Source of the DNA: a virus
Lineage: Duplodnaviria > Caudoviricetes
Direction: 5' to 3' (one strand)
Length of the DNA stretch: 64,000 nt
IMG/VR virus record: IMGVR_UViG_3300031992_000012
Location: 32,001 to 96,000 of that record
Notes under the pieces: model-generated
What the model saw: the letters and a program-made list of their open reading frames with translations, nothing else
What the model was told of the DNA's origin: nothing
Databases searched by the model: none
Program-made: the position numbers and the translations under genes
Shown here: piece after piece, positions 1 through 64,000 of the stretch
Numbering within the stretch: the first letter of the stretch is position 1
How the letters are laid out: every line of letters starts with the position of its first letter

Positions 1-2
1 AA

Positions 3-1334
3 GGGCAGAAGAACACGGATTTCTGGCGCGACTTCAAGATGGGGAAGAACCCCGTCACGCCCGGCGTCCCGCTCATCTACGAGCGGTTCCTGGCCTCCCT
101 TGAGGGCTCCGGCATCCACATAACGAAGGACGGCGACAAGACGAACGTCTTCGCCATGACGAACGGCGACGTCGACAAGATAGCCCGCGCCGAACTAAAC
201 AGCGCGGCCACGTACGACGACAAGCGCTTCCTGCCAATCCGGGGCGGTCTGTTCGACCCCGCCATCTTCGGCCCCGAGGGCAACCAGTGGGCCAAGATCA
301 AGCTCGACGAACCCGTCCTCAACCCCATAATGGACGATGTCGTCTGCAACTTCCTGAATCTCAAGAAGGCCGAGCTGGACGACGTCCTCGCCGGCAGCAG
401 GAAGCTTCCCAACGGAATGACCGGCGGCGAAGGCCTACGCCAGCAGCTCGCCCATGTCAACCTCGACTCCCTTATCGAGAACGCCAAGAACACAATCCGC
501 ACCGGCCCCCCTTCCAGACGCGACAAGGCTGTGAAAACCCTCCGCTGGGCGTCCGCCATGAAGAACCACGACGCCACGCCCGACATGTTCATGCTGGACG
601 CCGTCCCCGTCCTCCCGCCGAAATACAGGCGCATAACTCGGTCGGGCGACCTCAACATGATTGCCGACGCAAACTACCTCTACAAGCAGCTACTTGACTC
701 CAGGGACGACCTGAGGCAGGCGAAGAACGCCGGACTGCCGGACGAGCTGCTCGCATACGGACGCAAGCGGATAACGGACTCCTTCCGCGCCATAACCGGA
801 CTGGCCGACCCGACCGACAGGAAGCTGGTGGACAGCGACGTCACCGGTCTGCTGAAATGGGTGTTCGGGAAAGGTTCGCCAAAAATGGGCGCGGCCCAGC
901 GGCTGGTCATAGGCGGCAAGCTTGACGTGGCCGGCCGAAGCGTCATCAACATCGACCCCAGGCTCGACTTCGACGAGATAGGGATGCCCGAGAAGCAGGC
1001 GTGGCCGCTGTACAGGGACTTTGTCATACGGAAGCTGGTGCAGGCGGGGATGAACCCGCTGCAGGCGACAAGGGCGACAGTGGAGCACACGCCGTTGGCG
1101 AAACAGGCGTTGATAAAGGCCATGAGCGAACGGCCGGTCATAGCGACACGGGCGCCCGCGCTGCACAAGTTCAGCGTCCAGGCGTTCAAGCCGAAGCTGG
1201 TTAGCGGGGATACACTGAAGCTGAACAGTGTAGTGGAGCATGCGTTTAACGCAGACTTTGACGGGGACCTTCAAATAAACAGCGTATTTGTAAGGTTTTA
1301 TGATAAATCGTCTGAGGGTCAAAAAATAAAATAG
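3..1334 (+). CDS. rpoC: Phage multisubunit RNA polymerase, beta C-terminus fused to beta' N-terminal region, ending with a short intein N-fragment (5' partial)
   Basis: Frame is open from the window edge. PGVPLIYERFLASLEGSGIHI resembles the RpoB C-terminus. Beta' motifs follow: GGLFDPAIFG, VPVLPPKYR, GGKLDVAGRSVI, RAPALHKFSVQAF and catalytic NADFDGD (1248-1268). Stop comes 21 codons later. Confidence 0.93.
   Translation, partial: GQKNTDFWRDFKMGKNPVTPGVPLIYERFLASLEGSGIHITKDGDKTNVFAMTNGDVDKIARAELNSAATYDDKRFLPIRGGLFDPAIFGPEGNQWAKIKLDEPVLNPIMDDVVCNFLNLKKAELDDVLAGSRKLPNGMTGGEGLRQQLAHVNLDSLIENAKNTIRTGPPSRRDKAVKTLRWASAMKNHDATPDMFMLDAVPVLPPKYRRITRSGDLNMIADANYLYKQLLDSRDDLRQAKNAGLPDELLAYGRKRITDSFRAITGLADPTDRKLVDSDVTGLLKWVFGKGSPKMGAAQRLVIGGKLDVAGRSVINIDPRLDFDEIGMPEKQAWPLYRDFVIRKLVQAGMNPLQATRATVEHTPLAKQALIKAMSERPVIATRAPALHKFSVQAFKPKLVSGDTLKLNSVVEHAFNADFDGDLQINSVFVRFYDKSSEGQKIK
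1269..1331 (+). mobile_element. Putative short N-fragment of an atypically split intein (LQINSVFVRFYDKSSEGQKIK)
   Basis: Non-RNAP, AT-rich 21-codon tail right after NADFDGD; (D)LQINSVFV loosely matches intein block A spacing but has no Cys/Ser at position 1. Confidence 0.6.
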
Positions 1335-1354
1335 GAAAAATATCAAACTCTGCC

Positions 1355-1382
1355 TTGACATTGTTCTTTTCCGCATTATAGT
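1355..1382 (+). promoter_or_regulatory. sigma70-like promoter between the two halves of the split RNAP/intein gene
   Basis: TTGACA (1355-1360), 16-nt spacer, TATAGT (1377-1382). Confidence 0.65.
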
Positions 1383-1414
1383 AATAGCATGTTCAATCGA
1401 GGAACGTGCTATTA
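1382..1414 (+). promoter_or_regulatory. 13-bp stem-loop in the 5' leader of the intein C-part gene
   Basis: TAATAGCATGTTC / GAACGTGCTATTA with one G-U pair; buries the GTG at 1406, so ATG 1439 (SD AAGGA) is the likelier start. Confidence 0.6.
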
Positions 1415-1438
1415 ACCCTAATGAAAAGGAAAAGAACA

Positions 1439-3253
1439 ATGAACAGAGTAAAGTTTTTCTCTAACGGCCAGACTTTGATTATGAACCTTGCGGATATTCC
1501 GCATGGTGCCCTTATCGGCTCCAAGGACTTTGACGATGGAAGGCACATTGACTTTTATGAGGCCCTTCCAGGAACACAGGTCATTGCATACGACGAAGCG
1601 ACGGGTAAGCCAAAGTGGGTTGATATCTCCGGTTGGTCGAGGCACACCGGTTCAAAATTGGAGCTGGTGCAGTTGTCCAACGGCGACACGATAACGACGG
1701 ACGACGACCCCCGCGCCGTTTATGGGATGCCTATTGACGCGGTTGGTTTGCAGATGGACAGGGACACGCCCGCTAACGCCAAAAAACGTGCGTTTATAGT
1801 CCCGCTGGTAGGGCAGCTTCCTGAGACTACTCCGGTGTTTTCTTCCGTTGACCTTTTGAACGGCGGTGTTCCTTCAAACGACACGCCAATCCCAAGCAAG
1901 GGAATAATAGCCGCCGACTACAATTTCGGACAGTTCCTTGGTCTTATCGCCGGAGACGGGTGGTGGCATAAGAGTATATACAGTTCTGGTTATAAAAACG
2001 CTGTTCTTTTAGCAGACCTTTACGGCTCAAATGCCGGCTTTATTATAAATTGGGCTAAGGAACTATTCCCTAGTTTTAAATACTACAAGAGCGAGCAGAG
2101 AAAGGAATTATACTCTGATCGGTTTGGTGACTGTATTTCGTGGTCCTTCTACTTCTACGATTCCATGATAATGTGCGACGCCCTGTCCAACATGCTTGAC
2201 GGGCATAGTGACAACAAAACGGCAGGAGCAGGGAACAAGCGTCTTCCTTACTGGTTCCTGTCCATGCCGAAGGAGTTCCGTCTAGGTCTTCTTAATGGTC
2301 TAATGGCTTCCGATGGAACAATAAATTTCAATTCCTCCGGCGACAGAAGCCACCCAGAACTGCAGCTTCAGTTCACATCGACATCCCGGGCGCTTATTGA
2401 CGACGTAAAGGCTTTGTGCACTTCCCTGGACATACGCGCCACAATATTATTCTCGAGGAAAACAGTCCGCGACAATACATCCTGGGTGGTTGTTCTGAGC
2501 TCCCAGGACTGCAAACGAATGGACGTCTTTTCCCGTTGCTGCTGCGACTATAAGCGTGATACGTTCCTGAACGCGGATGTCTCGATGGACGCGCAGTACA
2601 ATCACGGTGACTTTCTGCCGCTTCCGAAGCAGGTGTCCGATACAATGTTCAAATACGTGAAGTGCCGGGCGAAGATTGCCAAGGCGGTTATCGAGGATTG
2701 CCCTCTTCCTGCCTACTGCAAGAGGGGGAACTCCGTCTATCAGTCGTTGTACCAGTATAGGTCCAAGGGGTACATAACGAGGGAATTCGCAGGCCGGCTA
2801 TGCGACTGGCTGGACGATACGACAAGGATGAACCTATGGTTCAATGACTATATCAAGGATTTTACAACGCGTTTGAAAAACGGTGAGCGTGTTTTCAAGG
2901 CGGAGGAGGGGAACACGCTGGTGGAAGCCATAGCCTTCAATGCGGGTTATTTTGACAAACCATCTGTTCTTGAGGCACGGGCCAAGTCAAGCATGCTTCG
3001 TCAGAAGACAAGCAGGTTTCCTGTAAACTTGCCTGAAGCTCTTGAGAAGGTGACGCTGTCTGATGATGCTATCCTGTTCAATCCTGTCGAGAAGGACCCA
3101 GTGCTAAGGGCCTGGTTGGAACTGTCGGCGTGTCCGATAAAATGGGCTTACATAGAGGATGTCCAGAAAACAGGGCAGGAGGAGGAAGGATATGACCTTA
3201 CTGTTCCCGGATATGAGACCTTTGCGTCCGCCAGCGGAATAATCCTTTCCAAC
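1439..3253 (+). mobile_element. Intein C-fragment with homing endonuclease
   Basis: Ends ...ILSN|T (Asn 3251-3253, Thr+1); lower GC than flanks. Confidence 0.85.
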
Positions 3254-3526
3254 ACAATGACATACTACGTGCCTGTCTCCAAGAAGGCCGTGCAGGAGGC
3301 ATACGACCTCATGCTTCCTTCCAAGAACCAGTTGGCGGCCCGTGACTTCAAGGCCCTTCCCGAGCTTCAGGAGGAGCTGGTCTCCGGGGCGTGGCTGGCG
3401 TCTCATAAGAAGAACGCGCCTGTAAAGGCCGTGTTCAACACCCGCGCCGAAGCCATAGCGGCCTACCGCGCAGGAGAAATAGACATAGACGACAATGTGG
3501 TAATAAAGGAAGACCAGCACCGCTGA
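1439..3526 (+). CDS. Intein C-part with LAGLIDADG homing endonuclease, fused to the ~90-aa RNAP beta' continuation (C-extein TMTYYVPVS...)
   Basis: LAGLIDADG motifs FLGLIAGDG and LNGLMASDG; block F/G GYDLTVPGYETFASASGIILSN; then TMTYYVPVSKKAVQEAYDLMLPSKN, which matches the beta' segment following NADFDGD. Confidence 0.9.
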   Translation: MNRVKFFSNGQTLIMNLADIPHGALIGSKDFDDGRHIDFYEALPGTQVIAYDEATGKPKWVDISGWSRHTGSKLELVQLSNGDTITTDDDPRAVYGMPIDAVGLQMDRDTPANAKKRAFIVPLVGQLPETTPVFSSVDLLNGGVPSNDTPIPSKGIIAADYNFGQFLGLIAGDGWWHKSIYSSGYKNAVLLADLYGSNAGFIINWAKELFPSFKYYKSEQRKELYSDRFGDCISWSFYFYDSMIMCDALSNMLDGHSDNKTAGAGNKRLPYWFLSMPKEFRLGLLNGLMASDGTINFNSSGDRSHPELQLQFTSTSRALIDDVKALCTSLDIRATILFSRKTVRDNTSWVVVLSSQDCKRMDVFSRCCCDYKRDTFLNADVSMDAQYNHGDFLPLPKQVSDTMFKYVKCRAKIAKAVIEDCPLPAYCKRGNSVYQSLYQYRSKGYITREFAGRLCDWLDDTTRMNLWFNDYIKDFTTRLKNGERVFKAEEGNTLVEAIAFNAGYFDKPSVLEARAKSSMLRQKTSRFPVNLPEALEKVTLSDDAILFNPVEKDPVLRAWLELSACPIKWAYIEDVQKTGQEEEGYDLTVPGYETFASASGIILSNTMTYYVPVSKKAVQEAYDLMLPSKNQLAARDFKALPELQEELVSGAWLASHKKNAPVKAVFNTRAEAIAAYRAGEIDIDDNVVIKEDQHR
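2858..2881. repeat. Degenerate copy of 24-bp palindrome GATTTTCCAACGCGTTGGAAAATC
   Basis: GATTTTACAACGCGTTTGAAAAAC, 21/24 identical to the copy at 42618. Confidence 0.5.
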
Positions 3527-3551
3527 AACAACACCCTTCCCGCGTAATAAT
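3522..3551 (+). promoter_or_regulatory. Repeated phage promoter copy 1
   Basis: GCTGAAA-N14-CGTAATAAT. Confidence 0.75.
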
Positions 3552-3582
3552 TCATTAAGGAAGGGTTACCTAGCCCGCTCCC

Positions 3583-3606
3583 GCCCGGCTTTTACGCCGG
3601 GCTTTT
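3583..3606 (+). terminator. Rho-independent terminator
   Basis: GCCCGGC/GCCGGGC stem followed by TTTT. Confidence 0.6.
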
Positions 3607-3635
3607 CATTTCGTTACATCACAGGAGGCAAAAAC

Positions 3636-3812
3636 ATGTTTTTCATCATCGACCTTTTCCTGGCGGTAATCGCCGCCCTGTCCGAACCCGCCCCGCAGCC
3701 GGCGCCGCCAATCCAGGAGGAGCATATATGGGTTGAGAGGCGCATGGAGATGCGGCATCACGACCATCTGATACGAACGCCGACGATAAGCGGCGACGCA
3801 GTTAAACGCTGA
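3636..3812 (+). CDS. Small 58-aa protein with hydrophobic N-terminus
   Basis: AGGAGG SD; MFFIIDLFLAVIAALSEPAPQPAPP...; below the ORF-track cutoff. Confidence 0.55.
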   Translation: MFFIIDLFLAVIAALSEPAPQPAPPIQEEHIWVERRMEMRHHDHLIRTPTISGDAVKR

Positions 3813-3818
3813 AGAAGC

Positions 3819-3852
3819 GCCCGGGTCTTCATCCGAAAGACCCGGGCTTTTT
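3819..3852 (+). terminator. Rho-independent terminator
   Basis: GCCCGGGTCTT/AAGACCCGGGC stem plus T-run. Confidence 0.75.
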
Positions 3853-3879
3853 GTTGTCGATTTTTAACAAGGAGAAACG

Positions 3880-4632
3880 ATGGGTCATTTCATGGAAACC
3901 GACGGGCTCACGAAGCTGCCCGTCTACCCCGGCGACGACGTGCATATGTTCATTGGCTACTACGACAAAGGGGACGACGGAAAGAAAGCGCTGAACCCGC
4001 TGCTTGTTATGGAGACCTGGGAGCCCCGTGACTGGGCGGCCAGCATAGAGGTTCTCAGGGGCGAGTACGATTCCTACGGCTGGCTTGAGGGTGTCGAACG
4101 GATAGCCAAAGAAAGCGGAACGTCATTCGAGACGGTGTTCTTCCGTCATTCGACCGTGCTCTGGGCGCGCAGGCTTTACGCCAACCGCAAGGACGACATG
4201 TCGGACTACTGGAGGAAGAAGGAGCTCGAGGACAGGACGGAGCTTCGCGCCACCATGTCCGAATGGGACAAGGAGCTTGGCGACCTCTATTGGAACCACG
4301 GGCGCAACGCCGCCAACTACGCAATCGACATGTACTGCCGCAAGGACCCCGGCAAGTTCGGCGCCGACCATATGGAGTTCTTCTCCATGTTCATGAACGG
4401 GCTGTCGTCGAAGGACGTGTACTGGTCGGTGCTGAACCATCTTGCCGGTCATGTATACCGGAAGATAATAGTGCCGGTATTCTACGCCGCCAAGGCGTGC
4501 AGGACGTCCATCTGGCCCAACCCCTACGGCGACCAGGATGGATTCGACATCACCGAAAACAGGAAGCTGGCAAAGTTCACGCTCGGTCAGGCGGAAGCAA
4601 TAATAAAGGAGCGCAGGAAGCGCTTGAAGTAA
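3880..4632 (+). CDS. Hypothetical protein
   Basis: 250-aa ORF with AAGGAG SD. Confidence 0.8.
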   Translation: MGHFMETDGLTKLPVYPGDDVHMFIGYYDKGDDGKKALNPLLVMETWEPRDWAASIEVLRGEYDSYGWLEGVERIAKESGTSFETVFFRHSTVLWARRLYANRKDDMSDYWRKKELEDRTELRATMSEWDKELGDLYWNHGRNAANYAIDMYCRKDPGKFGADHMEFFSMFMNGLSSKDVYWSVLNHLAGHVYRKIIVPVFYAAKACRTSIWPNPYGDQDGFDITENRKLAKFTLGQAEAIIKERRKRLK

Positions 4633-4654
4633 CAACAACCAATGGAGAAAACAG

Positions 4655-5236
4655 ATGAAAAAGACAGAAACCAAGAAAGAAACAGTAAAGAAGCCGAAGG
4701 CCGCAAGCCTCACCCTCTCACTGGTTCCCAACAAGATGATGCGGGCAACGCTGTCATGCAAGACGGTGCAGGAGCGCATTGCCCGCGTGATGCTGGACAA
4801 GGCGAACGAGACAACAGCCGGCCTACCAGGAGCCCTTGTCAATTCCGAGCTTTTCGAGGCGGCCGTCGCTTGGTGGGAAGGCGGAAAGGAAAGCGGGGCG
4901 TACCCGCTGTTCCAGGCCCTTTCCGACAGTGTCCCTGGTCTGGTGGCCATGCCAGTCGATACAGCCGACGGCGAAGACACCGCCGTCATCGTGGCCCTTC
5001 CTGACGACTTTTTCCCGGTCGACATGTGGCTGGCAATGTTCCTTATGAAGGAGCAGGGCATACACAAGGGCTATTCGCTTTATCGTAGCAGACAGGCGGT
5101 CAAGGTAGGGCAAGGGCGCTTCGGTGTCCTTAACCGGAACTACCATGTCGTAAGATTTACGGACAAGAAGATGGACGACGCGTGGACCAAGGTCAACCCT
5201 GTCTTCACTATTTCTCCGGAAGCGCTGAAACACTGA
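4655..5236 (+). CDS. Hypothetical protein
   Basis: 193-aa ORF with GGAG SD. Confidence 0.75.
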   Translation: MKKTETKKETVKKPKAASLTLSLVPNKMMRATLSCKTVQERIARVMLDKANETTAGLPGALVNSELFEAAVAWWEGGKESGAYPLFQALSDSVPGLVAMPVDTADGEDTAVIVALPDDFFPVDMWLAMFLMKEQGIHKGYSLYRSRQAVKVGQGRFGVLNRNYHVVRFTDKKMDDAWTKVNPVFTISPEALKH

Positions 5237-5253
5237 TTGTTTTGCGTAATAAT
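5224..5253 (+). promoter_or_regulatory. Repeated phage promoter copy 2 (drives ncRNA/tRNA)
   Basis: GCTGAAA-N14-CGTAATAAT. Confidence 0.75.
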
Positions 5254-5258
5254 TAATT

Positions 5259-5872
5259 GAAAGGACGGCCGTAGCACTGAAACAATGAAGTGCCATACAC
5301 CGTCCTTTCTTAGCGCATTGATTTCCTATGACCAAGACCATTGGCGATGATACGTATGGCGTTTCCATTTCTGGATAGCCACAGGGACAGTAACCCTGCG
5401 TTCTCGCTGCTGGAGGAGGTGGCCTAGCGGCTCCCGTGTGGATCTGGGGTCCCTTTCAGGGAGTTCCAAGTAGCGGGGTGACAGGAAGGTGTCGTCGTGA
5501 CAGGACGGCAGAATCCGTGCGTGAAGCTTCACATGTACTTTGCCGTCTCGGCACCGTGTCCGGCATGTGGAGGCTATCAGGACGATGGACGAGCCAAGGA
5601 CTCAGGCATTGTGTGCGCTATGCGCCACTATACCCTCGCTTGGGTGCGAGGGGTCGGTATCCATTCCGGCGTGCCTTCCTGGGTTATCTGAAAGGTCCTA
5701 TCGGAACCGGTTGGTCGCGGGCATTGTAGGCTGCGTGTCCGCGCCTGGAAACCACTGGTGGTTAAAAGAGAGTACGTTTGGCGTCCATAGGAGGGCGGCC
5801 GGTTTGTCTGGCCGCTGACGTCACCGCCAGGGGCGGCAAAAACCTACAGCCGGGGAGTCGTGCACCCTGGCA
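5259..5872 (+). ncRNA. Candidate large structured non-coding RNA (ROOL/GOLLD-like context, family not identified)
   Basis: ~610 nt with no credible ORF, between a promoter and a tRNA. Many helices: 5324-5330/5786-5792, 5374-5380/5572-5578, 5504-5512/5539-5547, 5482-5490/5673-5681, 5633-5639/5646-5652, 5716-5723/5736-5743. Confidence 0.6.
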
Positions 5873-5876
5873 TTTC

Positions 5877-5949
5877 GTCCGGGTAGCATAATGGATAATG
5901 CATCTGATTTCTAATCAGACGATTGCGGGTTCGAGTCCCGCCCCGGACA
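5877..5949 (+). tRNA. tRNA-Arg (anticodon UCU), CCA not encoded
   Basis: Acceptor GTCCGGG/CCCGGAC, anticodon stem TCTGA/TCAGA with loop TT-TCT-AA, T-arm GCGGG-TTCGAGT-CCCGC. Confidence 0.93.
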
Positions 5950-6049
5950 TCTGTTTGTTTTGTAAATGGAAGGCGGGTCTGCGTGAGCGGCCGCCTCGCC
6001 TTCCGGGTTTTTCCTTAGGCCGCAAAGTTTTTGTAAGGAGGCTAGTAAC

Positions 6050-6901
6050 ATGTACCTTAAACTCCACGTTGAGCGTGAAATCTCCAGTGCGGAACTGGAG
6101 GCATTTACAAAGATTCTACCCTTTCTCAAGAAGGGCATTGACACGGGCGAGCTGACGTTGTCCGACAACTCGGAACCGGTCAGGACACTTGAACTCCCAG
6201 AGGCCAAGATTGTCCCGGCGACAGCCGAGATTCGGCTGAAACCTGTCCGCAAGCCACACCGTCCTTGGCGTGTTCGCGTCGACCAGGCCATTCGGGCCTG
6301 CAAAGAATTCCGCGAAGGGAAATTCGCGGAAAACGTCGACATGATGCTTGAGACCTTTGCTTGGCAGGTCTCCGACATGGCCGAGTGGGTGCCATACACC
6401 CGCGAGGAAATAGCCGATGCACTGGTAATCGACAAGAGCGACGTTGACCCTCTGATGAAGACCTTCTACAGGGTTCTGAACCGCTCGTCCGCTCTAGCAA
6501 CCAACTGCTTCATGCTTCCGCCAACGCTGGCCGAGGCCGTCAAGAAGGAGGAGGCCAATACGGCGGAACGGGAGGCCCAGAACAAGGAGCAGACGGGTGA
6601 CGAGCACATCGGGTTTGAGCAGAACACAAAGAGAGCCATCACCGAGTCCCTGATGAAACTCGATTGGGATTCCCCGGACAGGTACGAGATGAAAATCTCT
6701 GACTTCCTGTTGTGGGGCAAGGTGAAGGACGCCAACAACATCAACGTCATCCGGAGTTTCATGCCTATCGCCCGGGGCATGAAATTGAGCATTCAACGTC
6801 TCCGTGCAGAGCGGGACTCCAAGAACAGAATCGTGGGAATCTACGCGTTCCCGCCGCCACGAAACGGAGCGTTCTGGAAGAGCGCGAAGAAAGTGGAATA
6901 A
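6050..6901 (+). CDS. Hypothetical protein
   Basis: 283-aa ORF with TAAGGAGG SD. Confidence 0.8.
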   Translation: MYLKLHVEREISSAELEAFTKILPFLKKGIDTGELTLSDNSEPVRTLELPEAKIVPATAEIRLKPVRKPHRPWRVRVDQAIRACKEFREGKFAENVDMMLETFAWQVSDMAEWVPYTREEIADALVIDKSDVDPLMKTFYRVLNRSSALATNCFMLPPTLAEAVKKEEANTAEREAQNKEQTGDEHIGFEQNTKRAITESLMKLDWDSPDRYEMKISDFLLWGKVKDANNINVIRSFMPIARGMKLSIQRLRAERDSKNRIVGIYAFPPPRNGAFWKSAKKVE

Positions 6902-7082
6902 TTTGCAATTTGATAGTGGCGGGAGGAGAAACAACGCTTATATTAATTAGCGTTGTCTTCGCCCCGCCTCCATTTTTTGGGGGAGGAAAACTACTAACAA
7001 ACACAACGGCAAAGCATGTCCGTCCGCATCTCACGGGAGGTGCGGGAAGTGGCCCAAGACGGCCTCGCGTGCTCTTTTTTAG

Positions 7083-10000
7083 ATGGAAGAAATCAGATTC
7101 TTTAGGAAGCGGTCCGGCCGTCTCGTGAACTTCAAACTGCAGAAGATTGCGGACGCGGTCGGGAAAGCCCTCGTCGAGGCGTGCGCAGCGTCGGGGAAGT
7201 CATTGGATGTCAAGGCCGTTTCCACGGCAATCGCCGAAAAGGTAAGGGCGTTGCTGGATGACAAGGACTCGCAGTTTTTCGTTCAGCCGGACAGGATGGG
7301 TTCGCGGGTCCCCCATCTGGAAGGCGTGCAGGACGCGGTTGTCAGCGTCCTCAAATCATCGCATGAAGATATAGAGGGGTATGACGCGAACATGGCCGAG
7401 CTCACGGGCCGTCTGTACGCCGACTACCGGAAGAAGAGGGACGAGGCCAGGAAGCAGCTCAAAGTCCGCAGCAGCAAGGACAACGCCGATGTGACTGACA
7501 AGGCCCTTCTCCTTGGGGACAGCAAGAACGTCCTCAACGGGTGGGACCGCGAGCGCATAGTCTCCGATCTCAAGGAGCACAACGTCGACGACGAAATAGC
7601 CGAGAAGGTCGCAAAGGAGACAGAAAGCGCTCTCCTGAAGACCGGCCTGTCTAGTGTGTCGTCCGACCTTGTCTCCGAATTGGTGAACAGTGTCATGGCC
7701 GACAACGGTCTTCCCATAAGACTCGCCGCCGGGAAGGGATACATAGTCGACAAGGATTTCGTCGAAGGGCTTATCAAGGAGAAGTCCGTAGAGAACAGCA
7801 ACATCGTCGGCAACAACCCTGAAGCGGTGGCCTTTGACATTGCCAGCAACGTTTTCAAGCAATACGCCCTTGACAACGTTTTCTCGAAGGACATCGGGGA
7901 AGCTCATATGAGGGGAGCAATACACCTTCATGATTTAAACTTTGTCATACGTGGCTACTGTGGTTCCCACAGCATCGAATACATCAAGAAGTGGGGGCTG
8001 AAGGGTCTGGTAAACCTGAACACGGAAAGCAAGCCTGCCAAGACCGCATCGGTCCTGACCGGCCATCTGAACACGTTCCTGGCTTCCATGCAGGCTTACT
8101 ACGCCGGAGCGCTGGGCCTGGGGTATCTTAACGTCCTCTATGCTCCGTTGATGACGGGAATGGACGACAAACAAATGCACCAGGTGGCTCAGGAACTTGT
8201 GTTCAACGGTTCTCAGAATGCGTTCAGCCGTGGTGGTCAATCACTGCATCCTTCCGAACCTATATGGATTAAAAAGGATGGTAGATATAAGAGTGTCCTT
8301 ATTGGTGAGTTTATCGACGAATATCTTGCCAGAAGGGCAGAGGCTGTTGAGAAGCGAGACGAATACGAGCTGCTCCAAACAGGAGACGAGGGTATCGAAA
8401 CAATAAGCTTCGACGGCCTAAGCGGAAAGGTACTGGACAAGACGGTTACTTTCCTTGCACGCATGCCTCATAAAGGCAAGATGTACCGTATTCACACGTC
8501 TAACGGAATTGTCAATGTTACAGGTGACCACTCGGTGTTCACTTTCCGGGGAAAGCAGGACATAGCTGATGTAAAAGCCAAGGACCTTAAGAGGGGCGAT
8601 TTTGTAGTCATACCCCACAGAGTTCCCCTCAAGGAGGAGAAGACAACAGTAAATGTTGTCGATTACGTTCCTGAGAAATGGCTATCGGTTAGTGGCTTTG
8701 AAAATTTCCTGTCCAAGGTGTCAGCTAAGGGCACCCCGGCAAAGGTCCTCGAGGAAGTCGGAGCTACCCGCTTTATCTTGAAAGATGGAAAGAAGACAAA
8801 CAAAGTAAGGATTTCCTTGGCTAAACATTTTGTTGATGTCAGGAATAGCGTTTTGTGTCTGAAGGGTGATAGCCAGTCGTTGTTGCCCGCAGAGATTCCT
8901 CTGACACGGGAGCTGGGCTATATAGCCGGTATGTTCTGCGCGGAGGGGTATAAAACTCTTAAGAAGGTTCTTATCAGCAATACTGATATAAAGCTTCTGG
9001 AGAAGGTACGGTCATGTCTGGATAAAATAGGGTACTCAGGATATTCCTATTACAACGGCATGATGCACGGAATGACGACGGACCATATAGAAATAGGCGG
9101 TGTTTTCGGGGCTTTCCTGCAATCTTCGTGTACATCCGGAAAGAAGACAAAAGTAGTTCCGGATTGGTTGTTCAACGCACCAATGGTTTGTCGTGAGGGG
9201 TTCCTTGATGGTTTCTTCGACGGTGAAGGCTCCAATAGGAAAGACTGCCCGGACGAATGGAGCGTCTCCAACACAAGCACACGGGTAGTGGCCGGTATAA
9301 GCTTGCTTTTACTGAACTACGGTAGAGAAACATATGTTTACGAAACCAAGCATGACAATGGCTGGTCTGACGTATATGAAGTCCGGGAAGCGCAGCGCAG
9401 AAAGGTCAATCCGTTTGACGAGTACACAACGGAAGAAGGGTTCCGCACATACAGCAAGCATCTGTCAAAGGATGTCAGGGATGCCGTGGAATGGCTCATA
9501 GAGTCAGACTTGTCGGTGTCTATCATCAAACGCATTGAGGAATACGATTATGATGGTCCTGTCTATGACATAAGCGTCCCAGGCACAGAGGCTTTCCTTG
9601 GTGGAACAGGGAATGTGTTTTTGCACAATACGCTTTTCATTGACTTCAATGTCCACAGCGGCGTCCCGTCGTATCTGAAGGATGTCCCCGCTATTGGACC
9701 TGGCGGAAAGTACATGGTTCAGGTCTTCCACTGCGGCGAACCCTTCATCAAGGAGCTCACCGAAGTCAAGGACGAGAAGACAGGCGACTGGGACCTCTAC
9801 CTTGACTGGGGCAACGAACATCCTGTCCGCATGCTTCATGAACACGACGGAAAGCAGGTGTTCGAGAACGAAAACACCGAGCGCCATGTCATGCGCTACG
9901 GCGACTACGCCGAGGATACCGCCCGTTTCGCCGAGGCGTTGCTCGACGTCTGGAAGGAAGGCGACGCCAATGGCCATGTTTTCGAGTTCCCCAAGTGCGA

Positions 10001-12113
10001 CTTCCATGTCTCCTCCGAGACATTCACGGACGCCCGCCAGTACCAGGTGTTCAGGAAGGCCTGCGAAGTGGCGAGTCACAATGGTTCGACCTACTTCGTG
10101 TTCGACCGCGATTCCGTGTCTTTGGCGAGTTGCTGCTTCACAGGAGACACCAGGATTCTTATTGGCGAGGACCGCGACCCGTCGCTTACATGTTTCCGCG
10201 ACGCCTATGACAAGTACGGAATCCACAACAGGACAATCCGTGTATACGACAGGGGCTCGTGGAGGAAGGCGAAGGTAATCCGCCTTTCCGGCAAGAACCG
10301 CCGAATGCTGTCGGTGAATCTGGCCTGCGGTAAGCACGTCTGCGTCACCGCCGACCATGAGTTCCCGACAACGCGCGGAGTGCTCAAGGCCTACGAGCTT
10401 ACCCCCGACGACGCAGTCCTGCTGTCCAGCAGCATGGCCGAAGGGCATCGCCGGTGCGAGGGAAAGGACAAGGCGCAGGTCTACGGAATCATAGCAGGCG
10501 CCTACCTGCTGTCCGGGCATTGCACCTCCACAGGCAAGACGATAGTCGTTGGAAACAGCCTTCCCGGCCTTGAAAACACGTTCTCGGAGACAATGAACAG
10601 CGCGCTTGAATCGGCAGGTTTCGACAAAGGCGTGTGCATGGTCGAGGAGGACGGCAACCGTCAAATGTGGGTCGTCACTAATCCTGAAATCCTCAACGGC
10701 GTTGAAAAATTGCTCAAGCGGACGGAGAACGGCGTATTCCTGTCCGATGCCATATATCGTGAGAGCCCGGCTGCCAGGGCCGCTGTCCTTATAGGACTCC
10801 TCGCGGCCTCCGCCGTCGAGTGCGAAGTGACTCCCGGCAGGATGGAGCTTCTTCTGGAGCAGATTGAGGCTATGGCCACGACCATCGGCGTAATCTGCAA
10901 AAAGCGAGTCGACGGGGATGACGTGTGCTTCTCCTTCGCCCCCGCAAGCATTGGGATGGAGGGCGAGACCATCGTCAAGGACGGTGAGAGCTATCTCAAG
11001 GTCCTGTCGGTAAAGGAAGTGCTGGAGCCCGAATGGGTCTACTGCTTCACTATGCTCGACACCAAGGACCCGTTCTTCACGCTGCCAAACGGTATCGTCA
11101 CGCACAACTGTCGATTGAAAGTGCAGATAACTGATATGTCGCTGTTGCAACATCCTGAAAGACTGAGAACACTAGGCTTTCAGAATGTCACAATAAACAT
11201 CCCTCAGTGCGCATACCGCGCCAAGCACAGGTACGACAGGGAAGGGGAAGGAAACATTGACAAGCTCAATGAATTCTTCCTTGCCGAAATCGACAGTATG
11301 ATGGACATATGCAAGGCCGCCCATCTCCAGAAGAAGGCGTTCGTCGAGACGCTGATGCGTCCCGGAGCGCCCATGTGGCAGATGGCCAAACCGTCCAACG
11401 ACGGCAATCCGTATCTCGACCTGAACACGGCCGTGTACATAATCGGCATGATTGGCCTCAACGACGCCGTCCACTATCTGACCGGAGAGGAGATGCACGA
11501 GTCCGACGCCGCCATGGACTACGCCCTCAACGTGATGACTCACATGTACCTGCGCTCCAAGGAATACACCAAGGAGACAGGCCTGACGTTCAAGCTCGAG
11601 GAAAGCCCGGCTGAATCGGCGGCTCGCCGTCTGGCGAAGGCCGACCTCGCCCTTTACAGGGAGGACGCGCTCAAGGTGTTCAAAGGCACCGAGGACGCCG
11701 CCTACTATACGAATTCCATACATCTGTCGGCCGACGCGCCGGTGGACATAGTGGAGCGTATCAGGAAGCAGTCGATGTTCCATAGCATCATCGAGAGCGG
11801 GGCGATTATTCATGTCTTCCTGGGCGAGTCCCGCCCCACGTCCGGAGCCATAGAGGAGCTTATACGCAATGTGTTCCTGCGTACCCAGTGCGCCCAGCTT
11901 GTCTTCAGCCCGGAGTTCACCTACTGCAACGAGTGCGGAAGGGAACAGGCCGGATTGAAGGACACATGCGATCAATGTGGTTCTTCTAACGTAATAGGTA
12001 TAACACGCGTTGTAGGTTACTACTCTGTCGTGCAGAATTGGAACAAGAGCAAGCGTTATGGCGAGCTCAAGGCACGCCAGCGCGGCAACTACAACGTGGA
12101 GGAGGCGAAATGA
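7083..12113 (+). CDS. nrdD: Anaerobic (class III) ribonucleoside-triphosphate reductase with ATP-cone and two inteins
   Basis: ATP-cone RKRSGRLVNFKLQKI; AHMRGAIHLHDL; SRGGQ|TLFIDFN; spliced SCCRL active site; EESPAESAARRLA; YYTNS; CxxC...CxxC; glycyl-radical loop ITRVVGYY. Confidence 0.96.
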   Translation: MEEIRFFRKRSGRLVNFKLQKIADAVGKALVEACAASGKSLDVKAVSTAIAEKVRALLDDKDSQFFVQPDRMGSRVPHLEGVQDAVVSVLKSSHEDIEGYDANMAELTGRLYADYRKKRDEARKQLKVRSSKDNADVTDKALLLGDSKNVLNGWDRERIVSDLKEHNVDDEIAEKVAKETESALLKTGLSSVSSDLVSELVNSVMADNGLPIRLAAGKGYIVDKDFVEGLIKEKSVENSNIVGNNPEAVAFDIASNVFKQYALDNVFSKDIGEAHMRGAIHLHDLNFVIRGYCGSHSIEYIKKWGLKGLVNLNTESKPAKTASVLTGHLNTFLASMQAYYAGALGLGYLNVLYAPLMTGMDDKQMHQVAQELVFNGSQNAFSRGGQSLHPSEPIWIKKDGRYKSVLIGEFIDEYLARRAEAVEKRDEYELLQTGDEGIETISFDGLSGKVLDKTVTFLARMPHKGKMYRIHTSNGIVNVTGDHSVFTFRGKQDIADVKAKDLKRGDFVVIPHRVPLKEEKTTVNVVDYVPEKWLSVSGFENFLSKVSAKGTPAKVLEEVGATRFILKDGKKTNKVRISLAKHFVDVRNSVLCLKGDSQSLLPAEIPLTRELGYIAGMFCAEGYKTLKKVLISNTDIKLLEKVRSCLDKIGYSGYSYYNGMMHGMTTDHIEIGGVFGAFLQSSCTSGKKTKVVPDWLFNAPMVCREGFLDGFFDGEGSNRKDCPDEWSVSNTSTRVVAGISLLLLNYGRETYVYETKHDNGWSDVYEVREAQRRKVNPFDEYTTEEGFRTYSKHLSKDVRDAVEWLIESDLSVSIIKRIEEYDYDGPVYDISVPGTEAFLGGTGNVFLHNTLFIDFNVHSGVPSYLKDVPAIGPGGKYMVQVFHCGEPFIKELTEVKDEKTGDWDLYLDWGNEHPVRMLHEHDGKQVFENENTERHVMRYGDYAEDTARFAEALLDVWKEGDANGHVFEFPKCDFHVSSETFTDARQYQVFRKACEVASHNGSTYFVFDRDSVSLASCCFTGDTRILIGEDRDPSLTCFRDAYDKYGIHNRTIRVYDRGSWRKAKVIRLSGKNRRMLSVNLACGKHVCVTADHEFPTTRGVLKAYELTPDDAVLLSSSMAEGHRRCEGKDKAQVYGIIAGAYLLSGHCTSTGKTIVVGNSLPGLENTFSETMNSALESAGFDKGVCMVEEDGNRQMWVVTNPEILNGVEKLLKRTENGVFLSDAIYRESPAARAAVLIGLLAASAVECEVTPGRMELLLEQIEAMATTIGVICKKRVDGDDVCFSFAPASIGMEGETIVKDGESYLKVLSVKEVLEPEWVYCFTMLDTKDPFFTLPNGIVTHNCRLKVQITDMSLLQHPERLRTLGFQNVTINIPQCAYRAKHRYDREGEGNIDKLNEFFLAEIDSMMDICKAAHLQKKAFVETLMRPGAPMWQMAKPSNDGNPYLDLNTAVYIIGMIGLNDAVHYLTGEEMHESDAAMDYALNVMTHMYLRSKEYTKETGLTFKLEESPAESAARRLAKADLALYREDALKVFKGTEDAAYYTNSIHLSADAPVDIVERIRKQSMFHSIIESGAIIHVFLGESRPTSGAIEELIRNVFLRTQCAQLVFSPEFTYCNECGREQAGLKDTCDQCGSSNVIGITRVVGYYSVVQNWNKSKRYGELKARQRGNYNVEEAK
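8241..9629 (+). mobile_element. nrdD intein 1 (463 aa) with LAGLIDADG homing endonuclease
   Basis: Starts SLHPSEPI, block B TGDH, motifs IAGMFCAEG and LDGFFDGEG, ends FLHN|T; AT-richer than extein. Confidence 0.92.
10134..11108 (+). mobile_element. nrdD intein 2 (325 aa) with degenerate endonuclease, inserted between the two active-site Cys
   Basis: Starts CFTGDTRI, block B TADH, ends VTHN|C; LAGLIDADG remnants IAGAYLLSG and LIGLLAASA lack acidic catalytic residues. Confidence 0.9.
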
Positions 12114-12469
12114 TAAAGGCTGTCGTTTTCGGCAAGGGGCACGGCTGCTCCAAGTGCGACGCCCTAAAGCGCCGTCTCCATGTGTTTCTTTCACAGGACA
12201 AGTACAAGGACATACAGCTTGTCTTTAACGACGTCCTGACAGAGGCCGGCCTTAGGGAGTTCCTGAAGGCCGAGGTCCTGAACCCAAACCGGATACCAGC
12301 CCTTCTGATGGCCGACGACAACGGCTATATGACGGACACCCGGTGCATAGACGACTACGCGATGTCTGCCACGCCGGGAATTCTCGGTGTACAGACCGAC
12401 TACAACAAGGGGGGCGGAATCCTGCCTCCTCCCGTGATTCAAGAATTGCTCGACACTGCGTTGGGCTAG
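12110..12469 (+). CDS. Thioredoxin/glutaredoxin-like protein (NrdH-like)
   Basis: ATGA overlap with the nrdD stop; VFGKGHGCSKCDAL (CxxC) and RIPALL cis-Pro motif. Confidence 0.8.
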   Translation: MIKAVVFGKGHGCSKCDALKRRLHVFLSQDKYKDIQLVFNDVLTEAGLREFLKAEVLNPNRIPALLMADDNGYMTDTRCIDDYAMSATPGILGVQTDYNKGGGILPPPVIQELLDTALG

Positions 12470-12522
12470 TCTGGCCAAGGCCCGGGGGAGACCCCGGGCC
12501 GTAAAGCAAAAGGAGGAATAAA

Positions 12523-12594
12523 ATGTTTGGTTTTGTTCTAGTATTGGCGATTTTCTGCTCGGCCATGGGGTCGGTATATCGGAAGCCGAAATGA
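12523..12594 (+). CDS. 23-aa hydrophobic peptide
   Basis: AGGAGG SD; MFGFVLVLAIFCSAMGSVYRKPK; stop overlaps next start. Confidence 0.4.
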   Translation: MFGFVLVLAIFCSAMGSVYRKPK

Positions 12595-12818
12595 CACAAG
12601 AGGAATACAACAGTTTGCAGCCTAATGCACGCGTCAGGCTCGACGTGGACCTGGTGATGCTTCCCGGAAAAGTCGTACCGTCCAGGCACTACGGAACCCC
12701 CGGATTCTGCTGGTGGGTAGTGGTTGTCAAGGAAGGGCGCGGGGAGTACCATTACATGCCCGCAGGCGTCGAGACATTTCTGCGCGATGTTGAACTGTTC
12801 AGGGAACCGGAGGACTAA
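12591..12818 (+). CDS. Hypothetical protein
   Basis: Coupled ORF in operon. Confidence 0.6.
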   Translation: MTQEEYNSLQPNARVRLDVDLVMLPGKVVPSRHYGTPGFCWWVVVVKEGRGEYHYMPAGVETFLRDVELFREPED

Positions 12819-13063
12819 TGAAGACTTTCAGAGCGTTGTGCATGTCGATGACCGCTTTGTGGTTCATCGTAGGTTTCGGGGAGCTGATGGAGCATCTGCG
12901 TTCGGTCACGGACGCCGAGGCCGGGTCCGACGCCATGCGCGCGCTGGACATGCTGGACAGCATAGGCCTGGCCTTCCTGTCGGTCCTGTTCGTGGCCTCC
13001 CTGGCGTATCTTTTCAGTTGTGTTGAGAACTCTGTAAAAAAAGGGAAAAATGGAAGAGCTTGA
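12818..13063 (+). CDS. Hypothetical membrane protein
   Basis: Two hydrophobic segments; coupled ORF. Confidence 0.6.
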   Translation: MKTFRALCMSMTALWFIVGFGELMEHLRSVTDAEAGSDAMRALDMLDSIGLAFLSVLFVASLAYLFSCVENSVKKGKNGRA

Positions 13064-13427
13064 TATTCTACGTAACGCAATCTCCGCGCTGGACGACATA
13101 GCCCGTACGCCGGAGATACCGTTTTCCGCGTATTTCACCCATCTGAAGCGGGACCTTGCCTCCCACTTCTGGAGCGAGTACATGACGCGGAGATGTGTGA
13201 AGAAGGTGATGGCCCCTGCCGAGCTCACATCGCTGGTATCCACGGAGGACCCGCGCTATGCCGAACTGTCGGCTATTGTCGACCAGATTCTGGCAGGGTA
13301 CACCCCGGCGGCATACGCCACGGGTTCGCGTCCCCTTATCGGCGGCATACAGGTCTGGGAGCCCGATTCCCTGACGGAGGAAAACCTTAAGGTCATGGAC
13401 TCCTATCTGGAGGATTTGCTGAAATGA
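13050..13427 (+). CDS. Hypothetical protein
   Basis: Coupled ORF. Confidence 0.65.
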   Translation: MEELDILRNAISALDDIARTPEIPFSAYFTHLKRDLASHFWSEYMTRRCVKKVMAPAELTSLVSTEDPRYAELSAIVDQILAGYTPAAYATGSRPLIGGIQVWEPDSLTEENLKVMDSYLEDLLK

Positions 13428-13547
13428 AGAGGCTTCTGAGAAAACTCCGCGAATGGCTGGCGAAGATTCTCGCGCCCTGGGGCGAGGGGGTCAGCACCGG
13501 CAAGGGGATCAAGACCTTCATGGTTGAAGTCGACTGCGGAGGAAACG

Positions 13548-13919
13548 ATGGAAAGGAAAACGCCGGAGAAGCTGGGGTTCGCCCAGGGGACTGACGGACG
13601 CTGGACCAGGAGACGCGGCACGATGACCACCGAGCTGTCGTTCACGCCAGACGGAGTAAAGGTCAAGGTGACCGTCCCTTTGAGGGCCCTCGTGGGTTCC
13701 GTGTGCGAAGTCAAGGTGCTCGCGCCGGATATTGAGGAAGGGATCGCTGCAGTGCAGGTCGAGCTTGGTTTGCTGGCCTCCAGGCTCGAGGACGAGTTAA
13801 GGACGGCCAGGGGAGTATTGCGGAATGACATAAACATGGAGGCAATAGATGTGGTTGACCGTAAAGCAAGTGCTGGCGAAGGTGACACTGTCGGCATCGG
13901 CGGCCCGACGTCGACTTGA
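13548..13919 (+). CDS. Hypothetical protein
   Basis: GGAGG SD before ATG 13548. Confidence 0.6.
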   Translation: MERKTPEKLGFAQGTDGRWTRRRGTMTTELSFTPDGVKVKVTVPLRALVGSVCEVKVLAPDIEEGIAAVQVELGLLASRLEDELRTARGVLRNDINMEAIDVVDRKASAGEGDTVGIGGPTST

Positions 13920-14427
13920 GAAGTTCGCCACCAATGAAAGAAGGACGACCGGGATGTACGCCGAGAAGGAATACGACATCCCCGACGTATGCCTGGACGA
14001 TTTGTTCAACCCCCAGCTAGTGATTAAGCCGGAGGGTACGATGACCGTGTTGCAGTTGGCTGACAAGTTCAGTCTTTCGCTCCCGACGATACGCCGTCGT
14101 CTGGAGGGCGCCGGAATAAAGCCCGTCGCCAGGATACGCAATGGCAGGCAGAGCGTGTATGTCCTTACGGAGGAGGTGAGGTTGGCCATAGGCAACCCGC
14201 CGCCGGAAAAGCCTAGAAAGAAGTACGAGTCGCCTCCGGTCATGGACGAGGAGGAGACGGAGCTGGTGCGCGAGGAGCGCATCAAGAAGACATGGGTCGG
14301 ACGGCAGGGCTATTTCCTTGTCGAAGGACGCAGGCTTGTCACGGGCACGATAACCCATGTGTCCATGATGGGATGCTACATAGGCAAGCAGCTTGGCACT
14401 ATGGAGTCCCTGCATTTGATTAAATGA
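13849..14427 (+). CDS. Putative DNA-binding protein with two HTH-like segments
   Basis: TVKQVLAKVTLSASAARRRL and TVLQLADKFSLSLPTIRRRL. Confidence 0.65.
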   Translation: MWLTVKQVLAKVTLSASAARRRLEKFATNERRTTGMYAEKEYDIPDVCLDDLFNPQLVIKPEGTMTVLQLADKFSLSLPTIRRRLEGAGIKPVARIRNGRQSVYVLTEEVRLAIGNPPPEKPRKKYESPPVMDEEETELVREERIKKTWVGRQGYFLVEGRRLVTGTITHVSMMGCYIGKQLGTMESLHLIK

Positions 14428-14432
14428 CCGCT

Positions 14433-14462
14433 TCTAAAAGAAGGGTCAAAATGCGTAATAAT
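14433..14462 (+). promoter_or_regulatory. Repeated phage promoter copy 3
   Basis: TCTAAAA-N14-CGTAATAAT followed by TGTGGAGG/CCTCCACA hairpin. Confidence 0.75.
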
Positions 14463-14528
14463 TAGGTGTGGAGGAACAATAGCCTCCACAATCGATCGAT
14501 TCTTAACTGTTAAAAAAGGAGGCCCCTG

Positions 14529-15626
14529 ATGAAGGAATTTTTGGAGAACCTGTTCACGAAGCTGAACTACCCGTACGAGGTAGTCTCGGTGCGTGACCCG
14601 GCGATACTGGAAAGATTGACTGACTCCGCCTTGCGCGGAACCGGCGATTGGTACAAGGTGTTGGTCGATACCAACAACACAATCGTCCACCTGTACATCG
14701 CTTTCACTGATGATGTGAACGGGCAGGGAGACGGTGTCTGCATCGTCACCGAAAACATGTATGGAGAAGGTTCGTTCATCCAGCTCTCGAAGGAAGGAGT
14801 CGAGAAGTGGCTGAAGGATTTTGTGGAGAAGCTGGACGTCCTCTACGAAAAATACTTCAACGACGAAGAATTCGCCGAGACTTTCGAGCCGACCGGGGAG
14901 GATAAGTCCCGCGACGAAGAGCAGGCCGTTCCCGCCCCCGAGGAACCGGAGGAGGTCACGGATTCGGAGGCGGACTCCGACGACGATGATGATGAAGATG
15001 ACGATGATGACGACGAGTCATATGAGGACGAAGACGACGAATCAGACGAAGACGACGAGTCTGACGACGACTCCGACGATGAGGAGGACGACGAAGACGA
15101 TGACGAAGACGACGAGTCTCTTCCAGAGGAAGACGAAGACGACGAGGAAGAGTCGCCGAATCCGCCAAAAGCGGAAGAACCCCGTGCCAAGGTAACCACT
15201 CCGAAAGCCGGCGCTCCAGCTCCATTCTCCGTCGACGTCCCGCCGACGGTTGTCCCGTTCTCCGTCGACGCCCAGCCTCCAAAGGCTTCGGCGCCGCTCG
15301 GCAATGCCGGCCCTTCCACATCGAAGATGCCGGTCGTCCCGTCCCCTGACCCTCGCGTAGCATTCATCCACGGTTTGAAGAAAGCAATCGTGGATATCGG
15401 CTTCCCCGGATACAACAAATACAACTGGGCGTCAACCGACACCGACGGAATCATTGAGTTCTCCCCGATTCCGCCGGCCACCATCTGTGAGACTCCGCGA
15501 ATCGGCCTGACGTTGTATTTCAACAACGGCAAGTGGTCCGCCAATCTCGCCGTCGGCGGCGACCACTACAAGTCCACCGGTCCCACGCTCGCCAATGTGC
15601 GCGAGGACTATTGTTCCCTGTTATAA
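14529..15626 (+). CDS. Hypothetical protein with long Asp/Glu tract
   Basis: AAGGAGG SD; ~70-residue D/E/S run followed by a Pro-rich linker. Confidence 0.8.
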   Translation: MKEFLENLFTKLNYPYEVVSVRDPAILERLTDSALRGTGDWYKVLVDTNNTIVHLYIAFTDDVNGQGDGVCIVTENMYGEGSFIQLSKEGVEKWLKDFVEKLDVLYEKYFNDEEFAETFEPTGEDKSRDEEQAVPAPEEPEEVTDSEADSDDDDDEDDDDDDESYEDEDDESDEDDESDDDSDDEEDDEDDDEDDESLPEEDEDDEEESPNPPKAEEPRAKVTTPKAGAPAPFSVDVPPTVVPFSVDAQPPKASAPLGNAGPSTSKMPVVPSPDPRVAFIHGLKKAIVDIGFPGYNKYNWASTDTDGIIEFSPIPPATICETPRIGLTLYFNNGKWSANLAVGGDHYKSTGPTLANVREDYCSLL

Positions 15627-15717
15627 CCAAATGTCTAGTCCCAGAAGCAAAAGTAGGTCCGGCCGCCTAACGAATGCGATGGGTTTGTTGCAACAAAAAA
15701 AGAAAAGGAAAAAGAAA

Positions 15718-16830
15718 ATGCTGGAAAAAATTCATCCCGCAGTGAACGTCGACGATTTCAAGGCTCCCGCCCAGGGCGCCGTCCTCAACCCGTTCGCCCA
15801 GGTCGGCGCGACGTTGAAGGAATTGGTCAAGCCGGTCAACCCGGCCTTGTTCAAGATGGACGAAGAGGGTAACCTCAGCGTCGCGCTCGGAAACAAGGCC
15901 GTCCGCTACGACGCCACGGCCGGCACGGCTGTCGACGTCACCGGCACTGTCCTCTCCATCCCCGGCAACGCCATCCTGGCCATCCCCGGCACCAAGCTGG
16001 AACCCGGCGACCTCTTCGTGAACAACGAAGTGGTCTTCCAGGCCATCGAAGACGACGGCAAGACCGTCAAGGCGTACAACTTCGCCGAGTCGAAGATTGA
16101 AACGCTGTGCCCGACGGTCCTCGCCATCTGCCCCGACCTCCGCGACATCCAGAAGGTCATCTTCGTCTACAAGGAAATCTTTGACGACGCCCTCGAAGGC
16201 ATCATCATGGGTTCCCTGATGTCCGGCAAGGCCATCGACTTCCAGGCGCTGCTCCAGGGCCGCCTCGTGAAGTCCGCCAAGTTCGGCGGCGGCAGCGACA
16301 TCAGCAAGTTCGCCCTCTTCAGCATGCTGGGCCAGCAGGGCGGCGCCGACGGCGCGAACATGCTGCCCATGTTGCTCCTGCTCGGCAAGGACAAGGCCAA
16401 GGACGATGACATGAAGACCCTCATGCTCATCAGCACGCTCGGCCAGCAGGGCGGCAACACCAACATGCAGTCCTTGCTCCCGTTGCTCTTCCTGGGCGGC
16501 GAAGGCAAGAAAGGCAGCCTGTTGCCCCTGGTCATGTGCATGGGAATGTTCGGCCAGCAGGCGGGCGACGCCACGGCGAACCCGCTTCAGGCCATTCTCC
16601 CGCTGGCTCTCCTCCGCAAGGGCAAGACTGAAGGCGGCGTCGCCGGCGGTCTTGGCGGCCTGACGAAGGACCCGCTCCTGCTCATGGCCATGATGGGTGG
16701 CTTCGGCGGCGCCCAGACCGGCAACAACATGCTCCCCATGCTGCTGCTCCTGAAAGGCGGCCTCCTCGGTGAGGAAACTGCTCCGGCAGCTCCTGCCGAA
16801 CCGACTGCCCCTGCCGCTCCCCAGGCCTAA
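15718..16830 (+). CDS. Hypothetical protein with repeated MLPMLLL-G helical motifs
   Basis: Strong C-ending codon bias suggests high expression; repeats NMLPMLLLLG, SLLPLLFLGG, SLLPLVMCMG, AILPLALL, NMLPMLLLLKGG. Confidence 0.85.
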   Translation: MLEKIHPAVNVDDFKAPAQGAVLNPFAQVGATLKELVKPVNPALFKMDEEGNLSVALGNKAVRYDATAGTAVDVTGTVLSIPGNAILAIPGTKLEPGDLFVNNEVVFQAIEDDGKTVKAYNFAESKIETLCPTVLAICPDLRDIQKVIFVYKEIFDDALEGIIMGSLMSGKAIDFQALLQGRLVKSAKFGGGSDISKFALFSMLGQQGGADGANMLPMLLLLGKDKAKDDDMKTLMLISTLGQQGGNTNMQSLLPLLFLGGEGKKGSLLPLVMCMGMFGQQAGDATANPLQAILPLALLRKGKTEGGVAGGLGGLTKDPLLLMAMMGGFGGAQTGNNMLPMLLLLKGGLLGEETAPAAPAEPTAPAAPQA

Positions 16831-16849
16831 CCTGAGAAAGTAAGCCGTT

Positions 16850-16901
16850 GGGCCCCCGTGTACGATCTGCTGCGTCGTACACGGGGGCCCTTTTCTTTTT
16901 T
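16850..16901 (+). terminator. Strong Rho-independent terminator
   Basis: 16-bp perfect stem GGGCCCCCGTGTACGA/TCGTACACGGGGGCCC plus T-run. Confidence 0.85.
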
Positions 16902-16929
16902 AACATTAGCTCACAGAGGAACAAGACAA

Positions 16930-17814
16930 ATGCCAAATACAAAACTCTTCTTCGTACCCGAACTGTCCGCCAAGTACCACAAGCCTGTCTCCACCATTCT
17001 CCGTCTTTTCAACTTCGAGGCTCCCGACACCCCGGAAGGCAAGTACAAGCTGACGACTTCCCGTGTGCACCGGCTTTGCGTCAAGGCGCCCTTCACCACT
17101 CCCCGTCTCAAGGGCATCGTGTCGGAGGACGGGAAGCTGTGGCTTTCGCCGCGCGTGCTGCTGGACATCACAATGGGCAAGATGTTTATCGACGCCATGG
17201 AAAATTGTCTCAAGAGCAACGACTTCGTACGCGGCCTTGCCTATGTCGGACGCGACACAGTGTTCGTATACCGTATCGACGACATAAACCTACTGGCCGG
17301 ACGCATCGCCGTCTGGCAATACTTCCATCGACCGGTAAAGAGCATGGAGGTGTTCGGTGGCGCAGTCCCGGAAGGAATGCCGGACATGGTCCGTGAATAT
17401 CACAGACGCCTGGAACTCCTCGTGGCGGAATACCGACGTGAGTTCGAACTGGGTCTCGGTTACGAACATGCGGAAATACAGGTTGTCGATTCCACGGGAA
17501 AAAAGCCGGAGGAAATCCCGGAGCCGAAGGAAGCGCCTGAGGGAGATACCGGTGAACAGCCCGAGGGCAACGTCCGCATCAACAGAATCGACATTCGTAC
17601 GGAGACCGGTGAAATCCGTATTGACCAGCCCCAAGGCGAGACCAAAGCAGCGGGCTGTCCGTGCGAGAACGAGTGCCCGAACAAGAAGGACAAAAGTACT
17701 GACGCCCCCGAGGAGGACGGGACCGAAGAGGTCGTCGAAATCGTAATCAAGGCACGCATCTCCAAGACCATCATGGGACTGCTCAAGTCCGTCTCGTCGC
17801 TGCTGCCGGAATAA
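16930..17814 (+). CDS. Hypothetical protein
   Basis: ATG 16930 after GAGG SD. Confidence 0.75.
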   Translation: MPNTKLFFVPELSAKYHKPVSTILRLFNFEAPDTPEGKYKLTTSRVHRLCVKAPFTTPRLKGIVSEDGKLWLSPRVLLDITMGKMFIDAMENCLKSNDFVRGLAYVGRDTVFVYRIDDINLLAGRIAVWQYFHRPVKSMEVFGGAVPEGMPDMVREYHRRLELLVAEYRREFELGLGYEHAEIQVVDSTGKKPEEIPEPKEAPEGDTGEQPEGNVRINRIDIRTETGEIRIDQPQGETKAAGCPCENECPNKKDKSTDAPEEDGTEEVVEIVIKARISKTIMGLLKSVSSLLPE

Positions 17815-17831
17815 AAAAAAGGAAAAGACAA

Positions 17832-18692
17832 ATGAACACAAAAACAGAATCGCTGACGGTACGCCAGTTTTGCGACCTGACCGGATACAAGCCGGCTGCG
17901 GTGGTCGCGTGTCTCTCCAGCAGCGGTGTCCCGGACGGAGCCGAACGCTGGCTGCTGACGCCCCATTTGAAGAACAAGTTCAAGAACCCAGGGTTCACTC
18001 CGTCCGCACAGGACATCAAGATCGTAACCAACGAAGCTGTCAACGGAAACGACAGCATGGTTCTTATCTCATCGTCCAGCCTGCGCGACCTCTGCGAAGG
18101 GTTGTTCACAACGGAAGGCATTTATTGGACAATGGGTCGTGGCAACTTCGTGAAGCATGTATTCAACAACGTCGCGTATTGGGAAGTGAGAGCCACCCCG
18201 GAGAAGCTGCTGAGCCTGGGGGCCTGGCTTCGCTGGTGTGCTAGCAACACAAGAATCTCCACGCGCCGTTTCACGCTCTCTTCCGAAATCAAGGCGGCGC
18301 TGTCGCAGAAGCTCGCCCTGAACATCGCCCACGCCATCCAGGGTACGTTCGCCGATGTCGAGGGAGCCTCCGACGCGCTTCGCTTCTGCGGTCGCATCAT
18401 GCAGGACAAGCTGTCCCGGATGTCCGGTGTGAAACGCCAAGACAAGGGGGAGGAAGTCCTCGGCGCGCTCGACAGCATACGCAAGAACCGGCTCGCGAAG
18501 GAAAAGCAGCTTGAACTCGACCTTCCCGAACCCGAAGCCCCTCCGGCGCCCAAGGACCGCCATGTCCTGACAGTCTCCGAAGGCGACGGCAATAATGACA
18601 AGATTGAGCTGTCCCTGAAAGTCAGCGGCGACTCCATCAAGGAAGTCCTGGCACGTTTCCACGAATTCATCCAGCACTTCGGCACATGCTGA
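17832..18692 (+). CDS. Hypothetical protein, possible N-terminal HTH
   Basis: LTVRQFCDLTGYKPAAV. Confidence 0.7.
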   Translation: MNTKTESLTVRQFCDLTGYKPAAVVACLSSSGVPDGAERWLLTPHLKNKFKNPGFTPSAQDIKIVTNEAVNGNDSMVLISSSSLRDLCEGLFTTEGIYWTMGRGNFVKHVFNNVAYWEVRATPEKLLSLGAWLRWCASNTRISTRRFTLSSEIKAALSQKLALNIAHAIQGTFADVEGASDALRFCGRIMQDKLSRMSGVKRQDKGEEVLGALDSIRKNRLAKEKQLELDLPEPEAPPAPKDRHVLTVSEGDGNNDKIELSLKVSGDSIKEVLARFHEFIQHFGTC

Positions 18693-18822
18693 TTAACGCG
18701 CTTCTTATCATCATAATGGTCCTGTCTCTCCTGTCGCTGGCAAGACAGATAGGGCGCAAAGTCCGCCCGCTCGTTAAAGCCCATGTCTATGAGGACAACG
18801 AGCGGCGGGAGGAGGAACAAGA

Positions 18823-19164
18823 ATGTTCGGAATCACCTGGGAAGGCGTCCTTAAGACCGCCGGAGTAATAATAGTCCTGTTCCTGTTGGCCGCCTTCATG
18901 GTGTTTATGCTCCTAGGGGATGTAATCAGCCTGTTCACTTCGAAGACCAGGCTTTTCATCGCCGACAAGGAGAGGAGCCTGTTGTACGGCCATTACTACA
19001 TTCACCTTGTTCCGGCCGGGAAGGGGATGGACTACTACCTTCACGACACGGAATGCGAAACATGTCTCGAGGAGGCGAGAAATGGAAGACAATCCAGTGG
19101 CGTCAGCCATATACCAGGGTCGAGCGTTGCGCCAGATGCAGGCGGCGGCGCGGTACGCAAGTAA
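18823..19164 (+). CDS. Hypothetical membrane protein
   Basis: GGAGG SD; N-terminal TM segment. Confidence 0.55.
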   Translation: MFGITWEGVLKTAGVIIVLFLLAAFMVFMLLGDVISLFTSKTRLFIADKERSLLYGHYYIHLVPAGKGMDYYLHDTECETCLEEARNGRQSSGVSHIPGSSVAPDAGGGAVRK

Positions 19165-19354
19165 GGGCGACGTGTTCGCCGCCATGCGTTCCGTGATTCT
19201 GGCCGACCGCAACATGCGCAAGGCGCAGCGTCCGCCCAAAAGAAGAAAGCCGGTGAACGCCGGTTCAATAATCAGCACGTCGGTAAAATCCGCTGTCAGA
19301 CGTGTTGTGTTGAGAAGTCTTGAGGACAGCGGGAATCCACAAAACAAGGAGTAA
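19082..19354 (+). CDS. Hypothetical basic protein
   Basis: GGAGG SD before ATG 19082. Confidence 0.55.
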   Translation: MEDNPVASAIYQGRALRQMQAAARYASKGDVFAAMRSVILADRNMRKAQRPPKRRKPVNAGSIISTSVKSAVRRVVLRSLEDSGNPQNKE

Positions 19355-19358
19355 GAAA

Positions 19359-19727
19359 GTGGAAATCATCGCACGTTTGTTGTTGGATGCGTCTTCGGCG
19401 CTCCTGATCGCGTTCAGCGTCCTGCTGGCTGGTCTGTTCCTCTCTGTCGTTGTCCTGTTCCTGTTGCCGACGTCCGGCAGCAAGAAGGACCTGGGCGGTA
19501 TTCTGCTTCGGCTGTTCAGCATCACGGCTTTGCTCAAGATGATCGGCGTCAGCGCCGCCAGGGCCGTTGTCGTGACAATCATCGTAACCGCGCTCTTCGT
19601 CTGCGCCTTCACATGGGCTGGCAAGAGGTGCCTTGACATCGTCGTCACCGAAAGGGGCGCCATCCAGCAGGTGCAGCCACCCGCCGCGCCCGTCCTGCCT
19701 GGCACCACGTCGGAGGCTTCGCTGTGA
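19359..19727 (+). CDS. Hypothetical membrane protein (3 TM)
   Basis: AAGGAG SD, GTG start, three hydrophobic segments. Confidence 0.6.
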   Translation: MEIIARLLLDASSALLIAFSVLLAGLFLSVVVLFLLPTSGSKKDLGGILLRLFSITALLKMIGVSAARAVVVTIIVTALFVCAFTWAGKRCLDIVVTERGAIQQVQPPAAPVLPGTTSEASL

Positions 19728-20848
19728 AGTACTACCGCGACGGGCTGAACTTCCACCCCATGCCCGACGACGCCGACGTCCTGGATTCGCTTCCCGGAGG
19801 ATACTACCGGCCTGTATTCGACAAGATGTCCGGCTGGAGAATCTGCATGACCGGCGGAATCCAGGACGTCGTGCCCTTGTTCGGCCCCATGGCCGGCAAG
19901 GTGGACAAGGTGATAAAGGCGTTCAAGCGGCGCCCGGGGAACACCGGCGTGCTCCTGTCGGGGGAGAAGGGTCTTGGAAAGAGCCTTTTCCTCCGGCATG
20001 TGGCGGCCCGGCTTGTCTCGGAAGGAATGCCGGTGATAATGGTGACGCAGAACATCCCAGGTATTGTCGACTTCCTCGGGCAGATTACGCAGCCTGTCGT
20101 AATCCTGCTTGACGAGTTCGACAAGAACTTCCTCGACCGCTCTCGCGACAGCGACTCCGACGACCCCAAGGACGAGCAGAACAAGTTTCTGCTAATCCTG
20201 GACGGGATTCTTGGCGTCAAGCGTCTTATCCTCGCGACATGCAACGAGCTCGACAGCGTCAGCTCCTACTTCATAAACCGGCCCGGGCGCTTCCATTACC
20301 ATTTCCGATTCGAGTGCCCGGACGGAAAGACGGCCGTAGAATACATGCGCTGGCTAGGGACAGATCCTTCAATTGACCTGTCAAAGCTTGAACACTTGTG
20401 CGACATCCGTGAAATCAACTACGACTGCCTTCGGGCCGTCGCGGAGGAGCTCGCCAATGGCGAGAGCATGGAGGACACTCTGAACGACCTCAACATCGAC
20501 CTGGACGAGTGCGGCCATTGTACGCTGATTGCGAATGTGGTCACCAGGAAAGGGGTGCACTACACCTGCCAGGTGGACTGGAACGACATGCAGCTAGACG
20601 ACGATGACCCGTACATCGAGGTGCATCTGGCCGACGCCAGGACGAAGGACGCCCCTCCGAAGCTATGGACAAGGGTCACGCGCGACATCATACATCCATC
20701 CGGCAAGCTTGGCGTGTACAATGTCGACGTGAAGGAGATGGTATCCGACCGCAACGAGGGCGCCGTGCCAATCAAGGAGTTCACCATCACCATAAGGAAA
20801 GCACACCGCAGGGCGATGTTCCCTGTGCTAACCCAAGACTTGGTATAA
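19724..20848 (+). CDS. AAA+ ATPase
   Basis: Walker A GEKGLGKS, Walker B ILLDEFDK, sensor ATCN, Arg finger NRPGRFHY. Confidence 0.92.
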   Translation: MKYYRDGLNFHPMPDDADVLDSLPGGYYRPVFDKMSGWRICMTGGIQDVVPLFGPMAGKVDKVIKAFKRRPGNTGVLLSGEKGLGKSLFLRHVAARLVSEGMPVIMVTQNIPGIVDFLGQITQPVVILLDEFDKNFLDRSRDSDSDDPKDEQNKFLLILDGILGVKRLILATCNELDSVSSYFINRPGRFHYHFRFECPDGKTAVEYMRWLGTDPSIDLSKLEHLCDIREINYDCLRAVAEELANGESMEDTLNDLNIDLDECGHCTLIANVVTRKGVHYTCQVDWNDMQLDDDDPYIEVHLADARTKDAPPKLWTRVTRDIIHPSGKLGVYNVDVKEMVSDRNEGAVPIKEFTITIRKAHRRAMFPVLTQDLV

Positions 20849-20849
20849 A

Positions 20850-21650
20850 ATGAGCGACAACGAACGCCCCACGGGAAGCGAGACGTCCGAAGCACGAGAC
20901 GCCACGCCATCGTGGAGGCATACATTCGCGGGGCTGCGGGACTTTTTCCAGACCTACAGTCACCAGGATCATACGGAAGCGCCCGAGACGGCATCTGCCA
21001 CGCGTACGCCAAGCCCGTCTTTTGCCGAGTGGCTCGAGACGGCCAGAGGGGCTCCCACTTCCGACGCCTCGAGCCCATCCCCGCAAAGCGACGACAGGAT
21101 GCATGGTGTTTCCCAATATCCGCGTGCAATCGGCAGCTCGGTCCACGGGAATTTCGCGGGCGACGTCCGTGTCAACCCGCCTGGGGCTGCCTGGGCTGGA
21201 ATAAGTACGGACCACGGCGGTACACTGGGCGATTATTTCGATGAACTGCGACGTTCAACGCTGGAGGCCAGGCGCCGGAACATGCACGCCAACTGGGCCG
21301 GGTACGACTTCGACGGTGACGTGTTCGCATACAGCGAGGCGGCACGTCCGTCGACCCCGTCCGATGAAGTCATACAACGAAGGTTTCGAGACCTCCGCTA
21401 CTGGGGGATAGTCGTGTACGCGATATTCGAGCCGGAGCTCGAGGATGCGCTCAGACGCTATGTAACCACTGGCGGGCATACCTCCTTCGTCAAGCTCTAC
21501 AAGAACTTGATGAAGAATGGGGAACTGTCCGGAGTCCTGTTCTACGACCACTGTCGCAGGGCGAAACTGCTGACGAAATCGGCCATGTACAGTTTCCTAG
21601 GCCGGGCCGATTCCGTCGTTAATTGTCTACGGGCCATGGAAACAGCTTGA
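20850..21650 (+). CDS. Hypothetical protein
   Basis: 266-aa ORF with disordered N-half; contains a GYDFDGD string. Confidence 0.7.
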   Translation: MSDNERPTGSETSEARDATPSWRHTFAGLRDFFQTYSHQDHTEAPETASATRTPSPSFAEWLETARGAPTSDASSPSPQSDDRMHGVSQYPRAIGSSVHGNFAGDVRVNPPGAAWAGISTDHGGTLGDYFDELRRSTLEARRRNMHANWAGYDFDGDVFAYSEAARPSTPSDEVIQRRFRDLRYWGIVVYAIFEPELEDALRRYVTTGGHTSFVKLYKNLMKNGELSGVLFYDHCRRAKLLTKSAMYSFLGRADSVVNCLRAMETA

Positions 21651-21689
21651 TTTTTTAGACAACTGGACAAAACAAAAAGGAAGACAAAA

Positions 21690-22562
21690 ATGAATTGTGA
21701 AAAAGTTGTGAACGAAATTGTATCCTGGATTAAGAACTATTGGAAAAACAACGGCATGGAGAACGCCGTCATCGGCATGTCCGGTGGAAAGGACTCCACG
21801 GTGGCGGCCGCCCTGCTCATCAAGGCGCTTGGCGTCGACCACGTCTTCGGCCTGAGCATGCCCGACTCCGACGAGCGCGTGCTTCCGGCCGCCAGCGATA
21901 CCATGACGGCCGTCCGGGCGGTTGGCATGTACCAGTTTGAGGTGTTCCCGCTGGGCGGCGTCAAGACGCTCATGCGGGGCACCTTCGTCGACTGCACCCT
22001 CCAGACGCCAAGCCATCAGGCCGACCTGAACATCATGCCCCGCCTGCGCATGGCGGCCCTGTATCAATATTCACAGACGATCGGCAAGTCGCTGGTGGCC
22101 TGCAACGCCAACCTGTCCGAAATCATCGCCGGATATGGCACGCTGTTCGGGGACACCGCCGGCGACTTCGCCCTTCTCGCCAACCTTCTTGTCAACGAGG
22201 TCGTCGAAATAGGCGAGTACCTCGGGATACCGGCCGACATCGTCAGACGCCCTCCGGCCGACGGGCTTACCGGAAGGACGGACGAGGAGGTCCTCGGTTT
22301 CAGATACGACGACGTGGCCTCCCTATATTGGCGTATCGCCAAGGAGTTCGATTGCGAATATCCCTGCGACGTCATGTTCACGCTTTCCGTAATCAAGTCC
22401 GGCCTTCCGGACGAAGAGGAGGAGAAGCCTTATGTGGACTTCCGCAACTCCCTGCCGGAAAACGAGAAGAAGGTCCTGGCGGCGTACGCCCGCAACGAGT
22501 TCAAGCGCAACATGCTGTTCATTCCCGGACCGGAATTCCTTCTTGCGGATCTGGAGGGCTGA
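21690..22562 (+). CDS. nadE: NH3-dependent NAD+ synthetase
   Basis: PP-loop IGMSGGKDS, NIMPRLRM, GYGTLFGD, PPADGL, TDEEVLG; no glutaminase domain. Confidence 0.95.
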   Translation: MNCEKVVNEIVSWIKNYWKNNGMENAVIGMSGGKDSTVAAALLIKALGVDHVFGLSMPDSDERVLPAASDTMTAVRAVGMYQFEVFPLGGVKTLMRGTFVDCTLQTPSHQADLNIMPRLRMAALYQYSQTIGKSLVACNANLSEIIAGYGTLFGDTAGDFALLANLLVNEVVEIGEYLGIPADIVRRPPADGLTGRTDEEVLGFRYDDVASLYWRIAKEFDCEYPCDVMFTLSVIKSGLPDEEEEKPYVDFRNSLPENEKKVLAAYARNEFKRNMLFIPGPEFLLADLEG

Positions 22563-22565
22563 CAC

Positions 22566-23777
22566 ATGATTATCAACTCATTGCTTAGAAACGACTTATA
22601 CAAATTCTCCATGTTCGACGTAGTGGACCGCTACTACTCCGACATGGAGGTTGAGATAACCTTCAAGTGCCGGAGCGACGCCAAGATTGGCTATCTTCTC
22701 CCTTATGTGGCTGAGGAAGCCGACCGGCTTTGCCAGCTTCGCTTCACGCCGGAGGAAATGCTGTACATCAAGAACACTCTTCGCTGGCTGTCCCCGAGCT
22801 GCATCAGTTTCCTATGCCGTCTGCAGCTCAACCGCGAGCAACTGCATATCAGCGTCGACCCGGACGGCCAGCTAGTCATCAAGGCGATTGGCCCATGGAG
22901 AGACGTAATCTGGTTTGAAGTCCCGGTACTCGCCATCGTCGAGGAACTGTACATGGAATACCAGTTGCACGAGCTCAAGAAGTCCATAGGAGCAGACGCC
23001 TTCCACCAGAGACTCCAGCAGGAGCGCGACAACCTCGACAGGAAAATCGACGCCCTCAACGCAATCAACGACGAGTTCCCGTTCCGCCTGTCGGAGTTCG
23101 GCCTCCGCCGCCGTCGTTCCGCCGAATGGCAGGACTACGTTGTCGGCCGCATGAAGGAACGCGCCAGATTCTTCGCCGGGACCTCGGACGTCTACCTGGC
23201 CATGAAACATGGGGTCAAGCCTTCCGGCACGATGGCGCACGAAATCTACATGGGCGTGCAGGGCGACGACAACACGTCGCTCCGCAATGTCCAGCGAAAG
23301 ACGTGGGACCTCTGGATGAAGACGTTCCACGGCGACAACGGCATCATGCTCACCGACATCTTCGGAGCCAATGCCTGCTTCCGCGACATGGACTGGCTGG
23401 TCGCCCACTCGTTCACGGGTTTCCGCCATGACAGCGGCGACCCGATTGCATGGGGCGACAAGCTGATCGCCCGTTTGACCGAACTGGGCATAGACCCCAA
23501 GGAGAAGGTCGGCGTCTGGAGCGACTGCCTCGACGTCGACGCAATCCGTGAAATCGCCATGCACTTCTCCGGCCGCATCAAGGTCTCATTCGGTGTGGGC
23601 ACGAACCTGGTCAACATGTTCCCCGGCGTCAAGCCGCTGAGCATCGTCATGAAGATGACGAAGGCCAACGGACGGGCCGTTCTGAAACTGTCCGACGACG
23701 AAGGGAAGGGCATGTGCCCAGACCCGACCTTGGTTGAGTACGCCAAGAGCCTTTTCGACTTCCAACCTGTCAAATAA
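22566..23777 (+). CDS. pncB: Nicotinate phosphoribosyltransferase
   Basis: SLLRNDLYKFSM, EFGLRRR, GTS, GTMAHE (phospho-His), RHDSGDP, FGVGTNL, KLSD; E. coli-type PncB rather than NadV. Confidence 0.94.
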   Translation: MIINSLLRNDLYKFSMFDVVDRYYSDMEVEITFKCRSDAKIGYLLPYVAEEADRLCQLRFTPEEMLYIKNTLRWLSPSCISFLCRLQLNREQLHISVDPDGQLVIKAIGPWRDVIWFEVPVLAIVEELYMEYQLHELKKSIGADAFHQRLQQERDNLDRKIDALNAINDEFPFRLSEFGLRRRRSAEWQDYVVGRMKERARFFAGTSDVYLAMKHGVKPSGTMAHEIYMGVQGDDNTSLRNVQRKTWDLWMKTFHGDNGIMLTDIFGANACFRDMDWLVAHSFTGFRHDSGDPIAWGDKLIARLTELGIDPKEKVGVWSDCLDVDAIREIAMHFSGRIKVSFGVGTNLVNMFPGVKPLSIVMKMTKANGRAVLKLSDDEGKGMCPDPTLVEYAKSLFDFQPVK

Positions 23778-23790
23778 AGGAGAAACATTT

Positions 23791-24597
23791 ATGAAAAGCT
23801 TTTCACAATGCCTCAACGCCGACGAGGCCGAGGCCTTCCGCCGTTCCAACTCACCGGTCGTCCTTGTCAAGGACTGCGCGGTAGTCGGCCAGTCCCTGTC
23901 GGGGCAGCTTATTCGTGATGAAAAGGACGGGGCGGTGACGCTGTCCTGCGTCCTCATGAACGACGAGAACACCACAATCCCGATTGATGACGCGTTCACG
24001 TCGTTTAACGACGCCGAGAGCTACATCGAGGAAACTCTCTCCGAACAGCACGCCCACGACATCCTCGTCATCATCGACGCCCAGATTGGCTTCATCACGG
24101 GGAGTCTTGCGAACAAGACGGCCCAGGAGAAAATCGGGCAGTACCCGCATCTCATCCGCTGCTTCTCCAAGTCGCTCATCGTGGCAACCCAGGATACGCA
24201 CGGCGAGAACTATCTTGAGACGCTCGAAGGCAAAAAGCTCCCGGTTCCGCACTGCATGTACAAGACGCGCGACTGGGAACTAGAGCCCGGCGTGGTGAAG
24301 GCCCTGGCCGCCGTCGGCAACCACGCGTGGGGTGTCAACAAGCCCACCTTCGGCCATGTCGGATGGGCCGAGACCTTCAACGTGGCGAAGTCCGTCTCGG
24401 GCTGCCCGGCGGACGGCGACATCTACGTGGCCGGTTTCTGCACTGACATCTGCGTAATCAGCAACTTGCTGATTTTGCGCGCATTGTACCCCGACCGCCG
24501 CATTGTGTGCCTCGGCGCCTACTGCGCCGGCACTTCCAAGAAGGCCCACGACGCCGCCGTCTTTGTCATGACCTCCAGCCAGATTGAAGTGGCATGA
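23791..24597 (+). CDS. pncA: Nicotinamidase (isochorismatase-like cysteine hydrolase) with N-terminal extension
   Basis: IIDAQ (Asp), TQDTH and PHC metal ligands, NKPTFG (Lys), GFCTDICV (Cys); AAGGAG SD; operonic with nadE-pncB. Confidence 0.85.
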   Translation: MKSFSQCLNADEAEAFRRSNSPVVLVKDCAVVGQSLSGQLIRDEKDGAVTLSCVLMNDENTTIPIDDAFTSFNDAESYIEETLSEQHAHDILVIIDAQIGFITGSLANKTAQEKIGQYPHLIRCFSKSLIVATQDTHGENYLETLEGKKLPVPHCMYKTRDWELEPGVVKALAAVGNHAWGVNKPTFGHVGWAETFNVAKSVSGCPADGDIYVAGFCTDICVISNLLILRALYPDRRIVCLGAYCAGTSKKAHDAAVFVMTSSQIEVA

Positions 24598-25208
24598 TGG
24601 AATGGGAGCGGCACAGCCCGCTGTGCGTCCTCGTGCGCAAGGGCCATCAGGTCTTCGCGTACGAGGACAAGGATAAGCTCCCGAAGACCTACGGGAGCGA
24701 GAGTTTCAAGTGCAGCGTGAACACCGGATTCCAGGACCTCAGCCCGGCGGCCTATGTCGTCGGGCAGGCGAGGGACAAGAACTGGCTTGCGCTTGTATTC
24801 ACGGGCAGGCAGCTTGTGCTCTACGACCGTCGTTGCGAGAGATACCTAGGTAGGTACACCGACCCGTTCGGCGGTTTCCCCTGGTATCCGAAAAAAGCCA
24901 TAGACGAGTGGGGCATAGGCTACGCCCTGGATTACTTCCGAAACATAGGCGGACGTCTTTTCGAGGAATACCAGGATGCCTTCATACCGGCGCCGTACGT
25001 CTGGACGTTCACGTCCAAATGGACGAGCGCGATTGTGAGGGCAATCAAGCTCATTCCCGAGGAAAAGGTGGAGCGTCTATCCTGGAAGGAAGACCTGGTC
25101 ACCATACGCATGTCCAGCCCAGGGCAGCGTCTGCTCAATAAACTGGCCGAGATAGATGAAGGCTCGACATGGAGGGACGATGTCCGCGTGGATAGACGGT
25201 GTTGGTAA
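24594..25208 (+). CDS. Hypothetical protein, paralog of 45153-45749
   Basis: Shared YDRRC and P.YVW motifs. Confidence 0.7.
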   Translation: MMEWERHSPLCVLVRKGHQVFAYEDKDKLPKTYGSESFKCSVNTGFQDLSPAAYVVGQARDKNWLALVFTGRQLVLYDRRCERYLGRYTDPFGGFPWYPKKAIDEWGIGYALDYFRNIGGRLFEEYQDAFIPAPYVWTFTSKWTSAIVRAIKLIPEEKVERLSWKEDLVTIRMSSPGQRLLNKLAEIDEGSTWRDDVRVDRRCW

Positions 25209-25290
25209 TCCCTACAGGATTTACCACAGCTCGGAGGAGGAGACCGGGCCTTCGGGCCCGGCCCCTTCTCCTGATTTAGCAGGTAGAAAC

Positions 25291-25644
25291 ATGGAAAAGG
25301 AATTCACAGACAATTTCGTGATGGCCGTAGAGAGCCTTACTAGCGACTTCCTCATGACCTACTGGGGCTCGAGGGATAGCTGGGAGTTCACGCCTCCCCT
25401 GAAAATGGCCAGCGTGGAACGTCTAAACATGTTGCAACTTGACATAAAGGACGACCTTAGATGGGTAAGGGACAGGATTGAGGACGGGGCCGTGTTCTTC
25501 GTTATGAGCCAGGGGTCTGACGGGAGATGGTCCGTCTCGCGTTCCGTTCCCATCAAGGACCTGCTCGATCTTCATAGCATCATGATTGACACAGGTTTGT
25601 TTCCAAAGGAGGGCAAATGGACGAGCATAGCGATACTCTCGTGA
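25291..25644 (+). CDS. Hypothetical protein, tandem family A
   Basis: FTPPLKMASVE; LRWVRDRIEDG. Confidence 0.7.
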   Translation: MEKEFTDNFVMAVESLTSDFLMTYWGSRDSWEFTPPLKMASVERLNMLQLDIKDDLRWVRDRIEDGAVFFVMSQGSDGRWSVSRSVPIKDLLDLHSIMIDTGLFPKEGKWTSIAILS

Positions 25645-25970
25645 AAACTCTCGAGGAGATGAAGAGTGAACGCTGCGTGACCATGTTGTGCGAGGCGCTC
25701 GAGGACGACCCGGAGGACTACAACTACGGAGATGGCTGTAAAGTCGTAATCCGATATGTGGAAAACGCGTTTGATCTTATTCGCAGATGCTGCAAGTCCG
25801 ACACGAGGTGGCTTCTCGGCTATGTGCGCGTAGGATGCGCTTTCTCCGTGTTCGTCCTGTACGGGACGGGCACCGTGTCGCTTGTCCGCGTCTTGGGGCC
25901 GCAGCAAATGCGGAAACTTAAGGCCTGGCTTCACTTGGGCCTGACAGAGGAGGAAAACCATGCCACTTGA
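25617..25970 (+). CDS. Hypothetical protein, tandem family A
   Basis: TRWLLGYVRVG. Confidence 0.65.
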   Translation: MDEHSDTLVKTLEEMKSERCVTMLCEALEDDPEDYNYGDGCKVVIRYVENAFDLIRRCCKSDTRWLLGYVRVGCAFSVFVLYGTGTVSLVRVLGPQQMRKLKAWLHLGLTEEENHAT

Positions 25971-26304
25971 CGGAAAATTCATGGACATCCTCGAGAGTCT
26001 TACACCCGAGGAATGTCGTCAACTGAGAAGCGCGCTGGGAGAGAGCTACGGTCCACCCCACGCAACAAGATTCGTGCACGCCGAAAGGCTGCTTCCATGT
26101 CTGGAAAACAGGAAGACCATAAGGTGGTGTCTCGATCGTGTGCGCGGAGGGTACGAGTTCTTCCAGATGGCGCTGCCCACCAAGGATGACCCGCACTACT
26201 ATGTCCACCGTTCCTTCCACCACACCCTGAGGGAGCCGTTGCTCAAATGGCTTCTTGGTCATAACAAGATTACCCAGGAGGAATACAAGAGATGGTTGAT
26301 CTGA
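25960..26304 (+). CDS. Hypothetical protein, tandem family A
   Basis: IRWCLDRVRGG. Confidence 0.7.
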   Translation: MPLDGKFMDILESLTPEECRQLRSALGESYGPPHATRFVHAERLLPCLENRKTIRWCLDRVRGGYEFFQMALPTKDDPHYYVHRSFHHTLREPLLKWLLGHNKITQEEYKRWLI

Positions 26305-26666
26305 GAGACCAGGTGGAGATAATGATGGGGCGCGACGAGGACGACCTTCCGGTCTCCTCCAAACTCGTCAGAGAGCTGGAGGAGCTGTCATCGGCGGATT
26401 TGCACAAGATGTTCTACGCGCTCACAGGACACGGATACGAGGGTAGGCTTTTCGTCCGTCATATAGAGCATATCGGCGACATCCTTCCGAGATGCGAAAG
26501 GGAGTCGATAGAATGGATTATGAGGAAGATACATCTCAACATCCAGATGGTGTTGTTCCGTTTCCACTTTGACGTACAGCTCGAGGCCGTCCGCGTTGTG
26601 CTGACGGACGACCTCGATAAACTCGATGACGCCTTGCACAAACTAAGAAGAGGAGAACTTGAATGA
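26292..26666 (+). CDS. Hypothetical protein, tandem family A
   Basis: IEWIMRKIH. Confidence 0.65.
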   Translation: MVDLRDQVEIMMGRDEDDLPVSSKLVRELEELSSADLHKMFYALTGHGYEGRLFVRHIEHIGDILPRCERESIEWIMRKIHLNIQMVLFRFHFDVQLEAVRVVLTDDLDKLDDALHKLRRGELE

Positions 26667-27079
26667 GCAACATACTCTACGACGATGTTGTCAAGACCAG
26701 GGCTCTCCTTGAAAGGCTATACCGGATCAAGGACGACCCGAGGGTGATCAGCATCCTGAAAGGCTGCATGCACCTCGACCCTGCGTCCGAGGTGCATCTT
26801 CTATCGCTTGTCGACCGACCGGAACTCGTCTATGGCGAAATCCGGAGGCTCAAGGCCACCGACGCGGACGCCCGCGAAACACTTAACTGGCTTGTAAGAA
26901 GCTACTGCCAGCAGATGTGCGTGGACAGACGCGGAGGACGAGGGACGGAATTCCTTATAGCCGAGAAAAACGGCGGGGACCGTTTCTGCATTCACAGCGA
27001 CTGGGGTCTCAGCGCAACGGCGCTATGGGACGCCTGCCGGAACTCGTTGCCCGACGTTACAGAAGGGCTGAGGAGATAG
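26663..27079 (+). CDS. Hypothetical protein, probably family A
   Basis: LNWLVRSY; coupled. Confidence 0.65.
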   Translation: MSNILYDDVVKTRALLERLYRIKDDPRVISILKGCMHLDPASEVHLLSLVDRPELVYGEIRRLKATDADARETLNWLVRSYCQQMCVDRRGGRGTEFLIAEKNGGDRFCIHSDWGLSATALWDACRNSLPDVTEGLRR

Positions 27080-27080
27080 G

Positions 27081-27500
27081 ATGAAGGAAATTTTCGAGAT
27101 AGAGGAAATCCCTGTCGAGGACGAACAGGACGTGACCTATATGGAGGAGATATGCAGGCAGCCGGGAGACTGGCATAGCGGGTTTGTCAGAAGTGTGTAC
27201 ACGCACACGTTTGACAACTTCGACAGCCTTGAATTGACCCCTCCCCTGAGGATAGCGAGCGTCGAAGGCGTATCCGCTTTCCTCGCGGAGGGGTTCCCAG
27301 GACCGAGGTACGACCTTTACTACCTGCTTGACAGAATCCGCCGTGGCTACCGCTACTTCATAGCGTACTCGCGTTCAATGCCTTATGACAGGTATATCGC
27401 AGTTCCATGGAAAGGCGTGCACCCCTTCAACGTGTACAACTTCGTCCGTATTTACCTTGAAACAAAAGCAGACACGGCCGGCGAGAGCCATCCGTGCTAG
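27081..27500 (+). CDS. Hypothetical protein, tandem family A
   Basis: LTPPLRIASVE; LYYLLDRIRRG. Confidence 0.7.
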   Translation: MKEIFEIEEIPVEDEQDVTYMEEICRQPGDWHSGFVRSVYTHTFDNFDSLELTPPLRIASVEGVSAFLAEGFPGPRYDLYYLLDRIRRGYRYFIAYSRSMPYDRYIAVPWKGVHPFNVYNFVRIYLETKADTAGESHPC

Positions 27501-27522
27501 GAACATTGGAGGGCAATCCAAA

Positions 27523-27969
27523 TTGGAAAGAACATGGACATTCAGGTCTCCCGATCCGGGTAGCACCATTGCCCGAATCAACGAGAAAGTAGACTTCATC
27601 TCAGGACTGGGCGACGACCTGAACGAGAAGCTGGCGCAGGACGTCAACAACCACCAGATATTCAGTGGAGGGAGTGAGAAGGGCCCCAGAAGGTTCGTCT
27701 CCGTCTATACGCGGTCTCTCGAAAGGATGATCGCCCATATAATGACGTACCCTTCATGCCCCGACAAGCATCATACTATTCTGTGGATTCTCCGCAGGGT
27801 AAGGGACATAGTCGAGGCCAGAAAGTGCGACGGGTTAATCTACGAGCTTGAGCCGGAGAAAAACGGACGGCAGATTCCTGTCATATGGGGTTTCTCTCCC
27901 TCGTCCGACATTGCGGACGCGTTTTCACGCTCCATTGAACGTGTGACCGGAACACGGGGAGGATCGTGA
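27523..27969 (+). CDS. Hypothetical protein, probably family A
   Basis: TTG start after GGAGG; ILWILRRVRD. Confidence 0.6.
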   Translation: MERTWTFRSPDPGSTIARINEKVDFISGLGDDLNEKLAQDVNNHQIFSGGSEKGPRRFVSVYTRSLERMIAHIMTYPSCPDKHHTILWILRRVRDIVEARKCDGLIYELEPEKNGRQIPVIWGFSPSSDIADAFSRSIERVTGTRGGS

Positions 27970-28373
27970 TGAGCAATCCGCCTCCCTTAAGAAACATGCG
28001 ACAACTCGAGCTGGAGGAGGAGATGCACCGGCTGGTGCGTGCCCTTCCAAAGCGGGTTGTCAAACGCGCGATATTCGACATTCTTGGAGTTGCCGCCTTC
28101 GGGGGTTCCATCAACAATTGCCGGATACTTGATATGACCAGGAGGGAAGACGCCGTGTGGCTGATACACAAGTTCAGCGGCATGAGCAGGGCGAACAGGA
28201 GATGGAGCATACAGATGCTTCTGTACACGATGCGAAAGGGCGTGTGGCTGTTCCTCACCCAGGGGCTCGGAGGCCAGGAGCATATCTACCACGGACAGGC
28301 TACAATGGACAGCAAGACGCTAAGGTCGTTTTGCTCGCTTCTAAGACAGAAACTTAAAGAACAGGAGGCATAA
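27966..28373 (+). CDS. Hypothetical protein, probably family A
   Basis: IQMLLYTMRKG. Confidence 0.65.
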   Translation: MMSNPPPLRNMRQLELEEEMHRLVRALPKRVVKRAIFDILGVAAFGGSINNCRILDMTRREDAVWLIHKFSGMSRANRRWSIQMLLYTMRKGVWLFLTQGLGGQEHIYHGQATMDSKTLRSFCSLLRQKLKEQEA

Positions 28374-29474
28374 ATGAGCGAAAGAAAACTATGCTACAAA
28401 GTCTTGATTGACGAAATAACCCCGATTCCCGAATCGGACAACCTTGAGCTGGCGCGAATAACCGGCTGGCGATGCGTTGTGCAGAAGGGAGAGTTCAAGG
28501 TCGGCGACACTGCCTTGTACTTTGAAATCGACAGCGCGCTTAACCCGCACGACGACCGGTTCGCCTTCCTGAAGGAGCGTTGCTACAAGAAGTTCCTGGA
28601 CGCCTCGAAGAACCTGTTCGACGAGTGCATCCGCATACGTACCATCAAGCTGCGCGGCCAGTTGTCGCAAGGCCTGCTGATTCCGGTCAAGGACTTCTGC
28701 GAAGTGCGCAACAAGAAAATCGGCGAAAGCTGCGCCGACGTCCTCTGCGTCCGCCACTACGACGAAGTGGCGGAACGCGCCGTCCGCGAGACAACGCCGT
28801 TCATCGCCCCCAACCAGAAGGGACTGTTCCCTGCCTGGGCGGGTCCGAAGACTGACGAAGAGCGTGTGCAGAACCTTACGGACCAGGACCTTGACGAACA
28901 CTGGGACGACGAGCTGGAAGTCACGGAGAAGATTGACGGCACCTCGATGACCGTCGCCTACTCCGCCGTCAACCGCCCCGACGACCCGGTTGCCGTCTGC
29001 AGCCGCAACTTCGAGCTGAAGGACATGCCGAGCGCCTACTGGGACATGGTGCATGAGCTGAACCTCGACGTCAAGTTGAAGGAGTGGTGCGAGACGCACG
29101 GAACCGAAATAACAATACAGGGCGAGCTCAACGGCCAGGGCATCCAGAACAACCGCGATTGCAAGCCGGGGCGCAGCTTCGACGTGTTCCGTATCTGGAA
29201 CATCACGGAGGGCCGCTGGATTCCGCCGAGCGAACGCTACGTAATTGTGAAGGAACTCGGTCTGAACCACGTCCCGGTTCTCGAGACACGCCGTATCAGC
29301 AGCTTCGACGACGGCTCGCGCGACTTCGTGAAGGTCCGCGACGCCATCCTGTCGTACGCCGAAGGCAAGACCGCCAACGGGAACGAGCGGGAAGGCATCG
29401 TGTTAAAGGAGCTGAACGGCAACGGCTTCAGCTTCAAGGCCGTGTCCAACGCGTATCTGCTTAAACTGAAATGA
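28374..29474 (+). CDS. RNA ligase (DRB0094/Rnl2-like family)
   Basis: N-terminal OB module PIPESDNLE...WRCVVQKGEF...YFEIDS, KLRGQLSQGL; motif I EKIDGTSMT, QGEL, EREGIV, FKAVSNAYL. Confidence 0.93.
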   Translation: MSERKLCYKVLIDEITPIPESDNLELARITGWRCVVQKGEFKVGDTALYFEIDSALNPHDDRFAFLKERCYKKFLDASKNLFDECIRIRTIKLRGQLSQGLLIPVKDFCEVRNKKIGESCADVLCVRHYDEVAERAVRETTPFIAPNQKGLFPAWAGPKTDEERVQNLTDQDLDEHWDDELEVTEKIDGTSMTVAYSAVNRPDDPVAVCSRNFELKDMPSAYWDMVHELNLDVKLKEWCETHGTEITIQGELNGQGIQNNRDCKPGRSFDVFRIWNITEGRWIPPSERYVIVKELGLNHVPVLETRRISSFDDGSRDFVKVRDAILSYAEGKTANGNEREGIVLKELNGNGFSFKAVSNAYLLKLK

Positions 29475-30226
29475 AAGACGAACCCGGATGCGCGTTCCTG
29501 CTGGTACCCGCGTTTCTGCTGTACATAACCATCGTCTGCGTCGGCAGCTCGAACCCTGTGCTTGACGCTGTGTTCGTGTCGTGCGTTGTGACGATGTTTG
29601 TAAACGCGGTCCGGGTTCTCATGACAGACAGCGAGGATGGCAGAATGACCGAAAGGGAAGCTGCAAGAACCTATGTCGCCGCCCCGGCGGAGACTGCGGA
29701 GGAGCCGGCGGAGACAGCCGAGAACGCATCGGAAACCGTGACATCGACCTCGGGCGCCACGCCCGACCACATGGTGTTCACGGCCGGCCCCGACGAGAGG
29801 ATGCTCGAGGAGAACGCCATAAAGGAGAGGCTCAAGACGATGTCCCCCGAGGACACCGCCGAGCTGATCCGCGACGTCATTTGGGGGTTTGCCGAGAGGA
29901 TGCCAAATACCGTCGGCAGCGGTGACGACATACAGGTGCTGTTCGTTCGCGGGCAGCCTGTGGACAAGTCGGTTTTGACCGACGGCCGGATGACTCATGA
30001 TGATCTGGTAGACGTAGTCAAAGCTGTGCGCGATCCAGCCTGCGTGTGCGTCGTAAGAAGCGACCACTTCACATTCTCCGTGGACGATGACCTGACTTCC
30101 TCCGGATGGCAGGACGTGGTCATAGAATGGCTGTCCGGCGCGTACCGCGATCACCAGAAGAAAATAGCCCTTCTGAAAAAACTCGGATTGATAGTTCCAA
30201 GCTGGATTTCACATGGAGACGAATAA
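29471..30226 (+). CDS. Hypothetical membrane-anchored protein
   Basis: Two N-terminal TM segments. Confidence 0.7.
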   Translation: MKDEPGCAFLLVPAFLLYITIVCVGSSNPVLDAVFVSCVVTMFVNAVRVLMTDSEDGRMTEREAARTYVAAPAETAEEPAETAENASETVTSTSGATPDHMVFTAGPDERMLEENAIKERLKTMSPEDTAELIRDVIWGFAERMPNTVGSGDDIQVLFVRGQPVDKSVLTDGRMTHDDLVDVVKAVRDPACVCVVRSDHFTFSVDDDLTSSGWQDVVIEWLSGAYRDHQKKIALLKKLGLIVPSWISHGDE

Positions 30227-30878
30227 CAGGATAAAGACGACGACGGCCTTGTTGCTGTTCGTACTTCAGATTTTTGTCGGATGGTATCTTGTGTATTCGG
30301 TCGGCTTCGGGATTCCCGGTCGAATCTACACCGGAGTCGTGATGACTGGCATGTCCCTGCAGTTTTTACTGTTAATCGCACCTGGGGCGAACCTGGTGTC
30401 GGCGGTGAAGAGCTACTGGAAGGTGCCTGAATGTAAAAGGCATGGATGGGCGCCCGATGAAGTAATCATCTACGTCTACAACACGAAGCTGCCTTTAAAC
30501 CTGGACATAAAGAGCCGGTACAGTACCATCGTCCCGTTGTACGCGCTGACGGACAAGCTCATAAAGCAGACCGACAAAATTGAGCTCAGGCTTCTAATCC
30601 ATGCCTGCAGGCATGGGGAGGGTCTTGGCCTGCTTGTCGGACACGGCATGAAGCCAGTCGCTTGCGTGCCCAACTGTGGGTTCGAGTACATAGGATGGTA
30701 TCGGGACATGGAACTGAACCCGAGTTTTGAACCCGTATTGGCGGGCGTAAGAACATGGTTGTACCGTGAGAAGCCGGATCTTGTGCCATGGCCCGTGTTC
30801 AGAAGGCAGCTCGAAAGTGAAGCCAGGGAGTACCTGAAATACTATGACAAGCACCATTGGACGAAATGTTCTACGTAA
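30213..30878 (+). CDS. Hypothetical membrane-anchored protein
   Basis: Two N-terminal TM segments. Confidence 0.7.
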   Translation: METNNRIKTTTALLLFVLQIFVGWYLVYSVGFGIPGRIYTGVVMTGMSLQFLLLIAPGANLVSAVKSYWKVPECKRHGWAPDEVIIYVYNTKLPLNLDIKSRYSTIVPLYALTDKLIKQTDKIELRLLIHACRHGEGLGLLVGHGMKPVACVPNCGFEYIGWYRDMELNPSFEPVLAGVRTWLYREKPDLVPWPVFRRQLESEAREYLKYYDKHHWTKCST

Positions 30879-31101
30879 GGTCGTAAGGCCTATACTTGTT
30901 CGTCTGCTGGAGAGGATAGACCGGGACGCGCCCGCAAAGAAACGGACGTGCACCGAGCATGTCGATCCCCTTCCTGTGGACACCGAAAGCCTCGAGCCGA
31001 TTGCACGCGCTTCCGAATGGAGGCCCGGCGTGCCCGAGAAGCTAAGCCACGCCTGGATGGTCCAGACTGAACAGGCAAAACGCAAATGACTTCGATTAGT
31101 T

Positions 31102-31131
31102 GTTAAAAAGAACATCCCCGCGCGTAATAAT
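31102..31131 (+). promoter_or_regulatory. Repeated phage promoter copy 4
   Basis: GTTAAAA-N14-CGTAATAAT; flanked by inverted repeat AACATCCCCG/CGGGGATGTT. Confidence 0.75.
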
Positions 31132-31188
31132 ATTGTAACGGGGATGTTCCCCATGAAATTTTCAACTCAATGTAGGAGAAAAAAGAAA

Positions 31189-31632
31189 ATGAAAATTGAA
31201 GTCAAAAAACACGATTACATGTACCTCTACAATGACGGCGCCCAGACTGTGGCCGGCATGAACATGCACGGTGAGAGTATCCAGGAGCTTGAAGACAAAC
31301 TTCATGCAGATTGGAAAAAGAAAGCCTCAGACTTGGAGGCCAACCAAAACTTCATTGCCGGCCTTCCCGACATCTCCTTGATGTCCGTATTTGAGTTTCG
31401 GGACGGAGCGGTTTCCCTTGTAGTCAAGGACGGTAAGTGGACAAGCTGCGGACGCAGTTTCGACACGCGTGAAGAACTTCTTAACTATATAGCCGAGGCG
31501 ATGGGTGAAACGGAACATGCAATCTCGATAGCCGAGGCTAATTGGAAAGATTTTAAAGAAACAGTTGATAAAGCCATCGCGCCGTTCCGCGAGGCAATAG
31601 ACAAAGGGGTAGCCAACCACATTGATTGGTAA
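31189..31632 (+). CDS. Hypothetical protein
   Basis: TAGGAG SD; first gene after the promoter. Confidence 0.75.
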   Translation: MKIEVKKHDYMYLYNDGAQTVAGMNMHGESIQELEDKLHADWKKKASDLEANQNFIAGLPDISLMSVFEFRDGAVSLVVKDGKWTSCGRSFDTREELLNYIAEAMGETEHAISIAEANWKDFKETVDKAIAPFREAIDKGVANHIDW

Positions 31633-31636
31633 TCTT

Positions 31637-31680
31637 AAAAGGCCACGGGCCCGGCGCGAAAGCGTCCGGGCCTTTTTCTT
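31637..31680 (+). terminator. Rho-independent terminator
   Basis: AAAAGGCC...GGCCTTTT stem with T-run. Confidence 0.6.
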
Positions 31681-31767
31681 ATTTGTTAGCATGTGGAGGG
31701 TTGGCAGGCCCCTCCGCGAAAATCTTCAACGGCCCTCCTGCGGGCTTAAGCAAAAGGAGCTTAAAGA

Positions 31768-32406
31768 ATGAACATCACGCAACGCAACTACCTCAAGCAG
31801 AAGGTCGATGCAATCATGGGACGGTTGAACTCCGACGTGCAGATCGCACGCTCGAAGGCAATCTCCGAAATCCTGGCTTCCACCTTTGAGGAAAACCTTC
31901 GCACCAATATCGTCGAGATGACCCACGCCCTCGACGCCATGTCGGCCGACCCCAAGGGGTTCGTCGACGAAGCCATGCGCACGTGGAGCGAGCAGAACCA
32001 CCAGTTCTACACGAACTATCCGCGCAATGACGCCCGTGACGCCTCCAACTACTTCAAGAGCATGCTGAACCATCTCGGCAGCACCGTCATCACCTCGCTT
32101 GTCAGGAGTGAAGGCCTTCTCCCGGACTCCGAGACCGCCGGCGCCACCATCGCCAAGGTTTTCGATGAATTCGAGAACATCTACAAGGTAATCTCACAGG
32201 AAGGCAACAAGCTAAAGGACCGCATCATGCTGGACAAGGACGCCGACGCGCTGGTCAAGGCGCTTGCGGATTTCGAGACCATGCTCACCGTCCGCACGAA
32301 CACTCTGCTGGCGGAGTACAAGGATAAAAAGGAAGCCCCCGCCGACATCCCTGCGCCGGTCAAGCCGAAGGTTCGCCGCTGCCGCCGTGAAGTCCGCAAG
32401 AAATAA
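31768..32406 (+). CDS. Hypothetical helical protein
   Basis: AAGGAG SD, 212 aa. Confidence 0.8.
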   Translation: MNITQRNYLKQKVDAIMGRLNSDVQIARSKAISEILASTFEENLRTNIVEMTHALDAMSADPKGFVDEAMRTWSEQNHQFYTNYPRNDARDASNYFKSMLNHLGSTVITSLVRSEGLLPDSETAGATIAKVFDEFENIYKVISQEGNKLKDRIMLDKDADALVKALADFETMLTVRTNTLLAEYKDKKEAPADIPAPVKPKVRRCRREVRKK

Positions 32407-32441
32407 TCATCGCATTTGTTTGTTCAAAAAGGAGGCTTGCA

Positions 32442-32732
32442 ATGAAAAGAATATCACTATTTTTGAGCAAGACCGGACAGGTCCGCTGCTCCCAGGAGGA
32501 GGCGAGGCATCCCGACGAAGTGGTCGAAGGGCTGGCCGCGCGCTCCGGCGCGTCCTCCTGGGAAATCTATGTGAAGGACGATATGGGCGAACGTGGTCTT
32601 CTTTCAGCCAACGCCAAACTGGCCGACAAGGCGGTGAGAGACCTCAAGACGTCTTTGGGTGGCGTGGAGGCGTTCGCCTCCTCGCTTCGTTCGAGAATGG
32701 CGGAGGCGCCGGATGCTGCGGAAGAACCCTGA
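32442..32732 (+). CDS. Hypothetical protein
   Basis: AAGGAGG SD. Confidence 0.7.
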   Translation: MKRISLFLSKTGQVRCSQEEARHPDEVVEGLAARSGASSWEIYVKDDMGERGLLSANAKLADKAVRDLKTSLGGVEAFASSLRSRMAEAPDAAEEP

Positions 32733-33282
32733 CAAGGAAACGCTTGCGAGAATCGTAAGCCTTCTGGGCCAGTACTCGACCAACTGGGGGGATGTCGCCA
32801 AGCGGCGCCCCCCGGGCACCAAGGCCTTCTTCGACTACCTGTTCGGCGACGTGGGCAGGATACAGGACCTTCTGCGCTCCATGACCGCCGAGCAGCATGT
32901 CGAGATATCCAACCTAATAATTCGCTACGAGGGCGTTACATCAACGCCGTCTCGGGACAGGCGCCTGGTGCTCGAAGGCCACAACACAAACATGTACTCC
33001 CCCCTCATCTCTTTCGAGGACAAGCATTACATGAGCGCCATGATGGGCAACGAGGCGTACTGGAGATGGCTACGGGGCACCGTACCGCAATTTCGTGAAG
33101 GCGGTCCCAAAGCCGCCTATTTCGTGTGCGGGCTATGCTTCGGATCGAACAGACCTGGCACATGGTACTGGATTGACGCATCCCCTGACAGCGAGGAGAC
33201 AGTGACTTGCGACTACTACAAGACCATGTCCTCCTGGCTTGCGAGAAACTCCACCGCGCTTATGGAGGCAAGACGGACATGA
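32713..33282 (+). CDS. Hypothetical protein, distant family B
   Basis: GGAGG SD; NMYSPLISFED...WYWID...ETVTCD resembles the three following genes. Confidence 0.65.
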   Translation: MLRKNPDKETLARIVSLLGQYSTNWGDVAKRRPPGTKAFFDYLFGDVGRIQDLLRSMTAEQHVEISNLIIRYEGVTSTPSRDRRLVLEGHNTNMYSPLISFEDKHYMSAMMGNEAYWRWLRGTVPQFREGGPKAAYFVCGLCFGSNRPGTWYWIDASPDSEETVTCDYYKTMSSWLARNSTALMEARRT

Positions 33283-33746
33283 CTTACAACGAAGCTTGCA
33301 AGAAACTGTATCCTAATGCCTGCGCAATCCTCTTGAAGCTCGGAATACAGTGGGGGCTGGACGACTCGGCCGCAAAGCTCCGTGCCGGGCTGATGGAGGA
33401 CGACGGCGCCTTCCTGGACGCCGTGGAGTTGTTTATCAAGTTCAAACGCATGGTGGACGGATTCGTGCGGATACACGGCAGGAACATATACGGGAATCTG
33501 ATTCGGTTCGACGACGTCCAGTCGTTAAGGGCCGGGATGGACCTGTTTCGCTTGAGAATAGAAAGAAGGGGGCGTTCCTTTGTCTTCCGTAACATACGGG
33601 AGGGAAACCAGATCGCTTTCTTGCGAACGGCAGAGGATTCCTGTTCGTACTGGATTGTGTTCAGCAAACGCGACGAGCTGGTAACGAGCGAGATTTTTGC
33701 CAGCGCCTACTGCACCGTTGTCAACGTAAGGGAAGGAGGCGTATGA
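33279..33746 (+). CDS. Hypothetical protein, tandem family B
   Basis: EDDGAFLDAVEL...GNLIRFDD. Confidence 0.75.
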   Translation: MTYNEACKKLYPNACAILLKLGIQWGLDDSAAKLRAGLMEDDGAFLDAVELFIKFKRMVDGFVRIHGRNIYGNLIRFDDVQSLRAGMDLFRLRIERRGRSFVFRNIREGNQIAFLRTAEDSCSYWIVFSKRDELVTSEIFASAYCTVVNVREGGV

Positions 33747-34222
33747 TGTTCCGCGAATATCCAAAGAAAGTGCTGCAGAAGTATCATGGCATGGCCGTGG
33801 GCATACTTGAAAGGGCGGATATGAAACGATATCCTCCAAACGACCCGCAGCTCTACCATGCGATTTTTGAGCTTCTCTACGAAAACGACACGGCGTTCAT
33901 GGACGCCCTGGAGCTGTACCTGAACGCCAAGCTCGAACAGGAAGGGAAGATGGAGATTCACGATTCCATCATCCAGCAGATGATACGTCTGGACGACCCC
34001 GATTCCATAAAGAGGGCCGCCGGATGGCTTCGCGAATGCGCGATAAGGAGCAGGAACACGTGGGAGGCGTTCACAGGGGCGAGGGTCCTGGCCTTTCTGA
34101 GGGCAGATAATACTGCCTGCGGCCAGTGGTTCGTCTATCCTGAACGCGAAGAGTTCTTCACCAACGAGTGCATGAAGGATTCCGCCAAGTTCATGTCGCA
34201 GGTATTGAGGTCTTGCTCATGA
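33743..34222 (+). CDS. Hypothetical protein, tandem family B
   Basis: ENDTAFMDALEL...QMIRLDD. Confidence 0.75.
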   Translation: MMFREYPKKVLQKYHGMAVGILERADMKRYPPNDPQLYHAIFELLYENDTAFMDALELYLNAKLEQEGKMEIHDSIIQQMIRLDDPDSIKRAAGWLRECAIRSRNTWEAFTGARVLAFLRADNTACGQWFVYPEREEFFTNECMKDSAKFMSQVLRSCS

Positions 34223-34704
34223 TTACGTCATTGACTGCTGTATACCGCGCGGAGGCCCTCAGGCTACTGCAGCGGATGTCCCTGTCGGCCACACAACCTG
34301 ACCGGGACAAGCTCGTGGCGGACATCAAGGACCGTATGGAGACGGACGACAAACTCTTCCTCGACGGTCTCGACCTTCATATCCGATGGCATCACGAAGT
34401 CGAGAACCGGGTGGTGAACATATACGGCAGGACGGTGTTCGGAAACCTGGTGCGGTTCGACAACCGGGAGTCCATCAGGGCGAGCGCCGACATGGTCAGG
34501 TACGTAATCTATGGCACAGGCCGCAGGTTCCGCTTCATGCCTCGCGGCATCGAGACCGGCGAATTCATCGGTCTTCTCAAGACGTCCATGAACGACCCTG
34601 ACTCATTCTGGGTGATACACGATGACAAGAGCGAGAGCGTCACGCGTGAGTGCCTAGAGTGCGCCGCCCTGATAGTCCCGGAAATAATGGAGGACACCAG
34701 ATGA
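34219..34704 (+). CDS. Hypothetical protein, tandem family B
   Basis: ETDDKLFLDGLDL...GNLVRFDN. Confidence 0.75.
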   Translation: MITSLTAVYRAEALRLLQRMSLSATQPDRDKLVADIKDRMETDDKLFLDGLDLHIRWHHEVENRVVNIYGRTVFGNLVRFDNRESIRASADMVRYVIYGTGRRFRFMPRGIETGEFIGLLKTSMNDPDSFWVIHDDKSESVTRECLECAALIVPEIMEDTR

Positions 34705-35120
34705 GCAGGACCTGGCCTGAGCCGTGGAGGGACGATTCCGCCCATATGGAGACCGACCTGCTTGTCCAGAGGGTGAACCTTCTCATCGACAACAACGTCG
34801 ATATACACTTCACCATAAACATGGTTTCCTTCGAGGTAATCGGCCACGTGCACAACATGGACGACGAGGAGGTGCGCGACGTCCTCTGCAAGTACGAGAA
34901 GACAAGCCTGCTGGAGCGTCCGACCAAACCAGAGCTCCGTGACAGGGCATGGAGAAGGGGGATGATGGTGAGGCTTCACTACCAGACCCCTCCTGCCCGC
35001 AACGGAGGCGTAGTCCAGTGGGCGTTCATAGAAAGGGGCTCCAACTTCTTCAACGAGCTGGAGAGATTCGTCAGAGCTAACATGCCCGAAGCATATGGAG
35101 GAATGGTGCCTGATGGATAG
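34701..35120 (+). CDS. Hypothetical protein
   Basis: Coupled ORF, GGAGG SD. Confidence 0.65.
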   Translation: MSRTWPEPWRDDSAHMETDLLVQRVNLLIDNNVDIHFTINMVSFEVIGHVHNMDDEEVRDVLCKYEKTSLLERPTKPELRDRAWRRGMMVRLHYQTPPARNGGVVQWAFIERGSNFFNELERFVRANMPEAYGGMVPDG

Positions 35121-35589
35121 GACCTACAGGGAGGCTGTCGACGCTGTCACTTTGCTCAACGACGAGCTTGCGATGACCGGCACACGGGTGGGGCCAGTCC
35201 TCCTGTGCTGGCGTCGCGGCAGTCGCTACATAACCTATGTTCAGAGGGGACAGGCGTCCCTGATCGATTCAGAAGAGGGATTCGGCCTTCTCCAAGACAA
35301 GATAAGGCTGGACCCTTATTTCGCAAAAGGGCGGGACGATCGTGTGACAAGGCTGCTCAAACCTATCAGGGACGGGTTCGAGATAATACTCGTGCCCGTA
35401 AAGGCCGTCTATGGAAACCACGGCTACACCGCCACGACAATGGAACGCTCCGTCTTCGGGTACACCGGGGTCCTGCTCCTGTATGTGCCCGGGGAGTGGT
35501 GCAGGCATGCCCTGAATATGGCCAGAAGGCGGATTCAGGAAAGACAACGGGAAACAATGAGGCCGTTATGGATGTCAAGGATTTTATGA
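35113..35589 (+). CDS. Hypothetical protein
   Basis: Coupled ORF. Confidence 0.65.
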   Translation: MDRTYREAVDAVTLLNDELAMTGTRVGPVLLCWRRGSRYITYVQRGQASLIDSEEGFGLLQDKIRLDPYFAKGRDDRVTRLLKPIRDGFEIILVPVKAVYGNHGYTATTMERSVFGYTGVLLLYVPGEWCRHALNMARRRIQERQRETMRPLWMSRIL

Positions 35590-36026
35590 AACTTCCGGAG
35601 ATTGAGCGCATAGACATGGTGAACTCCTGGTTCAGGAGGGCTACGAGCAACAGGGCCGGGATGTTCCCTATAATAGCAAGACTCACGGAAACACGCGAAG
35701 GCACCCGGTTCGTAATGTGTCTGACAGGAACTGTAATGCCTGTTAACTACAACTCCGTTCTCAGGTTCATAAGGCAGTCCAGGCAGGACAGAATCGGCAA
35801 GATGGACTTGCGGGACTTGATAAAAGACCTGGAGTTCGGGATCGCGGAGCCGGACATTCTTTTTGCGCCTACCGCCATAGGCTTTTTCGATGAAGGGTAT
35901 ACGGGCTTTCCCTGGCTTCGCCCCGGAACGGGCTGTCTGAAGGCCTGTAATTGGAAGTCTTCCATAATCGGGTGCATCGTGGAGGCCGTTTTAGGAAAGG
36001 GCACATTCGAAGGAGTCGAACTATGA
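35568..36026 (+). CDS. Hypothetical protein, tandem family C
   Basis: MDVKDFMKLPEIERIDMVNSWF. Confidence 0.7.
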   Translation: MDVKDFMKLPEIERIDMVNSWFRRATSNRAGMFPIIARLTETREGTRFVMCLTGTVMPVNYNSVLRFIRQSRQDRIGKMDLRDLIKDLEFGIAEPDILFAPTAIGFFDEGYTGFPWLRPGTGCLKACNWKSSIIGCIVEAVLGKGTFEGVEL

Positions 36027-36499
36027 ACAGAAAACAATTCTCGCAGCTTCCTACTGAAAGGATAACGGAAATGGTGAACCAGTGGTTCGACGAATTCCCA
36101 AAGTGCAGGCCATTGCTGGTCGTGCCTAGGAACCCGCGCCACTCGGACTGCTTCTGCATGACCCGGCGCATGATATGCGAGTCCGACGAGGAGGGGATTG
36201 GCAGCACAATCCTCTGGCTCAAGAAGAACAATCGTTCCTCGTCCTCCATTCTGGGCGAAATGAGGAAGGAGATAGAGCGGCAGGACTTCGTCGGCTTTAT
36301 TTTCTATACCACAATCGTCGCGTTCCAGGTGAACTTGACGACGCTGCCCAGCAAGGCGCTGTCCTACTCGCCTTCCGATGGGTTGATATTCGTCACGCGC
36401 GAAAATCTGCTCCATGGCTGCAACGGAATGCTGGTGGATGTCGTGAACGACATAACAGGGGCGCAAAGGAGGTTCCAGGAATGGAGAAACGTAAAATAA
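36023..36499 (+). CDS. Hypothetical protein, tandem family C
   Basis: MNRKQFSQLPTERITEMVNQWF. Confidence 0.7.
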   Translation: MNRKQFSQLPTERITEMVNQWFDEFPKCRPLLVVPRNPRHSDCFCMTRRMICESDEEGIGSTILWLKKNNRSSSSILGEMRKEIERQDFVGFIFYTTIVAFQVNLTTLPSKALSYSPSDGLIFVTRENLLHGCNGMLVDVVNDITGAQRRFQEWRNVK

Positions 36500-36909
36500 G
36501 GGAACTGTCCCCCATGGACTTCATTGCGCTCTGCAACGAGTTCTACTACAAGTACAGGGATGTCGACAAAGGTCTGTGCCCGGTAATCGACGTGACCTCG
36601 ACACCGATGTTCTGGTATGTGTTCGAGCCTTTCTGTCCGGCGACGGACGAGGGGTTATACATGTTCCTCCGCAAAGCCACGGTTAACCATGTCTTGTCCG
36701 GACGTTATCACACCATGGCGATACGACACGCCGACAAGCTTGAGGACCCCAACCTTCTAGGATTCTCCCCGGCTGTAGGCCACAACGGAGGAATGCTCAT
36801 AAACGACTATTCCTTCGAGGCGAAGACAGGGCCGTCCTACTACTGGACGATAGAGCGATCAGGGCCTTCATATGAAGCGTTTATCTCGATATTGTCCAGA
36901 GCCATGTGA
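36481..36909 (+). CDS. Hypothetical protein, tandem family C
   Basis: MEKRKIRELSPMDFIALCNEFY. Confidence 0.7.
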   Translation: MEKRKIRELSPMDFIALCNEFYYKYRDVDKGLCPVIDVTSTPMFWYVFEPFCPATDEGLYMFLRKATVNHVLSGRYHTMAIRHADKLEDPNLLGFSPAVGHNGGMLINDYSFEAKTGPSYYWTIERSGPSYEAFISILSRAM

Positions 36910-36914
36910 ACAAC

Positions 36915-36947
36915 GCCGCCGGGCGTCAAACCCCGGCGGTCTTTTTT
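36915..36947 (+). terminator. Rho-independent terminator
   Basis: GCCGCCGGG/CCCGGCGGT plus T6. Confidence 0.75.
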
Positions 36948-37017
36948 AGCTTGTAGAACCCGTTGTAAATTAAAACTGTTGCACTCATATACTCTTAATA
37001 ATAAAGCAGGCCTTGAG

Positions 37018-38148
37018 ATGACCGAGGAACTTAGGAAAATATTGATTAAGACGGCTGCAGAACCGCAGGAGGAGCCTTTCCGCCCGGCCCTGATAGGCGA
37101 CCCTGTTAAGTTCGCCAAGCAGACCAAGCCGTTCAAGATTAGCGACGCGGCCATATCGGCCGGCGTCTGGATGGCAGGCGCCCTGTTCTGGGGCAAGATG
37201 ATGGAGATATGGAACGGGAAGACCATCGACAACTACTGGGAGCGCACCGACCCTTATGCCGGACTAAAGGACGAGAACGGCAATCCTACCGAGGATTACG
37301 ACAAGGCCAGGTTCCATGACAGGATGGGGAAGATCGCACGTCTTCTGTCGGCGGGCGGAGCCGGTTTCCTGTCCAGTGTCGTTGACCAGGCGATAGGCGG
37401 GCAGCCGTACAACTACATGGGCTACAAGGTTCCTACAACGCCCAAGGACATAGTGATAGCTTTCACGGGCGCGGGCTCCGGCGCGCACCGCGCAAGGAAA
37501 GGCCGTGAGCACGACATGGACGTAGCCGACCTTGACAGCCGTTATGGAAAGGGCCGCTACGCCCTGTTCAACCACAAGCATCTCAGGGAGGCCCAGGAGT
37601 TTCTCATGAACCTTCCGCCCGGATGCCGTATAAGAATCCAGGGACACTCGTATGGCGGCTCATCGGCATGGAAGCTGGCGCAGTTCGCCAGCGATAACGG
37701 CATTCCAATAGACCGTCTCGACACCTTGGACCCAATCGGAATGTCCCCCGAAATGCAGTTCAAAGGCAAACCTGAGCTGGTAAAGACATGGGAGAACCAT
37801 CTCCCCAAGAAGCGCCGGCTATGGTACTGGCCTGACTTCCTCGCCACAATTGGCCATGTCCGTCGTGAACTCAAGGGGGCGGACAACAAGATTTACACGG
37901 AGCCGCAGTACAACGATCATAGCGGAATCCGTCTTGTCGACTTCGCGGGCGACAAGAAGCGCAATCTCCAATATGACATGAACGCCGACCACCCGTTAAG
38001 CGCGTTCACCGAGGAAGGGCTTCTTACCAAGACCGCTTCGGACTGGAAGAACTGGTACAGGGAGCGTAAAGCTGCCGTCAACACAGACGCCAAGGATTAC
38101 GCAAGCTCCTCTTTCCGTGCACTTGTAGGAAAGTTGACGGGTATATAG
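37018..38148 (+). CDS. Alpha/beta-hydrolase fold protein (lipase/esterase-like) with KTA leader
   Basis: Nucleophile elbow GHSYGG, TLDPI, NDH; N-terminal LIKTAA and C-terminal LTKTAS. Confidence 0.8.
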   Translation: MTEELRKILIKTAAEPQEEPFRPALIGDPVKFAKQTKPFKISDAAISAGVWMAGALFWGKMMEIWNGKTIDNYWERTDPYAGLKDENGNPTEDYDKARFHDRMGKIARLLSAGGAGFLSSVVDQAIGGQPYNYMGYKVPTTPKDIVIAFTGAGSGAHRARKGREHDMDVADLDSRYGKGRYALFNHKHLREAQEFLMNLPPGCRIRIQGHSYGGSSAWKLAQFASDNGIPIDRLDTLDPIGMSPEMQFKGKPELVKTWENHLPKKRRLWYWPDFLATIGHVRRELKGADNKIYTEPQYNDHSGIRLVDFAGDKKRNLQYDMNADHPLSAFTEEGLLTKTASDWKNWYRERKAAVNTDAKDYASSSFRALVGKLTGI

Positions 38149-38176
38149 CACGACGTTCAAATAATAAGGAAACAAT

Positions 38177-38761
38177 ATGAACTGGAATGACATCAAGGCG
38201 ATTGCCAAGCGTGGCATCGCGCAGAAGAAAGCAACGGAAGAGAAGATTGAACGCACCAACGAGCTGATGACGAAGTACGCCGTAGCCAAGCAGGCCAGCG
38301 ACACGGTCGACCTTATGAAGCGCACCGCCGAGATGCTGCGGGGCAAGATGCCGGCGCCAAAGCTGGGCAGCGACCCCTGTCTCCGCTCCCTGCGTCGCAA
38401 GCTCATAGCGGCCAAGCACGCCAACGACGGCTCCGACAGTTTCCAACGCGTTGGAAAATTGATACATGGGTTTATCAAAAGAGACCCGCTTGCCCGCATC
38501 GCCAAGATAGCGGCCGACCGCGATGAACGGCTTGAGAAGGCCAAGTACAAGGAGGAGCAGGCGAAGACGGTCACCGAGGAAACCCGCAAGGGACAGCCCG
38601 AAAAACCCACCACGGCCCCGATGGAAGGTCAGCCGCATGACGGCGAAGGCCGTGAGGTAACTTTTGGCGACGGTCGCACAGTCACTTTCAAGAGCGCCTC
38701 CGAACGTCAGCAATGGCTCGCCAACAAGGTAAAGGAAGCATACAAGAGGGCCGGGATGTGA
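38177..38761 (+). CDS. Hypothetical basic protein with KxA motifs
   Basis: MNWNDIKAIAK; AKQAS. Confidence 0.75.
   Translation: MNWNDIKAIAKRGIAQKKATEEKIERTNELMTKYAVAKQASDTVDLMKRTAEMLRGKMPAPKLGSDPCLRSLRRKLIAAKHANDGSDSFQRVGKLIHGFIKRDPLARIAKIAADRDERLEKAKYKEEQAKTVTEETRKGQPEKPTTAPMEGQPHDGEGREVTFGDGRTVTFKSASERQQWLANKVKEAYKRAGM
38440..38457. repeat. Palindrome TTTCCAACGCGTTGGAAA within a CDS
   Basis: Perfect 18-bp palindrome, core of the 42618 element. Confidence 0.7.
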
Positions 38762-39465
38762 TTGACTGGGTCGGCGTAAAGCAGGCGGCCGACCCGCTCT
38801 GGAACCCTGAGCCCAACGTCCCGCCTGTATACAACAAATGGGTTCCTCGCCCCGCTTCCGGTTTTCACACGTTCGGAAGAGGCGACAATCTTATGGGGAT
38901 AGCCGACAGGTACGGTGTCTCTCATCGTCGTCTCGCTCTTGCCAATCCAACGCTTAGCCCGAACTCCATAAGGGAGGGTACCCGTGTAAACATTCCGATG
39001 AATGAGAGGGAATGGCTGATGAAGACTAAGGGCTTCGACCCGGAGGCCGTGTCCGCTCTTCCGGCAAATTTCGCAAAGGCCGTGCGGATGCAGGAGTCGC
39101 AGGACGGAAAGTACCTACGTCCGTTCGGCAACGCGTCGTCGGCCAGGGGCATCTACCAGATGCTGCGTGACAGGTTCAACATAACCAAGTCGCGCCACCC
39201 CGAGATGAAGACGTGGAACCACGACGACCTGCTCACCGACAACAGGAAGGCACAGCAGGCCTTCGACTGGACGATAAAGGACAACATGCGCCGTTACAAC
39301 TACCTCAACGGGACACCAATGCCGGTCAACATGATGATCCGCTCCTGGCACCAGCCAGGCAACTTGTACAACCAACGCGCAATCGACTACGAGAAAGCCG
39401 TAATGAAGCAGATGGAGCTTATCCTGCAGGCGGCGCAGAACAACCAGGTCACCAAGCTCAAATAG
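38758..39465 (+). CDS. LysM domain plus lysozyme-like/lytic transglycosylase protein with MIDW-VK-A leader
   Basis: LysM RGDNLMGIADRYGVS...ANP...IREGTRVNIP; SLT-like QES and SARGIYQM; GTG start overlaps upstream TGA. Confidence 0.85.
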   Translation: MIDWVGVKQAADPLWNPEPNVPPVYNKWVPRPASGFHTFGRGDNLMGIADRYGVSHRRLALANPTLSPNSIREGTRVNIPMNEREWLMKTKGFDPEAVSALPANFAKAVRMQESQDGKYLRPFGNASSARGIYQMLRDRFNITKSRHPEMKTWNHDDLLTDNRKAQQAFDWTIKDNMRRYNYLNGTPMPVNMMIRSWHQPGNLYNQRAIDYEKAVMKQMELILQAAQNNQVTKLK

Positions 39466-39494
39466 CTAAAAAAGAACCTGCTTCGAGTAATAAT
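39465..39494 (+). promoter_or_regulatory. Repeated phage promoter copy 5
   Basis: GCTAAAA-N14-AGTAATAAT. Confidence 0.75.
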
Positions 39495-39572
39495 ATTGTA
39501 GGAGGCAAGTTAGCAGCTTCCCTCCTGCGTCATGGCGGTACCCTTTGTGCTGCCGCCATTAAAGGTTTTACT

Positions 39573-39602
39573 GACCGGGGTTTCACAAACCCCGGTCTTT
39601 TT
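39573..39602 (+). terminator. Rho-independent terminator in leader
   Basis: GACCGGGGTTT/AAACCCCGGTC plus T5. Confidence 0.75.
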
Positions 39603-39700
39603 ATTTTAGGTCGTTGGTTTCAACTGGCGGCCCTGCTCCAATGTGCTTAGGAGTGGGGCCGCTTTTTATTAGTTTGTTTAGCACATAAAAAGGAGGGTTT

Positions 39701-40348
39701 ATGACAGTGCATGAAGTTACAATGCTCGACCTTGTGGGGACCAAGAAGATGCCGCCCGTTGACCGGCAGCATGTGCAGCTCCTGCTCAAGGCGGTACTGA
39801 GGTTCGTCAACATCCGTTACCAGACATCCCTGCAGCGTCCATGGGAGTTCTCGGCGGGGGACTGCGCCGAAGCTGTTTTCTCGCCGCTTGACCACGATAA
39901 CGTCGTCCATTGCCTTGCCGTGATAAAGCGGCTCCTTTGGCGTGTGCAGCTTCGTGTGTCGTCGTCGGTGGGCGTTTGGAACGTGGTTACGGACGGTGGC
40001 ATCAACGAGCAGGACGGCCCTGTGTTCTGGGCAGCCAAGGACGAGTTGCGGGCGGCCAAGGGGGAGAATGTCCGTGCACGGGTAAGGAAGGCGGTCTACC
40101 GTGACGACGAGTTTTCCGGCACAGTACCGGATACGGAGTCCTGCTTCCGTCTTGAAGCGGATTTCGCCAACGTCGACGGCATGACGCTGGAGGAGTCCAA
40201 CAGTGACTTTGAACGAATCTTCGACAGCGTCATAGGCGTAAACCGTCAGTTGGCGGATGTCATAAACCAGTCCAGGGCAGTGGTATGGCTTGCCAGACAG
40301 GCCGCCTTCGGAACCGATGGAAATTACTGGAGGTCCGCCCGTGTGTAG
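39701..40348 (+). CDS. Hypothetical protein
   Basis: AAGGAGG SD. Confidence 0.75.
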   Translation: MTVHEVTMLDLVGTKKMPPVDRQHVQLLLKAVLRFVNIRYQTSLQRPWEFSAGDCAEAVFSPLDHDNVVHCLAVIKRLLWRVQLRVSSSVGVWNVVTDGGINEQDGPVFWAAKDELRAAKGENVRARVRKAVYRDDEFSGTVPDTESCFRLEADFANVDGMTLEESNSDFERIFDSVIGVNRQLADVINQSRAVVWLARQAAFGTDGNYWRSARV

Positions 40349-40695
40349 CGATTTCCTGTCATTATGCGGCATAGCGCAGCCGGACTGGCTTATAGCGCTG
40401 ATGATTCTGTGGGTGGTAGTCTGTTTCCTGCAGTACATCACGCTCGTTGGACGTGTCGACGACATGCTTGTTATAGCCGTCTTTGTCTTCGAGGTTCTCC
40501 TGATGTTCGCCGTGGAATGCAAGTGGTGGGAGAACAAGGGGAACGAGATGGCCAAGGACGTACAAATGCAGATTTTCTACAACAGGTACGAATCCTGGGG
40601 AAATCACTGGAAGGACGAGAAGGCCCTTCCGTCGCTTGAAAGAATCGGCACCGAGGCGAAAGCCTATTTATACCGTAAGCAAAAAGGAGAAAACA

Positions 40696-41322
40696 ATGAA
40701 GAGGAAAAGACTGTTCTTCGGGGGCACGTTCGACCCCATACACATGGGCCACATTAACCTGGCGCTAAAGACAATAGAAATGGGGTACGCTGACGTCGTG
40801 TCGTTCATGCCCTGCGGCCATCCTTCGCATAAATCCTCGACAGGCGCCGACATGAACAGCCGACTAGCCATGGTCCGTCTCGCCTCGAAGGAATACAAAA
40901 ATCTAGAGTACACGGATTTGGACATCCATTCGGATTTGTCCTACACCTACATTACCGTGGACAGGATTCGCCGCGTGTTCCTGATCGACGAGGTAGGAAT
41001 GCTTATCGGCATGGACAGCCTTATCGACATGCACAACTGGGAGAAGGCGAAGGAGTTCACGAAGAAGATTCACTTCTTCACCTACCCGCGACCAGGAGTA
41101 ACGCCCCCTACCCTGGATCAGCTCACCGAGTGGTTCGACAGTGAAACCGCCTTCTCGCTGATGAGCGGGATAATGGGCGGAGTTACCGATCGAGACACAA
41201 TGAACGTTTCCAGCACTGAAATCCGCAAGGCGGTCAAGGAGCACAAGGGGCTTGAGAACCTTGTCCCGGCGTCCGTGGCCGAATATATCTACGACAACCA
41301 TTTATACGAAGAGGAGGATTAA
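40696..41322 (+). CDS. nadD: Nicotinate-nucleotide adenylyltransferase
   Basis: FGGTFDPIHMGH, P.HK, RLAMV, SYTY.T, LIGMDS, VSSTEIR, VAEYI...LY; AAGGAG SD at ATG 40696. Confidence 0.95.
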   Translation: MKRKRLFFGGTFDPIHMGHINLALKTIEMGYADVVSFMPCGHPSHKSSTGADMNSRLAMVRLASKEYKNLEYTDLDIHSDLSYTYITVDRIRRVFLIDEVGMLIGMDSLIDMHNWEKAKEFTKKIHFFTYPRPGVTPPTLDQLTEWFDSETAFSLMSGIMGGVTDRDTMNVSSTEIRKAVKEHKGLENLVPASVAEYIYDNHLYEEED

Positions 41323-41324
41323 CA

Positions 41325-41840
41325 ATGACCGTCTACATCTATTTCTGGGGCCATACCTCGGTGCCGGGGCGCATTACGCGTTCCTGTCTGAGCCAATGGT
41401 ATCCAGCGCCGTTCACCGAGAACGACGTGACATTCCCCACGGCCGAGCATTACATGATGTACCAGAAGGCGAAGCTGTTCGGCGACAAGGAGGCCATGAA
41501 GGCGATTCTCGAGGCCGGCACGCCGAAGGCGGCCAAGGAACTGGGCCGCCATGTGAAGCATTTCCGCCCGGATGTCTGGGAGAAACATTGCCGTGAAATC
41601 GTCGCGCAGGGCAATTACCTGAAGTTCTCGCAGAACAAGGAGCTTGGCCATTACCTCAACCGCACCGGCAAGGCAATCCTTGTCGAAGCGAGCCCCTACG
41701 ACAAAATCTGGGGCATCGGAATCAGCCGTGAGGACGCCGAGAAAGGCGTCGACTGGCAAGGCACCAACTGGCTCGGCGAGGCGCTCATGCGGGTGCGCGA
41801 CTGGTTAAAGCCCTGGCATCCGGAAGGAACGGTGAAATGA
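41325..41840 (+). CDS. NADAR family protein (YbiA/DUF1768)
   Basis: CLSQWY, FPTAEHYMMYQKAKLFGD, LKFSQN, LVEASPYDKIWGIG, WQGTNWLGEALMRVR. Confidence 0.95.
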   Translation: MTVYIYFWGHTSVPGRITRSCLSQWYPAPFTENDVTFPTAEHYMMYQKAKLFGDKEAMKAILEAGTPKAAKELGRHVKHFRPDVWEKHCREIVAQGNYLKFSQNKELGHYLNRTGKAILVEASPYDKIWGIGISREDAEKGVDWQGTNWLGEALMRVRDWLKPWHPEGTVK

Positions 41841-42230
41841 AGAGGGGGAGGTGAATATGTGGAAATGTGTTTGCGACATCTGCGGAAAGGAGATGATACC
41901 GCTTGACGCGCATGAGTGCAGAATTAGCTTCAAGGACAAAAGCAAGCGTTTTATCCATGCTCTGACAATCACGATAGACACAGGCCATTATGTAGAAAAC
42001 CCGATTCCGTTGTTCGAAGGTCAGGTGTGCAACGACTGCGCCCGCAAACTGGAACAAGGGCTACGGGAAGACATCAAAAAAATACAAAGTGACATAAAAG
42101 ACAAGGAGGCGAAATGACACAGAAACAAACATGGCACGAACGACATGTCCGACTGGTCGCCAAAGCGCGGGACATGCGGATGTGCGACCGGCTCAAACCA
42201 CGGCATCCGGAAGGAACGGTGAAATGAAGA
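41786..42230 (+). repeat. 58-bp imperfect direct repeat (41786-41843 and 42173-42230)
   Basis: Last 29 nt identical: GGCATCCGGAAGGAACGGTGAAATGAAGA. Confidence 0.8.
41851..42117 (+). CDS. Small zinc-ribbon protein
   Basis: CDICG ... CNDC. Confidence 0.7.
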   Translation: MNMWKCVCDICGKEMIPLDAHECRISFKDKSKRFIHALTITIDTGHYVENPIPLFEGQVCNDCARKLEQGLREDIKKIQSDIKDKEAK

Positions 42231-42617
42231 AGAAGCCCGATGAAGAGCAGAGCTACGAGCCAATCCAGTGGACTCGTCTTTACGTGGACGACGAGACGTT
42301 CCAGGCAACCCAGGACGTTACCATGATAATCATGGCCGTCGTCTTCCTGTGGAGAATGTTCGCATGAGAAGGAACACCGATCCAGGAGACCCCAGGATTG
42401 TCGTTCTGGCGATAGGATGCGCCATGTTCATGACACTGGCGTGGTTTGTCTTGGCCGTCTTTTCGACCCGCTGAAAAGCACTCTCACGGGCAACCGCGAA
42501 CCCCCGTTGGAATAACTGTCTTAAAGACAGTCCGGCGGGGTCATTGCATTTACTGGCTAAAATAAAGCTAAGTAATTGCGTGTCAATAAGTTAAAACAAG
42601 CACAAAAATGGGCGTAA

Positions 42618-42641
42618 GATTTTCCAACGCGTTGGAAAATC
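42618..42641. repeat. Perfect 24-bp intergenic palindrome GATTTTCCAACGCGTTGGAAAATC
   Basis: Read directly from the sequence. Confidence 0.8.
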
Positions 42642-42666
42642 GAGTCGCCGGAACGGGTGAAAGGAA

Positions 42667-42963
42667 ATGCCCAATTCCAAGGAGTTGTTCATACAGTATT
42701 TGAAGGGAAAACTGAGGCGTCTTGGTTTCAGTTCGAGAAGGAAAATAGATGTCACCCTAGAGGGCTGGGTGATTGACGGCGGATTTCATTCAGCGTGGGT
42801 TTTCCATGCCCTGCCGTATGTGACGCACGCCCTGAAAGTCAGGCACCCCGGCGAGTTCGTCAATACGGAGGACGCGTATGAAGCCGCCGTGTCGCTGGCG
42901 CACCAGCTCTCGGACAACTACCGCTACCACAACGTAGGGGTATCCATCGTAACAAGAGCTTAA
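42667..42963 (+). CDS. Hypothetical protein
   Basis: AAGG SD. Confidence 0.65.
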   Translation: MPNSKELFIQYLKGKLRRLGFSSRRKIDVTLEGWVIDGGFHSAWVFHALPYVTHALKVRHPGEFVNTEDAYEAAVSLAHQLSDNYRYHNVGVSIVTRA

Positions 42964-42973
42964 AGGAGAAGAA

Positions 42974-43240
42974 ATGTCGAAGAGATTCAAACTGGTCCTT
43001 AACAAGGACATCGTCCGGTACATGGTGGAAGACAATGCGCCGGGCGACAAGAAGAAGGACATCACGCTTGAGCGCCCGCTTCCGGGCGTTGTCGAGTTCA
43101 CGGCCCACTTCGGCGACGGCCCGCAGTCACGCGCGGACGCCGCTTCACAGCTCCGTCTGGCGGTATCCGAGTGGATTCGCCAGGAAGTCGTCGGCGAGGT
43201 CGTCGACGTAATCAACAGAACAGAGAAAGGAGGAAAATGA
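42974..43240 (+). CDS. Hypothetical protein
   Basis: AAGGAG SD. Confidence 0.7.
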   Translation: MSKRFKLVLNKDIVRYMVEDNAPGDKKKDITLERPLPGVVEFTAHFGDGPQSRADAASQLRLAVSEWIRQEVVGEVVDVINRTEKGGK

Positions 43241-43824
43241 CAATGGCAAACAAGAATGATTTTGTAGCGTACTGGAAGCAGCGTGTCAATGATGTCAAGA
43301 CGAAGTGCCACGGCGCCATACAGAAGGCCAGCCGTGAAGCGCATGAAACCCTTAACGTCGAGGTCACGACGAGACTGATGACCGAGCTCAAACCGGAAAT
43401 CCAGAAATTGCTTCGCAATGCAGTCATCGAGATGTTCAAACCACAGTCCCGTCCGAAGGCGGTATCAGTACCATGGACGGCGTTCGCCACCGGCGACGGG
43501 GCGTTCCGAACCAGCATGGTCGGCATCGTTCAGACGGTCGCAAAGAACGTGCAGGAGAGAACGGGTACGCTTACAGGCATAGAAGACCTTGAAATAAGCA
43601 AGGTGTATAAAAACGCCAAGGAGGAAATAAGCGAGCTGGCCAATAAGTCGTTCTCCGAGCTGGACGATATAGCCGTAAGGACCTTGGACGTCATGCTTGC
43701 CGACAACTCCGAAGACAATACCGACACATGGGACGACGCCCAGAGCGACATGGAGGATGTGGCGAAGGGCTGTATAACCAAAATCACAGGAGTGGTCGAC
43801 GCGTTCCGGGAGACCGAGCAATGA
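43237..43824 (+). CDS. Hypothetical helical protein
   Basis: AAGGAGG SD, coupled. Confidence 0.75.
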   Translation: MTMANKNDFVAYWKQRVNDVKTKCHGAIQKASREAHETLNVEVTTRLMTELKPEIQKLLRNAVIEMFKPQSRPKAVSVPWTAFATGDGAFRTSMVGIVQTVAKNVQERTGTLTGIEDLEISKVYKNAKEEISELANKSFSELDDIAVRTLDVMLADNSEDNTDTWDDAQSDMEDVAKGCITKITGVVDAFRETEQ

Positions 43825-44073
43825 TGCAATGCGGAACAATGACGGCAGTGTTGCTCCTGTCGTTGGTAATCTGCCTGGTAATACACGTAGCGCGCGGTTT
43901 CATTGTGGGAGATTTTGACGACGGTGTTCCCCCCTTGTGCATATTAGGCATACTAACGCTTCTTTTCGGAGTAGGGGCGGCCACAATGACGGAGGACGGC
44001 GACATATCCACCTACTCCGGCGCAAGGCAGTACGCCAACAAACACAAAGACGATGAAGAAAAGGAAAAACAAA

Positions 44074-44565
44074 ATGAAAAACAAAGTGAAAAAGCCGATG
44101 CTCCTGCTGACGCTGTTCCTTCTGACATTCCTCCTATCGACCTCCGCGTCTGCGATGTCAGGGTCGAGAACATGGGTCCTGGTGGAAACCATGTTCTCGT
44201 CGTCGTCCCCAGGACTGGCAAGGGTGTGGAGCGACGGTCTGGCTATATCCCGGGCTCGGGAAGGCCTGTTGATTTTCAGGATGCGGGACGCGTCGTCGGA
44301 GGAGGAGCGGTGGCTGAAGGACAAGCGGGGTGTCTGGACGGGAAAGGCGACCACCCTCTATTGCGACACGATGAAGGTGATTCTCGTGCAGGGGGAGAAG
44401 GACGAGAAGGGAAGTGAATACTGCAAAAGGGGAATCGCCTTCAAGCTCATGCCCGACGGCAAGTGGGAAAGCGGAGTCTACCTGATGAGGACCTACGGAT
44501 GGGGTACGTCCTACCGTGAAAGGTGGGGCGACTTCCTGTTCGGTCTCGGTGAAGGCAAGATATGA
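44074..44565 (+). CDS. Hypothetical exported protein
   Basis: Signal peptide MKNKVKKPMLLLTLFLLTFLLSTSASA. Confidence 0.7.
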   Translation: MKNKVKKPMLLLTLFLLTFLLSTSASAMSGSRTWVLVETMFSSSSPGLARVWSDGLAISRAREGLLIFRMRDASSEEERWLKDKRGVWTGKATTLYCDTMKVILVQGEKDEKGSEYCKRGIAFKLMPDGKWESGVYLMRTYGWGTSYRERWGDFLFGLGEGKI

Positions 44566-45071
44566 CGACCCGGGAGGACAACAGGATAATAACGGTCAGG
44601 CTGTTCGAGTGCCCGATATGCGGGAGGCGTTTCCTGGACCGACCCACCTGCCGCTGCCACATGGACATGAAGCACCGCGCCATCGGCCATGTCACAAATA
44701 GTGAGCAGAAGCAGGTGACCGACGCTTTGCAGAACCTCAGGCTCAACAGGCTTATCGGCCACGGCTTCGTGATACTTCGCCGAGACGGAAACATCACCAA
44801 GGGGATATGCCTCGGCGTGCAGATATCGCGCACAATGGGACGTGACGCCAGGTTCAAGAACAGGATTTTCCTGGACCTGTACTACAAGGACTATGGAACA
44901 CAGCGCAACATAGACTACTGGCGTGAACAAGGAAGGCCCGCGAACATAAAGGGCTACCTCGGCAGCTTCGACATCTGCCATTTGTACCAGACCAGACGCG
45001 AGGCGCTGGCAGCCCGCGACCGTCTTAAAGAAGTGCCCGTACCCGATGAAAATAGCGGGGAAAACGGGTGA
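44562..45071 (+). CDS. C2H2 zinc-finger family protein
   Basis: FECPICGRRFLDRPTCRCHMDMKH. Confidence 0.75.
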   Translation: MTTREDNRIITVRLFECPICGRRFLDRPTCRCHMDMKHRAIGHVTNSEQKQVTDALQNLRLNRLIGHGFVILRRDGNITKGICLGVQISRTMGRDARFKNRIFLDLYYKDYGTQRNIDYWREQGRPANIKGYLGSFDICHLYQTRREALAARDRLKEVPVPDENSGENG

Positions 45072-45075
45072 TAAT
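45045..45075 (+). promoter_or_regulatory. Repeated phage promoter, degenerate copy 6
   Basis: GATGAAAA-N14-GGTGATAAT followed by GGCGCAGGT/ACCTGCGCC hairpin. Confidence 0.55.
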
Positions 45076-45152
45076 CAATTGAAACGAGGGGCGCAGGTTA
45101 GGTGACCTGCGCCTTTTCGTCTGTAAACACAAAGGACAAGGAGGTCCAAAAA

Positions 45153-45749
45153 ATGAGTTTCCACTTTATCACGCTCTCTCTGCCGTTCTACGCAATCAAC
45201 GCAAACAGCCCGGTTCCGGTGTCCGCCGTCAAGGCGGGTGGCCATCCCATGTGGGAGGCAATCGGCTATGACTACGACGGGCTCACAATCGGCCTCATTC
45301 CTGAGGCCTATCATTATGTGCTGTTTGCGGACAGCAATCGCAAATCCACTTGGGTTTATGACCGTAGATGTGGTCAAAACGTAAGCCGGTTTCCGGCCCG
45401 CTTCCAGGAAAAGTACTATCGCAAGTTCGACCCGAGCGATTGGAAATCCGTCTTGGATTTCATCCAGTCGCTTCCTACCACGGAGACGTATGACGCGCAA
45501 TACTTTGAGCCCGTTGACTACGTGTGGAACGTTTCCGCCCCCGCTAAGGACGAGTTCGATATCTTATTCAGAATGTACGGAAAGAACAGGATCGAACCGG
45601 ACGAGTGGGGCAATATAATCATCCCCAAGCCAACCACCGATGAGGTCAACATTATGCTCGACGCAGGCCTCTCCCTTTATAAGGACGACATAAGACCAAT
45701 ACGTTTACCCGAACATCTGCTCGGCGAAGGAGGTGAACAGAATGCTTAA
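45153..45749 (+). CDS. Hypothetical protein, paralog of 24594-25208
   Basis: AAGGAGG SD; WVYDRRC, PVDYVW. Confidence 0.75.
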   Translation: MSFHFITLSLPFYAINANSPVPVSAVKAGGHPMWEAIGYDYDGLTIGLIPEAYHYVLFADSNRKSTWVYDRRCGQNVSRFPARFQEKYYRKFDPSDWKSVLDFIQSLPTTETYDAQYFEPVDYVWNVSAPAKDEFDILFRMYGKNRIEPDEWGNIIIPKPTTDEVNIMLDAGLSLYKDDIRPIRLPEHLLGEGGEQNA

Positions 45750-46071
45750 GAAAATTTACCTGAGATGGCTCCTTCGGAAGCTTCCGCAGTTCACTCCCGC
45801 CAGGATGGAAGCCCTGTCCAAGGCTAGCTGGAGCGCGCTGAAGCTTCTGTCGCGGGCCGTCAAAGCCAACCTGAATTTCAAGATGGACGACGGCGCGACC
45901 CCGCCTGAGACCGTCATCCGCGTCTACCAGGACAAGATGAACTACACGCTCATCGTCCCGGTGAACGGCAAAATCATGTTGTGGAATCTTGTCCACGGCA
46001 TCTCGGTCGGAATGGAGTATGACTCCATATCCGGCGCCCTGGCCGCTCTGTTTTACGACTACATAAAATGA
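45742..46071 (+). CDS. Hypothetical protein
   Basis: AAGGAGGT SD. Confidence 0.65.
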   Translation: MLKKIYLRWLLRKLPQFTPARMEALSKASWSALKLLSRAVKANLNFKMDDGATPPETVIRVYQDKMNYTLIVPVNGKIMLWNLVHGISVGMEYDSISGALAALFYDYIK

Positions 46072-46412
46072 GCTGGCTATATGAACTAAAGCAGGAGATT
46101 CTGGTACGGAGGATATTCCGCTACAAACCGGAAATCTACCTGCGGCGCGACAGGACGGAGGAGCTCAAGTCACTTACAAAGTGGCAGCTCCTCCGTTTGC
46201 TTCATTTTTTTAATGACGAGAGTCTATGCTGGGACTGGTCGGACGCGGACAACATCTTCCGTCGGACCGGGGGAGTATACAACACGGTGATGCTGTACCG
46301 CTCGCCCGCGAACAATCTCGTCGTCCGTTCTGAAACAGCCCACGAGTGCAACCATCGCATATGCGACACGTTCCACGAGGCCATAACCGTTTTTATTTCT
46401 TTACCATTGTAA
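46068..46412 (+). CDS. Hypothetical protein
   Basis: Coupled ORF; weakly similar to the preceding gene. Confidence 0.65.
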   Translation: MSWLYELKQEILVRRIFRYKPEIYLRRDRTEELKSLTKWQLLRLLHFFNDESLCWDWSDADNIFRRTGGVYNTVMLYRSPANNLVVRSETAHECNHRICDTFHEAITVFISLPL

Positions 46413-46424
46413 AAAGGAGGAAAA

Positions 46425-46811
46425 ATGACCCAGACAAGCTACTACTGCAAGTGCTGCTACAAGCCGTTCCCCACCATGACGGCCCGCGACGAGCACGAGA
46501 AGAAATGCCAGGAGATGTACTGCATCACCGTCAACCGCTATACCGACGGTGACTTCCGTGTCTCGAAGCGCCGTGTCTTCGAGAACGAGGACACCCTCAA
46601 GGACGACAACGGCAACAAAATCAAGCTGCTCGACTGCGCCCGCGATCTTGGCGGCGCCATATCCGAATACAGCATTTACTGCTGGAAGAGCGACATCGAG
46701 CACGCCTTCAACCTTCTCACCGAATACACGCTCCGCTTCCTCGACGACAAGGGGAAGCAGGACTTCCTGGCGGACGCGAAGAAATTCGTGGACAGGGGGT
46801 ACAGCATATGA
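46425..46811 (+). CDS. C2HC zinc-finger family protein
   Basis: YCKCCYKPFPTMTARDEHEKKC. Confidence 0.8.
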   Translation: MTQTSYYCKCCYKPFPTMTARDEHEKKCQEMYCITVNRYTDGDFRVSKRRVFENEDTLKDDNGNKIKLLDCARDLGGAISEYSIYCWKSDIEHAFNLLTEYTLRFLDDKGKQDFLADAKKFVDRGYSI

Positions 46812-47197
46812 AGACAAGGGGGGATGCCTGGCTCTGTTCGCATTGCGGGAAGATGTTCCGCAATGCAAGAACCTGCAAGGAGCACGAGGACTCCTGTGAA
46901 CGCCATTACCTGATAGAGGTCTTCGACTACGGGTATGGCGTGTACGAAGTCGGCGACCAGCTTCTCTCGTGCGACGAGATGATCAGGCTGCGGGAGCGCA
47001 TGCCGCCGCTGTTGAAGGACGCCCCGGAGAAGGAGCGCATGGAGGACGAGTCAATCGTCTACCGTGTTCTTACGACCGAGAGCGGAATGGAGGCCGCCTT
47101 CAACAAGCTTACCGCCTTCGTTCTCGAGCATATCGACAAGAAACTGCACAAGACATTTCTTGAGCAGGCGCAGGACTACGCGGAGGGACTGGAATGA
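46808..47197 (+). CDS. C2HC zinc-finger family protein
   Basis: LCSHCGKMFRNARTCKEHEDSC. Confidence 0.8.
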   Translation: MKTRGDAWLCSHCGKMFRNARTCKEHEDSCERHYLIEVFDYGYGVYEVGDQLLSCDEMIRLRERMPPLLKDAPEKERMEDESIVYRVLTTESGMEAAFNKLTAFVLEHIDKKLHKTFLEQAQDYAEGLE

Positions 47198-47586
47198 AGG
47201 AGGAAGGCGGCTATTTCTTCTGCGAGAAGTGCGACAAGCCCCATCATTCCAAGGCCGATTGCCAGGAGCACGAGGTTTCATGCGTGCCCCTGGTCAAAAT
47301 CAGCGTGGAGAGACGTTCGGGCGTCATTTTCCGCATCGACACGACTCGTTTCGACTGGGACTGCATATACGCCAACATGCACGCTGTCGCCCCGCGTTCC
47401 GTGGGCTCCCCTTTCAGGGAAGGCCGCGACGTGTATTCGATAATCACGCCGGTCGAGACCGCCGGCGAGTCCTTCGGCCAACTGGCCGCCTACGTTCATA
47501 TATGCATGGACGCCGAGAAGGAGGCCTTCGACAAGGCGGCCGGTGTGTTCATAGAGAAAATGTTCATAAATGGAGAAAGCGAATGA
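47194..47586 (+). CDS. C2HC zinc-finger family protein
   Basis: FCEKCDKPHHSKADCQEHEVSC. Confidence 0.8.
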   Translation: MKEEGGYFFCEKCDKPHHSKADCQEHEVSCVPLVKISVERRSGVIFRIDTTRFDWDCIYANMHAVAPRSVGSPFREGRDVYSIITPVETAGESFGQLAAYVHICMDAEKEAFDKAAGVFIEKMFINGESE

Positions 47587-47960
47587 AGGTTCTTTACAAA
47601 TGCGACAAGTGCGGACGGCTGTTCGAGAACAAGAAGGAATGCCAGGAGCACGAGGTGTCGGAGATTACCGTCGCCTGGCTGCTGGTGGTGCATGTCGACC
47701 CGGGGAGAGGGACGGCCAGCAAGCGTCCGATGATATGGGCCTACCACAGCCTATCGCCCGAATTGTCGCGGCACAAGGCGCTGGACCCGTGGGGCGACGG
47801 CATGTCGTTCCGCATCCTGGTCTACCGTAAGGACGACGTCCCCGAAGGGACAAGGCTTCTCCAGGCGTTCGCGGAGGAGAGGCTGGAGTCTGCGAAAGGC
47901 GAGGTAAGGGCCATCGACCCGTCCAGGAAACTGGACGAAAATGACGTCCATAATGAGTAA
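47583..47960 (+). CDS. Zinc-finger family protein
   Basis: YKCDKCGRLFENKKECQEHE; true start ATG 47583. Confidence 0.8.
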   Translation: MKVLYKCDKCGRLFENKKECQEHEVSEITVAWLLVVHVDPGRGTASKRPMIWAYHSLSPELSRHKALDPWGDGMSFRILVYRKDDVPEGTRLLQAFAEERLESAKGEVRAIDPSRKLDENDVHNE

Positions 47961-47964
47961 TAAT
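47935..47964 (+). promoter_or_regulatory. Repeated phage promoter copy 7
   Basis: ACGAAAA-N14-AGTAATAAT followed by GGGGAG/CTCCCC hairpin. Confidence 0.6.
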
Positions 47965-48047
47965 GGATCAAGGGGAGAGTTACTCCCCCGCCCGAACCCC
48001 GCCGGGCATTTCCAAAGAGCGGGAAAATCTCATGTAGGAGAAAAATC

Positions 48048-48662
48048 ATGTTTACAATCGCTGGCCTTTCCGACGCAATCTACAATGTCTCCAAGCTGGA
48101 TCTGACAGACTTCCTAAGGTTCCATCTGGACGACGCAATAAAATCAAACATGGACCCAATCGGGTATCTCGTCCACGAGTACCTGGCGCCGACCGCCGAT
48201 TACTCGGTCCGTCGCTACCTCTCGCCTGACCATGAGAAGCGGCTTCAGACGGTCCTGTTCAATGCCATGGCGCCTTTCCGTGGCGCCCTGTTGGCTGCCC
48301 GTGAATGGCTTCGCAACGAAGCCGCCAAGGCAAACGAAGCCGTCGAAGAAAAGCAGGCCGTCCGCTTCCAGCGCATCGCCAATGGCGAAATCCACACGCC
48401 CCTGCCGGTAGCGGGACCGTTCGACGCTTTCGAGGCCCTCTGGCCCGAAGAGCAAGAAGAAATAAACAAGAAGAAGGCTATCCGTCGAATCAAGCTGAAG
48501 CTTCGCCGGCGCGATGAACTCACAGTCGAGGAAGAGACGCTCCTGGAGAGCGTCCGCGAAAAACGCCGCGTCAGACTCCCCAAGGAACCGGGACGCTGGG
48601 TGGATATCGACGGCGTCACGTACCTCGAACTTCCCTCTGACTGGGAGGAGAGCGCAGAATGA
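48048..48662 (+). CDS. Hypothetical protein
   Basis: TAGGAG SD. Confidence 0.75.
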   Translation: MFTIAGLSDAIYNVSKLDLTDFLRFHLDDAIKSNMDPIGYLVHEYLAPTADYSVRRYLSPDHEKRLQTVLFNAMAPFRGALLAAREWLRNEAAKANEAVEEKQAVRFQRIANGEIHTPLPVAGPFDAFEALWPEEQEEINKKKAIRRIKLKLRRRDELTVEEETLLESVREKRRVRLPKEPGRWVDIDGVTYLELPSDWEESAE

Positions 48663-48792
48663 AAGGACATCCCGTAATCCGTTTCCCGAAGCCGGACCTT
48701 GCCCTGCCGAAGGGAGGCCCGGCGATGTGCCGTCCTGAATTCGTGTCCGAAAACAAACCACAATCTCATATGCCCAAGGAGGGGCATAAACA

Positions 48793-49008
48793 ATGTCAAT
48801 ACTGCTATTCACTGCATCAGTAATCCTATTATTCTTCATGTATTCAGCGTGGCTGGCAATCAACCCGGTGGCCGTTCTCAAAGCCGCTGGCGTTGTCTCG
48901 GCCATACCGGTGTTTCTCATGGCATTCACCATCGAGTTCCTCCTCACGCTGCCCTTCTGGGCATTCGTGAAGTTCTTGTCTACACTCCAGGAAGGAGGAG
49001 TACTATGA
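48793..49008 (+). CDS. Small two-TM membrane protein
   Basis: AAGGAGG SD; hydrophobic. Confidence 0.6.
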   Translation: MSILLFTASVILLFFMYSAWLAINPVAVLKAAGVVSAIPVFLMAFTIEFLLTLPFWAFVKFLSTLQEGGVL

Positions 49009-49214
49009 GCGATAAGAAAGAGCTTGCCATCATATTTGTGGTGATATTGGCGCTAATGTTCGTCGCCAATATCGTGTTGAACCTCGTGTAGCACGCATGG
49101 CGGCCCCCTGACCGGGGCCGCCATCATCGCCTTCCTTTAGCCGGTAAATTAAGAGCGTGTCCCCATACCTTATATATAAGGGTCAACATTCCATTAGCTA
49201 AAGGAAAAAAGAAA

Positions 49215-49673
49215 ATGACGAACAAAGAGATTATGGCGGCCTACCGCTGTGCATACAAGATGGCCGGCGACGGCTATGAAAACCAAGCCCCAGCCCCGCC
49301 GGTCGAACAGCCTGTCCAAGCGCCTGCGCCTGTACCGGCAAAGCGCCCTAGCCTTGTCAACGGCATCGGCCGTGCAATCCGCTGGGGCCAGGCGGCCCGT
49401 GGCGTCTACGACAACGCCCTTACGCCCGAACAGCGCGCGGCCCTTGTCCAGGCGGGGCAGTCCGCCGCCGCAGCCGCCCAGAACGGTGTCAACAGAGTCG
49501 CCAACCCCGACCGTCACGCGGCGGGCCAGGCCGGTGTCAACGCCGCCAACGGTATACTGAACAAGCTTGACCGGCATAACCAGGGACTCCGTAACGGTAC
49601 TGTCGCGCCCGCCCCTGCCGTCCCCGCGCCCAACAAGGCGCAGGTGACAGTGCAGAAGCCGCGCGGTAACTGA
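49215..49673 (+). CDS. Ala/Gln/Asn-rich protein with MTN-EIM-AYR-AYK-A leader
   Basis: MTNKEIMAAYRCAYKMA. Confidence 0.75.
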   Translation: MTNKEIMAAYRCAYKMAGDGYENQAPAPPVEQPVQAPAPVPAKRPSLVNGIGRAIRWGQAARGVYDNALTPEQRAALVQAGQSAAAAAQNGVNRVANPDRHAAGQAGVNAANGILNKLDRHNQGLRNGTVAPAPAVPAPNKAQVTVQKPRGN

Positions 49674-49692
49674 GCAACGACGGACTGACGAC

Positions 49693-50967
49693 ATGCCGAA
49701 ACGCAAAGGACAGGTGATGCACGGGGGAAGCCCGTTCCTCGCGTATCTGGGCTCCTTCTTCAAGCACGACACATGGGACCACTACTGGGATATGCGAAAG
49801 GCGATTCCCAAGGGTCTAGCGTCGGGCGCCAACATATACGGGCAGTCCGCCCTGGGCTTCTGGAAGGGGCAGAACGACGCCATTCTCAGAAACAAATACG
49901 CCCGGAAGGCGGAGGAGAGGCTGGGGCGAATCCTGACATCGAACCCCGGCTACAAGCCCCACGTTCTTGATGAGCTAGCCGACGACAACAGCAGGCGGTA
50001 CGACAGTTGGTCGGACTGGCTCTCCAGGGCGCACACCGACGCCCAGAAGTACTGGGGCGAGTACAAGTACAGGCGGGAGCCCGGCGAGAGCTGGTTCAAG
50101 GCGCTGACGTCGGCCCCTGGACAGGCGCTGCACCAGGCGATAGGATACGGCAGCCCGCTTCTTGTGCACTCAGCAGCGACCGGAGGCGCACCCACGGCGG
50201 CAGGCGCGTTGAGCGCGCTGCGGCCCGGGCTGGGCGGCGCATGGAAGACACTAAGCGGAATGGCCAAGATAGGAAAGACATTCCCCGCCATAGACAGGCT
50301 TACGGGACTGACGCATGTGCAGCCAGGCGACGGCCCGGTAAAGGCAGGTTTTAAGAGATGGGCCGGAAGACTCGTCCCGCCGCTTGTGTCCGCCGACCCG
50401 CTAGTGTCCGCCCGCGACATTGTCAGCCGCCACCCCGACCTGTACAACGGGAAGGTGGAGGGCCTTGCAAGAGGCGCCGTCGAGATGATGCCATATACAA
50501 GCAGCCCGGCCGGCCCTGTGGCCGACACCGCCGTGGAGCTCGCCGACAACGTGGAGGGAGCGGCCCAATCCTACGGCCCCAGGCTGTGGCGGTCGGCGAA
50601 GGGCTTCTGGGAGGCTTTCAAGAACGACAACGCCGACCAGGGCGCCCAGATACTCCGCAATGTCGCGGAAGGCCAGGAGCTCCGCGATGCCATGGACAAC
50701 ACGAGGACTAACAACATCCTCACCCTTACCGGCGGCCAGACCGTGAACAGCTATCCTTTCAACACAAGGGTGGCCCGTCACATTTTCGGCCCGGTCAACC
50801 CGAACAAGGCGGCAGCCCGTGGCGCGTGGAAGGCCACCCGGGGAAACCCCGACGTATTCCCGAGCTGGCTGGGCATAGGCGACCGTAATAGAAGCACGGC
50901 GTCGAAGCTTCCGCCACGCCCGGTCAATACGATAGCAGACAACCAACCAAACACCGCACAACCATGA
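49693..50967 (+). CDS. Hypothetical Gly/Ala-rich protein (possible virion/ejection protein)
   Basis: 424-aa ORF between two leader-bearing genes. Confidence 0.75.
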   Translation: MPKRKGQVMHGGSPFLAYLGSFFKHDTWDHYWDMRKAIPKGLASGANIYGQSALGFWKGQNDAILRNKYARKAEERLGRILTSNPGYKPHVLDELADDNSRRYDSWSDWLSRAHTDAQKYWGEYKYRREPGESWFKALTSAPGQALHQAIGYGSPLLVHSAATGGAPTAAGALSALRPGLGGAWKTLSGMAKIGKTFPAIDRLTGLTHVQPGDGPVKAGFKRWAGRLVPPLVSADPLVSARDIVSRHPDLYNGKVEGLARGAVEMMPYTSSPAGPVADTAVELADNVEGAAQSYGPRLWRSAKGFWEAFKNDNADQGAQILRNVAEGQELRDAMDNTRTNNILTLTGGQTVNSYPFNTRVARHIFGPVNPNKAAARGAWKATRGNPDVFPSWLGIGDRNRSTASKLPPRPVNTIADNQPNTAQP

Positions 50968-51539
50968 CAAACCAGGAAATAATGGAAGCCTACCGTCTTG
51001 CCTACAAGCAGGCGGCGGCCCCTACGATAGACCAGATGAGAAGCGCCGTCCATCAGGTGTACGGCGACAACAACCTTAAAGGCCTTGGCGACGACGCGTA
51101 TGTGAGACGCAAGTTCGCGGCGGGCATGAAAGGCGCCAGGGCGAGGGCCCTTCAGGCGGCGCTGCAGTCCGGCGGCTCGATGACCGCAGGCGTCGGAGCA
51201 CAGTACCAGCCGGCCAGGAACTACGGCGTCTCCGACATCCAGGTCCGGCAGCCAGTCCGGAGACCGCTCAACCAGGCGCAGCAGGCCATGATGGCCCAGC
51301 GTGCGCAGATAGAGGCGATACGCCAGAGGCAGCAGCGGATGTCGGCGGCCTACAGGCAGCAGGCAAACAGCCAGGCGTTCTGGCGTCAGCCCGAAGCGCC
51401 GGCCTACGCCAACGCCGCCCTCAACAGGATAAACGCCAACACGGCGGCTCTTCGCGACAACGCACGTACACAGGCCTCCCGTTACCAGAACAACCGGCAG
51501 GCCACCCTCGCACGGCCCAATAACGTCGCCGTGCGCTAA
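50964..51539 (+). CDS. Ala/Gln/Arg-rich protein with MTN-EIM-AYR-AYK-A leader
   Basis: MTNQEIMEAYRLAYKQAAA. Confidence 0.75.
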   Translation: MTNQEIMEAYRLAYKQAAAPTIDQMRSAVHQVYGDNNLKGLGDDAYVRRKFAAGMKGARARALQAALQSGGSMTAGVGAQYQPARNYGVSDIQVRQPVRRPLNQAQQAMMAQRAQIEAIRQRQQRMSAAYRQQANSQAFWRQPEAPAYANAALNRINANTAALRDNARTQASRYQNNRQATLARPNNVAVR

Positions 51540-51563
51540 AAAACCCTTTTTTAGCGTAATAAT
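51535..51563 (+). promoter_or_regulatory. Repeated phage promoter copy 8
   Basis: GCTAAAA-N13-CGTAATAAT followed by AGGGGA/TCCCCT hairpin. Confidence 0.75.
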
Positions 51564-51591
51564 CAATTAAGGGGACTTTATCCCCTAGCCC

Positions 51592-51638
51592 AAGACCCCG
51601 TATCAGAATGCCAGCCCTGATACGGGGTCTTTATTTTT
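51592..51638 (+). terminator. Rho-independent terminator in leader
   Basis: 15-bp stem AAGACCCCGTATCAG/CTGATACGGGGTCTT plus T-rich tail. Confidence 0.75.
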
Positions 51639-51661
51639 AACACTTAAAAAAGGAGGCACCA

Positions 51662-52153
51662 GTGAAAGTCCATTCTACATTCGAAGTCAACCCTGATCCA
51701 CCCTTCGACATCATAAAGCAGGTAGGCGGCAGTGAATACATCTGTGAGCACTGCGGGAAGGCGTTCAAGGACAAGGAAGAGTGCGGGAAGCACGAGAAGT
51801 CCTGCAAGAAGGGCAAGACGGGAAAAGGCTTTTTCTTCAACATCAACGCCCGTCCGACATTCGGCGGCAATTTCGAGGTGTCCGTCTTCGGCAGCCAGAA
51901 GGAACGCCCGAAGAAGACATACCTAATCAGCCAGACCGGCGAGCATCTGCTCACCGACACCGAGTTCGGCGACCAGCCCGTCCAGGTGTCGATCTGCCAG
52001 GTGCCGCTCGACCGTCTCGAGGGCGCCATAATCGACATCACGGCCCGTCTCAGCATCATGCTGAAGGATCAGCTTGCCGCCCTTCCGGCAATAGCCAAGG
52101 AGATTCGCGAGCAGGCCAGGAAAATCATGGAGGGCAAGGATGGGTCTGATTGA
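51662..52153 (+). CDS. C2HC zinc-finger family protein
   Basis: YICEHCGKAFKDKEECGKHEKSC. Confidence 0.8.
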   Translation: MKVHSTFEVNPDPPFDIIKQVGGSEYICEHCGKAFKDKEECGKHEKSCKKGKTGKGFFFNINARPTFGGNFEVSVFGSQKERPKKTYLISQTGEHLLTDTEFGDQPVQVSICQVPLDRLEGAIIDITARLSIMLKDQLAALPAIAKEIREQARKIMEGKDGSD

Positions 52154-52556
52154 GCACACGTACACGACATGGGAATGCCCCGTATGCGGGCAGGTCTTCC
52201 ACGACAAGGACAAGGCGTTCAAGCATGAGAAGCTGTGCAAAAACGTGAAGGTCGACTCGATTGAGCTGACCTTCACCGAGAGCTACGGCTGCTTCACGAT
52301 GTACGAGTCGAGACGGTCCTCATGGAAGGAGGCGCTGTACAAGGTGAGGGTCTACGACGAGGACGTCCAGGAGGACAGCTCCTACGCCCGGAGATGGGTG
52401 GTCGAGGTCTTGCCCGGCGAGTACGACAAGGCGGTCCAGCTTCTTCTGGAGGCCGTCAACAAGGATTTCAGCGAACGCCTGAACAAGGCGTGCGAGACAT
52501 TGGTCAAGTACAAGGAAGAGAGAAATGCGAAAAGGAAACAGCATAAAGATGTCTGA
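52140..52556 (+). CDS. C2HC zinc-finger family protein
   Basis: WECPVCGQVFHDKDKAFKHEKLC. Confidence 0.8.
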   Translation: MGLIEHTYTTWECPVCGQVFHDKDKAFKHEKLCKNVKVDSIELTFTESYGCFTMYESRRSSWKEALYKVRVYDEDVQEDSSYARRWVVEVLPGEYDKAVQLLLEAVNKDFSERLNKACETLVKYKEERNAKRKQHKDV

Positions 52557-52627
52557 GCTGACTGGGTACAGGCCTCCTTATTTCTGGATGGAAGAGGCGC
52601 TTCAGCGTCTTCAGCAGCAGACCAGCG

Positions 52628-52945
52628 ATGTACGGCAACAACACAAGGAAGAGCAAGATGAGAAAAGGAAACGTCAGGAAAACACTTGAGGAGCTCGGCT
52701 ACGAGCCCTATTATGCCAACGGATGGAAGAAGCATTTCGGCGGCTACACCTTCGACGTGAGCAAGGAGAAGACGGGCTGGGAGCTGAAGCTTCTTGACGA
52801 TAGCAGCTTCATTCTCGCATGCGTTCCTTGCCACGACGTGAATGAAGGCGAGACCGAGGCCCTGAAGATTGCGCACACGTACTACCTGAAGGCGTTGCAG
52901 GCGGTCAAGGCGGAGCTCGACGCCAGGGGCGTGCCATGTGAGTAG
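52628..52945 (+). CDS. Hypothetical protein
   Basis: Coupled ORF; start may be ATG 52658. Confidence 0.65.
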   Translation: MYGNNTRKSKMRKGNVRKTLEELGYEPYYANGWKKHFGGYTFDVSKEKTGWELKLLDDSSFILACVPCHDVNEGETEALKIAHTYYLKALQAVKAELDARGVPCE

Positions 52946-53192
52946 GGAGGAACTCGACGCCGTCACATTCCGGCTGGCGGAGCGCGACGACCGGGATGTG
53001 GGCGCCATGTTCGAGGAGTTTACCAGAATGCAGTTGTCGGGCGAGATTGCCGACGACGCCGGCCTCCTCGATTTCCTTATGTCGCTCCGCCGAAACGGTG
53101 TGCTTAAGAGCGCATATGAGGCCTACCGCATATGGCAGGTGCTCCAGGACAGGCCGCAGCGCTGGTACAACGTGACTCTGGAGGCGACATGA
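52938..53192 (+). CDS. Hypothetical protein, tandem family D
   Basis: SREELDAVTFRLAERDD. Confidence 0.7.
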   Translation: MSREELDAVTFRLAERDDRDVGAMFEEFTRMQLSGEIADDAGLLDFLMSLRRNGVLKSAYEAYRIWQVLQDRPQRWYNVTLEAT

Positions 53193-53479
53193 CGGAACAA
53201 CGCACCGCATTAATCACGGACGAGGAATACGACAATCTTGTCCGTTCACTTGCCGAGAGCGACAACGGCTCTCTTTATGAAATCAGGCTCTCGCTTGTGA
53301 GGAAAAACATCGAGGGGGCTTTGCCCTTCAGCAGGACCCGTCCCGGGCGGATGATCGACGCGCTCGTCCGTCTGGGGATGGTGTCCGACAAAGACGAGGC
53401 CTTGAGACGATTCGAGGACGAGCGCATGGAGCACGCCATGCGCGGCGTTGAACGGATATTCATGCTGAGGCAGACATGA
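53189..53479 (+). CDS. Hypothetical protein, tandem family D
   Basis: TDEEYDNLVRSLAESDNGSL. Confidence 0.7.
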   Translation: MTEQRTALITDEEYDNLVRSLAESDNGSLYEIRLSLVRKNIEGALPFSRTRPGRMIDALVRLGMVSDKDEALRRFEDERMEHAMRGVERIFMLRQT

Positions 53480-53784
53480 CCTGCAGGGAATACGACGAAC
53501 TCGTACGCTCCCTCATGGAGAGCGACGACAACTCGCTTTACGCGGTGAAGCTGAAGCTCACCGGCATGTTCCGCCACGGTCTTCTCGAGCAGGACCTCGT
53601 AACTGACGAGGCGTTCATAGGGTCGCTTCTGCGCCTCGGCCTGGTCGATGATCCGGATGCCGTGCAGAAGACTATAAACGACCAGCGCGAGGCCTACATA
53701 ATGGGAAGGCGGTTCGGGACGAGGGGCTCGCTCCCCCTGTGGAGGAACCTCAGGCGCCTCCTAGATATTACGGACAACAGATGA
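53476..53784 (+). CDS. Hypothetical protein, tandem family D
   Basis: TCREYDELVRSLMESDDNSL. Confidence 0.7.
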   Translation: MTCREYDELVRSLMESDDNSLYAVKLKLTGMFRHGLLEQDLVTDEAFIGSLLRLGLVDDPDAVQKTINDQREAYIMGRRFGTRGSLPLWRNLRRLLDITDNR

Positions 53785-54017
53785 CACATGAACAACTGGA
53801 CGAGGAGGTGGGAAGGCTTATGGAGACAGACCGCGAGAGGGTGCAGGAAGTCTTCTGCGCCCTGGTGGACATGGTGAACGCCGGAATGCTGGAAGGTCCG
53901 GTAAGGGCCTTCGCCGTCATACGCAGCGTAATGCGGAGCCCCCGCTACAACAAGCGGCTCAAGGACGACGCGTTCTATTTGGCCGAGAAATTGGAAATCA
54001 ACCCTTTTGAGGACTAG
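53781..54017 (+). CDS. Hypothetical protein, tandem family D
   Basis: THEQLDEEVGRLMETD. Confidence 0.7.
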   Translation: MTHEQLDEEVGRLMETDRERVQEVFCALVDMVNAGMLEGPVRAFAVIRSVMRSPRYNKRLKDDAFYLAEKLEINPFED

Positions 54018-54019
54018 AA

Positions 54020-54415
54020 ATGGCGACAAGATACAACACTACATACACATGCAGGAGATGCGGCAAGGCATTCAACTCCGTCAAGGAGTGCAAGGCCCAC
54101 GAGCCTAAGTGCAGGAAAATGGTCGAGGGATGCAAGCGCGTCCGCATAAGCCTCGAGGAGGGCGACGACATAAACATCTATGTCGGCCAGTGCCTGGAGG
54201 CCAAGGAGCCAGGCCTGCTTGACAAGCCCCTGGTGGATCACGGCTCCGAGGACGAAGGGTACGTGACATGCCGCGAGTGGTCCATGTACCTGCCCGGAGA
54301 CGCCGATGTCGACGAGGCCCTTGACAGGCTGGCGGACTTCATGAAGAAAGACCTCGCAGACCTGGCCTCGCGTCTTGCGACCAACGTCGACGAGTGGAAA
54401 GCCAGGCATAAATGA
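54020..54415 (+). CDS. C2HC zinc-finger family protein
   Basis: YTCRRCGKAFNSVKECKAHEPKC. Confidence 0.8.
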   Translation: MATRYNTTYTCRRCGKAFNSVKECKAHEPKCRKMVEGCKRVRISLEEGDDINIYVGQCLEAKEPGLLDKPLVDHGSEDEGYVTCREWSMYLPGDADVDEALDRLADFMKKDLADLASRLATNVDEWKARHK

Positions 54416-54591
54416 CCGACGAATGGCTTGAGGATTTTCTGCGTCGCTCCATGGAGTGCGACGAGACCAATCACCTTGTAAGGACCTGGAACATGTTGAG
54501 GCAGATGCACGACGCCGGCGAAATCGACGAGTACATCCTGCTCCAGCGTCTGGTAAGAGTACTGAACAAGATAAGAAAGGAGGACGAATGA
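54412..54591 (+). CDS. 59-aa protein, family D
   Basis: MTDEWLEDFLRRSMECDE; coupled on both sides; below track cutoff. Confidence 0.6.
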   Translation: MTDEWLEDFLRRSMECDETNHLVRTWNMLRQMHDAGEIDEYILLQRLVRVLNKIRKEDE

Positions 54592-54644
54592 GAAAGGACT
54601 ACCATTGCTTTTTCAAGTGCGACATATGCGGACGGGAGGAGTAA
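54588..54644 (+). pseudogene. Truncated zinc-finger family remnant
   Basis: AAGGAGG SD; MRKDYHCFFKCDICGREE then stop. Confidence 0.45.
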
Positions 54645-54648
54645 GGCG

Positions 54649-55023
54649 ATGAAAACAGAGATCAAGTACTACTGCGACACCTGCAACAGGATGTTCACCG
54701 ACGAGAAGGAGTGCAAGATGCACGAGCGCGAGTGCGGCAAGACAAAGGCCAAGATTGTGCGCATCGTGCTCTCGGCCACAGGGTATATCCAGCTACAGGC
54801 AGTCGACGTCCGTCTAAGCGACAAGAACCTAATCGGCAAGGAGGAGACCGAGAACATCGGCATGGGCAACGTGACAATCAAGTTCTACTGCCGTCCTGAG
54901 AATGAGCGTGAATACGTCATCAAGGCGCTCAGGAAGGCCAGGGAGGCGTCCGACAGAATCCTTGAGCGCATAGAGAAGGAAAAGAAGAAGTACGGCATAA
55001 CCTGGACGGAGGCCGGTCTATGA
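54649..55023 (+). CDS. C2HC zinc-finger family protein
   Basis: YYCDTCNRMFTDEKECKMHEREC. Confidence 0.8.
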   Translation: MKTEIKYYCDTCNRMFTDEKECKMHERECGKTKAKIVRIVLSATGYIQLQAVDVRLSDKNLIGKEETENIGMGNVTIKFYCRPENEREYVIKALRKAREASDRILERIEKEKKKYGITWTEAGL

Positions 55024-55433
55024 AAACGATCCTTAAGCAGACTACAGTGACCCGCTATGAATGCGAGTTCTGCCACCATACGTTCGACGACGCCGACGAA
55101 TGCAAGGAGCACGAGAAGTACTGCGGAAGCAAGGACGACGTGATAAGCGTCATTGCACGGCTGTGGATCAACGGCACGTTCTCAGTGTCGGTGCAGAAGG
55201 CCCGTGGCTACATCTACGACCCCTGTCTGCAGGTTCATGGCTGCACCGGCATCAGCAATGTACTGGCGGAGTTCTGCGTCAACTCCGTCTCGCCGGACAA
55301 GTTCGACCAGGCGTGCGCCCTCATACAGGACGGCGTAAGGGATTTGAAGCTGAACATCGACCGCCATCGCGGGCCTGTGCTTAACGCCAGGCTCAAGGCT
55401 GAATTCGACAAAATAAACGACAGAAGCATCTGA
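55020..55433 (+). CDS. C2HC zinc-finger family protein
   Basis: YECEFCHHTFDDADECKEHEKYC. Confidence 0.8.
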   Translation: MKTILKQTTVTRYECEFCHHTFDDADECKEHEKYCGSKDDVISVIARLWINGTFSVSVQKARGYIYDPCLQVHGCTGISNVLAEFCVNSVSPDKFDQACALIQDGVRDLKLNIDRHRGPVLNARLKAEFDKINDRSI

Positions 55434-55488
55434 TTAAAGGGCCGCCGGGTGACGGCCCGTGTACAACAAAAAACAAAAGGAGCAAGCA

Positions 55489-56241
55489 ATGAAGAAACTG
55501 TTATTCGCAATCGCAATCGCACTCGTGACGTTGACGGCAACGGCGGTGACCGTGATGGACCGCGCCACGTACAACAAGACATGGGTTCCGCCGTCGGAGT
55601 ACGAGCAGAACACGGAGTACTACGAGTTCCGATTCCTGCTTTACACGCCATACGGCGTTGTCATGAAGGACGCGGAAGGCAACGTCGTGCTGGATGAGAA
55701 GAACAGCCCGGTGATTGTCTTCAACGACGTGGTCATCCAGTGGCGGGCGGTCCTGCGTGTCCAGAACTACAAAGGGAACAGGAAGATGGAGTGGGCCAGC
55801 CTGAAGATTGCCGAGAACGAGGACGTCCCGGCAGACGGCACCGGCGGTCTCGCATGGGAGGAGGCCAGAGGCGTGACCATGGTCAATGTCCTTATGGAGA
55901 GCGGAGACTGCAGGACCTATTTCAGGGTTCCGTTCCTTTCCCCGGAAAGGGGCGAATGCCTTGGCAGGGCGTCCTGCCTGGCGGCCGGAAGCTGCTTCAT
56001 GGAGGTCCAGCACGGCAAGATGGTTGTCACGAGCGGAAGCGGCGGCATCACCGGATACGGTCTAGACGAGAGCAGGGCGCTCGGATTGGCCGAACCCGCT
56101 ACCCCGCTGGTCCCCACGCCGATTGACAGCCTCGCGGTACATGGCAGCCTGTCCGTGTTCAGGCGCGGCGGCGAAATGAACTACAAAGCCATCAGGAACG
56201 TCCTGAATACAAAGACAAGCGTGAAGACAATCAGGAAATGA
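55489..56241 (+). CDS. Exported protein with Sec signal peptide
   Basis: AAGGAG SD; MKKLLFAIAIALVTLTATA. Confidence 0.8.
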   Translation: MKKLLFAIAIALVTLTATAVTVMDRATYNKTWVPPSEYEQNTEYYEFRFLLYTPYGVVMKDAEGNVVLDEKNSPVIVFNDVVIQWRAVLRVQNYKGNRKMEWASLKIAENEDVPADGTGGLAWEEARGVTMVNVLMESGDCRTYFRVPFLSPERGECLGRASCLAAGSCFMEVQHGKMVVTSGSGGITGYGLDESRALGLAEPATPLVPTPIDSLAVHGSLSVFRRGGEMNYKAIRNVLNTKTSVKTIRK

Positions 56242-56702
56242 GCGCGTCCGACAATGTCTCAAGGAGCATCGTGACCGGTAGCTATCCGGGGTTCCGATGC
56301 TCCGTCTCGGATAACGAGACTACCATTCGTGTCCTTGGCGTGTCGGGTGATCTGACCTATCGCGTCAAGGAGGACGAGCTCTTCAACAAGGGCGACGTGC
56401 TGGCGGTCGTCGGCGGGATGGAGGTGAAGGCTCCATGCTACGCCACTGTGTACGAGCTGTCTAAAAGGGAGTTCCTGAACGATGGCGACGTTCTCATGCG
56501 CATACGGGATGTCAACCCCACGTACTCCTGCTACTTCGCCCCGCCGCTTGAAGTAGTCGGGCGCGAGAAAGAGGACATCACGGGGCTGGAGCTCTATCGC
56601 CGAATCCGCAAGAACATGAACCTCCCGAGCAAGAAGTGCAAGAACATAAGGGAAGTAGTAGAATACCTAACGGAAACCGTGAACAAGGAGGAGAAGAAAT
56701 GA
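56238..56702 (+). CDS. Protein with biotinyl/lipoyl-like barrel-sandwich hybrid domain
   Basis: VKEDELFNKGDVLAVV...EVKAP..ATV...LNDGDVLMRI. Confidence 0.6.
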   Translation: MSASDNVSRSIVTGSYPGFRCSVSDNETTIRVLGVSGDLTYRVKEDELFNKGDVLAVVGGMEVKAPCYATVYELSKREFLNDGDVLMRIRDVNPTYSCYFAPPLEVVGREKEDITGLELYRRIRKNMNLPSKKCKNIREVVEYLTETVNKEEKK

Positions 56703-56841
56703 CCATGGACAACGAGAAAGGACTGGCTGCGTGAAGGGCTGAAGCCCGCCGTGCTCCCCCAGCAGGAGGATCAAGACAAGCAGAGGGCCCGTGACAAGGC
56801 CAGACGGGAAAAGGCGGAGAACGCCGCCGGCTGACGAACAA

Positions 56842-56877
56842 GGAACGGGGGTCCGTACAATCCCCGTTCTTTTTCTT
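56842..56877 (+). terminator. Rho-independent terminator
   Basis: GAACGGGG/CCCCGTTC plus T-run. Confidence 0.7.
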
Positions 56878-56906
56878 AGCCCGTAGAAGTTATATTAAGT
56901 GTCATT

Positions 56907-58211
56907 ATGACTCAATCTGCCAAAGGAATAAAAGACCGCGCAAACTACGGGGATTTAAGCTCCCTGCGCACCGACATACCGCTCACGCTGGTACGCCAGC
57001 TTCATCGTGCCAAACGCGCCGGGACACACACCGATCTGCGCATCGGCACCAACGCCGGGATGTTCAGTTGGGCCATGCCCAAGGACCTACCGGGCGAGGG
57101 CGAGAAGCATCTGGCCATACGCCAGCCGCTGCACGACTGGAGCTACAACGACTTCGAGGGCGAGATAGGCAGGGGTTACGGCAAAGGCGTCGTCAGCCGT
57201 CTTGAGAAGAGCCCGGTCATCCTCCTGAAGAACGACCCGGGCCACATAATGTTCACACGCGGCGACACGCGGAACAGCCCTGTATACAACATGGTTCAGA
57301 CAAGGAACGGCAACTGGCTGGTCATGATGAAGGGCGAGAACATCCCGCTGACGGTCAGGACGTACAGCAAGGAGCATTTCAAGTCGATACCGCTGGACAA
57401 GGTGGCCGACATAATGGACGACAACGCAATCGCCACGCCGAAGCTCGACGGGGCGGGCGCCCTGGCCTCCCTCGGCGACCGTGGCGTGCGCGTCTTCGGA
57501 ATACGCCCGGACAAGGGCGGGAATCCCATAGAGTACACCGACCACATCGGCGGGCTGAGGGACCTCGAGATACCCGAGGACCTTCGCGGCCTTACGCTCA
57601 GGGGCGAGGTAGTCGCCGAGCGTGACGGGAAGATACTGCCCCCGCAGGAGCTGTCGGGCTATCTCAACAGCGCCTTGATGAAGGCTGCAGCTAGAAGGGT
57701 AGACGACGGCATAGGGCTGCGCATGGCGCCCCTGGCCATCGTGGGTGACAAGGACGACTACGACAGGAAGCGCATAGACGAGATAGTGCGGCGGCTTAGG
57801 TCGGGCAAGTTCATCAGCCTGCCGACGTACAACCGCGAGGCAGCCCTCAAGGCGATAGAGGCCATGCGCAACGGGACCCACCCTTTGACCAGGGAGGGCC
57901 TCGTTATTCAGCGTCCGGGCGAACGGCCGGTCAAGGCCAAGCTGACGGACGATTCAGACGTGGTCGTAAGGAACATCTTCCCGGCGGTTACGAAGGACGG
58001 CTCTAGAAGGGCCGGCGGCTTCGAATATTCGCTTCCGGGCAGCGACAAGATAGTGGGTCGTGTCGGCACGGGCTTCAGCCATGAGCTGCTGAGGGACATG
58101 CTCGACAACCCCGGCAAGTACATAGGACGCACGGCGCGTATACACCACCTCGGGCAGTACGACGGTGGCGCTTATCGGGCGCCTGGCTTTATAAGCATGA
58201 AGGAAGACTAG
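56907..58211 (+). CDS. LigD-type 3'-phosphoesterase domain fused to ATP-dependent DNA ligase
   Basis: PE motifs Q.HRA..AGTHTDLR, SWAMPK, LAIRQPLH...Y.DFEGEI..GYGKG; ligase motif I PKLDG, LRGEV, EGLVI, KAK, OB-fold VGTGFS. Confidence 0.9.
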   Translation: MTQSAKGIKDRANYGDLSSLRTDIPLTLVRQLHRAKRAGTHTDLRIGTNAGMFSWAMPKDLPGEGEKHLAIRQPLHDWSYNDFEGEIGRGYGKGVVSRLEKSPVILLKNDPGHIMFTRGDTRNSPVYNMVQTRNGNWLVMMKGENIPLTVRTYSKEHFKSIPLDKVADIMDDNAIATPKLDGAGALASLGDRGVRVFGIRPDKGGNPIEYTDHIGGLRDLEIPEDLRGLTLRGEVVAERDGKILPPQELSGYLNSALMKAAARRVDDGIGLRMAPLAIVGDKDDYDRKRIDEIVRRLRSGKFISLPTYNREAALKAIEAMRNGTHPLTREGLVIQRPGERPVKAKLTDDSDVVVRNIFPAVTKDGSRRAGGFEYSLPGSDKIVGRVGTGFSHELLRDMLDNPGKYIGRTARIHHLGQYDGGAYRAPGFISMKED

Positions 58212-58331
58212 GGCAATGACCCACCCAAACCGCAACAGTGTGAAGGCAAGCGTTCACCCCGGCTTCTGGTGCTGGGGCTGCGACGCCGCTATTGTTTCGG
58301 CGGGAAGGAAATGCCCCGTCTGCGGCACAAG

Positions 58332-58354
58332 AAATTACAACGCGTTGAAAAATC
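58332..58354. repeat. Degenerate copy of the CAACGCGTTG palindrome, intergenic
   Basis: AAATTACAACGCGTTGAAAAATC. Confidence 0.5.
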
Positions 58355-58388
58355 GTCTAAGCGTGTCCGACATAAGGAGAATAAAGGA

Positions 58389-58958
58389 ATGATTGATTGG
58401 ATAGCAGTGAAGGAAGCGATGTCCGACGACGCGAAGGGCGCTATTATGGGTGCTCTTGTAGGAGGCGGTCTCGGCGCGGGCGGCGGAATACTGTTCGGTA
58501 AGAACAAACTTGTAGGCGGTCTTGTCGGCGGCGGTGCAGGAGCTGTTTCCGGCGGTCTGGCGGGGTATGGTCTCGGACGCGCGCATAGGCTGGGGAAGGA
58601 ACGCGACATAGCCCGGCTCAAGGGTGATTTGAAGGACATTTACTACAAGAACATGGACTCCCCGTCACAGCGGTTCCATTTAGGTGAAAACGGTGGCTGG
58701 AAGGACGATTATTCCCAGGAGGACTGGGAGCATAACTTGAAGGGAGACCTCGGCATAATAGAGGACACATTCGCCCTCCATCCGGACAACATAAAGAAAA
58801 TCCGCGAACGGCTGAAGGAGCGGTTGACGATGACCTACAACCACAAGCTCAATGGCAATAATTATGACCTTGAGCGCAGGATAAGCCCCGAGGACTTCCA
58901 CGCCGAGAGGATAGGAAGGGACAAGCATGTACGCTATTTCCGCAACAAATACGAATAG
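58389..58958 (+). CDS. Glycine-zipper protein with MIDW-VK-A leader
   Basis: MIDWIAVKEAM; GAIMGALVGGGLGAGGG...GGLVGGGAGAVSGGLAG. Confidence 0.75.
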   Translation: MIDWIAVKEAMSDDAKGAIMGALVGGGLGAGGGILFGKNKLVGGLVGGGAGAVSGGLAGYGLGRAHRLGKERDIARLKGDLKDIYYKNMDSPSQRFHLGENGGWKDDYSQEDWEHNLKGDLGIIEDTFALHPDNIKKIRERLKERLTMTYNHKLNGNNYDLERRISPEDFHAERIGRDKHVRYFRNKYE

Positions 58959-58967
58959 GAGACGGAG

Positions 58968-59876
58968 ATGATAGACTGGACTGCCGTTAAGAAAGCAGCC
59001 GAGTTCACCCCGGAGGCCCTGGCCGACCTTGACTACTACAAGGACTGGGAGACCCCGGAGGAGAAGGCTGAGGACGAGAAGACATCCAAGCGCAACATCA
59101 AGCAGTACCAGGAGTGGTACAAGGACTACACGCCGAAGGAGCTTCTCAAGAGATACGCGGAGTCCGAAGACTACAACGACCGTCTCAAGCGCAGGCTGGA
59201 CGAGCTTAACTACACCATAAGCAGTCATTTCCCGGTGGACAGCACGATGGACCCGGCACTCCGCATAGACAACATGTCCCGCGAGAAGCTTCTGCAGAAC
59301 GCCAGGCGTGTCCTTAGCTGGCAGCGATACGTGACAAAGGGAGCGACCGACGTCGCCGTCTCCCCCATATACTCCAACTTCGACAAGTACGCCGACCACG
59401 GTGTAAGCGACAAGGACTGGAAGCTTCTGACGGACTCCTTCGCGGAAGCCCGCAAGGCGTCACCGAACATCGAAGGCTACGGCGACGAGTGGGAGGCCGA
59501 CGAGGCAATCACAAACGGCATACCGCTGCGCATAACAGCCGGTGGCAAGGACATCGGGGCGGCCTCCTTGCATGGCGGAAGGAGCGAAATCCGCATAGAC
59601 GAGCTGGGACTCCTGCCGGAACACCAGGGCAAGGGATACGGGCGTGAGGCGCTCAAGCAAATAGCCCGTCACATCCTTGAACGCCGCAAGAGCGAATGGA
59701 CGTATCCGTGGGGTCTCGACTACCACAAGGGCATCGGCATAGGCGCCGACACGGCGAACACCCGCGCCAACCACCTTTACAGCTCGTTCGGCTTCAAGCC
59801 CGTCGAGAAGGAGGATACTTATATCAAGTACCACATGCCTTTCGACAAGGCCAGAAAGATAACAGGCGTGAAATGA
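58968..59876 (+). CDS. GNAT acetyltransferase with MIDW-VK-A leader
   Basis: MIDWTAVKKAA; motif A IDELGLLPEHQGKGYG; NTRANHLYSSFGF. Confidence 0.85.
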   Translation: MIDWTAVKKAAEFTPEALADLDYYKDWETPEEKAEDEKTSKRNIKQYQEWYKDYTPKELLKRYAESEDYNDRLKRRLDELNYTISSHFPVDSTMDPALRIDNMSREKLLQNARRVLSWQRYVTKGATDVAVSPIYSNFDKYADHGVSDKDWKLLTDSFAEARKASPNIEGYGDEWEADEAITNGIPLRITAGGKDIGAASLHGGRSEIRIDELGLLPEHQGKGYGREALKQIARHILERRKSEWTYPWGLDYHKGIGIGADTANTRANHLYSSFGFKPVEKEDTYIKYHMPFDKARKITGVK

Positions 59877-60448
59877 TAGACTGGATAGCGGTCAAACAGG
59901 CTTCGGTCACCCTGGAGGACATACCGACCCTCCCGGACGACCCCGCCATGTTCAGCCCGGACGACAGGAAGCTCCTTGAGAGCACCCTGCGCGTCATCGG
60001 AGACGCTTCCGGCGAGCCCTTCGAGACTCATGAAGAGATGACCGGCGAGCTCGCGAGAATAGTGACGCGAGGACATCCTTACCGCATAATGAGCGACGGC
60101 AAGCCTGCCGGCATAGCCGTCACGGGCGGTTTCAGCCACTGGGACGACGACAATAAGAAGTTGTACATCGGCAAGTCGATTGACGAGCTGGGCCTTCTGC
60201 CGGAGTACCAGGACAAGGGCATAGGCAAGGAGGCAATAAAGCTGCTTGTCCGCGACATGCTGAAGGACAAGCCGAAATGGCTTCATATAGCGCACGCCAA
60301 CGCCAACCCCAGGGCCGCGCATGTGTACGGCGAGATGGGGTTCGCCCACCCGATGAAGTGGGACGAGAGGGCGACCTCCCTTCATATGAAGGGAAGCGAC
60401 GCCAGAAGGAAAGTCAAGGAGTGGTTCGCCGGAGAGGCGGACGCATGA
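59873..60448 (+). CDS. GNAT acetyltransferase with MIDW-VK-A leader
   Basis: MIDWIAVKQAS; IDELGLLPEYQDKGIG; NPRAAHVYGEMGF. Confidence 0.85.
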   Translation: MIDWIAVKQASVTLEDIPTLPDDPAMFSPDDRKLLESTLRVIGDASGEPFETHEEMTGELARIVTRGHPYRIMSDGKPAGIAVTGGFSHWDDDNKKLYIGKSIDELGLLPEYQDKGIGKEAIKLLVRDMLKDKPKWLHIAHANANPRAAHVYGEMGFAHPMKWDERATSLHMKGSDARRKVKEWFAGEADA

Positions 60449-60477
60449 CTCTTTTTTAGCTGCTAAAATAAGGGCTT

Positions 60478-60519
60478 CAAAGGCCGTGGATCGACTTGAA
60501 TCCACGGCCTTTGTTTTTT
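60478..60519 (+). terminator. Rho-independent terminator
   Basis: 14-bp stem CAAAGGCCGTGGAT/ATCCACGGCCTTTG plus T6. Confidence 0.75.
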
Positions 60520-60549
60520 GCTAAAAACACCCCTTTTTCGTGTAAGAAT
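60520..60549 (+). promoter_or_regulatory. Repeated phage promoter copy 9
   Basis: GCTAAAA-N14-TGTAAGAAT. Confidence 0.65.
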
Positions 60550-60624
60550 CACTTAATGGGAGAAGTTAATTCCCCCGATTTTATTTTTAGTTCACACTCA
60601 AAAAACAAAAAGGAGAAAACAATT

Positions 60625-62088
60625 ATGAGTGACTGGAAAACCGATTACGACAACGCCGTCGCGACTGTGCAGGACATCCTCTTCAACAAGTACAAGCTCG
60701 ACCCGAACCAGTACTACAGATGCTGCAGCGGCGTCGACTCCTATTTCGGTTCGCACAACATCAAGAAAATCGACAAGTGCATAAACTTGCCCGGGTGGCA
60801 CATCTACGCCTGGTTCACGCTCTCCGGCCCGGAGTACTACGCTACCATGGGAGAGGCCATCGAACGCTTCATGATGATTCCGTCGTACAAGGATGTCGCG
60901 TGCGACCGTTTCGACCCTCTCGCCCCCGCCCGTGGCATCATCTGGAAAGACCCGAAGGGTCTCGCCAACAAGCATTTCCCCTACTACAATCCAGGCGTCA
61001 AGAAGGACGGGCGCAACTCGTCTGCCGACGACGGGCGGTCAACGTCGAAGAACGTCGACAAGAAGAGATACTCCTGCGATGATGATTGTCCGAACAAGTA
61101 CACGGACGTCTGCAATGACTGCCCGTTCAACCCGTCTTCCAAGCGTGACGAAGTCTGCACAGAGGGGCGCAGGGAAGACAAGGACAAGTCCGCCGACAAG
61201 GTCGCCGAGCTTCAGCGAATTTTGTTCGACGAGCACAAGCTCTCCCGCACTGAATACCTCCCCACCAAAATCGGCGTCCGCTCCGACGACCTCCACTTCA
61301 ACACCAGCAAACGCATCGAGACGTCCAACGACGGCGCCCATTTCCTCGTGTCCGGCTGGTTCGGCTGCGAGCTGTTCTCGGACCTCGACGAGGCCGTCAA
61401 GCGCTTCCTCGAGATTCCGCCGCTCCGCGACGTCCATCTCAGCGACTATCACGGATTCGCATCGCCCTCGGTTTCCTGGAAAGACCCCAGGGGCAAGATC
61501 AACGAAAAGTTCCGCTACCTCGACCCGTGCGCGCCGCGCCATACCGATGTCCACGAGACTTGTCATAACCCCTGGCAGTCTCAGGAGGAGCTCGACAACA
61601 TGTTCGCACGCCAGGGCATTGTCCGGAATCACGCTCTCAAGGGCAAGCTATCCAGGCTCGACACGCTTCTCGGGGTCACGCCCCGCCGCCAAAGCGAGAC
61701 ATGGCTCTGGAACCACGGCTTCGTCCCGGCTTCCGAGTCCTTCCGCTTCACGCCCGACGCGCACAACGAACCGTCCAACGCCATCTCTCTGGAGACCGAC
61801 AAATGGACACGGGACATCGACGTCGTCTGCAAGACCAACAGCGAACTGACATTCAAAATCAAGCTGACCGTACTTCTCATCGACGGGAAGTGGCGTGTCG
61901 ACTGCGAAGTCGTTGCCGGTGAAGACCCCCGGACTACCGTCTACTTTAACGCCCGAGTCAAGATTGGCGAGCGGTGTTTCAAGAACGCGGAGCTCCATGA
62001 CACCGTCGAGGAGGCCTTCGGAGCCCTGCATGCCAAGATCGAGGCTGTCTACGACAAGCTCTCCGACATCGAGGAGGCGCACGAATAA
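60625..62088 (+). CDS. Hypothetical protein with internal tandem domain duplication
   Basis: VATVQDILFNKYKL...EAIERF..IP..WKDPKG repeated as VAELQRILFDEHKL...EAVKRF..IP..WKDPRG; AAGGAG SD. Confidence 0.8.
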   Translation: MSDWKTDYDNAVATVQDILFNKYKLDPNQYYRCCSGVDSYFGSHNIKKIDKCINLPGWHIYAWFTLSGPEYYATMGEAIERFMMIPSYKDVACDRFDPLAPARGIIWKDPKGLANKHFPYYNPGVKKDGRNSSADDGRSTSKNVDKKRYSCDDDCPNKYTDVCNDCPFNPSSKRDEVCTEGRREDKDKSADKVAELQRILFDEHKLSRTEYLPTKIGVRSDDLHFNTSKRIETSNDGAHFLVSGWFGCELFSDLDEAVKRFLEIPPLRDVHLSDYHGFASPSVSWKDPRGKINEKFRYLDPCAPRHTDVHETCHNPWQSQEELDNMFARQGIVRNHALKGKLSRLDTLLGVTPRRQSETWLWNHGFVPASESFRFTPDAHNEPSNAISLETDKWTRDIDVVCKTNSELTFKIKLTVLLIDGKWRVDCEVVAGEDPRTTVYFNARVKIGERCFKNAELHDTVEEAFGALHAKIEAVYDKLSDIEEAHE

Positions 62089-62471
62089 TGCTGGAGAATC
62101 TCGAGCAAATCTTCGACCTGCCATTCTCCCGGAAGAGCGAAATCTGGCTGTGGCAGCACGGCTTCGACCCGCTGGTCCACCATTACGGAATCGACCAGTG
62201 GGTGCGGAAACTGACCCTCGGCGAACCGCCGCACGGGTTCATCGTAATCGTCGTCGCAAGACGAACCGGGGAGGAGTGGACCGTCTCCTACGAGGTCCGC
62301 CCCTCCGATTATCCCAACATGGACGAGACCGTCTTCCGAAAGGCCAAGGTCAATCCCTACAACGCCTATACAAGCAGGCGCCACAAGGATGTCTTCGATT
62401 GCTTCAAGGAAATCCAGGACGAGTTCCTGCGAGTGCACGGCGTTTTCAGCAATGTACAGGAGTGCCAATGA
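62088..62471 (+). CDS. Hypothetical protein, paralog of the preceding C-terminal domain
   Basis: RKSEIWLWQHGF versus RQSETWLWNHGF. Confidence 0.75.
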   Translation: MLENLEQIFDLPFSRKSEIWLWQHGFDPLVHHYGIDQWVRKLTLGEPPHGFIVIVVARRTGEEWTVSYEVRPSDYPNMDETVFRKAKVNPYNAYTSRRHKDVFDCFKEIQDEFLRVHGVFSNVQECQ

Positions 62472-62830
62472 AGGAAGTTAAAATCTACGAATGCGAGAAG
62501 TGCGGTTATAGGTCGGAAAGCAAGGGGCAGATGGAGGACCATGAGAAGGCCCACATGGCCCTCTGGCGTTTCCAGTTCAACTGGCCCAAGTTCAACATGG
62601 AGAAGGACAACGCCTTTGTCGAGTACGAGAAGGTGGACCTTGTCCCGGCCTTCGTCGACGAAGTGTTCGTCTGGGACCGCAACAACAGCGTCTCCCTCGC
62701 CATGTACGTCACCGAGCCGGACGAGAAGAAGGCCGTCGAGTTCTTCGAGAAGAAAATCGACGAGTACCTGCGCCTGCTCAACAGCATGAAAGCGGTCTGC
62801 TTCAGCCGCCTGGAGGACAGTCTGGGATGA
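62468..62830 (+). CDS. C2H2 zinc-finger family protein
   Basis: YECEKCGYRSESKGQMEDHEKAH. Confidence 0.8.
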   Translation: MKEVKIYECEKCGYRSESKGQMEDHEKAHMALWRFQFNWPKFNMEKDNAFVEYEKVDLVPAFVDEVFVWDRNNSVSLAMYVTEPDEKKAVEFFEKKIDEYLRLLNSMKAVCFSRLEDSLG

Positions 62831-63168
62831 GCATTGCCTATGACATGCACGGGGGAAGCGACGAACTTGATCACAACCATGTTCACGGAGTGATGATCGA
62901 GGCGAGGCTCAAAAAGGACTTCCATATCGACTACTCCATCCGCTACGTGATCGTCGGGGGCAATGAGAAGTTCAACGAGGTGTCTGTGAAGACTAGCTGC
63001 GAGTACGACTTCGTGGACACCCTCGTCTTTTTCAGAATCCTGACGACCAGCAACCCAGTCGACATAGCGGAAGGCAGGAGAAGGTTGACGACGTGCGTAG
63101 CCGTCAACCTCGCCCGGGCCGCCACGCATGTCAGCAGGATAATACACGAAGCCAAGGAGCCGACATGA
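62827..63168 (+). CDS. Hypothetical protein
   Basis: Coupled ORF. Confidence 0.65.
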   Translation: MSIAYDMHGGSDELDHNHVHGVMIEARLKKDFHIDYSIRYVIVGGNEKFNEVSVKTSCEYDFVDTLVFFRILTTSNPVDIAEGRRRLTTCVAVNLARAATHVSRIIHEAKEPT

Positions 63169-63479
63169 GCGCAGCCGAAAGAAACTGGTTCTTTGAAACG
63201 GCGGACCACTGCGCCATACAGTCGGTCACCGTCAGCCCGGACTTCTCAGTTGACTACGACGTGGAGGCAACGAACGTCTCGGTGTCCAAGGGCCGCCTCA
63301 ACAAGGTCTTCAGCGACAGTGGCCGCTACGCCCCTTACATGGTCAAGCTATCCATAACCACCTACGACAACGAGCAGGACATGCGCCGTGGACGGCACAA
63401 GCTGTTTGCGGCGCTGTCTTCCAGAATCGGCCGCATGGCGACAGAACTAAGCGAAATCATAAAAAAGCAAGGAGGCTAG
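63165..63479 (+). CDS. Hypothetical protein
   Basis: AAGGAG SD, coupled. Confidence 0.65.
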   Translation: MSAAERNWFFETADHCAIQSVTVSPDFSVDYDVEATNVSVSKGRLNKVFSDSGRYAPYMVKLSITTYDNEQDMRRGRHKLFAALSSRIGRMATELSEIIKKQGG

Positions 63480-63480
63480 A

Positions 63481-63822
63481 ATGTACGCGTTAATAACGGT
63501 AAGCGAAGCCCTGCTTGACGACGGGAAGTTCGTTTTCGACATCAAGCGCAAGCGGGACATCGTCTATTTTGACAAGCTCCGCCTGGGGAAACCGTTCACG
63601 GTTGAGCGAAGCGTATCCAACATCCCGCCGAATGAACGGTCGAGGAAAGGCGGATACAAGTACGACATATCCGACAAGGTATGGCGGATCTGGGTCGACG
63701 CCAAGGACATCGACAAGGGCATGGCCGCTCTTACGGAGCACATCAAGGCGCATTTCAACGCGCGGCTGAAAAAGCTGGACGAGGGAATATTCCCAAGGAA
63801 GGACTGCAAATGGACGGACTGA
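63481..63822 (+). CDS. Hypothetical protein
   Basis: AAGGAGG SD. Confidence 0.7.
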   Translation: MYALITVSEALLDDGKFVFDIKRKRDIVYFDKLRLGKPFTVERSVSNIPPNERSRKGGYKYDISDKVWRIWVDAKDIDKGMAALTEHIKAHFNARLKKLDEGIFPRKDCKWTD

Positions 63823-64000
63823 CGGAAAACCGCAGGATTTTTCTTAACGACGAGAAGGGCGTGTTCAAATTCTCTGTCGAGGCTTCTCTCGTGACGGACG
63901 ACAAATTCCCGCCGTTCTACAGAGTATGGCAGAACAACGCGCACGCTCTTCCAATCACCGTCAGATGGAACCGCCAGTGGGGCGTGCGTGTAAGGACGGG
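63810..64000 (+). CDS. Hypothetical protein (3' partial)
   Basis: ATG 63810 after AAGGA; open to the window edge. Confidence 0.5.
   Translation, partial: MDGLTENRRIFLNDEKGVFKFSVEASLVTDDKFPPFYRVWQNNAHALPITVRWNRQWGVRVRT

Follow-up and report, generated by a model that had tools for sequence, protein, structure and literature searches.

How does a jumbo phage obtain a working RNA polymerase when the gene for its catalytic subunit ends shortly after the Mg-binding aspartates and the remainder is encoded, behind an intein-like element, in the next gene? This question is raised by a locus in the window analysed here, a 64,000-nt stretch of DNA from a rumen jumbo phage with a genome of 205 kb; all features described lie on the plus strand. 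The first gene, ORF1, starts upstream of the window (L003:3707) and encodes a beta-beta'N fusion, 1875 aa with its tail, with Pfam matches to RNA_pol_Rpb2_6, Rpb1_1 and Rpb1_2 and with 28% identity to Arash gp206 and D69. Its 3' part (1..1268), assigned by Pfam, belongs to an N-extein of 1854 aa that closes with the motif NADFDGD (1248-1268). As a preliminary description had stated, beta' then stops 21 codons later: the tail, LQINSVFVRFYDKSSEGQKIK (1269-1331), and a TAG (1332-1334) make up IntN (1269..1334), recognised by its alignment to contiguous members of the family. A separate gene, ORF2, opens with an ATG at 1439 in another frame, and carries, again as described, the remainder of an intein, a LAGLIDADG nuclease and the continuation of beta'. 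The 605-aa IntC (1439..3253, delimited by HMMER relatives and structural matches) ends in Ser604-Asn605 and is followed by the C-extein (3254..3526), i.e. Thr+1 (3254-3256), 89 more beta' residues (TMTYYVPVS...) and a stop codon (3524-3526).

The intein-less homologues, Arash gp206 (Salmonella phage) and the protein of Vibrio phage D69, read DYDGD followed directly by A(L/M)S..., align to the C-extein without gaps after DYDGD and end where ORF2 ends. Their spacing is that of the joined exteins, and together with the common C-terminus it places the extein junction at the Asp-Thr bond; excision of the element restores an uninterrupted host sequence (DFDGD plus TMTYYVPVS...), which bears out the junction NADFDGD-TM that had been expected. 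Since the Rpb1_2 match on ORF1 is the single one in the genome, this junction is the sole RNA polymerase catalytic loop of the phage, and it is encoded across two adjacent genes. The beta' subunit has a further break in this phage, its Rpb1_5 part being encoded 73 kb away.

An assembly error between 1260 and 1440, against which the preliminary description had cautioned, is excluded. X3, a sheep-gut contig assembled in a separate study from a separate sample, has the identical sequence over 1124-3575, and X6, a 47-kb contig of a bovine-gut strain with 94.5% identity, spans 900-3508 with zero indels. Among the differences listed for the latter strain (to 1804), almost all changes in both ORFs fall on third codon positions, including seven of the seven in ORF2 before 1740, and the only change in IntN is Val to Ile. 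This comparison shows purifying selection on both ORFs.

Within the element, IntN supplies block A of the HINT fold, with its first beta-strand and the beginning of a helix; residue 1 is Leu, as had been proposed. It aligns to the x-Q-(I/L/V)-(G/N)-x-(V/I)-hydrophobic pattern of 115 contiguous family members, and corresponds to strand 20-26 of model me71c7764db32 (block pLDDT 79-89). IntC contains the rest of the HINT domain, the nuclease, a helical domain of DNA-binding type and the C-terminal splicing blocks. A conserved W-S-R-H (ORF2 residues 66-69; 1634..1645) lies 18 residues before the Thr of the block B (N3) equivalent, which reads T-D-D-D-P-R (1697..1714) and keeps this Thr with Asp in place of the canonical His; the reading of TDDDP for TxxH thus holds. 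The homing endonuclease domain (approximate limits 1916..2560, from Pfam, family invariants and structure matches) gives a LAGLIDADG_3 match at ORF2 residues 279-359 (E 5.7e-7) and retains both LAGLIDADG motifs (..IAGDGW.. and ..MASDGT..) with their acidic residues and a conserved Lys. Blocks F and G, GYDLTVPGYETFASASGIILSN (3188..3253), were placed by family conservation and by HMMER alignment, in which DLTVPGPHNF stands against DLTVPGyEtF of the Ssp DnaB intein. This stretch reads GYDLTVPGYETF...GIILSN; F:4 is Asp, Glu occupies the usual F-block His position, and the penultimate Ser, the terminal Asn (3251-3253) and Thr+1 are as first reported.

An exhaustive HMMER search returned 476 relatives, all inserted after D-x-D-G-D. 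These homologues are metagenomic proteins without annotation, and no family member was found in 50,697 GenBank phage records. The family is large and so far unannotated, and it is confined to the Asp-X bond after the D-x-D-G-D of phage two-barrel RNA polymerases. Residue 1 varies among the 115 contiguous members, on which all residue counts are based (Gln 42, Asp 16, Glu 14, Ala 13, Leu 7, Ser 3, Cys 2), so that the suggestion of recent pseudogenisation from Cys/Ser1 homologues finds no backing. The other positions are nearly fixed. Block B has its first Asp and its Arg in 115/115 and its third Asp in 114/115, with Asp or Asn in between; block F has Glu for His family-wide, Asp at F:4 in 115/115 and Leu at G:5 in 110/115; the intein ends in Ser (112/115) and Asn (115/115), followed by Thr+1 (115/115). 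In the W-S-x-His motif the His is invariant (115/115) and the Ser position is Ser or Thr in all, while the nuclease invariants are G-D-G-W, K-x-L-P and D-G. The window element holds every invariant (S67, H69, T87, D88, D90, R92, D586, E593, T594, S604, N605 and T606). In 12 contiguous members the motif reads D-F-N-G-D; ordinary splicing would leave these with a dead catalytic loop. Judged from these alignments, the odd splicing residues are a family trait and not decay.

The split arrangement is likewise shared. A beta-beta'N ORF with a short tail, followed by an ORF of ~690 aa, recurs in six relatives whose inteins are 31-55% identical, and the alignment called for by the preliminary description thus finds the split in divergent relatives and the residues throughout the family. 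Five of these have tails of 22, 25, 39, about 48 and about 53 aa, whereas P0030, the sixth, is known by its gene coordinates alone. The styles of splitting include two consecutive in-frame stops followed by 12 nt of gap (in one relative), overlaps of 11 nt and 49 nt, and a 55-nt gap; each relative has its own RBS and ATG. In the tree, the split forms make up two well-supported clades with contiguous members in between, which implies at least two split events, and their long branches indicate that the split state has persisted.

These observations bear on the idea that the element is decaying or dead, a mutation having broken the gene, loss of the polymerase being tolerated or ongoing, and the odd residues reflecting erosion. 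Base composition could be read in this way (GC of 29% in IntN and 29-35% across IntN and the gap, vs 62% in the extein, with 50% in IntC), as could the Pfam intein model, which scores below threshold. However, the contiguous relatives show little or no variation at the odd residues, the split relatives retain both halves, the strand pattern of IntN and their own RBS, the third-position bias between strains extends to both ORFs, and the record, of 94% completeness (CheckV), holds no second catalytic beta' domain. The conservation has already largely refuted decay, and we consider it very improbable.

We give less credence still to a repair before the protein level, whereby a small intron, ribosomal bypass or frameshift would yield a contiguous precursor. 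GD and the next conserved strand are 185 nt (about 62 codons) apart, which matches the roughly 60 aa found in contiguous members; the gap folds as a single long hairpin of very high stability (z -9.5), and group I-like introns of about 200 nt have been reported from gut jumbo phages (PMC12880540). Against this, a search of 1000-4000 with Rfam 15 stays empty even at E values as high as 10, although very small or unmodelled ribozymes could escape it. The 185 nt cannot be divided evenly into codons, the family consensus is not regained at any exon junction, and DNA and RNA contigs show no joined form across the gap. All three frames between 1269 and 1439 hold several stops, so no single frameshift can fuse ORF1 and ORF2. 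The break, moreover, takes clearly different forms among the relatives, all of which have an RBS and an ATG of their own.

The 104-nt gap itself (1335..1438, between the ORF1 stop and the ORF2 ATG) may have a regulatory role. A promoter scan finds a sigma70-like candidate, TTGACA-16-TATAGT (1355-1382; 11/12 matches), and a Shine-Dalgarno sequence, AAGGAA (1426-1431), precedes the ATG. Inverted repeats form a long imperfect hairpin (1359-1441; -43 kcal/mol), the left arm of which lies between the -35 and -10 hexamers and the right arm over the Shine-Dalgarno sequence and the ORF2 start codon. In read-through RNA this hairpin would mask the ORF2 ribosome-binding site, whereas RNA that starts after the -10 element (1390-1450) is predicted to be unstructured (-4 kcal/mol, z 0.8). 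Across the 205 kb a single site fits the stringent sigma70 pattern, vs 0.9 expected by chance, and the candidate promoter therefore rests mainly on conservation in one relative, L009, in which both hexamers, the 16-nt spacing and the ATG-AAC start are kept and the stems differ in sequence yet still pair. Given the candidate promoter and the predicted masking of the ribosome-binding site, the two halves are probably expressed from separate transcripts.

Evidence for the fold comes from a contiguous member, P0017, which is 32% identical to the window element; its AF2 model reaches a pLDDT of 88.4 and a pTM of 0.87 (window ORF2, folded alone as a single sequence, gives a pLDDT of 34). In VIA-align, model residues 15/16..662 match residue 1 to the last residue of solved inteins (Pho RadA, Mtu RecA, PI-SceI, TFIIB and Pab PolII; Z 15-21), with an rmsd of 2-3 A to mini-inteins. 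The best structural matches are PI-PfuI, TliVMA, PI-PkoII and PI-SceI (Foldseek E 4e-13 to 8e-10; VIA Z 17-21), and I-DmoI and I-Tsp061I match residues 221-445 (Z 15-17). The model has a packed first strand and then a disordered linker (47-72), which is where the splits fall, and places Ser133 and His135, the W-S-x-H counterparts, in strand 131-145. On this model, the HINT horseshoe fold spans the insert from its first to its last residue; the superposition, which begins directly after GD and runs to the terminal Asn, upholds the original identification of an atypically split intein lacking canonical splicing residues.

Could such a module simply stay in place, as a lineage-specific polymerase domain that is never removed? 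The very strong conservation of the module and the missing classical N-terminal catalytic residues would suit a permanent insertion. The residue after the third Mg-binding Asp is, however, buried in the active centre of RNA polymerases of established structure, and a 626-aa insert at this Asp is sterically incompatible with catalysis. An invariant Asn-Thr pair and an intact homing endonuclease are features of mobile, self-excising elements, and the split form would put a stop and a start codon inside a 'domain'. Of the explanations weighed here, we regard this one as the least probable.

The element ends as inteins in general do, with a terminal Asn followed by Cys, Ser or Thr (Asn605-Thr606), and is built like the atypically split ones, with two genes, an IntN of about 15-40 residues (here 21) and a long IntC, but it fits none of the splicing classes. 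Class 1 was rejected on Leu1, the T-D-D-D of block B and the Ser-Asn end, vs Cys/Ser/Thr1, TxxH and a penultimate His. Class 2, of the KlbA type, was rejected on Thr at +1 and the missing block B His. Class 3 was rejected on Asp at F:4 and Leu at G:5, vs the WCT triplet (Trp B:12, Cys F:4, Thr G:5). The Asp at F:4 had been listed among the anomalies; it is indeed present, but is the normal class 1 residue at this position. Ser1, typical of cysteine-less oxyester inteins, is Leu in the window element and is found in 3/115 members. To our knowledge, inteins in which position 1 is not Cys, Ser or Thr splice only with Cys+1 (class 2) or with the WCT triplet (class 3), neither of which the window element has. 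The family lacks a residue-1 nucleophile and all three catalytic histidines, and splicing would therefore probably proceed by a chemistry so far undescribed, possibly that of a fourth class.

The same absences suit a cleavage without ligation, in which, once the halves have come together, hydrolysis breaks the N-terminal bond and Asn605 cyclises, leaving an RNA polymerase of two chains that are held together non-covalently and meet at the catalytic Asp. C-cleavage occurs as a side reaction (9.5%) of the PolB16 OarG intein, and the distant Rpb1_5 part indicates that multi-chain assembly is normal in this phage. Such an outcome would nonetheless leave the third Mg-binding Asp with a free carboxylate, an unusual active site, at a bond where intein-less homologues are contiguous, and homing into intein-less alleles requires a host protein that is functional at once. 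C-cleavage alone needs no +1 nucleophile and would exert no selection for a +1 hydroxyl, yet Thr+1 is invariant in the family and the intein-less homologues have Ala. This contrast argues for a transesterification step and favours true trans-splicing; cleavage alone we consider unlikely, and a functional, naturally and atypically split intein that trans-splices its exteins is the reading we hold with moderate confidence.

For trans-splicing we can offer a rough proposal. The IntN strand would dock into IntC and complete the horseshoe, the acyl group of Asp(-1) would pass to the hydroxyl of Thr+1, Asn605 would cyclise to release the intein, and an O-to-N shift would give ...NADFDGD-TMTYYVP.... 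With residue 1 variable and the histidines replaced by Asp, Glu and Ser, the N-terminal bond could not be activated in the class 1 way. We prefer a route in which the invariant His of W-S-x-H and the Ser two residues earlier, which would share one face of the strand, stand in for residue 1, this Ser acting as a relocated nucleophile analogous to that of class 3; strand periodicity and the position of the motif suggest that Ser67 and His69 lie close to the scissile bond. A direct attack by Thr+1, as in class 2, or an anhydride formed by Asp(-1) would be alternatives, Thr being a poor nucleophile for direct amide attack. [quoted passage not shown]

Among known systems, PI-PfuI, TliVMA, PI-PkoII and PI-SceI share the combination of HINT, LAGLIDADG and an extra DNA-binding domain, but all belong to class 1, are contiguous and have Cys1, TxxH and a His-Asn end. 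Class 2 Mja KlbA likewise has a non-nucleophilic residue 1, its +1 residue being able to attack the N-terminal bond directly; it differs in its Cys+1 and in keeping TxxH and the penultimate His, whereas the window intein has Thr+1 and lacks those histidines. Class 3 inteins, such as MP-Be DnaB (PMC2807308), also lack a nucleophile at position 1 and take the first attack from a residue elsewhere in the fold, and the split class 3 AceL NrdHF intein (PDB 6zgq) matches the P0017 model (Z 15.0); they use the WCT triplet, whereas the candidate nucleophile here would be a Ser in another strand (NX-2). AceL-TerL, GOS-TerL and VidaL resemble the window intein in their short IntN, long IntC and phage or metagenome origin, but start with Cys, have canonical blocks and lack a promoter-plus-hairpin cassette between two genes in one host gene. 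The preliminary description gave Cys as the first residue of the known atypically split inteins, which does not hold for the cysteine-less, split PolB16 OarG intein from a sheep-gut metagenome, with Ser1 and an IntN of 15 aa (Pasch et al., 2023; PMC10189870). The latter differs from the window intein, with its Leu1 (variable in the family) and its Asp, Glu and Ser for the three histidines, in having a canonical Ser1, block B His, penultimate His and block F Asp, and it resides in a DNA polymerase without an endonuclease. The two nevertheless share a habitat type, an atypical split with a very short IntN and a cysteine-less junction of the oxyester type (+1 Ser or Thr). Moreover, the block B His that is missing here is dispensable in PolB16 OarG, and the NX-motif His that is critical there (PMC10189870), in the fold some 20 equivalent positions ahead of block B, may by its position have a counterpart in the invariant His of R68-H69.

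The phage record that carries this element (IMG/VR; 205 kb, 94% complete according to CheckV, with the window covering bases 32001-96000) is represented in public runs from sheep and cattle gut metagenomes. Its beta-beta' fusion gene, ORF1 (1875 aa in full, L003:3707-9334, with Pfam domains Rpb2_6, Rpb1_1 and Rpb1_2), has Salmonella phage Arash gp206 and Vibrio phage D69 as its closest named relatives (28% identity). The N-extein ends in the catalytic motif NADFDGD (1248-1268), which is followed by a further 21 codons, the IntN tail LQINSVFVRFYDKSSEGQKIK, and a TAG stop (1332-1334). ORF2 begins in a different frame at an ATG at 1439, preceded by AAGGAA, and extends to 3526. There are several stops in each of the three frames between 1269 and 1439, and these, together with the coordinates, bear out the preliminary description, according to which beta' stops 21 codons past NADFDGD and the rest lies in a separate gene and frame. 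ORF2 contains a candidate NX-motif region (W66-S67-R68-H69), T87-D88-D89-D90-P91-R92 at the position where TxxH is expected, a LAGLIDADG domain (Pfam E 5.7e-7), the F-block region G584-Y-D586-L-T-V-P-G-Y-E593-T-F, and S604-N605 (N605 at 3251-3253), after which come T606 and 89 further beta' residues. In the intein-less homologues, DYDGD is followed directly by ALSMYLPMT (Arash gp206) or AMSVFAPVT (D69), and both proteins end where ORF2 ends; this alignment defines the insert as exactly Leu1 to Asn, 626 residues in two pieces. GC content varies along the region: 62% (extein), 29% (IntN), 35% (gap) and 50% (IntC).

The split is not an assembly artefact. The preliminary description had raised the question of read support across 1260-1440; at assembly level, a contig obtained independently, from another sample in another study, is identical over 1124-3575, and a 47-kb bovine-gut strain contig, 94.5% identical, spans 900-3508 with zero indels. 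Up to position 1804, nearly all differences from the bovine strain that lie in ORF1, or in ORF2 before 1740 (its N-terminal HINT half), affect third codon positions, and the IntN tail shows one change only, Val to Ile. The break could instead be repaired at the RNA or translation level, which we consider highly improbable; no DNA or RNA contig contains a joint across the gap (the RNA contigs, from one sheep-gut metatranscriptome, span only 1430-1880, coverage too sparse to define where a transcript starts or to exclude read-through), and an Rfam search for introns and ribozymes over 1000-4000 gave chance-level matches only, at E up to 10. Short direct repeats (1222-1268 versus 1440-1487) were considered as a duplicated extein end and were put down to chance, as shuffles equalled their score in 10/2000 and 24/500 cases. 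In the bovine strain, 535 extra bases replace 9 at 3508-3518, just before the ORF2 stop, so that its beta' fragment carries a further insertion at its end.

The element belongs to a large family. When the intein part of ORF2 was searched exhaustively with HMMER against 1.84 billion representative proteins, there were 476 matches at E <= 0.001 and 165 at <= 1e-30; in 115 of the best 150, a contiguous polymerase carries the element immediately behind D-x-(D/N)-G-D. Ten sampled clusters were all metagenomic (10/10), with unnamed proteins. A tblastn search of GenBank phages with the intein found no match, the window element scores below threshold against the Pfam intein model, and phmmer with the N-terminal HINT half against PDB sequences gave spurious matches only (E > 0.5). 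Among the 115 contiguous members, residue 1 is most often Gln (42), followed by Asp (16), Glu (14), Ala (13), Leu (7) and further residues, Cys occurring just twice; at residue 2, 70 members have Gln and 13 have Cys; the next residues follow the pattern (I/L/V)-(G/N)-x-(V/I) plus hydrophobics, which the ORF1 tail shares. The His of (W/Y/F)-S-x-H is present in 115/115, as is Ser or Thr at its second position. Q-I-x-T-D-D-D-P-R-A-V-Y-G and G-Y-D-L-T-V-P-G-Y-E-T-F are invariant or nearly so in the family, and at the L-S-N end and the Thr that follows it, Ser is found in 112/115, Asn in 115/115 and Thr in 115/115. Such family-wide conservation identifies the odd splicing residues pointed out in the preliminary description (among them TDDDP, the penultimate Ser and Thr+1) as the signature of a family under selection rather than as erosion, and since the window has kept every one of them, it is very improbable that the element is dead.

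Twelve contiguous members (P0003, P0004, P0005, P0007, P0010, P0013, P0014, P0021, P0023, P0028, P0033 and P0042), which form a group in the tree, carry D-(F/H)-N-G-D before the intein. Here Asn, with Gly after it, replaces the middle one of the Mg-binding Asp residues, and the catalytic loop left by ordinary splicing would be crippled. Since no dipeptide is more prone to deamidation than Asn-Gly, a post-translational conversion of Asn to Asp is conceivable. A link between D-F-N-G-D exteins and T-D-N-D-P block B variants was rejected, the two sets of 12 having zero overlap. A well-supported subclade (P0048, P0051, P0052, P0055, P0058, P0060, P0062, P0073 and others) starts with x-C-(I/L)-N-Q-(I/L)-x-A-C-I-P, in which Cys occupies positions 2 and 9 instead of position 1, and retains T-D-D-D-P-R and S-N before Thr.

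Folded alone by single-sequence AlphaFold, ORF2 gave an unusable model (pLDDT 34). The contiguous member P0017 (residues 300-973, 114-sequence alignment) was modelled with pLDDT 88.4 and pTM 0.87, and groups with the endonuclease-bearing inteins PI-PfuI, TliVMA, PI-PkoII and PI-SceI and with many mini-inteins (Foldseek, VIA-align; Z 15-21, rmsd 2-3 Å), model residues 15/16 (the residue after GD being 16) to 662 (Asn) aligning with solved inteins from residue 1 to the last. The first strand (20-26) is confidently packed and is followed by two short helices and a disordered stretch, 47-72. In model numbering, the ORF1 tail reaches to about residue 36 and the ORF2 Met falls at about 65, so the gene is cut in the fold's one flexible linker with block A left on the N-fragment, the defining arrangement of an atypically split intein. 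We also considered the ORF2 N-terminus, FFSNGQTLIM, as a block A with Cys changed to Phe, and the 185-nt interruption as an inserted cassette; this was rejected because the family alignment and the model put block A in the ORF1 tail and FFSNGQTLIM in a later strand.

Similar splits are found in relatives. Six ORF2 relatives that start near the same strand were traced to contigs, and the junction DNA was read for five of them, with only a gene map for the sixth (P0030). A beta-beta'N ORF lies upstream in 6/6, and it ends shortly past GD in the 5/5 read. The tail is 22 aa long at locus L009 (55% identity; 102-nt gap) and 25 aa at L010 (38%; 55-nt gap); at L011, a 39-aa tail is followed by two consecutive in-frame stops and a 12-nt gap with AGGAG. 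At L012 and L013 the tails are about 48 and about 53 aa and the genes overlap by 11 and 49 nt, respectively, with Cys as residue 1 at L013, and the gap on the P0030 contig is 138 nt. The IntN strand pattern survives in every tail read. In a maximum-likelihood tree the split forms make up two starred clades with contiguous members between them, so that at least two split events are needed, and the path from the window protein to that of L010 measures 2.3 changes per site. The preliminary description had asked whether split site and residues recur in homologues: the split recurs with the IntN strand in relatives, and the residues are conserved in contiguous members. Another homologue, P0134 (627 aa), begins Met-Gln-Phe-Gly-Arg-Val-Phe-Thr-Leu, with the ORF start exactly at intein residue 1, which points to a third type of split in which the break falls on the junction between extein and intein.

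The 104-nt gap (1335-1438) contains a sigma70 promoter-like site (TTGACA-16-TATAGT) and an extended hairpin (-43 kcal/mol, z -9.5), whose left arm is in the spacer between the hexamers and whose right arm spans the Shine-Dalgarno sequence and ATG. Both hexamers and the 16-nt spacing are kept in the L009 gap, where the stems differ in sequence yet pair (-35 kcal/mol, z -7.7). RNA beginning after the -10 is unstructured. Genome-wide, the stringent promoter pattern was observed once (the gap copy) versus 0.9 expected by chance, a count that by itself gives no support. We infer that a separate transcript serves for the translation of ORF2 and that read-through RNA would keep ORF2 masked.

The insert follows the third Mg-binding Asp in the sole catalytic beta' domain and hence has to leave, which makes a permanent domain that is never removed hardly credible. 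We found no second Rpb1_2 catalytic domain elsewhere in the genome, and no related locus with the N-extein as query against viral contigs. A 763-aa ORF of its own, 73 kb downstream and outside the window (G000:C1:106072-107361), encodes the Rpb1_5 part of beta', the region of the bridge helix and trigger loop, so even the spliced polymerase is built from at least three gene products. In related phages, a Hom_end_hint signature occurs in the Rpb1_5 ORF and LAGLIDADG matches occur inside the beta part (locus L013, 1-1202; also the P0030 contig and L011); for intein and endonuclease elements, the polymerase as a whole is a hotspot there.

Taken together, our data indicate that the element is probably a functional split intein that acts by trans-splicing. 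Cleavage without ligation would also remove the insert, and we regard it as unlikely: Thr+1 is invariant though intein-less homologues carry Ala, the intact nuclease implies ongoing homing into alleles that need to stay functional, and the intein-less homologues are contiguous at the insertion bond, all of which favours ligation.

Three mechanistic classes of protein splicing are known, each defined by the location of the first nucleophile. Class 1 is excluded for the first step because residue 1 is not Cys, Ser or Thr, class 2 because there is no Cys+1, and class 3 because F:4 is Asp and G:5 is Leu. A literature search for an NADFDGD/DFDGD intein, a phage rpoC intein or a 'class 4' intein returned no relevant paper in the library searched. 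The family may constitute a fourth class, a proposal to which we give slightly less than an even chance, in which the bond after the catalytic Asp is opened without a position-1 nucleophile or the block B, F and G histidines, via a relocated Ser-His pair, Thr+1 or an Asp(-1) anhydride, with the phage carrying a split, cysteine-free version with a 21-residue IntN.

In cysteine-less inteins, a previously overlooked His (the NX motif, usually after Arg or Lys) is in contact with the N-terminal junction and plays an essential part, and in PolB16 OarG, a split intein with a 15-aa IntN, the block B His is dispensable (Pasch et al., PMC10189870). His69, which is invariant, follows Arg and lies 18 residues upstream of the block B Thr, would fit the NX motif by its position. 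Ser67, two residues before it on the same strand, would face the same way, and this favours the relocated Ser-His pair as the initiating nucleophile. In this route, initiation by Ser67-His69 would be followed by transfer to Thr606, cyclisation of Asn605 and an O-to-N shift. Direct attack by Thr606 on the N-terminal bond is a possible alternative first step, as is anhydride formation by the always-present Asp(-1); anhydride chemistry is already accepted for inteins ending in Asp.

Ordinary class 1 inteins seem to coexist with the atypical one in this phage, as a 1676-aa anaerobic ribonucleotide reductase (NrdD-like) ORF at 7083-12113 appears to hold two canonical inteins, one Ser-first and ending in LHN before Thr, the other starting with CFTGDTRIL and ending in THN before Cys.

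With hundreds of diverse members, clear purifying selection, none of the three class signatures and removal required for an essential enzyme, the family is a direct, testable candidate for a new splicing chemistry. Its split members are cysteine-free and offer an IntN of 21 residues that can be made by chemical synthesis, a property sought in tools such as PolB16 OarG and VidaL for protein semi-synthesis under oxidising conditions. For the phage, its only polymerase active site would exist only once two separately expressed proteins meet, which could provide a timing device or checkpoint for the switch to phage-directed transcription. In its mode of working, the element resembles the atypically split, cysteine-less inteins, and it shares a short IntN with PolB16 OarG, of 21 aa here versus 15 aa there.

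Follow-up and report, generated by a model that had tools for sequence, protein, structure and literature searches.

The window analysed in this study covers 64,000 nt, from base 32001 to base 96000 of an IMG/VR phage record that is 205 kb long and has an estimated completeness of 94%. All of its long ORFs are on the + strand. The neighbourhood of the locus includes genes for a multisubunit RNA polymerase, which is split by a LAGLIDADG/intein-like element, and for an anaerobic ribonucleotide reductase with an intein. The polymerase is only 28% identical to that of the nearest cultured phages, and therefore a comparison of synteny was impossible. Also, elsewhere in the window, a 58-nt sequence is repeated directly (41786-41843 and 42173-42230, with 86% identity between the copies); a ribosome-binding site and a start codon lie at its end, which suggests tandem paralogous small genes.

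The locus itself is a gap of 813 nt (5237-6049) between an ORF of 193 aa (4655-5236) and another of 283 aa (6050-6901). It contains a phage promoter, about 618 nt without a conserved ORF, a tRNA-Arg(TCT) and a terminator. The original prediction had described a region free of credible ORFs between a promoter copy and a tRNA-Arg, and all three elements of that description were recovered. The single gene found in the gap by ARAGORN and Rfam is the tRNA-Arg(TCT) (5877-5949, + strand), which scores 74 bits with the Rfam tRNA model. The promoter (5225-5253, + strand) is composed of a -35-like CTGAAAC at 5225-5231 and a -10-like GCGTAATAAT at 5244-5253, and the transcript is predicted to start at about 5259-5262. 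The -10-like sequence occurs seven times in the 205-kb genome compared with about 0.4 expected, and every copy is intergenic and on the + strand (window positions 3542, 5244, 14453, 31122 and 51554; genome positions 20221 and 153520). The copies have an A-rich element about 13-14 nt upstream, and a hairpin begins a few nucleotides downstream, at the predicted transcript start. From its distribution, GCGTAATAAT is a predicted promoter motif specific to this phage.

The copy at genome position 153520, outside the window, precedes about 1 kb of hairpin-rich sequence followed by a cluster of seven tRNAs (G000:C1:153520-154500, corresponding to L018:221-1200). This sequence holds a long near-perfect hairpin (L018:541-625), and an Rfam search of L018:221-1200 returned tRNAs only. 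Further non-coding RNAs may be present there.

Downstream of the promoter, the region can be divided into four segments, all on the + strand. The 5' terminal hairpin (5259-5309) has an outer stem 5259-5268/5300-5309 and an inner stem 5274-5278/5289-5293. Because other promoter copies precede similar hairpins, it is regarded as the generic transcript 5' end of the phage and not as a part specific to this RNA. A leader segment (5310-5356) follows, and then a variable hairpin (5357-5381, UGGC...GCCA with the inner stem UCCA/UGGA). The core of the non-coding RNA (5382-5876) has about 495 nt with 61% GC, and no Rfam model matches it. Beyond the tRNA lies an intrinsic terminator (5968-6012, + strand), a strong inverted repeat with the stem 5968-5982/5990-6004 followed by GGGTTTTT. 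With the promoter motif upstream and the terminator stem downstream, the unit thus consists of the promoter, about 618 nt, the tRNA and the terminator.

The proteins encoded on both sides are ORFans: in a set of about 15 billion predicted proteins, only 3-5 variants of them are present. The contigs carrying these variants gave four diverged lineages of one rare jumbo-phage clade: the window (identical to L005), L002 (identical to L003), L014, and the pair L004 and L015, which come from the same sample. Only four or five related lineages are known, and they are closely related. The promoter is kept in L002, L014 and L004, and the alignments show the leader segment kept in all four lineages. Other searches were less productive. 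HMMER with the 193-aa protein against 1.84 billion representatives recovered its own clade only, and no relatives came from the IMG/VR locus search, for which the queries were the proteins of 193 aa, 283 aa and 250 aa and the N-terminus of NrdD. Exact-motif scans of IMG/VR, the JGI metagenomes and the GTDB genomes with an 18-mer and a 19-mer from the leader and three core motifs gave chance matches only, as checked by blastn and nhmmer; one of the motifs spanned variable sites and was a poor probe. Against cultured phages, blastn matched the tRNA alone, nhmmer over the phage's own genome revealed no paralogue of the RNA, and no description of such an RNA was found in literature searches.

When the window is compared with L002, the 29 substitutions in the RNA region are distributed as 12, 11 and 6 over the three codon positions, so that no codon periodicity is visible; the flanking ORFs have the usual third-position excess. 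All indels between lineages in the RNA region are of 1-2 nt. The mechanical ORFs of 64-97 aa in the region (5436-5729, 5497-5691 and 5540-5818) are each frameshifted in some lineage, and none of the ORFs in the RNA region survives in all lineages. Across the six lineage pairs, the identity of the RNA always lies within 92.9-95.3%, and the same range applies to the core. Third codon positions are less conserved, with 83-91% identity for the two genes upstream and 54-74% for the gene downstream. Given 92.9-95.3% against 54-91%, no periodicity and indels of only 1-2 nt, the region is therefore a selected non-coding element. The divergence is star-like with no near-zero pairs, which argues for purifying selection over all 618 nt and not for one recent exchange, and phage mosaicism could add to the low divergence of the RNA. 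The original prediction of a non-coding RNA co-transcribed with tRNA-Arg fits the promoter, the terminator, the non-coding substitutions and the strong purifying selection.

We now turn to the structure. The MFE of the RNA sequence in the window is -267.9 kcal/mol, with a z-score of -2.9 against 20 shuffles. Among 254 folding windows along the 64 kb, those at the locus take ranks 3 to 7 once the energy is corrected for GC content. The region is thus predicted to fold better than chance, as a moderate outlier only. Evidence from sequence change is clearest in local hairpins, where four compensatory pairs were found among the four lineages (about 6% divergence): 5266/5302, 5278/5289, 5364/5375 and 5751/5762. 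Two of them are in the 5' hairpin, in which 5266/5302 appears as C-G, U-G and U-A and 5278/5289 as U-A, U-G and C-G; the outer stem 5259-5268/5300-5309 of the original prediction therefore covaries. The pair 5364/5375 in the hairpin 5357-5381 changes from U-A to C-G in L014, where this hairpin refolds. Stems are kept while the loops vary in sequence and length in the hairpins 5611-5628, 5750-5763, 5794-5816 and 5824-5836. Together with 5716-5743, 5849-5871 and the three-tier hairpin 5488-5555, which is kept in all lineages, these are the best-supported hairpins of the core. Also, changed pair cells were kept by 35 to 17 on the + strand compared with 12 to 33 on the - strand.

For the whole fold, the covariation check among homologues that had been proposed gave no significant result with four lineages at about 6% divergence. 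On the window's MFE structure there is one double change in 187 pairs, and no measure exceeds the shuffles. The test has little power because of this low divergence. In event-level tests over the four lineages, the substitution spectrum and the placement of substitutions were not significantly different from neutral; substitutions at unpaired or hairpin-loop positions and the placement of indels showed trends only, none of them significant. The predicted folds are multibranched, and their long-range helices disagree between the MFE and alifold structures. The global fold of the RNA is accordingly a prediction and is not established.

The individual helices proposed earlier fared differently. 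RNAalifold reproduces 5488-5494/5549-5555 and 5504-5512/5539-5547, which are paired in all lineages, and the substitution U5492C turns a U-G pair into C-G. The two strands of the proposed closing helix (5324-5330/5786-5792) are complementary in the window; neither the MFE nor the alifold structure contains this helix, and a deletion in L014 and the substitution A5787U in L015 go uncompensated in it. The helix 5374-5380/5572-5578 is in competition with a local hairpin, 5357-5381, in which a true compensatory pair was found. For the two suggested pseudoknots, 5482-5490/5673-5681 contains an A-C mismatch in one lineage, and the TGTAGG/CCTACA candidate is invariant in all lineages. The reading as a new large RNA class is still the best one, but covariation does not support the ornate long-range architecture and the pseudoknots that came with it, since the four lineages resemble each other too closely.

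The lineages also differ in the tRNAs attached to the RNA. In L002, the tRNA is Arg-CCT in place of Arg-TCT. The two tRNAs differ at 26 of 74 positions, and the flanking 100 nt are 100% identical. As an observation on the tRNAs themselves, the difference is mosaic (window 5877-5949 against L002:7247-7320), with the acceptor and T arms identical and the D and anticodon arms different. From the alignment, the switch from Arg-TCT to Arg-CCT looks like a cassette-like exchange of the tRNA interior. Next to it, the terminator and the 5' UTR of the 283-aa gene (5950-6049) have the same sequence in the window and in L002 (100% identity), although the gene itself reaches only 82%, and this untranslated region may be a regulatory element.

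In L014, a 134-aa HNH endonuclease gene (L014:4488-4892) stands where the tRNA-Arg would be, and the RNA (about 93.5% identity), the promoter and the terminator are retained. The 193-aa ORF (window 4655-5236) is precisely missing from the same lineage, in which its last few bases remain before the promoter (L014:3689-3700).

The third kind of variation was found in the pair L004 and L015. The end of L004 matches tRNA positions 1-32 (21 bits) and the start of L015 matches positions 18-71 (31.6 bits); the two contigs overlap by 15 nt only, and their merged sequence yields a tRNA-Gly(GCC). It takes the exact place of the apex of the hairpin 5357-5381, parting the leader from the core, and in the merged sequence the hairpin's own stem UGGCUA/UAGCCA lengthens the acceptor stem of the tRNA by six base pairs. 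From L014 without a tRNA and L004/L015 with a grafted one, the RNA therefore outlasts the loss of its tRNA and tolerates a whole tRNA on one hairpin. L015 also carries an Arg-like tRNA (L015:561-634) with an 8-nt anticodon loop (GTTCTAAT), called 'tRNA-???' by ARAGORN; possible explanations are a tRNA of the frameshift-suppressor type, a pseudogene or an error in the assembly.

For the known RNA families, cmscan was run with all 4227 Rfam families, at the gathering threshold for the window and at E<=10 for a segment of 1 kb, a segment of 581 nt and the loci of the relatives. Apart from the tRNA, nothing but noise was returned. In particular, there was no match at E<=10 to the models of RNase P RNA, tmRNA, group I/II introns, 6S, OLE, HEARO or raiA, and ARAGORN found no tmRNA; the original prediction had likewise seen no signatures of RNase P, tmRNA or group I/II introns. 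The family cut-offs of 99.1 bits for ROOL (RF03087) and 150 bits for GOLLD (RF02032) were not reached by the RNA, and searches of the whole phage with both models gave no match at E<=10. In the direct ROOL search the control genomes gave no match either, and cmscan is the main ROOL test. Membership in ROOL was rejected, with no RF03087 match at E<=10 over 1 kb, 581 nt or the whole genome, and the suggestion of a ROOL-like RNA does not hold in the sense of family membership. Membership in GOLLD was also rejected, as RF02032 gave no match at E<=10 and no shared conserved 3' domain was detectable. Since all the Rfam models fail, the RNA is outside the ROOL, GOLLD, RNase P, tmRNA, OLE, HEARO, raiA and intron families.

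The locus probably holds a new large RNA, about 500-620 nt long, of a rare clade of rumen (cattle) jumbo phages. We give somewhat better than even chances to the full reading, in which 5259-5876 is the gene of a non-coding RNA, stable and folded and belonging to a new family, which is co-transcribed with the tRNA, is released by tRNA processing and acts in trans like GOLLD and ROOL. One of the phage's own GCGTAATAAT promoters would produce a primary transcript of about 750 nt with the 5' hairpin, the leader, the core, the tRNA-Arg and the terminator. Host tRNA-processing enzymes would then free the tRNA and an RNA of 500-620 nt, whose 3' end would be set by the RNase P cut at the 5' end of the tRNA. 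Once freed, the RNA would have a trans-acting role in infection, as GOLLD and ROOL are suspected to have. The GCGTAATAAT motif, the terminator stem, the tRNA, the non-coding substitutions, purifying selection, the retention of the RNA after a swap or loss of the tRNA, the tRNA nested in one hairpin and several conserved local hairpins are what was observed. That the locus is transcribed and its product processed, and that the RNA has the predicted global fold and acts in trans, is our inference.

The main rival is a cis-acting leader of the tRNA operon, that is, a folded 5' region which serves only the expression, stability or ordered processing of the downstream or nested tRNAs and has no function once it is cut off. 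It would account for a promoter and a terminator common to the RNA and tRNA-Arg, for a second tRNA inside the RNA in one lineage, and for another GCGTAATAAT promoter before about 1 kb of hairpin-rich sequence ahead of the 7-tRNA cluster. Nevertheless, L014 has kept the whole RNA at about 93.5% identity without a tRNA, and some 500 nt under uniform purifying selection are much more than known tRNA leaders need. Weakened by L014, this explanation is possible but unlikely; even if it were the correct one, the leader would be unusually long and conserved. We find it less probable again that the region is a DNA-level element (a scaffold for recombination or homing, or an origin) or was recently exchanged among the lineages, with a low divergence unrelated to RNA function. 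All six lineage pairs diverge equally by about 5-7% in a star-like pattern without near-identical pairs, the region has no iterons and no AT-rich unwinding element, the pair-preserving changes favour the + strand, and the region lies between a promoter and a terminator. These points have to be set against two hot spots at its borders, with the 193-aa ORF present or absent on the 5' side and tRNA swaps and the HNH insertion on the 3' side, and against the mosaic divergence of the neighbourhood, where for example nrdD is 96-97% identical at 7050-7850.

A decayed relic is improbable, be it a degenerate tRNA array, an intron without its ORF, a remnant of a mobile element or a dead gene. The context is rich in tRNAs, and inteins and homing endonucleases are plentiful nearby, but a relic would diverge at least as much as synonymous sites and the region evolves several times more slowly. 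Also, no reading frame is preserved, and the core has no weak matches to tRNA or to group I or group II introns at E<=10. The least probable explanation, to which we attach very little weight, is that one or more small proteins are encoded. The mechanical ORFs of 64-97 aa and a 21-codon ATG ORF from 5286 could be taken as candidates; however, single-nucleotide indels in other lineages frameshift every one of them, the substitutions have no third-position bias, and gene callers put no gene here on any relative's contig.

Returning to the reading as a trans-acting non-coding RNA, a family that is new and analogous to GOLLD and ROOL is likely. A wider proposal, which we offer as speculation with the odds against it, is that the RNA founds a third family besides these two, made up of large phage RNAs with an equivalent function: an RNA-only assembly or scaffold in which tRNAs can be covalently nested, which matures through the tRNA-processing machinery of the host and which jumbo phages use in the takeover of an anaerobic rumen host. 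An independent family, if true, would strengthen the idea that such RNAs belong to a strategy which is general among phages and linked to tRNA biology. The natural variants, with the tRNA swapped, lost or inserted, are ready comparisons for experiments.

Among the known systems, the stable RNAs from the tRNA region of phage T4 (species 1 and 2, also named RNA C and D) have about 120-140 nt. They are made in the same transcripts as tRNAs and freed by the tRNA-processing machinery, and their function is unexplained. They resemble the present RNA as tRNA-linked phage non-coding RNAs but are far shorter. GOLLD and ROOL form RNA-only cages whose function is likewise unexplained. Their common context is found here as well, in a phage record with a tRNA-Arg directly 3' of the RNA. 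ROOL (RF03087) shares the rumen origin, the length of about 580 nt, and the occurrence in phages and prophages, often beside tRNAs; it spans three phyla, whereas the present RNA is limited to one rare phage clade. GOLLD (RF02032) is also large and non-coding and occurs in phages and prophages next to tRNAs, but many of its members exceed 800 nt when compared to about 500-620 nt here. The linker region of GOLLD sometimes carries tRNAs (bioRxiv 10.1101/2024.12.08.627333). These nested tRNAs resemble the tRNA-Gly on the hairpin tip in one of our lineages, as an analogy and not as evidence of homology. In its genomic habit and its tolerance of a nested tRNA, the candidate RNA described here is like GOLLD and ROOL.

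Follow-up and report, generated by a model that had tools for sequence, protein, structure and literature searches.

A predicted four-step deamidating nicotinamide salvage gene set in a 205-kb ruminant-gut phage

Results

Gene content of the locus

The window (the whole stretch of DNA analysed here, 64 000 nucleotides) carries four genes for predicted enzymes of NAD+ synthesis, all on the plus strand (Table 1). Three of them form a nadE–pncB–pncA-like cassette, in which pncB starts 3 nt past the nadE stop and the stop codon of the pncA-like gene overlaps the ATG of the next open reading frame (ORF), and nadD lies 16 kb downstream on the same strand. The first-pass annotation had placed the four genes at these positions with their catalytic motifs intact, and both points were borne out (SGGKDS in NadE; GTMAHE in PncB; D96/K184/C221 in the PncA-like protein; GGTFDPIHMGH and SSTEIR in NadD). 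The sequence features that define the nicotinamidase, PncB, NadD and NadE of four-step salvage are all present, NadE, PncB and NadD lying above curated cut-offs and the PncA-like protein being assigned by motifs and fold.

Table 1. Features of the NAD+ synthesis locus, in positions of the window.
Feature	Position	Strand	Description
nadE	21690..22562	+	290 aa; predicted single-domain NH3-dependent NAD+ synthetase; PF02540, TIGR00552
pncB	22566..23777	+	403 aa; predicted class-I nicotinate phosphoribosyltransferase; TIGR01514, NF003704, PF17767 + PF04095
pncA-like, whole gene	23791..24597	+	268 aa; ATG after AGGAG, 13 nt past pncB stop
PncA N-terminal extension	23791..24054	+	about 88–90 residues; lineage-specific
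Nicotinamidase (PncA-type cysteine hydrolase) domain	24055..24597	+	PF00857, residues ~90–268; predicted nicotinamide -> nicotinate + NH3
Intrinsic-terminator-like hairpin	39573..39597	+	11-bp stem followed by a T run; consensus match only
nadD	40696..41322	+	208 aa; predicted NaMN adenylyltransferase; TIGR00482, PF01467
NADAR-domain gene	41325..41840	+	starts 2 nt past nadD stop; PF08719, 3.6e-54

NadE matched PF02540 (6e-42) and TIGR00552 (140 bits; cut-off 63.65 bits), its P-loop being SGGKDS, and its best PDB matches were NH3-dependent NAD synthetases (2E18, 8e-28). PncB scored 361.5 bits against TIGR01514 (cut-off 269.55 bits) and 413 bits against NF003704 (cut-off 379 bits), scores that identify it as PncB, as originally proposed, and not as NadV or Namat. 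It contains both the NAPRTase_N (PF17767) and NAPRTase (PF04095) domains and aligned to PDB 1YIR at 8e-74 with the phospho-histidine motif GTMAHE in register; all six of its best PDB matches were NAPRTases. Both genes are under strong purifying selection, with dN/dS about 0.09 (0.10 for nadE and 0.085 for pncB, against a variant contig diverged by 5–7%).

The start of nadD was assigned to the ATG at 40696, which follows an AAGGAG motif, and a TTG at 40636 was rejected. Its product scored 123.4 bits against TIGR00482 (cut-off 112.45 bits), matched PF01467 and found the PDB NaMN adenylyltransferases 1YUL and 1KAM at about 1e-19. By HMM and motif class NadD is predicted to use NaMN, the preference for NaMN or NMN not being a property that can be read from sequence. 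The NADAR protein encoded directly downstream was nearer to the NADAR of PDB 8BAU (3.5e-23) than to YbiA (2B3W, 5e-8) and is probably an ADP-ribose-removing or N-glycosidase enzyme, standing outside the steps of the pathway. In 80 other viral loci, the surroundings of PncA contained no NADAR gene. The terminator-like hairpin upstream of nadD probably closes the preceding unit, so that nadD and the NADAR gene would belong to the next one. An RNA ligase is encoded in the NAD-gene region here and in two relatives.

The nicotinamidase-like hydrolase

Assignment of the third cassette gene as pncA was supported: motifs, fold and family profile agreed with it, whereas the curated PncA model (NF008623) gave no match to the protein, and PF00857 matched at only 2e-10 (41.5 bits). 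The triad D96/K184/C221 and the metal ligands D135/H137/H154 were invariant among 50 family members, and the metal site has the nicotinamidase-specific form of D-x-H followed by H 17 residues on. The hydrolase domain was modelled by AlphaFold with pLDDT >94, and nicotinamidases made up the top seven PDB matches of the model in Foldseek as well as the top 11 PDB matches of the family profile (1ILW, 2.4e-20). Motifs, fold and gene neighbourhood thus point to nicotinamide as the probable substrate. It is unlikely that this isochorismatase-like protein is another cysteine amidohydrolase, which would leave the phage with only the three-step nicotinate (Preiss–Handler) route; the weak Pfam score, the silence of NF008623, weak matches of phage relatives to a biuret-hydrolase model, the appearance of N-carbamoylsarcosine amidase, biuret hydrolases and RutB further down among the fold matches, and the extra N-terminal domain would all fit such an enzyme, but the invariant triad and nicotinamidase-specific metal site, the nicotinamidases heading both lists, the position of the gene directly behind pncB and its adjacency to NAD-synthesis genes across hundreds of viral contigs argue otherwise.

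The N-terminal extension had no homologue among 3467 family matches, which covered residues ~90–268 only; its pLDDT was low and a structure-atlas search gave no usable match. Its first 33 residues are kept as coding sequence in a variant contig (L099), and a 209-kb relative carries a 266-aa form of the extended protein.

The carrier genome

The genes lie on an IMG/VR virus record of 205 081 bp from ruminant guts with a CheckV completeness of 94%, recovered repeatedly as a single contig of 201–205 kb. Its strand bias is extreme (200 of 259 ORFs on one strand), its RNA polymerase subunits are phage-type and nearest to those of Vibrio and Salmonella jumbo phages, one ORF scores 0.98 against HK97-type major capsid clusters, a baseplate wedge match is present, and both an RNA ligase and a phage-type NrdD are encoded. 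The carrier is therefore a phage, as the first reading had it. Given all these features, and with no bacterial PncB exceeding about 53% identity to that of the phage, we consider it extremely improbable that the contig is a bacterial chromosome or plasmid with its NAD genes serving ordinary host housekeeping, even though the Pfam models for terminase and tail sheath found no match in the record and PHROG and Pfam were silent on most of its large ORFs.

Conservation and spread among phages

Another assembly, processed with an independent gene caller, yielded the same 290-, 403- and 268-aa products, and a contig from bovine gut runs collinear with the record between nadE and nadD, with about 93% identity. 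The cassette is kept in relatives whose PncB is 59%, 52% and 45% identical, and the three metagenomic PncB relatives that were looked up (45–59% identical) sit on phage-like contigs. These genes have long been inherited in a lineage of ruminant-gut phages of ~200 kb.

The same PncA subfamily occurs on at least 471 IMG/VR contigs, and the deamidating four-step route is thus widespread in large phages. Within 10 kb of the gene in the best 80 loci of this subfamily we found NadE in 60, Prs in 51, a class-II NAPRT-like enzyme in 48 and PncB in 13, with all four enzymes of the route together in seven. One of the complete loci (L076), confirmed by NCBIfam, is a contiguous pncA–pncB–nadD–nadE cluster.

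Other NAD-related genes in the record

PRPP synthetase and Nudix genes had been reported missing from the window, and this proved true of the entire 205-kb record, in which no Pribosyltran_N match and no NUDIX domain were detected. The record likewise contained no NMN_transporter match (PnuC) and no second phosphoribosyltransferase of the NAPRTase family, so the phage encodes none of NARP1, NARP2 and NARP3. NARP1 (Adps + Namat) was rejected on the missing Pribosyltran_N match and on PncB being the sole NAPRTase-family gene of the record; NARP2 (Nampt + NMN adenylyltransferase, often Nudix-fused) on the PncB equivalog assignment, the lack of NUDIX and the NadD-type adenylyltransferase; and NARP3 (PnuC-like transporter + NadR-like kinase/adenylyltransferase) on the lack of an NMN_transporter match. 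Searches of the record for NAD-dependent ligase, Tpt1, Macro and SIR2 were also negative, and supplying phage NAD consumers is therefore no obvious purpose of the gene set.

Discussion

Proposed pathway

From these sequence data we infer what the enzymes catalyse, which substrates they prefer, when the genes are expressed and what biological role the gene set plays. Its products would constitute a nicotinamidase plus the Preiss–Handler route, running from nicotinamide through nicotinate, NaMN and NaAD to NAD+. The PncA-type hydrolase would convert nicotinamide to nicotinate and NH3, its nucleophile Cys221 working alongside Asp96 and Lys184 and its metal being coordinated by Asp135, His137 and His154; PncB would form NaMN from nicotinate and PRPP made by the host, NadD would adenylylate NaMN with ATP to NaAD, and the NH3-dependent NadE would complete NAD+ from NaAD, ATP and NH3. 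For each NAD+ the host has to provide PRPP together with two to three ATP. We are fairly confident that the phage carries a copy of the deamidating, four-step nicotinamide salvage route of bacteria and that this copy likely keeps up NAD+ in the infected cell, and its most likely purpose would be to uphold that pool by nicotinamide recycling.

Defence or metabolism

Bacterial immunity commonly ends in the depletion of NAD+. Many bacteria already possess the four-step salvage. Two readings of why a phage should carry it, which are not mutually exclusive, deserve comparable attention. The set may be dedicated to counter-defence, rebuilding NAD+ in the manner of the NARP pathways from nicotinamide freed by SIR2, TIR or other NADases and so averting abortive infection, a reading that we regard as a real possibility, though short of an even chance. 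A route that starts from nicotinamide, which NADases release, and not from nicotinate alone would suit such a role, as would the failure to find phage NAD consumers that explain the need otherwise, the coupling of nadD to a NADAR gene of a family that includes ADP-ribosylation-reversing enzymes (and nearer to 8BAU than to YbiA), and the RNA ligase that this phage and two relatives encode in that region. There is precedent in three phage NAD+-restoring pathways demonstrated experimentally (NARP1; NARP2, 10.1101/2024.02.11.579819; NARP3, PMC13464706), by analogy with which the four-gene set might act; in the literature searched, we found no case of rescue from an NAD-depleting defence by the four-step deamidating route. 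Against this, the route takes four steps, is costly in ATP and duplicates one that many hosts already own, and NADAR was unlinked to PncA in the 80 other viral loci. The deamidated intermediates NaMN and NaAD may escape NADases, as the first-pass annotation suggested, but the end product of the pathway is NAD+ and hence still cleavable by them. That NAD-cleaving defence systems are the driver strikes us as somewhat less than evenly balanced.

The genes may equally serve plain auxiliary metabolism, raising or complementing NAD+ synthesis in a host short of NAD in the rumen or lacking salvage of nicotinamide or nicotinate, and so helping a large phage to replicate, independently of immunity; this, too, we hold only tentatively. 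Among large gut phages the pathway is very widespread, across varied lineages and gene orders, and PA5oct, a jumbo phage without such genes, up-regulates the host pncA–pncB1–nadE operon in infection, which suggests a general demand for NAD+. In gut jumbo phages, moreover, complementarity of phage and host NAD pathways is reported to be frequent (Li et al., 2024; PMC11662467). A point against auxiliary metabolism is that the record yielded no phage enzyme that depends on NAD. More speculative than either reading, and in our view less likely than not, is the stronger proposal that the cassette and nadD make up a fourth NAD+ reconstitution pathway, which this lineage of ruminant-gut jumbo phages would express to regenerate NAD+ from nicotinamide freed by SIR2/TIR-type NADases at a rate sufficient to defeat abortive infection, with the lineage-specific N-terminal domain of PncA and the coupled NADAR gene as conflict adaptations.

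Comparison with known systems

The enzymology is distinct from NARP1 and NARP2, as first claimed, with PncB and a NadD-type enzyme and without Adps, Nampt or Nudix. The claims to novelty fared less well: the route is not the third of its kind in phages, NARP3 (PnuC + NadR) having been published in Science Advances in 2026 (PMC13464706); Preiss–Handler clusters in gut jumbo phages were already described in Microbiome in 2024 (PMC11662467); and complete four-gene clusters occur in other IMG/VR phage contigs. By itself this phage extends an already catalogued gene set by one member and a few local oddities; it also offers a clean, selected and complete example with which the route can be tested against NADase defence.

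[quoted passage not shown] The present gut phage is likewise larger than 200 kb, encodes PncB, NadD and NadE, and has every gene of one salvage/Preiss–Handler pathway, which places it in that group. It differs from those clusters in also encoding the nicotinamidase step, with an extension of ~88 residues, and in having nadD 16 kb off the cassette and coupled to NADAR; Li et al. (PMC11662467) stress NAD-consuming enzymes, and none of those searched for was found here.

With bacterial four-step nicotinamide salvage, for example the pncA–pncB1–nadE operon of Pseudomonas aeruginosa (PMC7318152; PMC9316036), the set has in common its four enzyme families, its chemistry and the grouping of pncA with pncB and nadE, but the genes here are virus-borne, identity of the PncB to named Proteobacterial PncB reaches no more than about 41%, and the PncA is of a subfamily common in IMG/VR that the curated PncA model misses. 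Like NARP2 (Osterman et al., 2024; bioRxiv 10.1101/2024.02.11.579819) it is phage-encoded, would start from nicotinamide and PRPP, and would rebuild NAD+; NARP2, however, is a two-step amidated route via NMN, to which the route here adds deamidation and re-amidation, and the PncB of this phage, assigned by an equivalog HMM, comes without a Nudix or NadM-type enzyme. NARP1 and NARP3 (PMC13464706 for the latter) also restore NAD+ in phages, but from ADP-ribose and nicotinamide riboside, respectively, and the record has neither a PRPS-like gene nor a PnuC transporter.

Compact four-gene clusters in IMG/VR differ in gene order, being pncA–pncB–nadD–nadE in L076 and adenylyltransferase–nadE–pncB–pncA in L071, while the cluster of Phass-1 (OQ749652) reads pncA–prs–NAPRT-like–x–nadE; all three share with our phage the PncA subfamily (37–45% identity), the nicotinamide-to-NAD+ logic and a large phage as carrier. 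With its class-I PncB and no prs, this phage is unlike most of the best 80 loci, 48–51 of which have a class-II NAPRT-like enzyme and their own PRPP synthetase with no detectable NadD nearby. It thus carries a known kind of phage gene set, whose local peculiarities are the extension of PncA and a distant nadD coupled to NADAR.

Gene organization and enzyme identities

The source record, of which the window spans bases 32001-96000, is a single contig of 205,081 bp (56% G+C), in which three NAD+ synthesis genes form a cassette and nadD lies apart. Re-examination of the gene starts left the first-pass coordinates of all four genes unchanged, with NadD starting at the ATG at 40696, behind AAGGAG, and not at the TTG at 40636. 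The stop codon of the pncA-like gene overlaps the ATG of the following ORF. Directly upstream of nadE (19724-21650) are an AAA ATPase (374 aa, weak nSTAND-like matches) and a 266-aa orphan, and an RNA ligase (28374-29474; phrog_968, 2e-76) is found some 4 kb downstream of the cassette.

NAD+ synthesis genes and the adjoining NADAR gene (window positions)
Feature	Length (aa)	Position	Strand	Remarks
nadE, NAD synthetase	290	21690-22562	+	First gene of cassette
pncB, nicotinate phosphoribosyltransferase	403	22566-23777	+	Begins 3 nt past nadE stop
pncA-like, isochorismatase-family	268	23791-24597	+	ATG 13 nt past pncB stop; AGGAG before ATG
nadD	208	40696-41322	+	16 kb downstream of cassette
NADAR protein	171	41325-41840	+	2 nt past nadD stop

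Three of the four enzymes exceeded their NCBIfam cut-offs, i.e. NadE (TIGR00552, 140 bits, cut-off 63.65), PncB (TIGR01514, 361.5 bits, cut-off 269.55; NF003704, 413, cut-off 379) and NadD (TIGR00482, 123.4 bits, cut-off 112.45). Among solved structures, the closest to NadE are NH3-dependent NAD synthetases, to PncB NAPRTases and to NadD NaMN adenylyltransferases. Each protein also has its signature motifs: NadE has SGGKDS, PncB has GTMAHE with the phospho-histidine, and NadD has both GGTFDPIHMGH and SSTEIR. The first-pass reading of 22566 as PncB, and not NadV or Namat, is upheld; pncB is the sole NAPRTase-family gene in the whole 205-kb record.

The hydrolase is the weakest of the four identity calls by HMM. 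The protein matched Pfam Isochorismatase (41.5 bits, residues ~90-268) but not the curated PncA model. When the protein was aligned with 49 homologues, six residues proved invariant: Asp96, Lys184 and Cys221, which are catalytic, and Asp135, His137 and His154, metal ligands specific to nicotinamidases. Their counterparts in the Pyrococcus horikoshii enzyme are D10/K94/C133 and D52/H54/H71. The AlphaFold model (mean pLDDT 84, > 94 over the catalytic domain) retrieved nicotinamidases as its best seven Foldseek matches in the PDB, and the family profile placed eleven nicotinamidases ahead of any other amidase there (1ILW, 2.4e-20; B. subtilis PncA, 7e-17). Three independent lines, namely invariant residues, fold and profile matches, and gene neighbourhood, thus make the protein a predicted nicotinamidase.

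The first ~88 residues of this protein form an N-terminal extension of low model confidence. It had no detectable sequence homologue and no usable protein-atlas feature match, did not resemble the 121-aa ORF occupying the same place in a metagenomic relative (L097), and matched in structure only non-specific small domains. It is translated sequence all the same: a variant contig diverged by 5-7% conserves the first 33 residues, and a distant relative (PncB 45% identical) has a 266-aa form of PncA.

The carrier and its distribution

Several lines identify the carrier as a phage rather than the host chromosome considered as an alternative in the first-pass annotation. IMG/VR classes the contig as viral and CheckV rates it 94% complete, one strand carries 200 of its 259 greedy ORFs, and its RNA polymerase pieces match phage families, the closest being from Vibrio and Salmonella jumbo phages (~28% identity). 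A phage-type NrdD and an RNA ligase are present, together with a weak baseplate-wedge match. A 342-aa plus-strand ORF (G000:C1:117868-118896 in the record; L003:17868-18896) scored 0.98 to HK97-type major capsid clusters of the protein atlas, which consist almost entirely of viral proteins, and is probably the capsid gene; it is overlapped by a longer minus-strand ORF in an otherwise unannotatable structural region. Viral identity rests on these features because other scans were nearly empty: terminase and sheath Pfam models found no match, and 30 large ORFs scanned with PHROG and Pfam gave almost nothing, most large ORFs being orphans, which points to a deep-branching lineage.

Two adjacent ORFs (39-3526) both match phrog_25354, a phage RNA polymerase family, and a weak terminase/endonuclease-like stretch is present in the second. 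In the 1676-aa ORF at 7083-12113, the NrdD match is confined to the last ~680 residues and a short DNA-polymerase-like PHROG match covers residues 435-509; an intein or a gene fusion could account for this.

The same contig, at ~201-205 kb, recurs in several assemblies, a further line of evidence for a phage. Sheep gut metagenomes from two studies contained 77-100% of its sampled words, and contigs of a goat-gut run were mostly 95-99% identical to it. Metatranscriptome run X6 yielded short near-identical contigs covering parts of 21.6-41.6 kb, although contigs from an RNA library cannot show transcription and their gaps carry no meaning. Collinearity with 21600-41584 was also seen in a 41.9-kb contig from bovine gut, which at ~93% identity represents a related phage and not this one.

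Conservation and arrangement of the gene set

Compared with the 5-7% diverged variant contig (L099), dN/dS was 0.10 for nadE and 0.085 for pncB. More distant relatives keep the cassette, in the order nadE-pncB-x-pncA in L097 (PncB 59% identical) and in the 209.5-kb contig encoding the 45% identical PncB, where the AAA ATPase upstream and the RNA ligase downstream also keep the order of the window, four small ORFs separating the ATPase from nadE. Another relative, the 172-kb metagenomic contig L098, carries pncA, a fused NadD-NadE gene and pncB; the apparent fusion (L098:4709-6001, 430 aa, CTP_transf_like and NAD_synthase domains) lies between the PncA-family gene and PncB, giving four activities in three genes. 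L098 likewise has an RNA ligase downstream of these genes, so ligase and cassette may travel together.

Identity to named bacterial PncB proteins reached a plateau at ~41%, the exception being one 53% match, from a 24-kb contig with the label of a Clostridia MAG; no known host is thus a recent source. When 185,579 prokaryote genomes were scanned with PncB, a single 35% match turned up, in an uncultured gammaproteobacterial MAG, which offers no clue to donor or host. No GenBank phage matched the cassette by megablast.

At least 471 IMG/VR contigs encode the PncA subfamily of this hydrolase; they surfaced with the PncA family alignment as query, single-protein IMG/VR scans with the PncA-like protein and with PncB returning no close relatives. 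Among the best 80 of these loci, NadE was encoded within 10 kb of PncA in 60, PRPP synthetase in 51, a class-II NAPRT-like protein in 48, PncB in 13 and NadD in nine. All four enzymes occurred in seven loci of the survey, as compact clusters of differing gene order (e.g. pncA-pncB-nadD-nadE in the viral contig L076, confirmed by NCBIfam). This neighbourhood is consistent with a nicotinamidase.

The commonest phage order differs from that of the window, running pncA, PRPP synthetase, a ~530-aa class-II NAPRT-like gene, (a small ORF) and nadE in 48-51 of the best 80 loci (L016-L095), usually without NadD within 10 kb. The published gut phage Phass-1 (OQ749652; L001:3861-8299) has the order pncA-prs-NAPRT-like-x-nadE; its NAPRT-like protein is annotated as a nicotinamide PRTase, but the NCBIfam model that it matches best is for a nicotinate PRTase, at 348.8 bits, which falls short of the cut-off (405).

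Proposed pathway and role

The analysis establishes which genes these are, together with their motifs, fold, conservation and selection; enzyme activities, specificities, timing and role are proposals. The PncA domain would hydrolyse nicotinamide to nicotinate and NH3, and PncB would convert nicotinate and host PRPP to NaMN; enzymes of the PncB class use ATP-driven histidine phosphorylation. NadD would then form NaAD, from which the single-domain NadE would make NAD+ with ATP and free NH3, so that one NH3 would be released in the first step and one used in the last. Whole-record domain searches found no NUDIX, PRPP synthetase, PnuC, NAD-dependent ligase, Tpt1, Macro or SIR2, extending to all 205 kb the first-pass observation that the window has no PRPP synthetase or Nudix gene; PRPP must consequently be host-supplied.

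The first-pass annotation saw in this route a means of rebuilding NAD+ against NADase defences. We consider this possible rather than probable. In its favour, the entry point is nicotinamide, NARP1-3 offer precedent, and no phage-encoded NAD consumers were present among the domains searched. The first-pass suggestion that deamidated intermediates might evade NADases is speculative and would leave the final product, NAD+, unprotected, and our literature search found no experimental test of the PncA-PncB-NadD-NadE route against a defence system. A purely metabolic role fits equally well and is held just as tentatively. Li et al. (Microbiome 2024, PMC11662467) described complementation of the host, and the jumbo phage PA5oct, which does not have these genes, up-regulates the host pncA-pncB1-nadE operon. 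The rationale of Li et al. of feeding the phage's own NAD consumers has no visible support in this phage, given the absence of NAD-dependent ligase, Tpt1, Macro and SIR2 domains.

The NADAR protein encoded next to nadD is nearer the solved NADAR 8BAU (3.5e-23) than YbiA (5e-8), and may reverse ADP-ribosylation; it also weakly matches a 'NADAR family anti-phage protein' model. NADAR was near PncA in none of the 80 other viral loci, so its pairing with nadD is local. Around the cassette, sigma-70 promoter-like sites (8, against 3.8 ± 1.9 expected) and terminator-like sites (12, against 9.4 ± 3.6) were weak consensus matches, and around nadD nothing rose above chance bar one hairpin (39573-39597); these scans are uninformative because the phage has its own RNA polymerase.

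Comparison with known NAD+ pathways of phages

In its enzymes the PncA-PncB-NadD-NadE route differs from both NARP1 (Adps+Namat) and NARP2 (Nampt+Nmnat), as first proposed, and the original preprint on these makes no mention of PncA, PncB or NadE (bioRxiv 10.1101/2024.02.11.579819). It is likewise distinct from NARP3 (PnuC+NadR), and the absence of NUDIX, PRPP synthetase and PnuC from the record places the system outside all three. The further claim that it is a 'third' route fails, since NARP3 was published in August 2026 (PMC13464706); the first-pass observation is confirmed, and its interpretation holds in part. Phage gene sets of this kind also occur in the four-enzyme IMG/VR loci of our survey and in Phass-1, and were described by Li et al. 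(PMC11662467). These authors counted 174 'NAD-jumbo phages' in which a salvage or Preiss-Handler pathway is complete, pncB-nadD-nadE clusters among them, mentioned phage pncA and raised counter-defence as a possibility. Against this background, the peculiarities of the present phage are local, comprising a gene set without prs or Nudix genes, the N-terminal extension of PncA and the coupling of nadD to NADAR.
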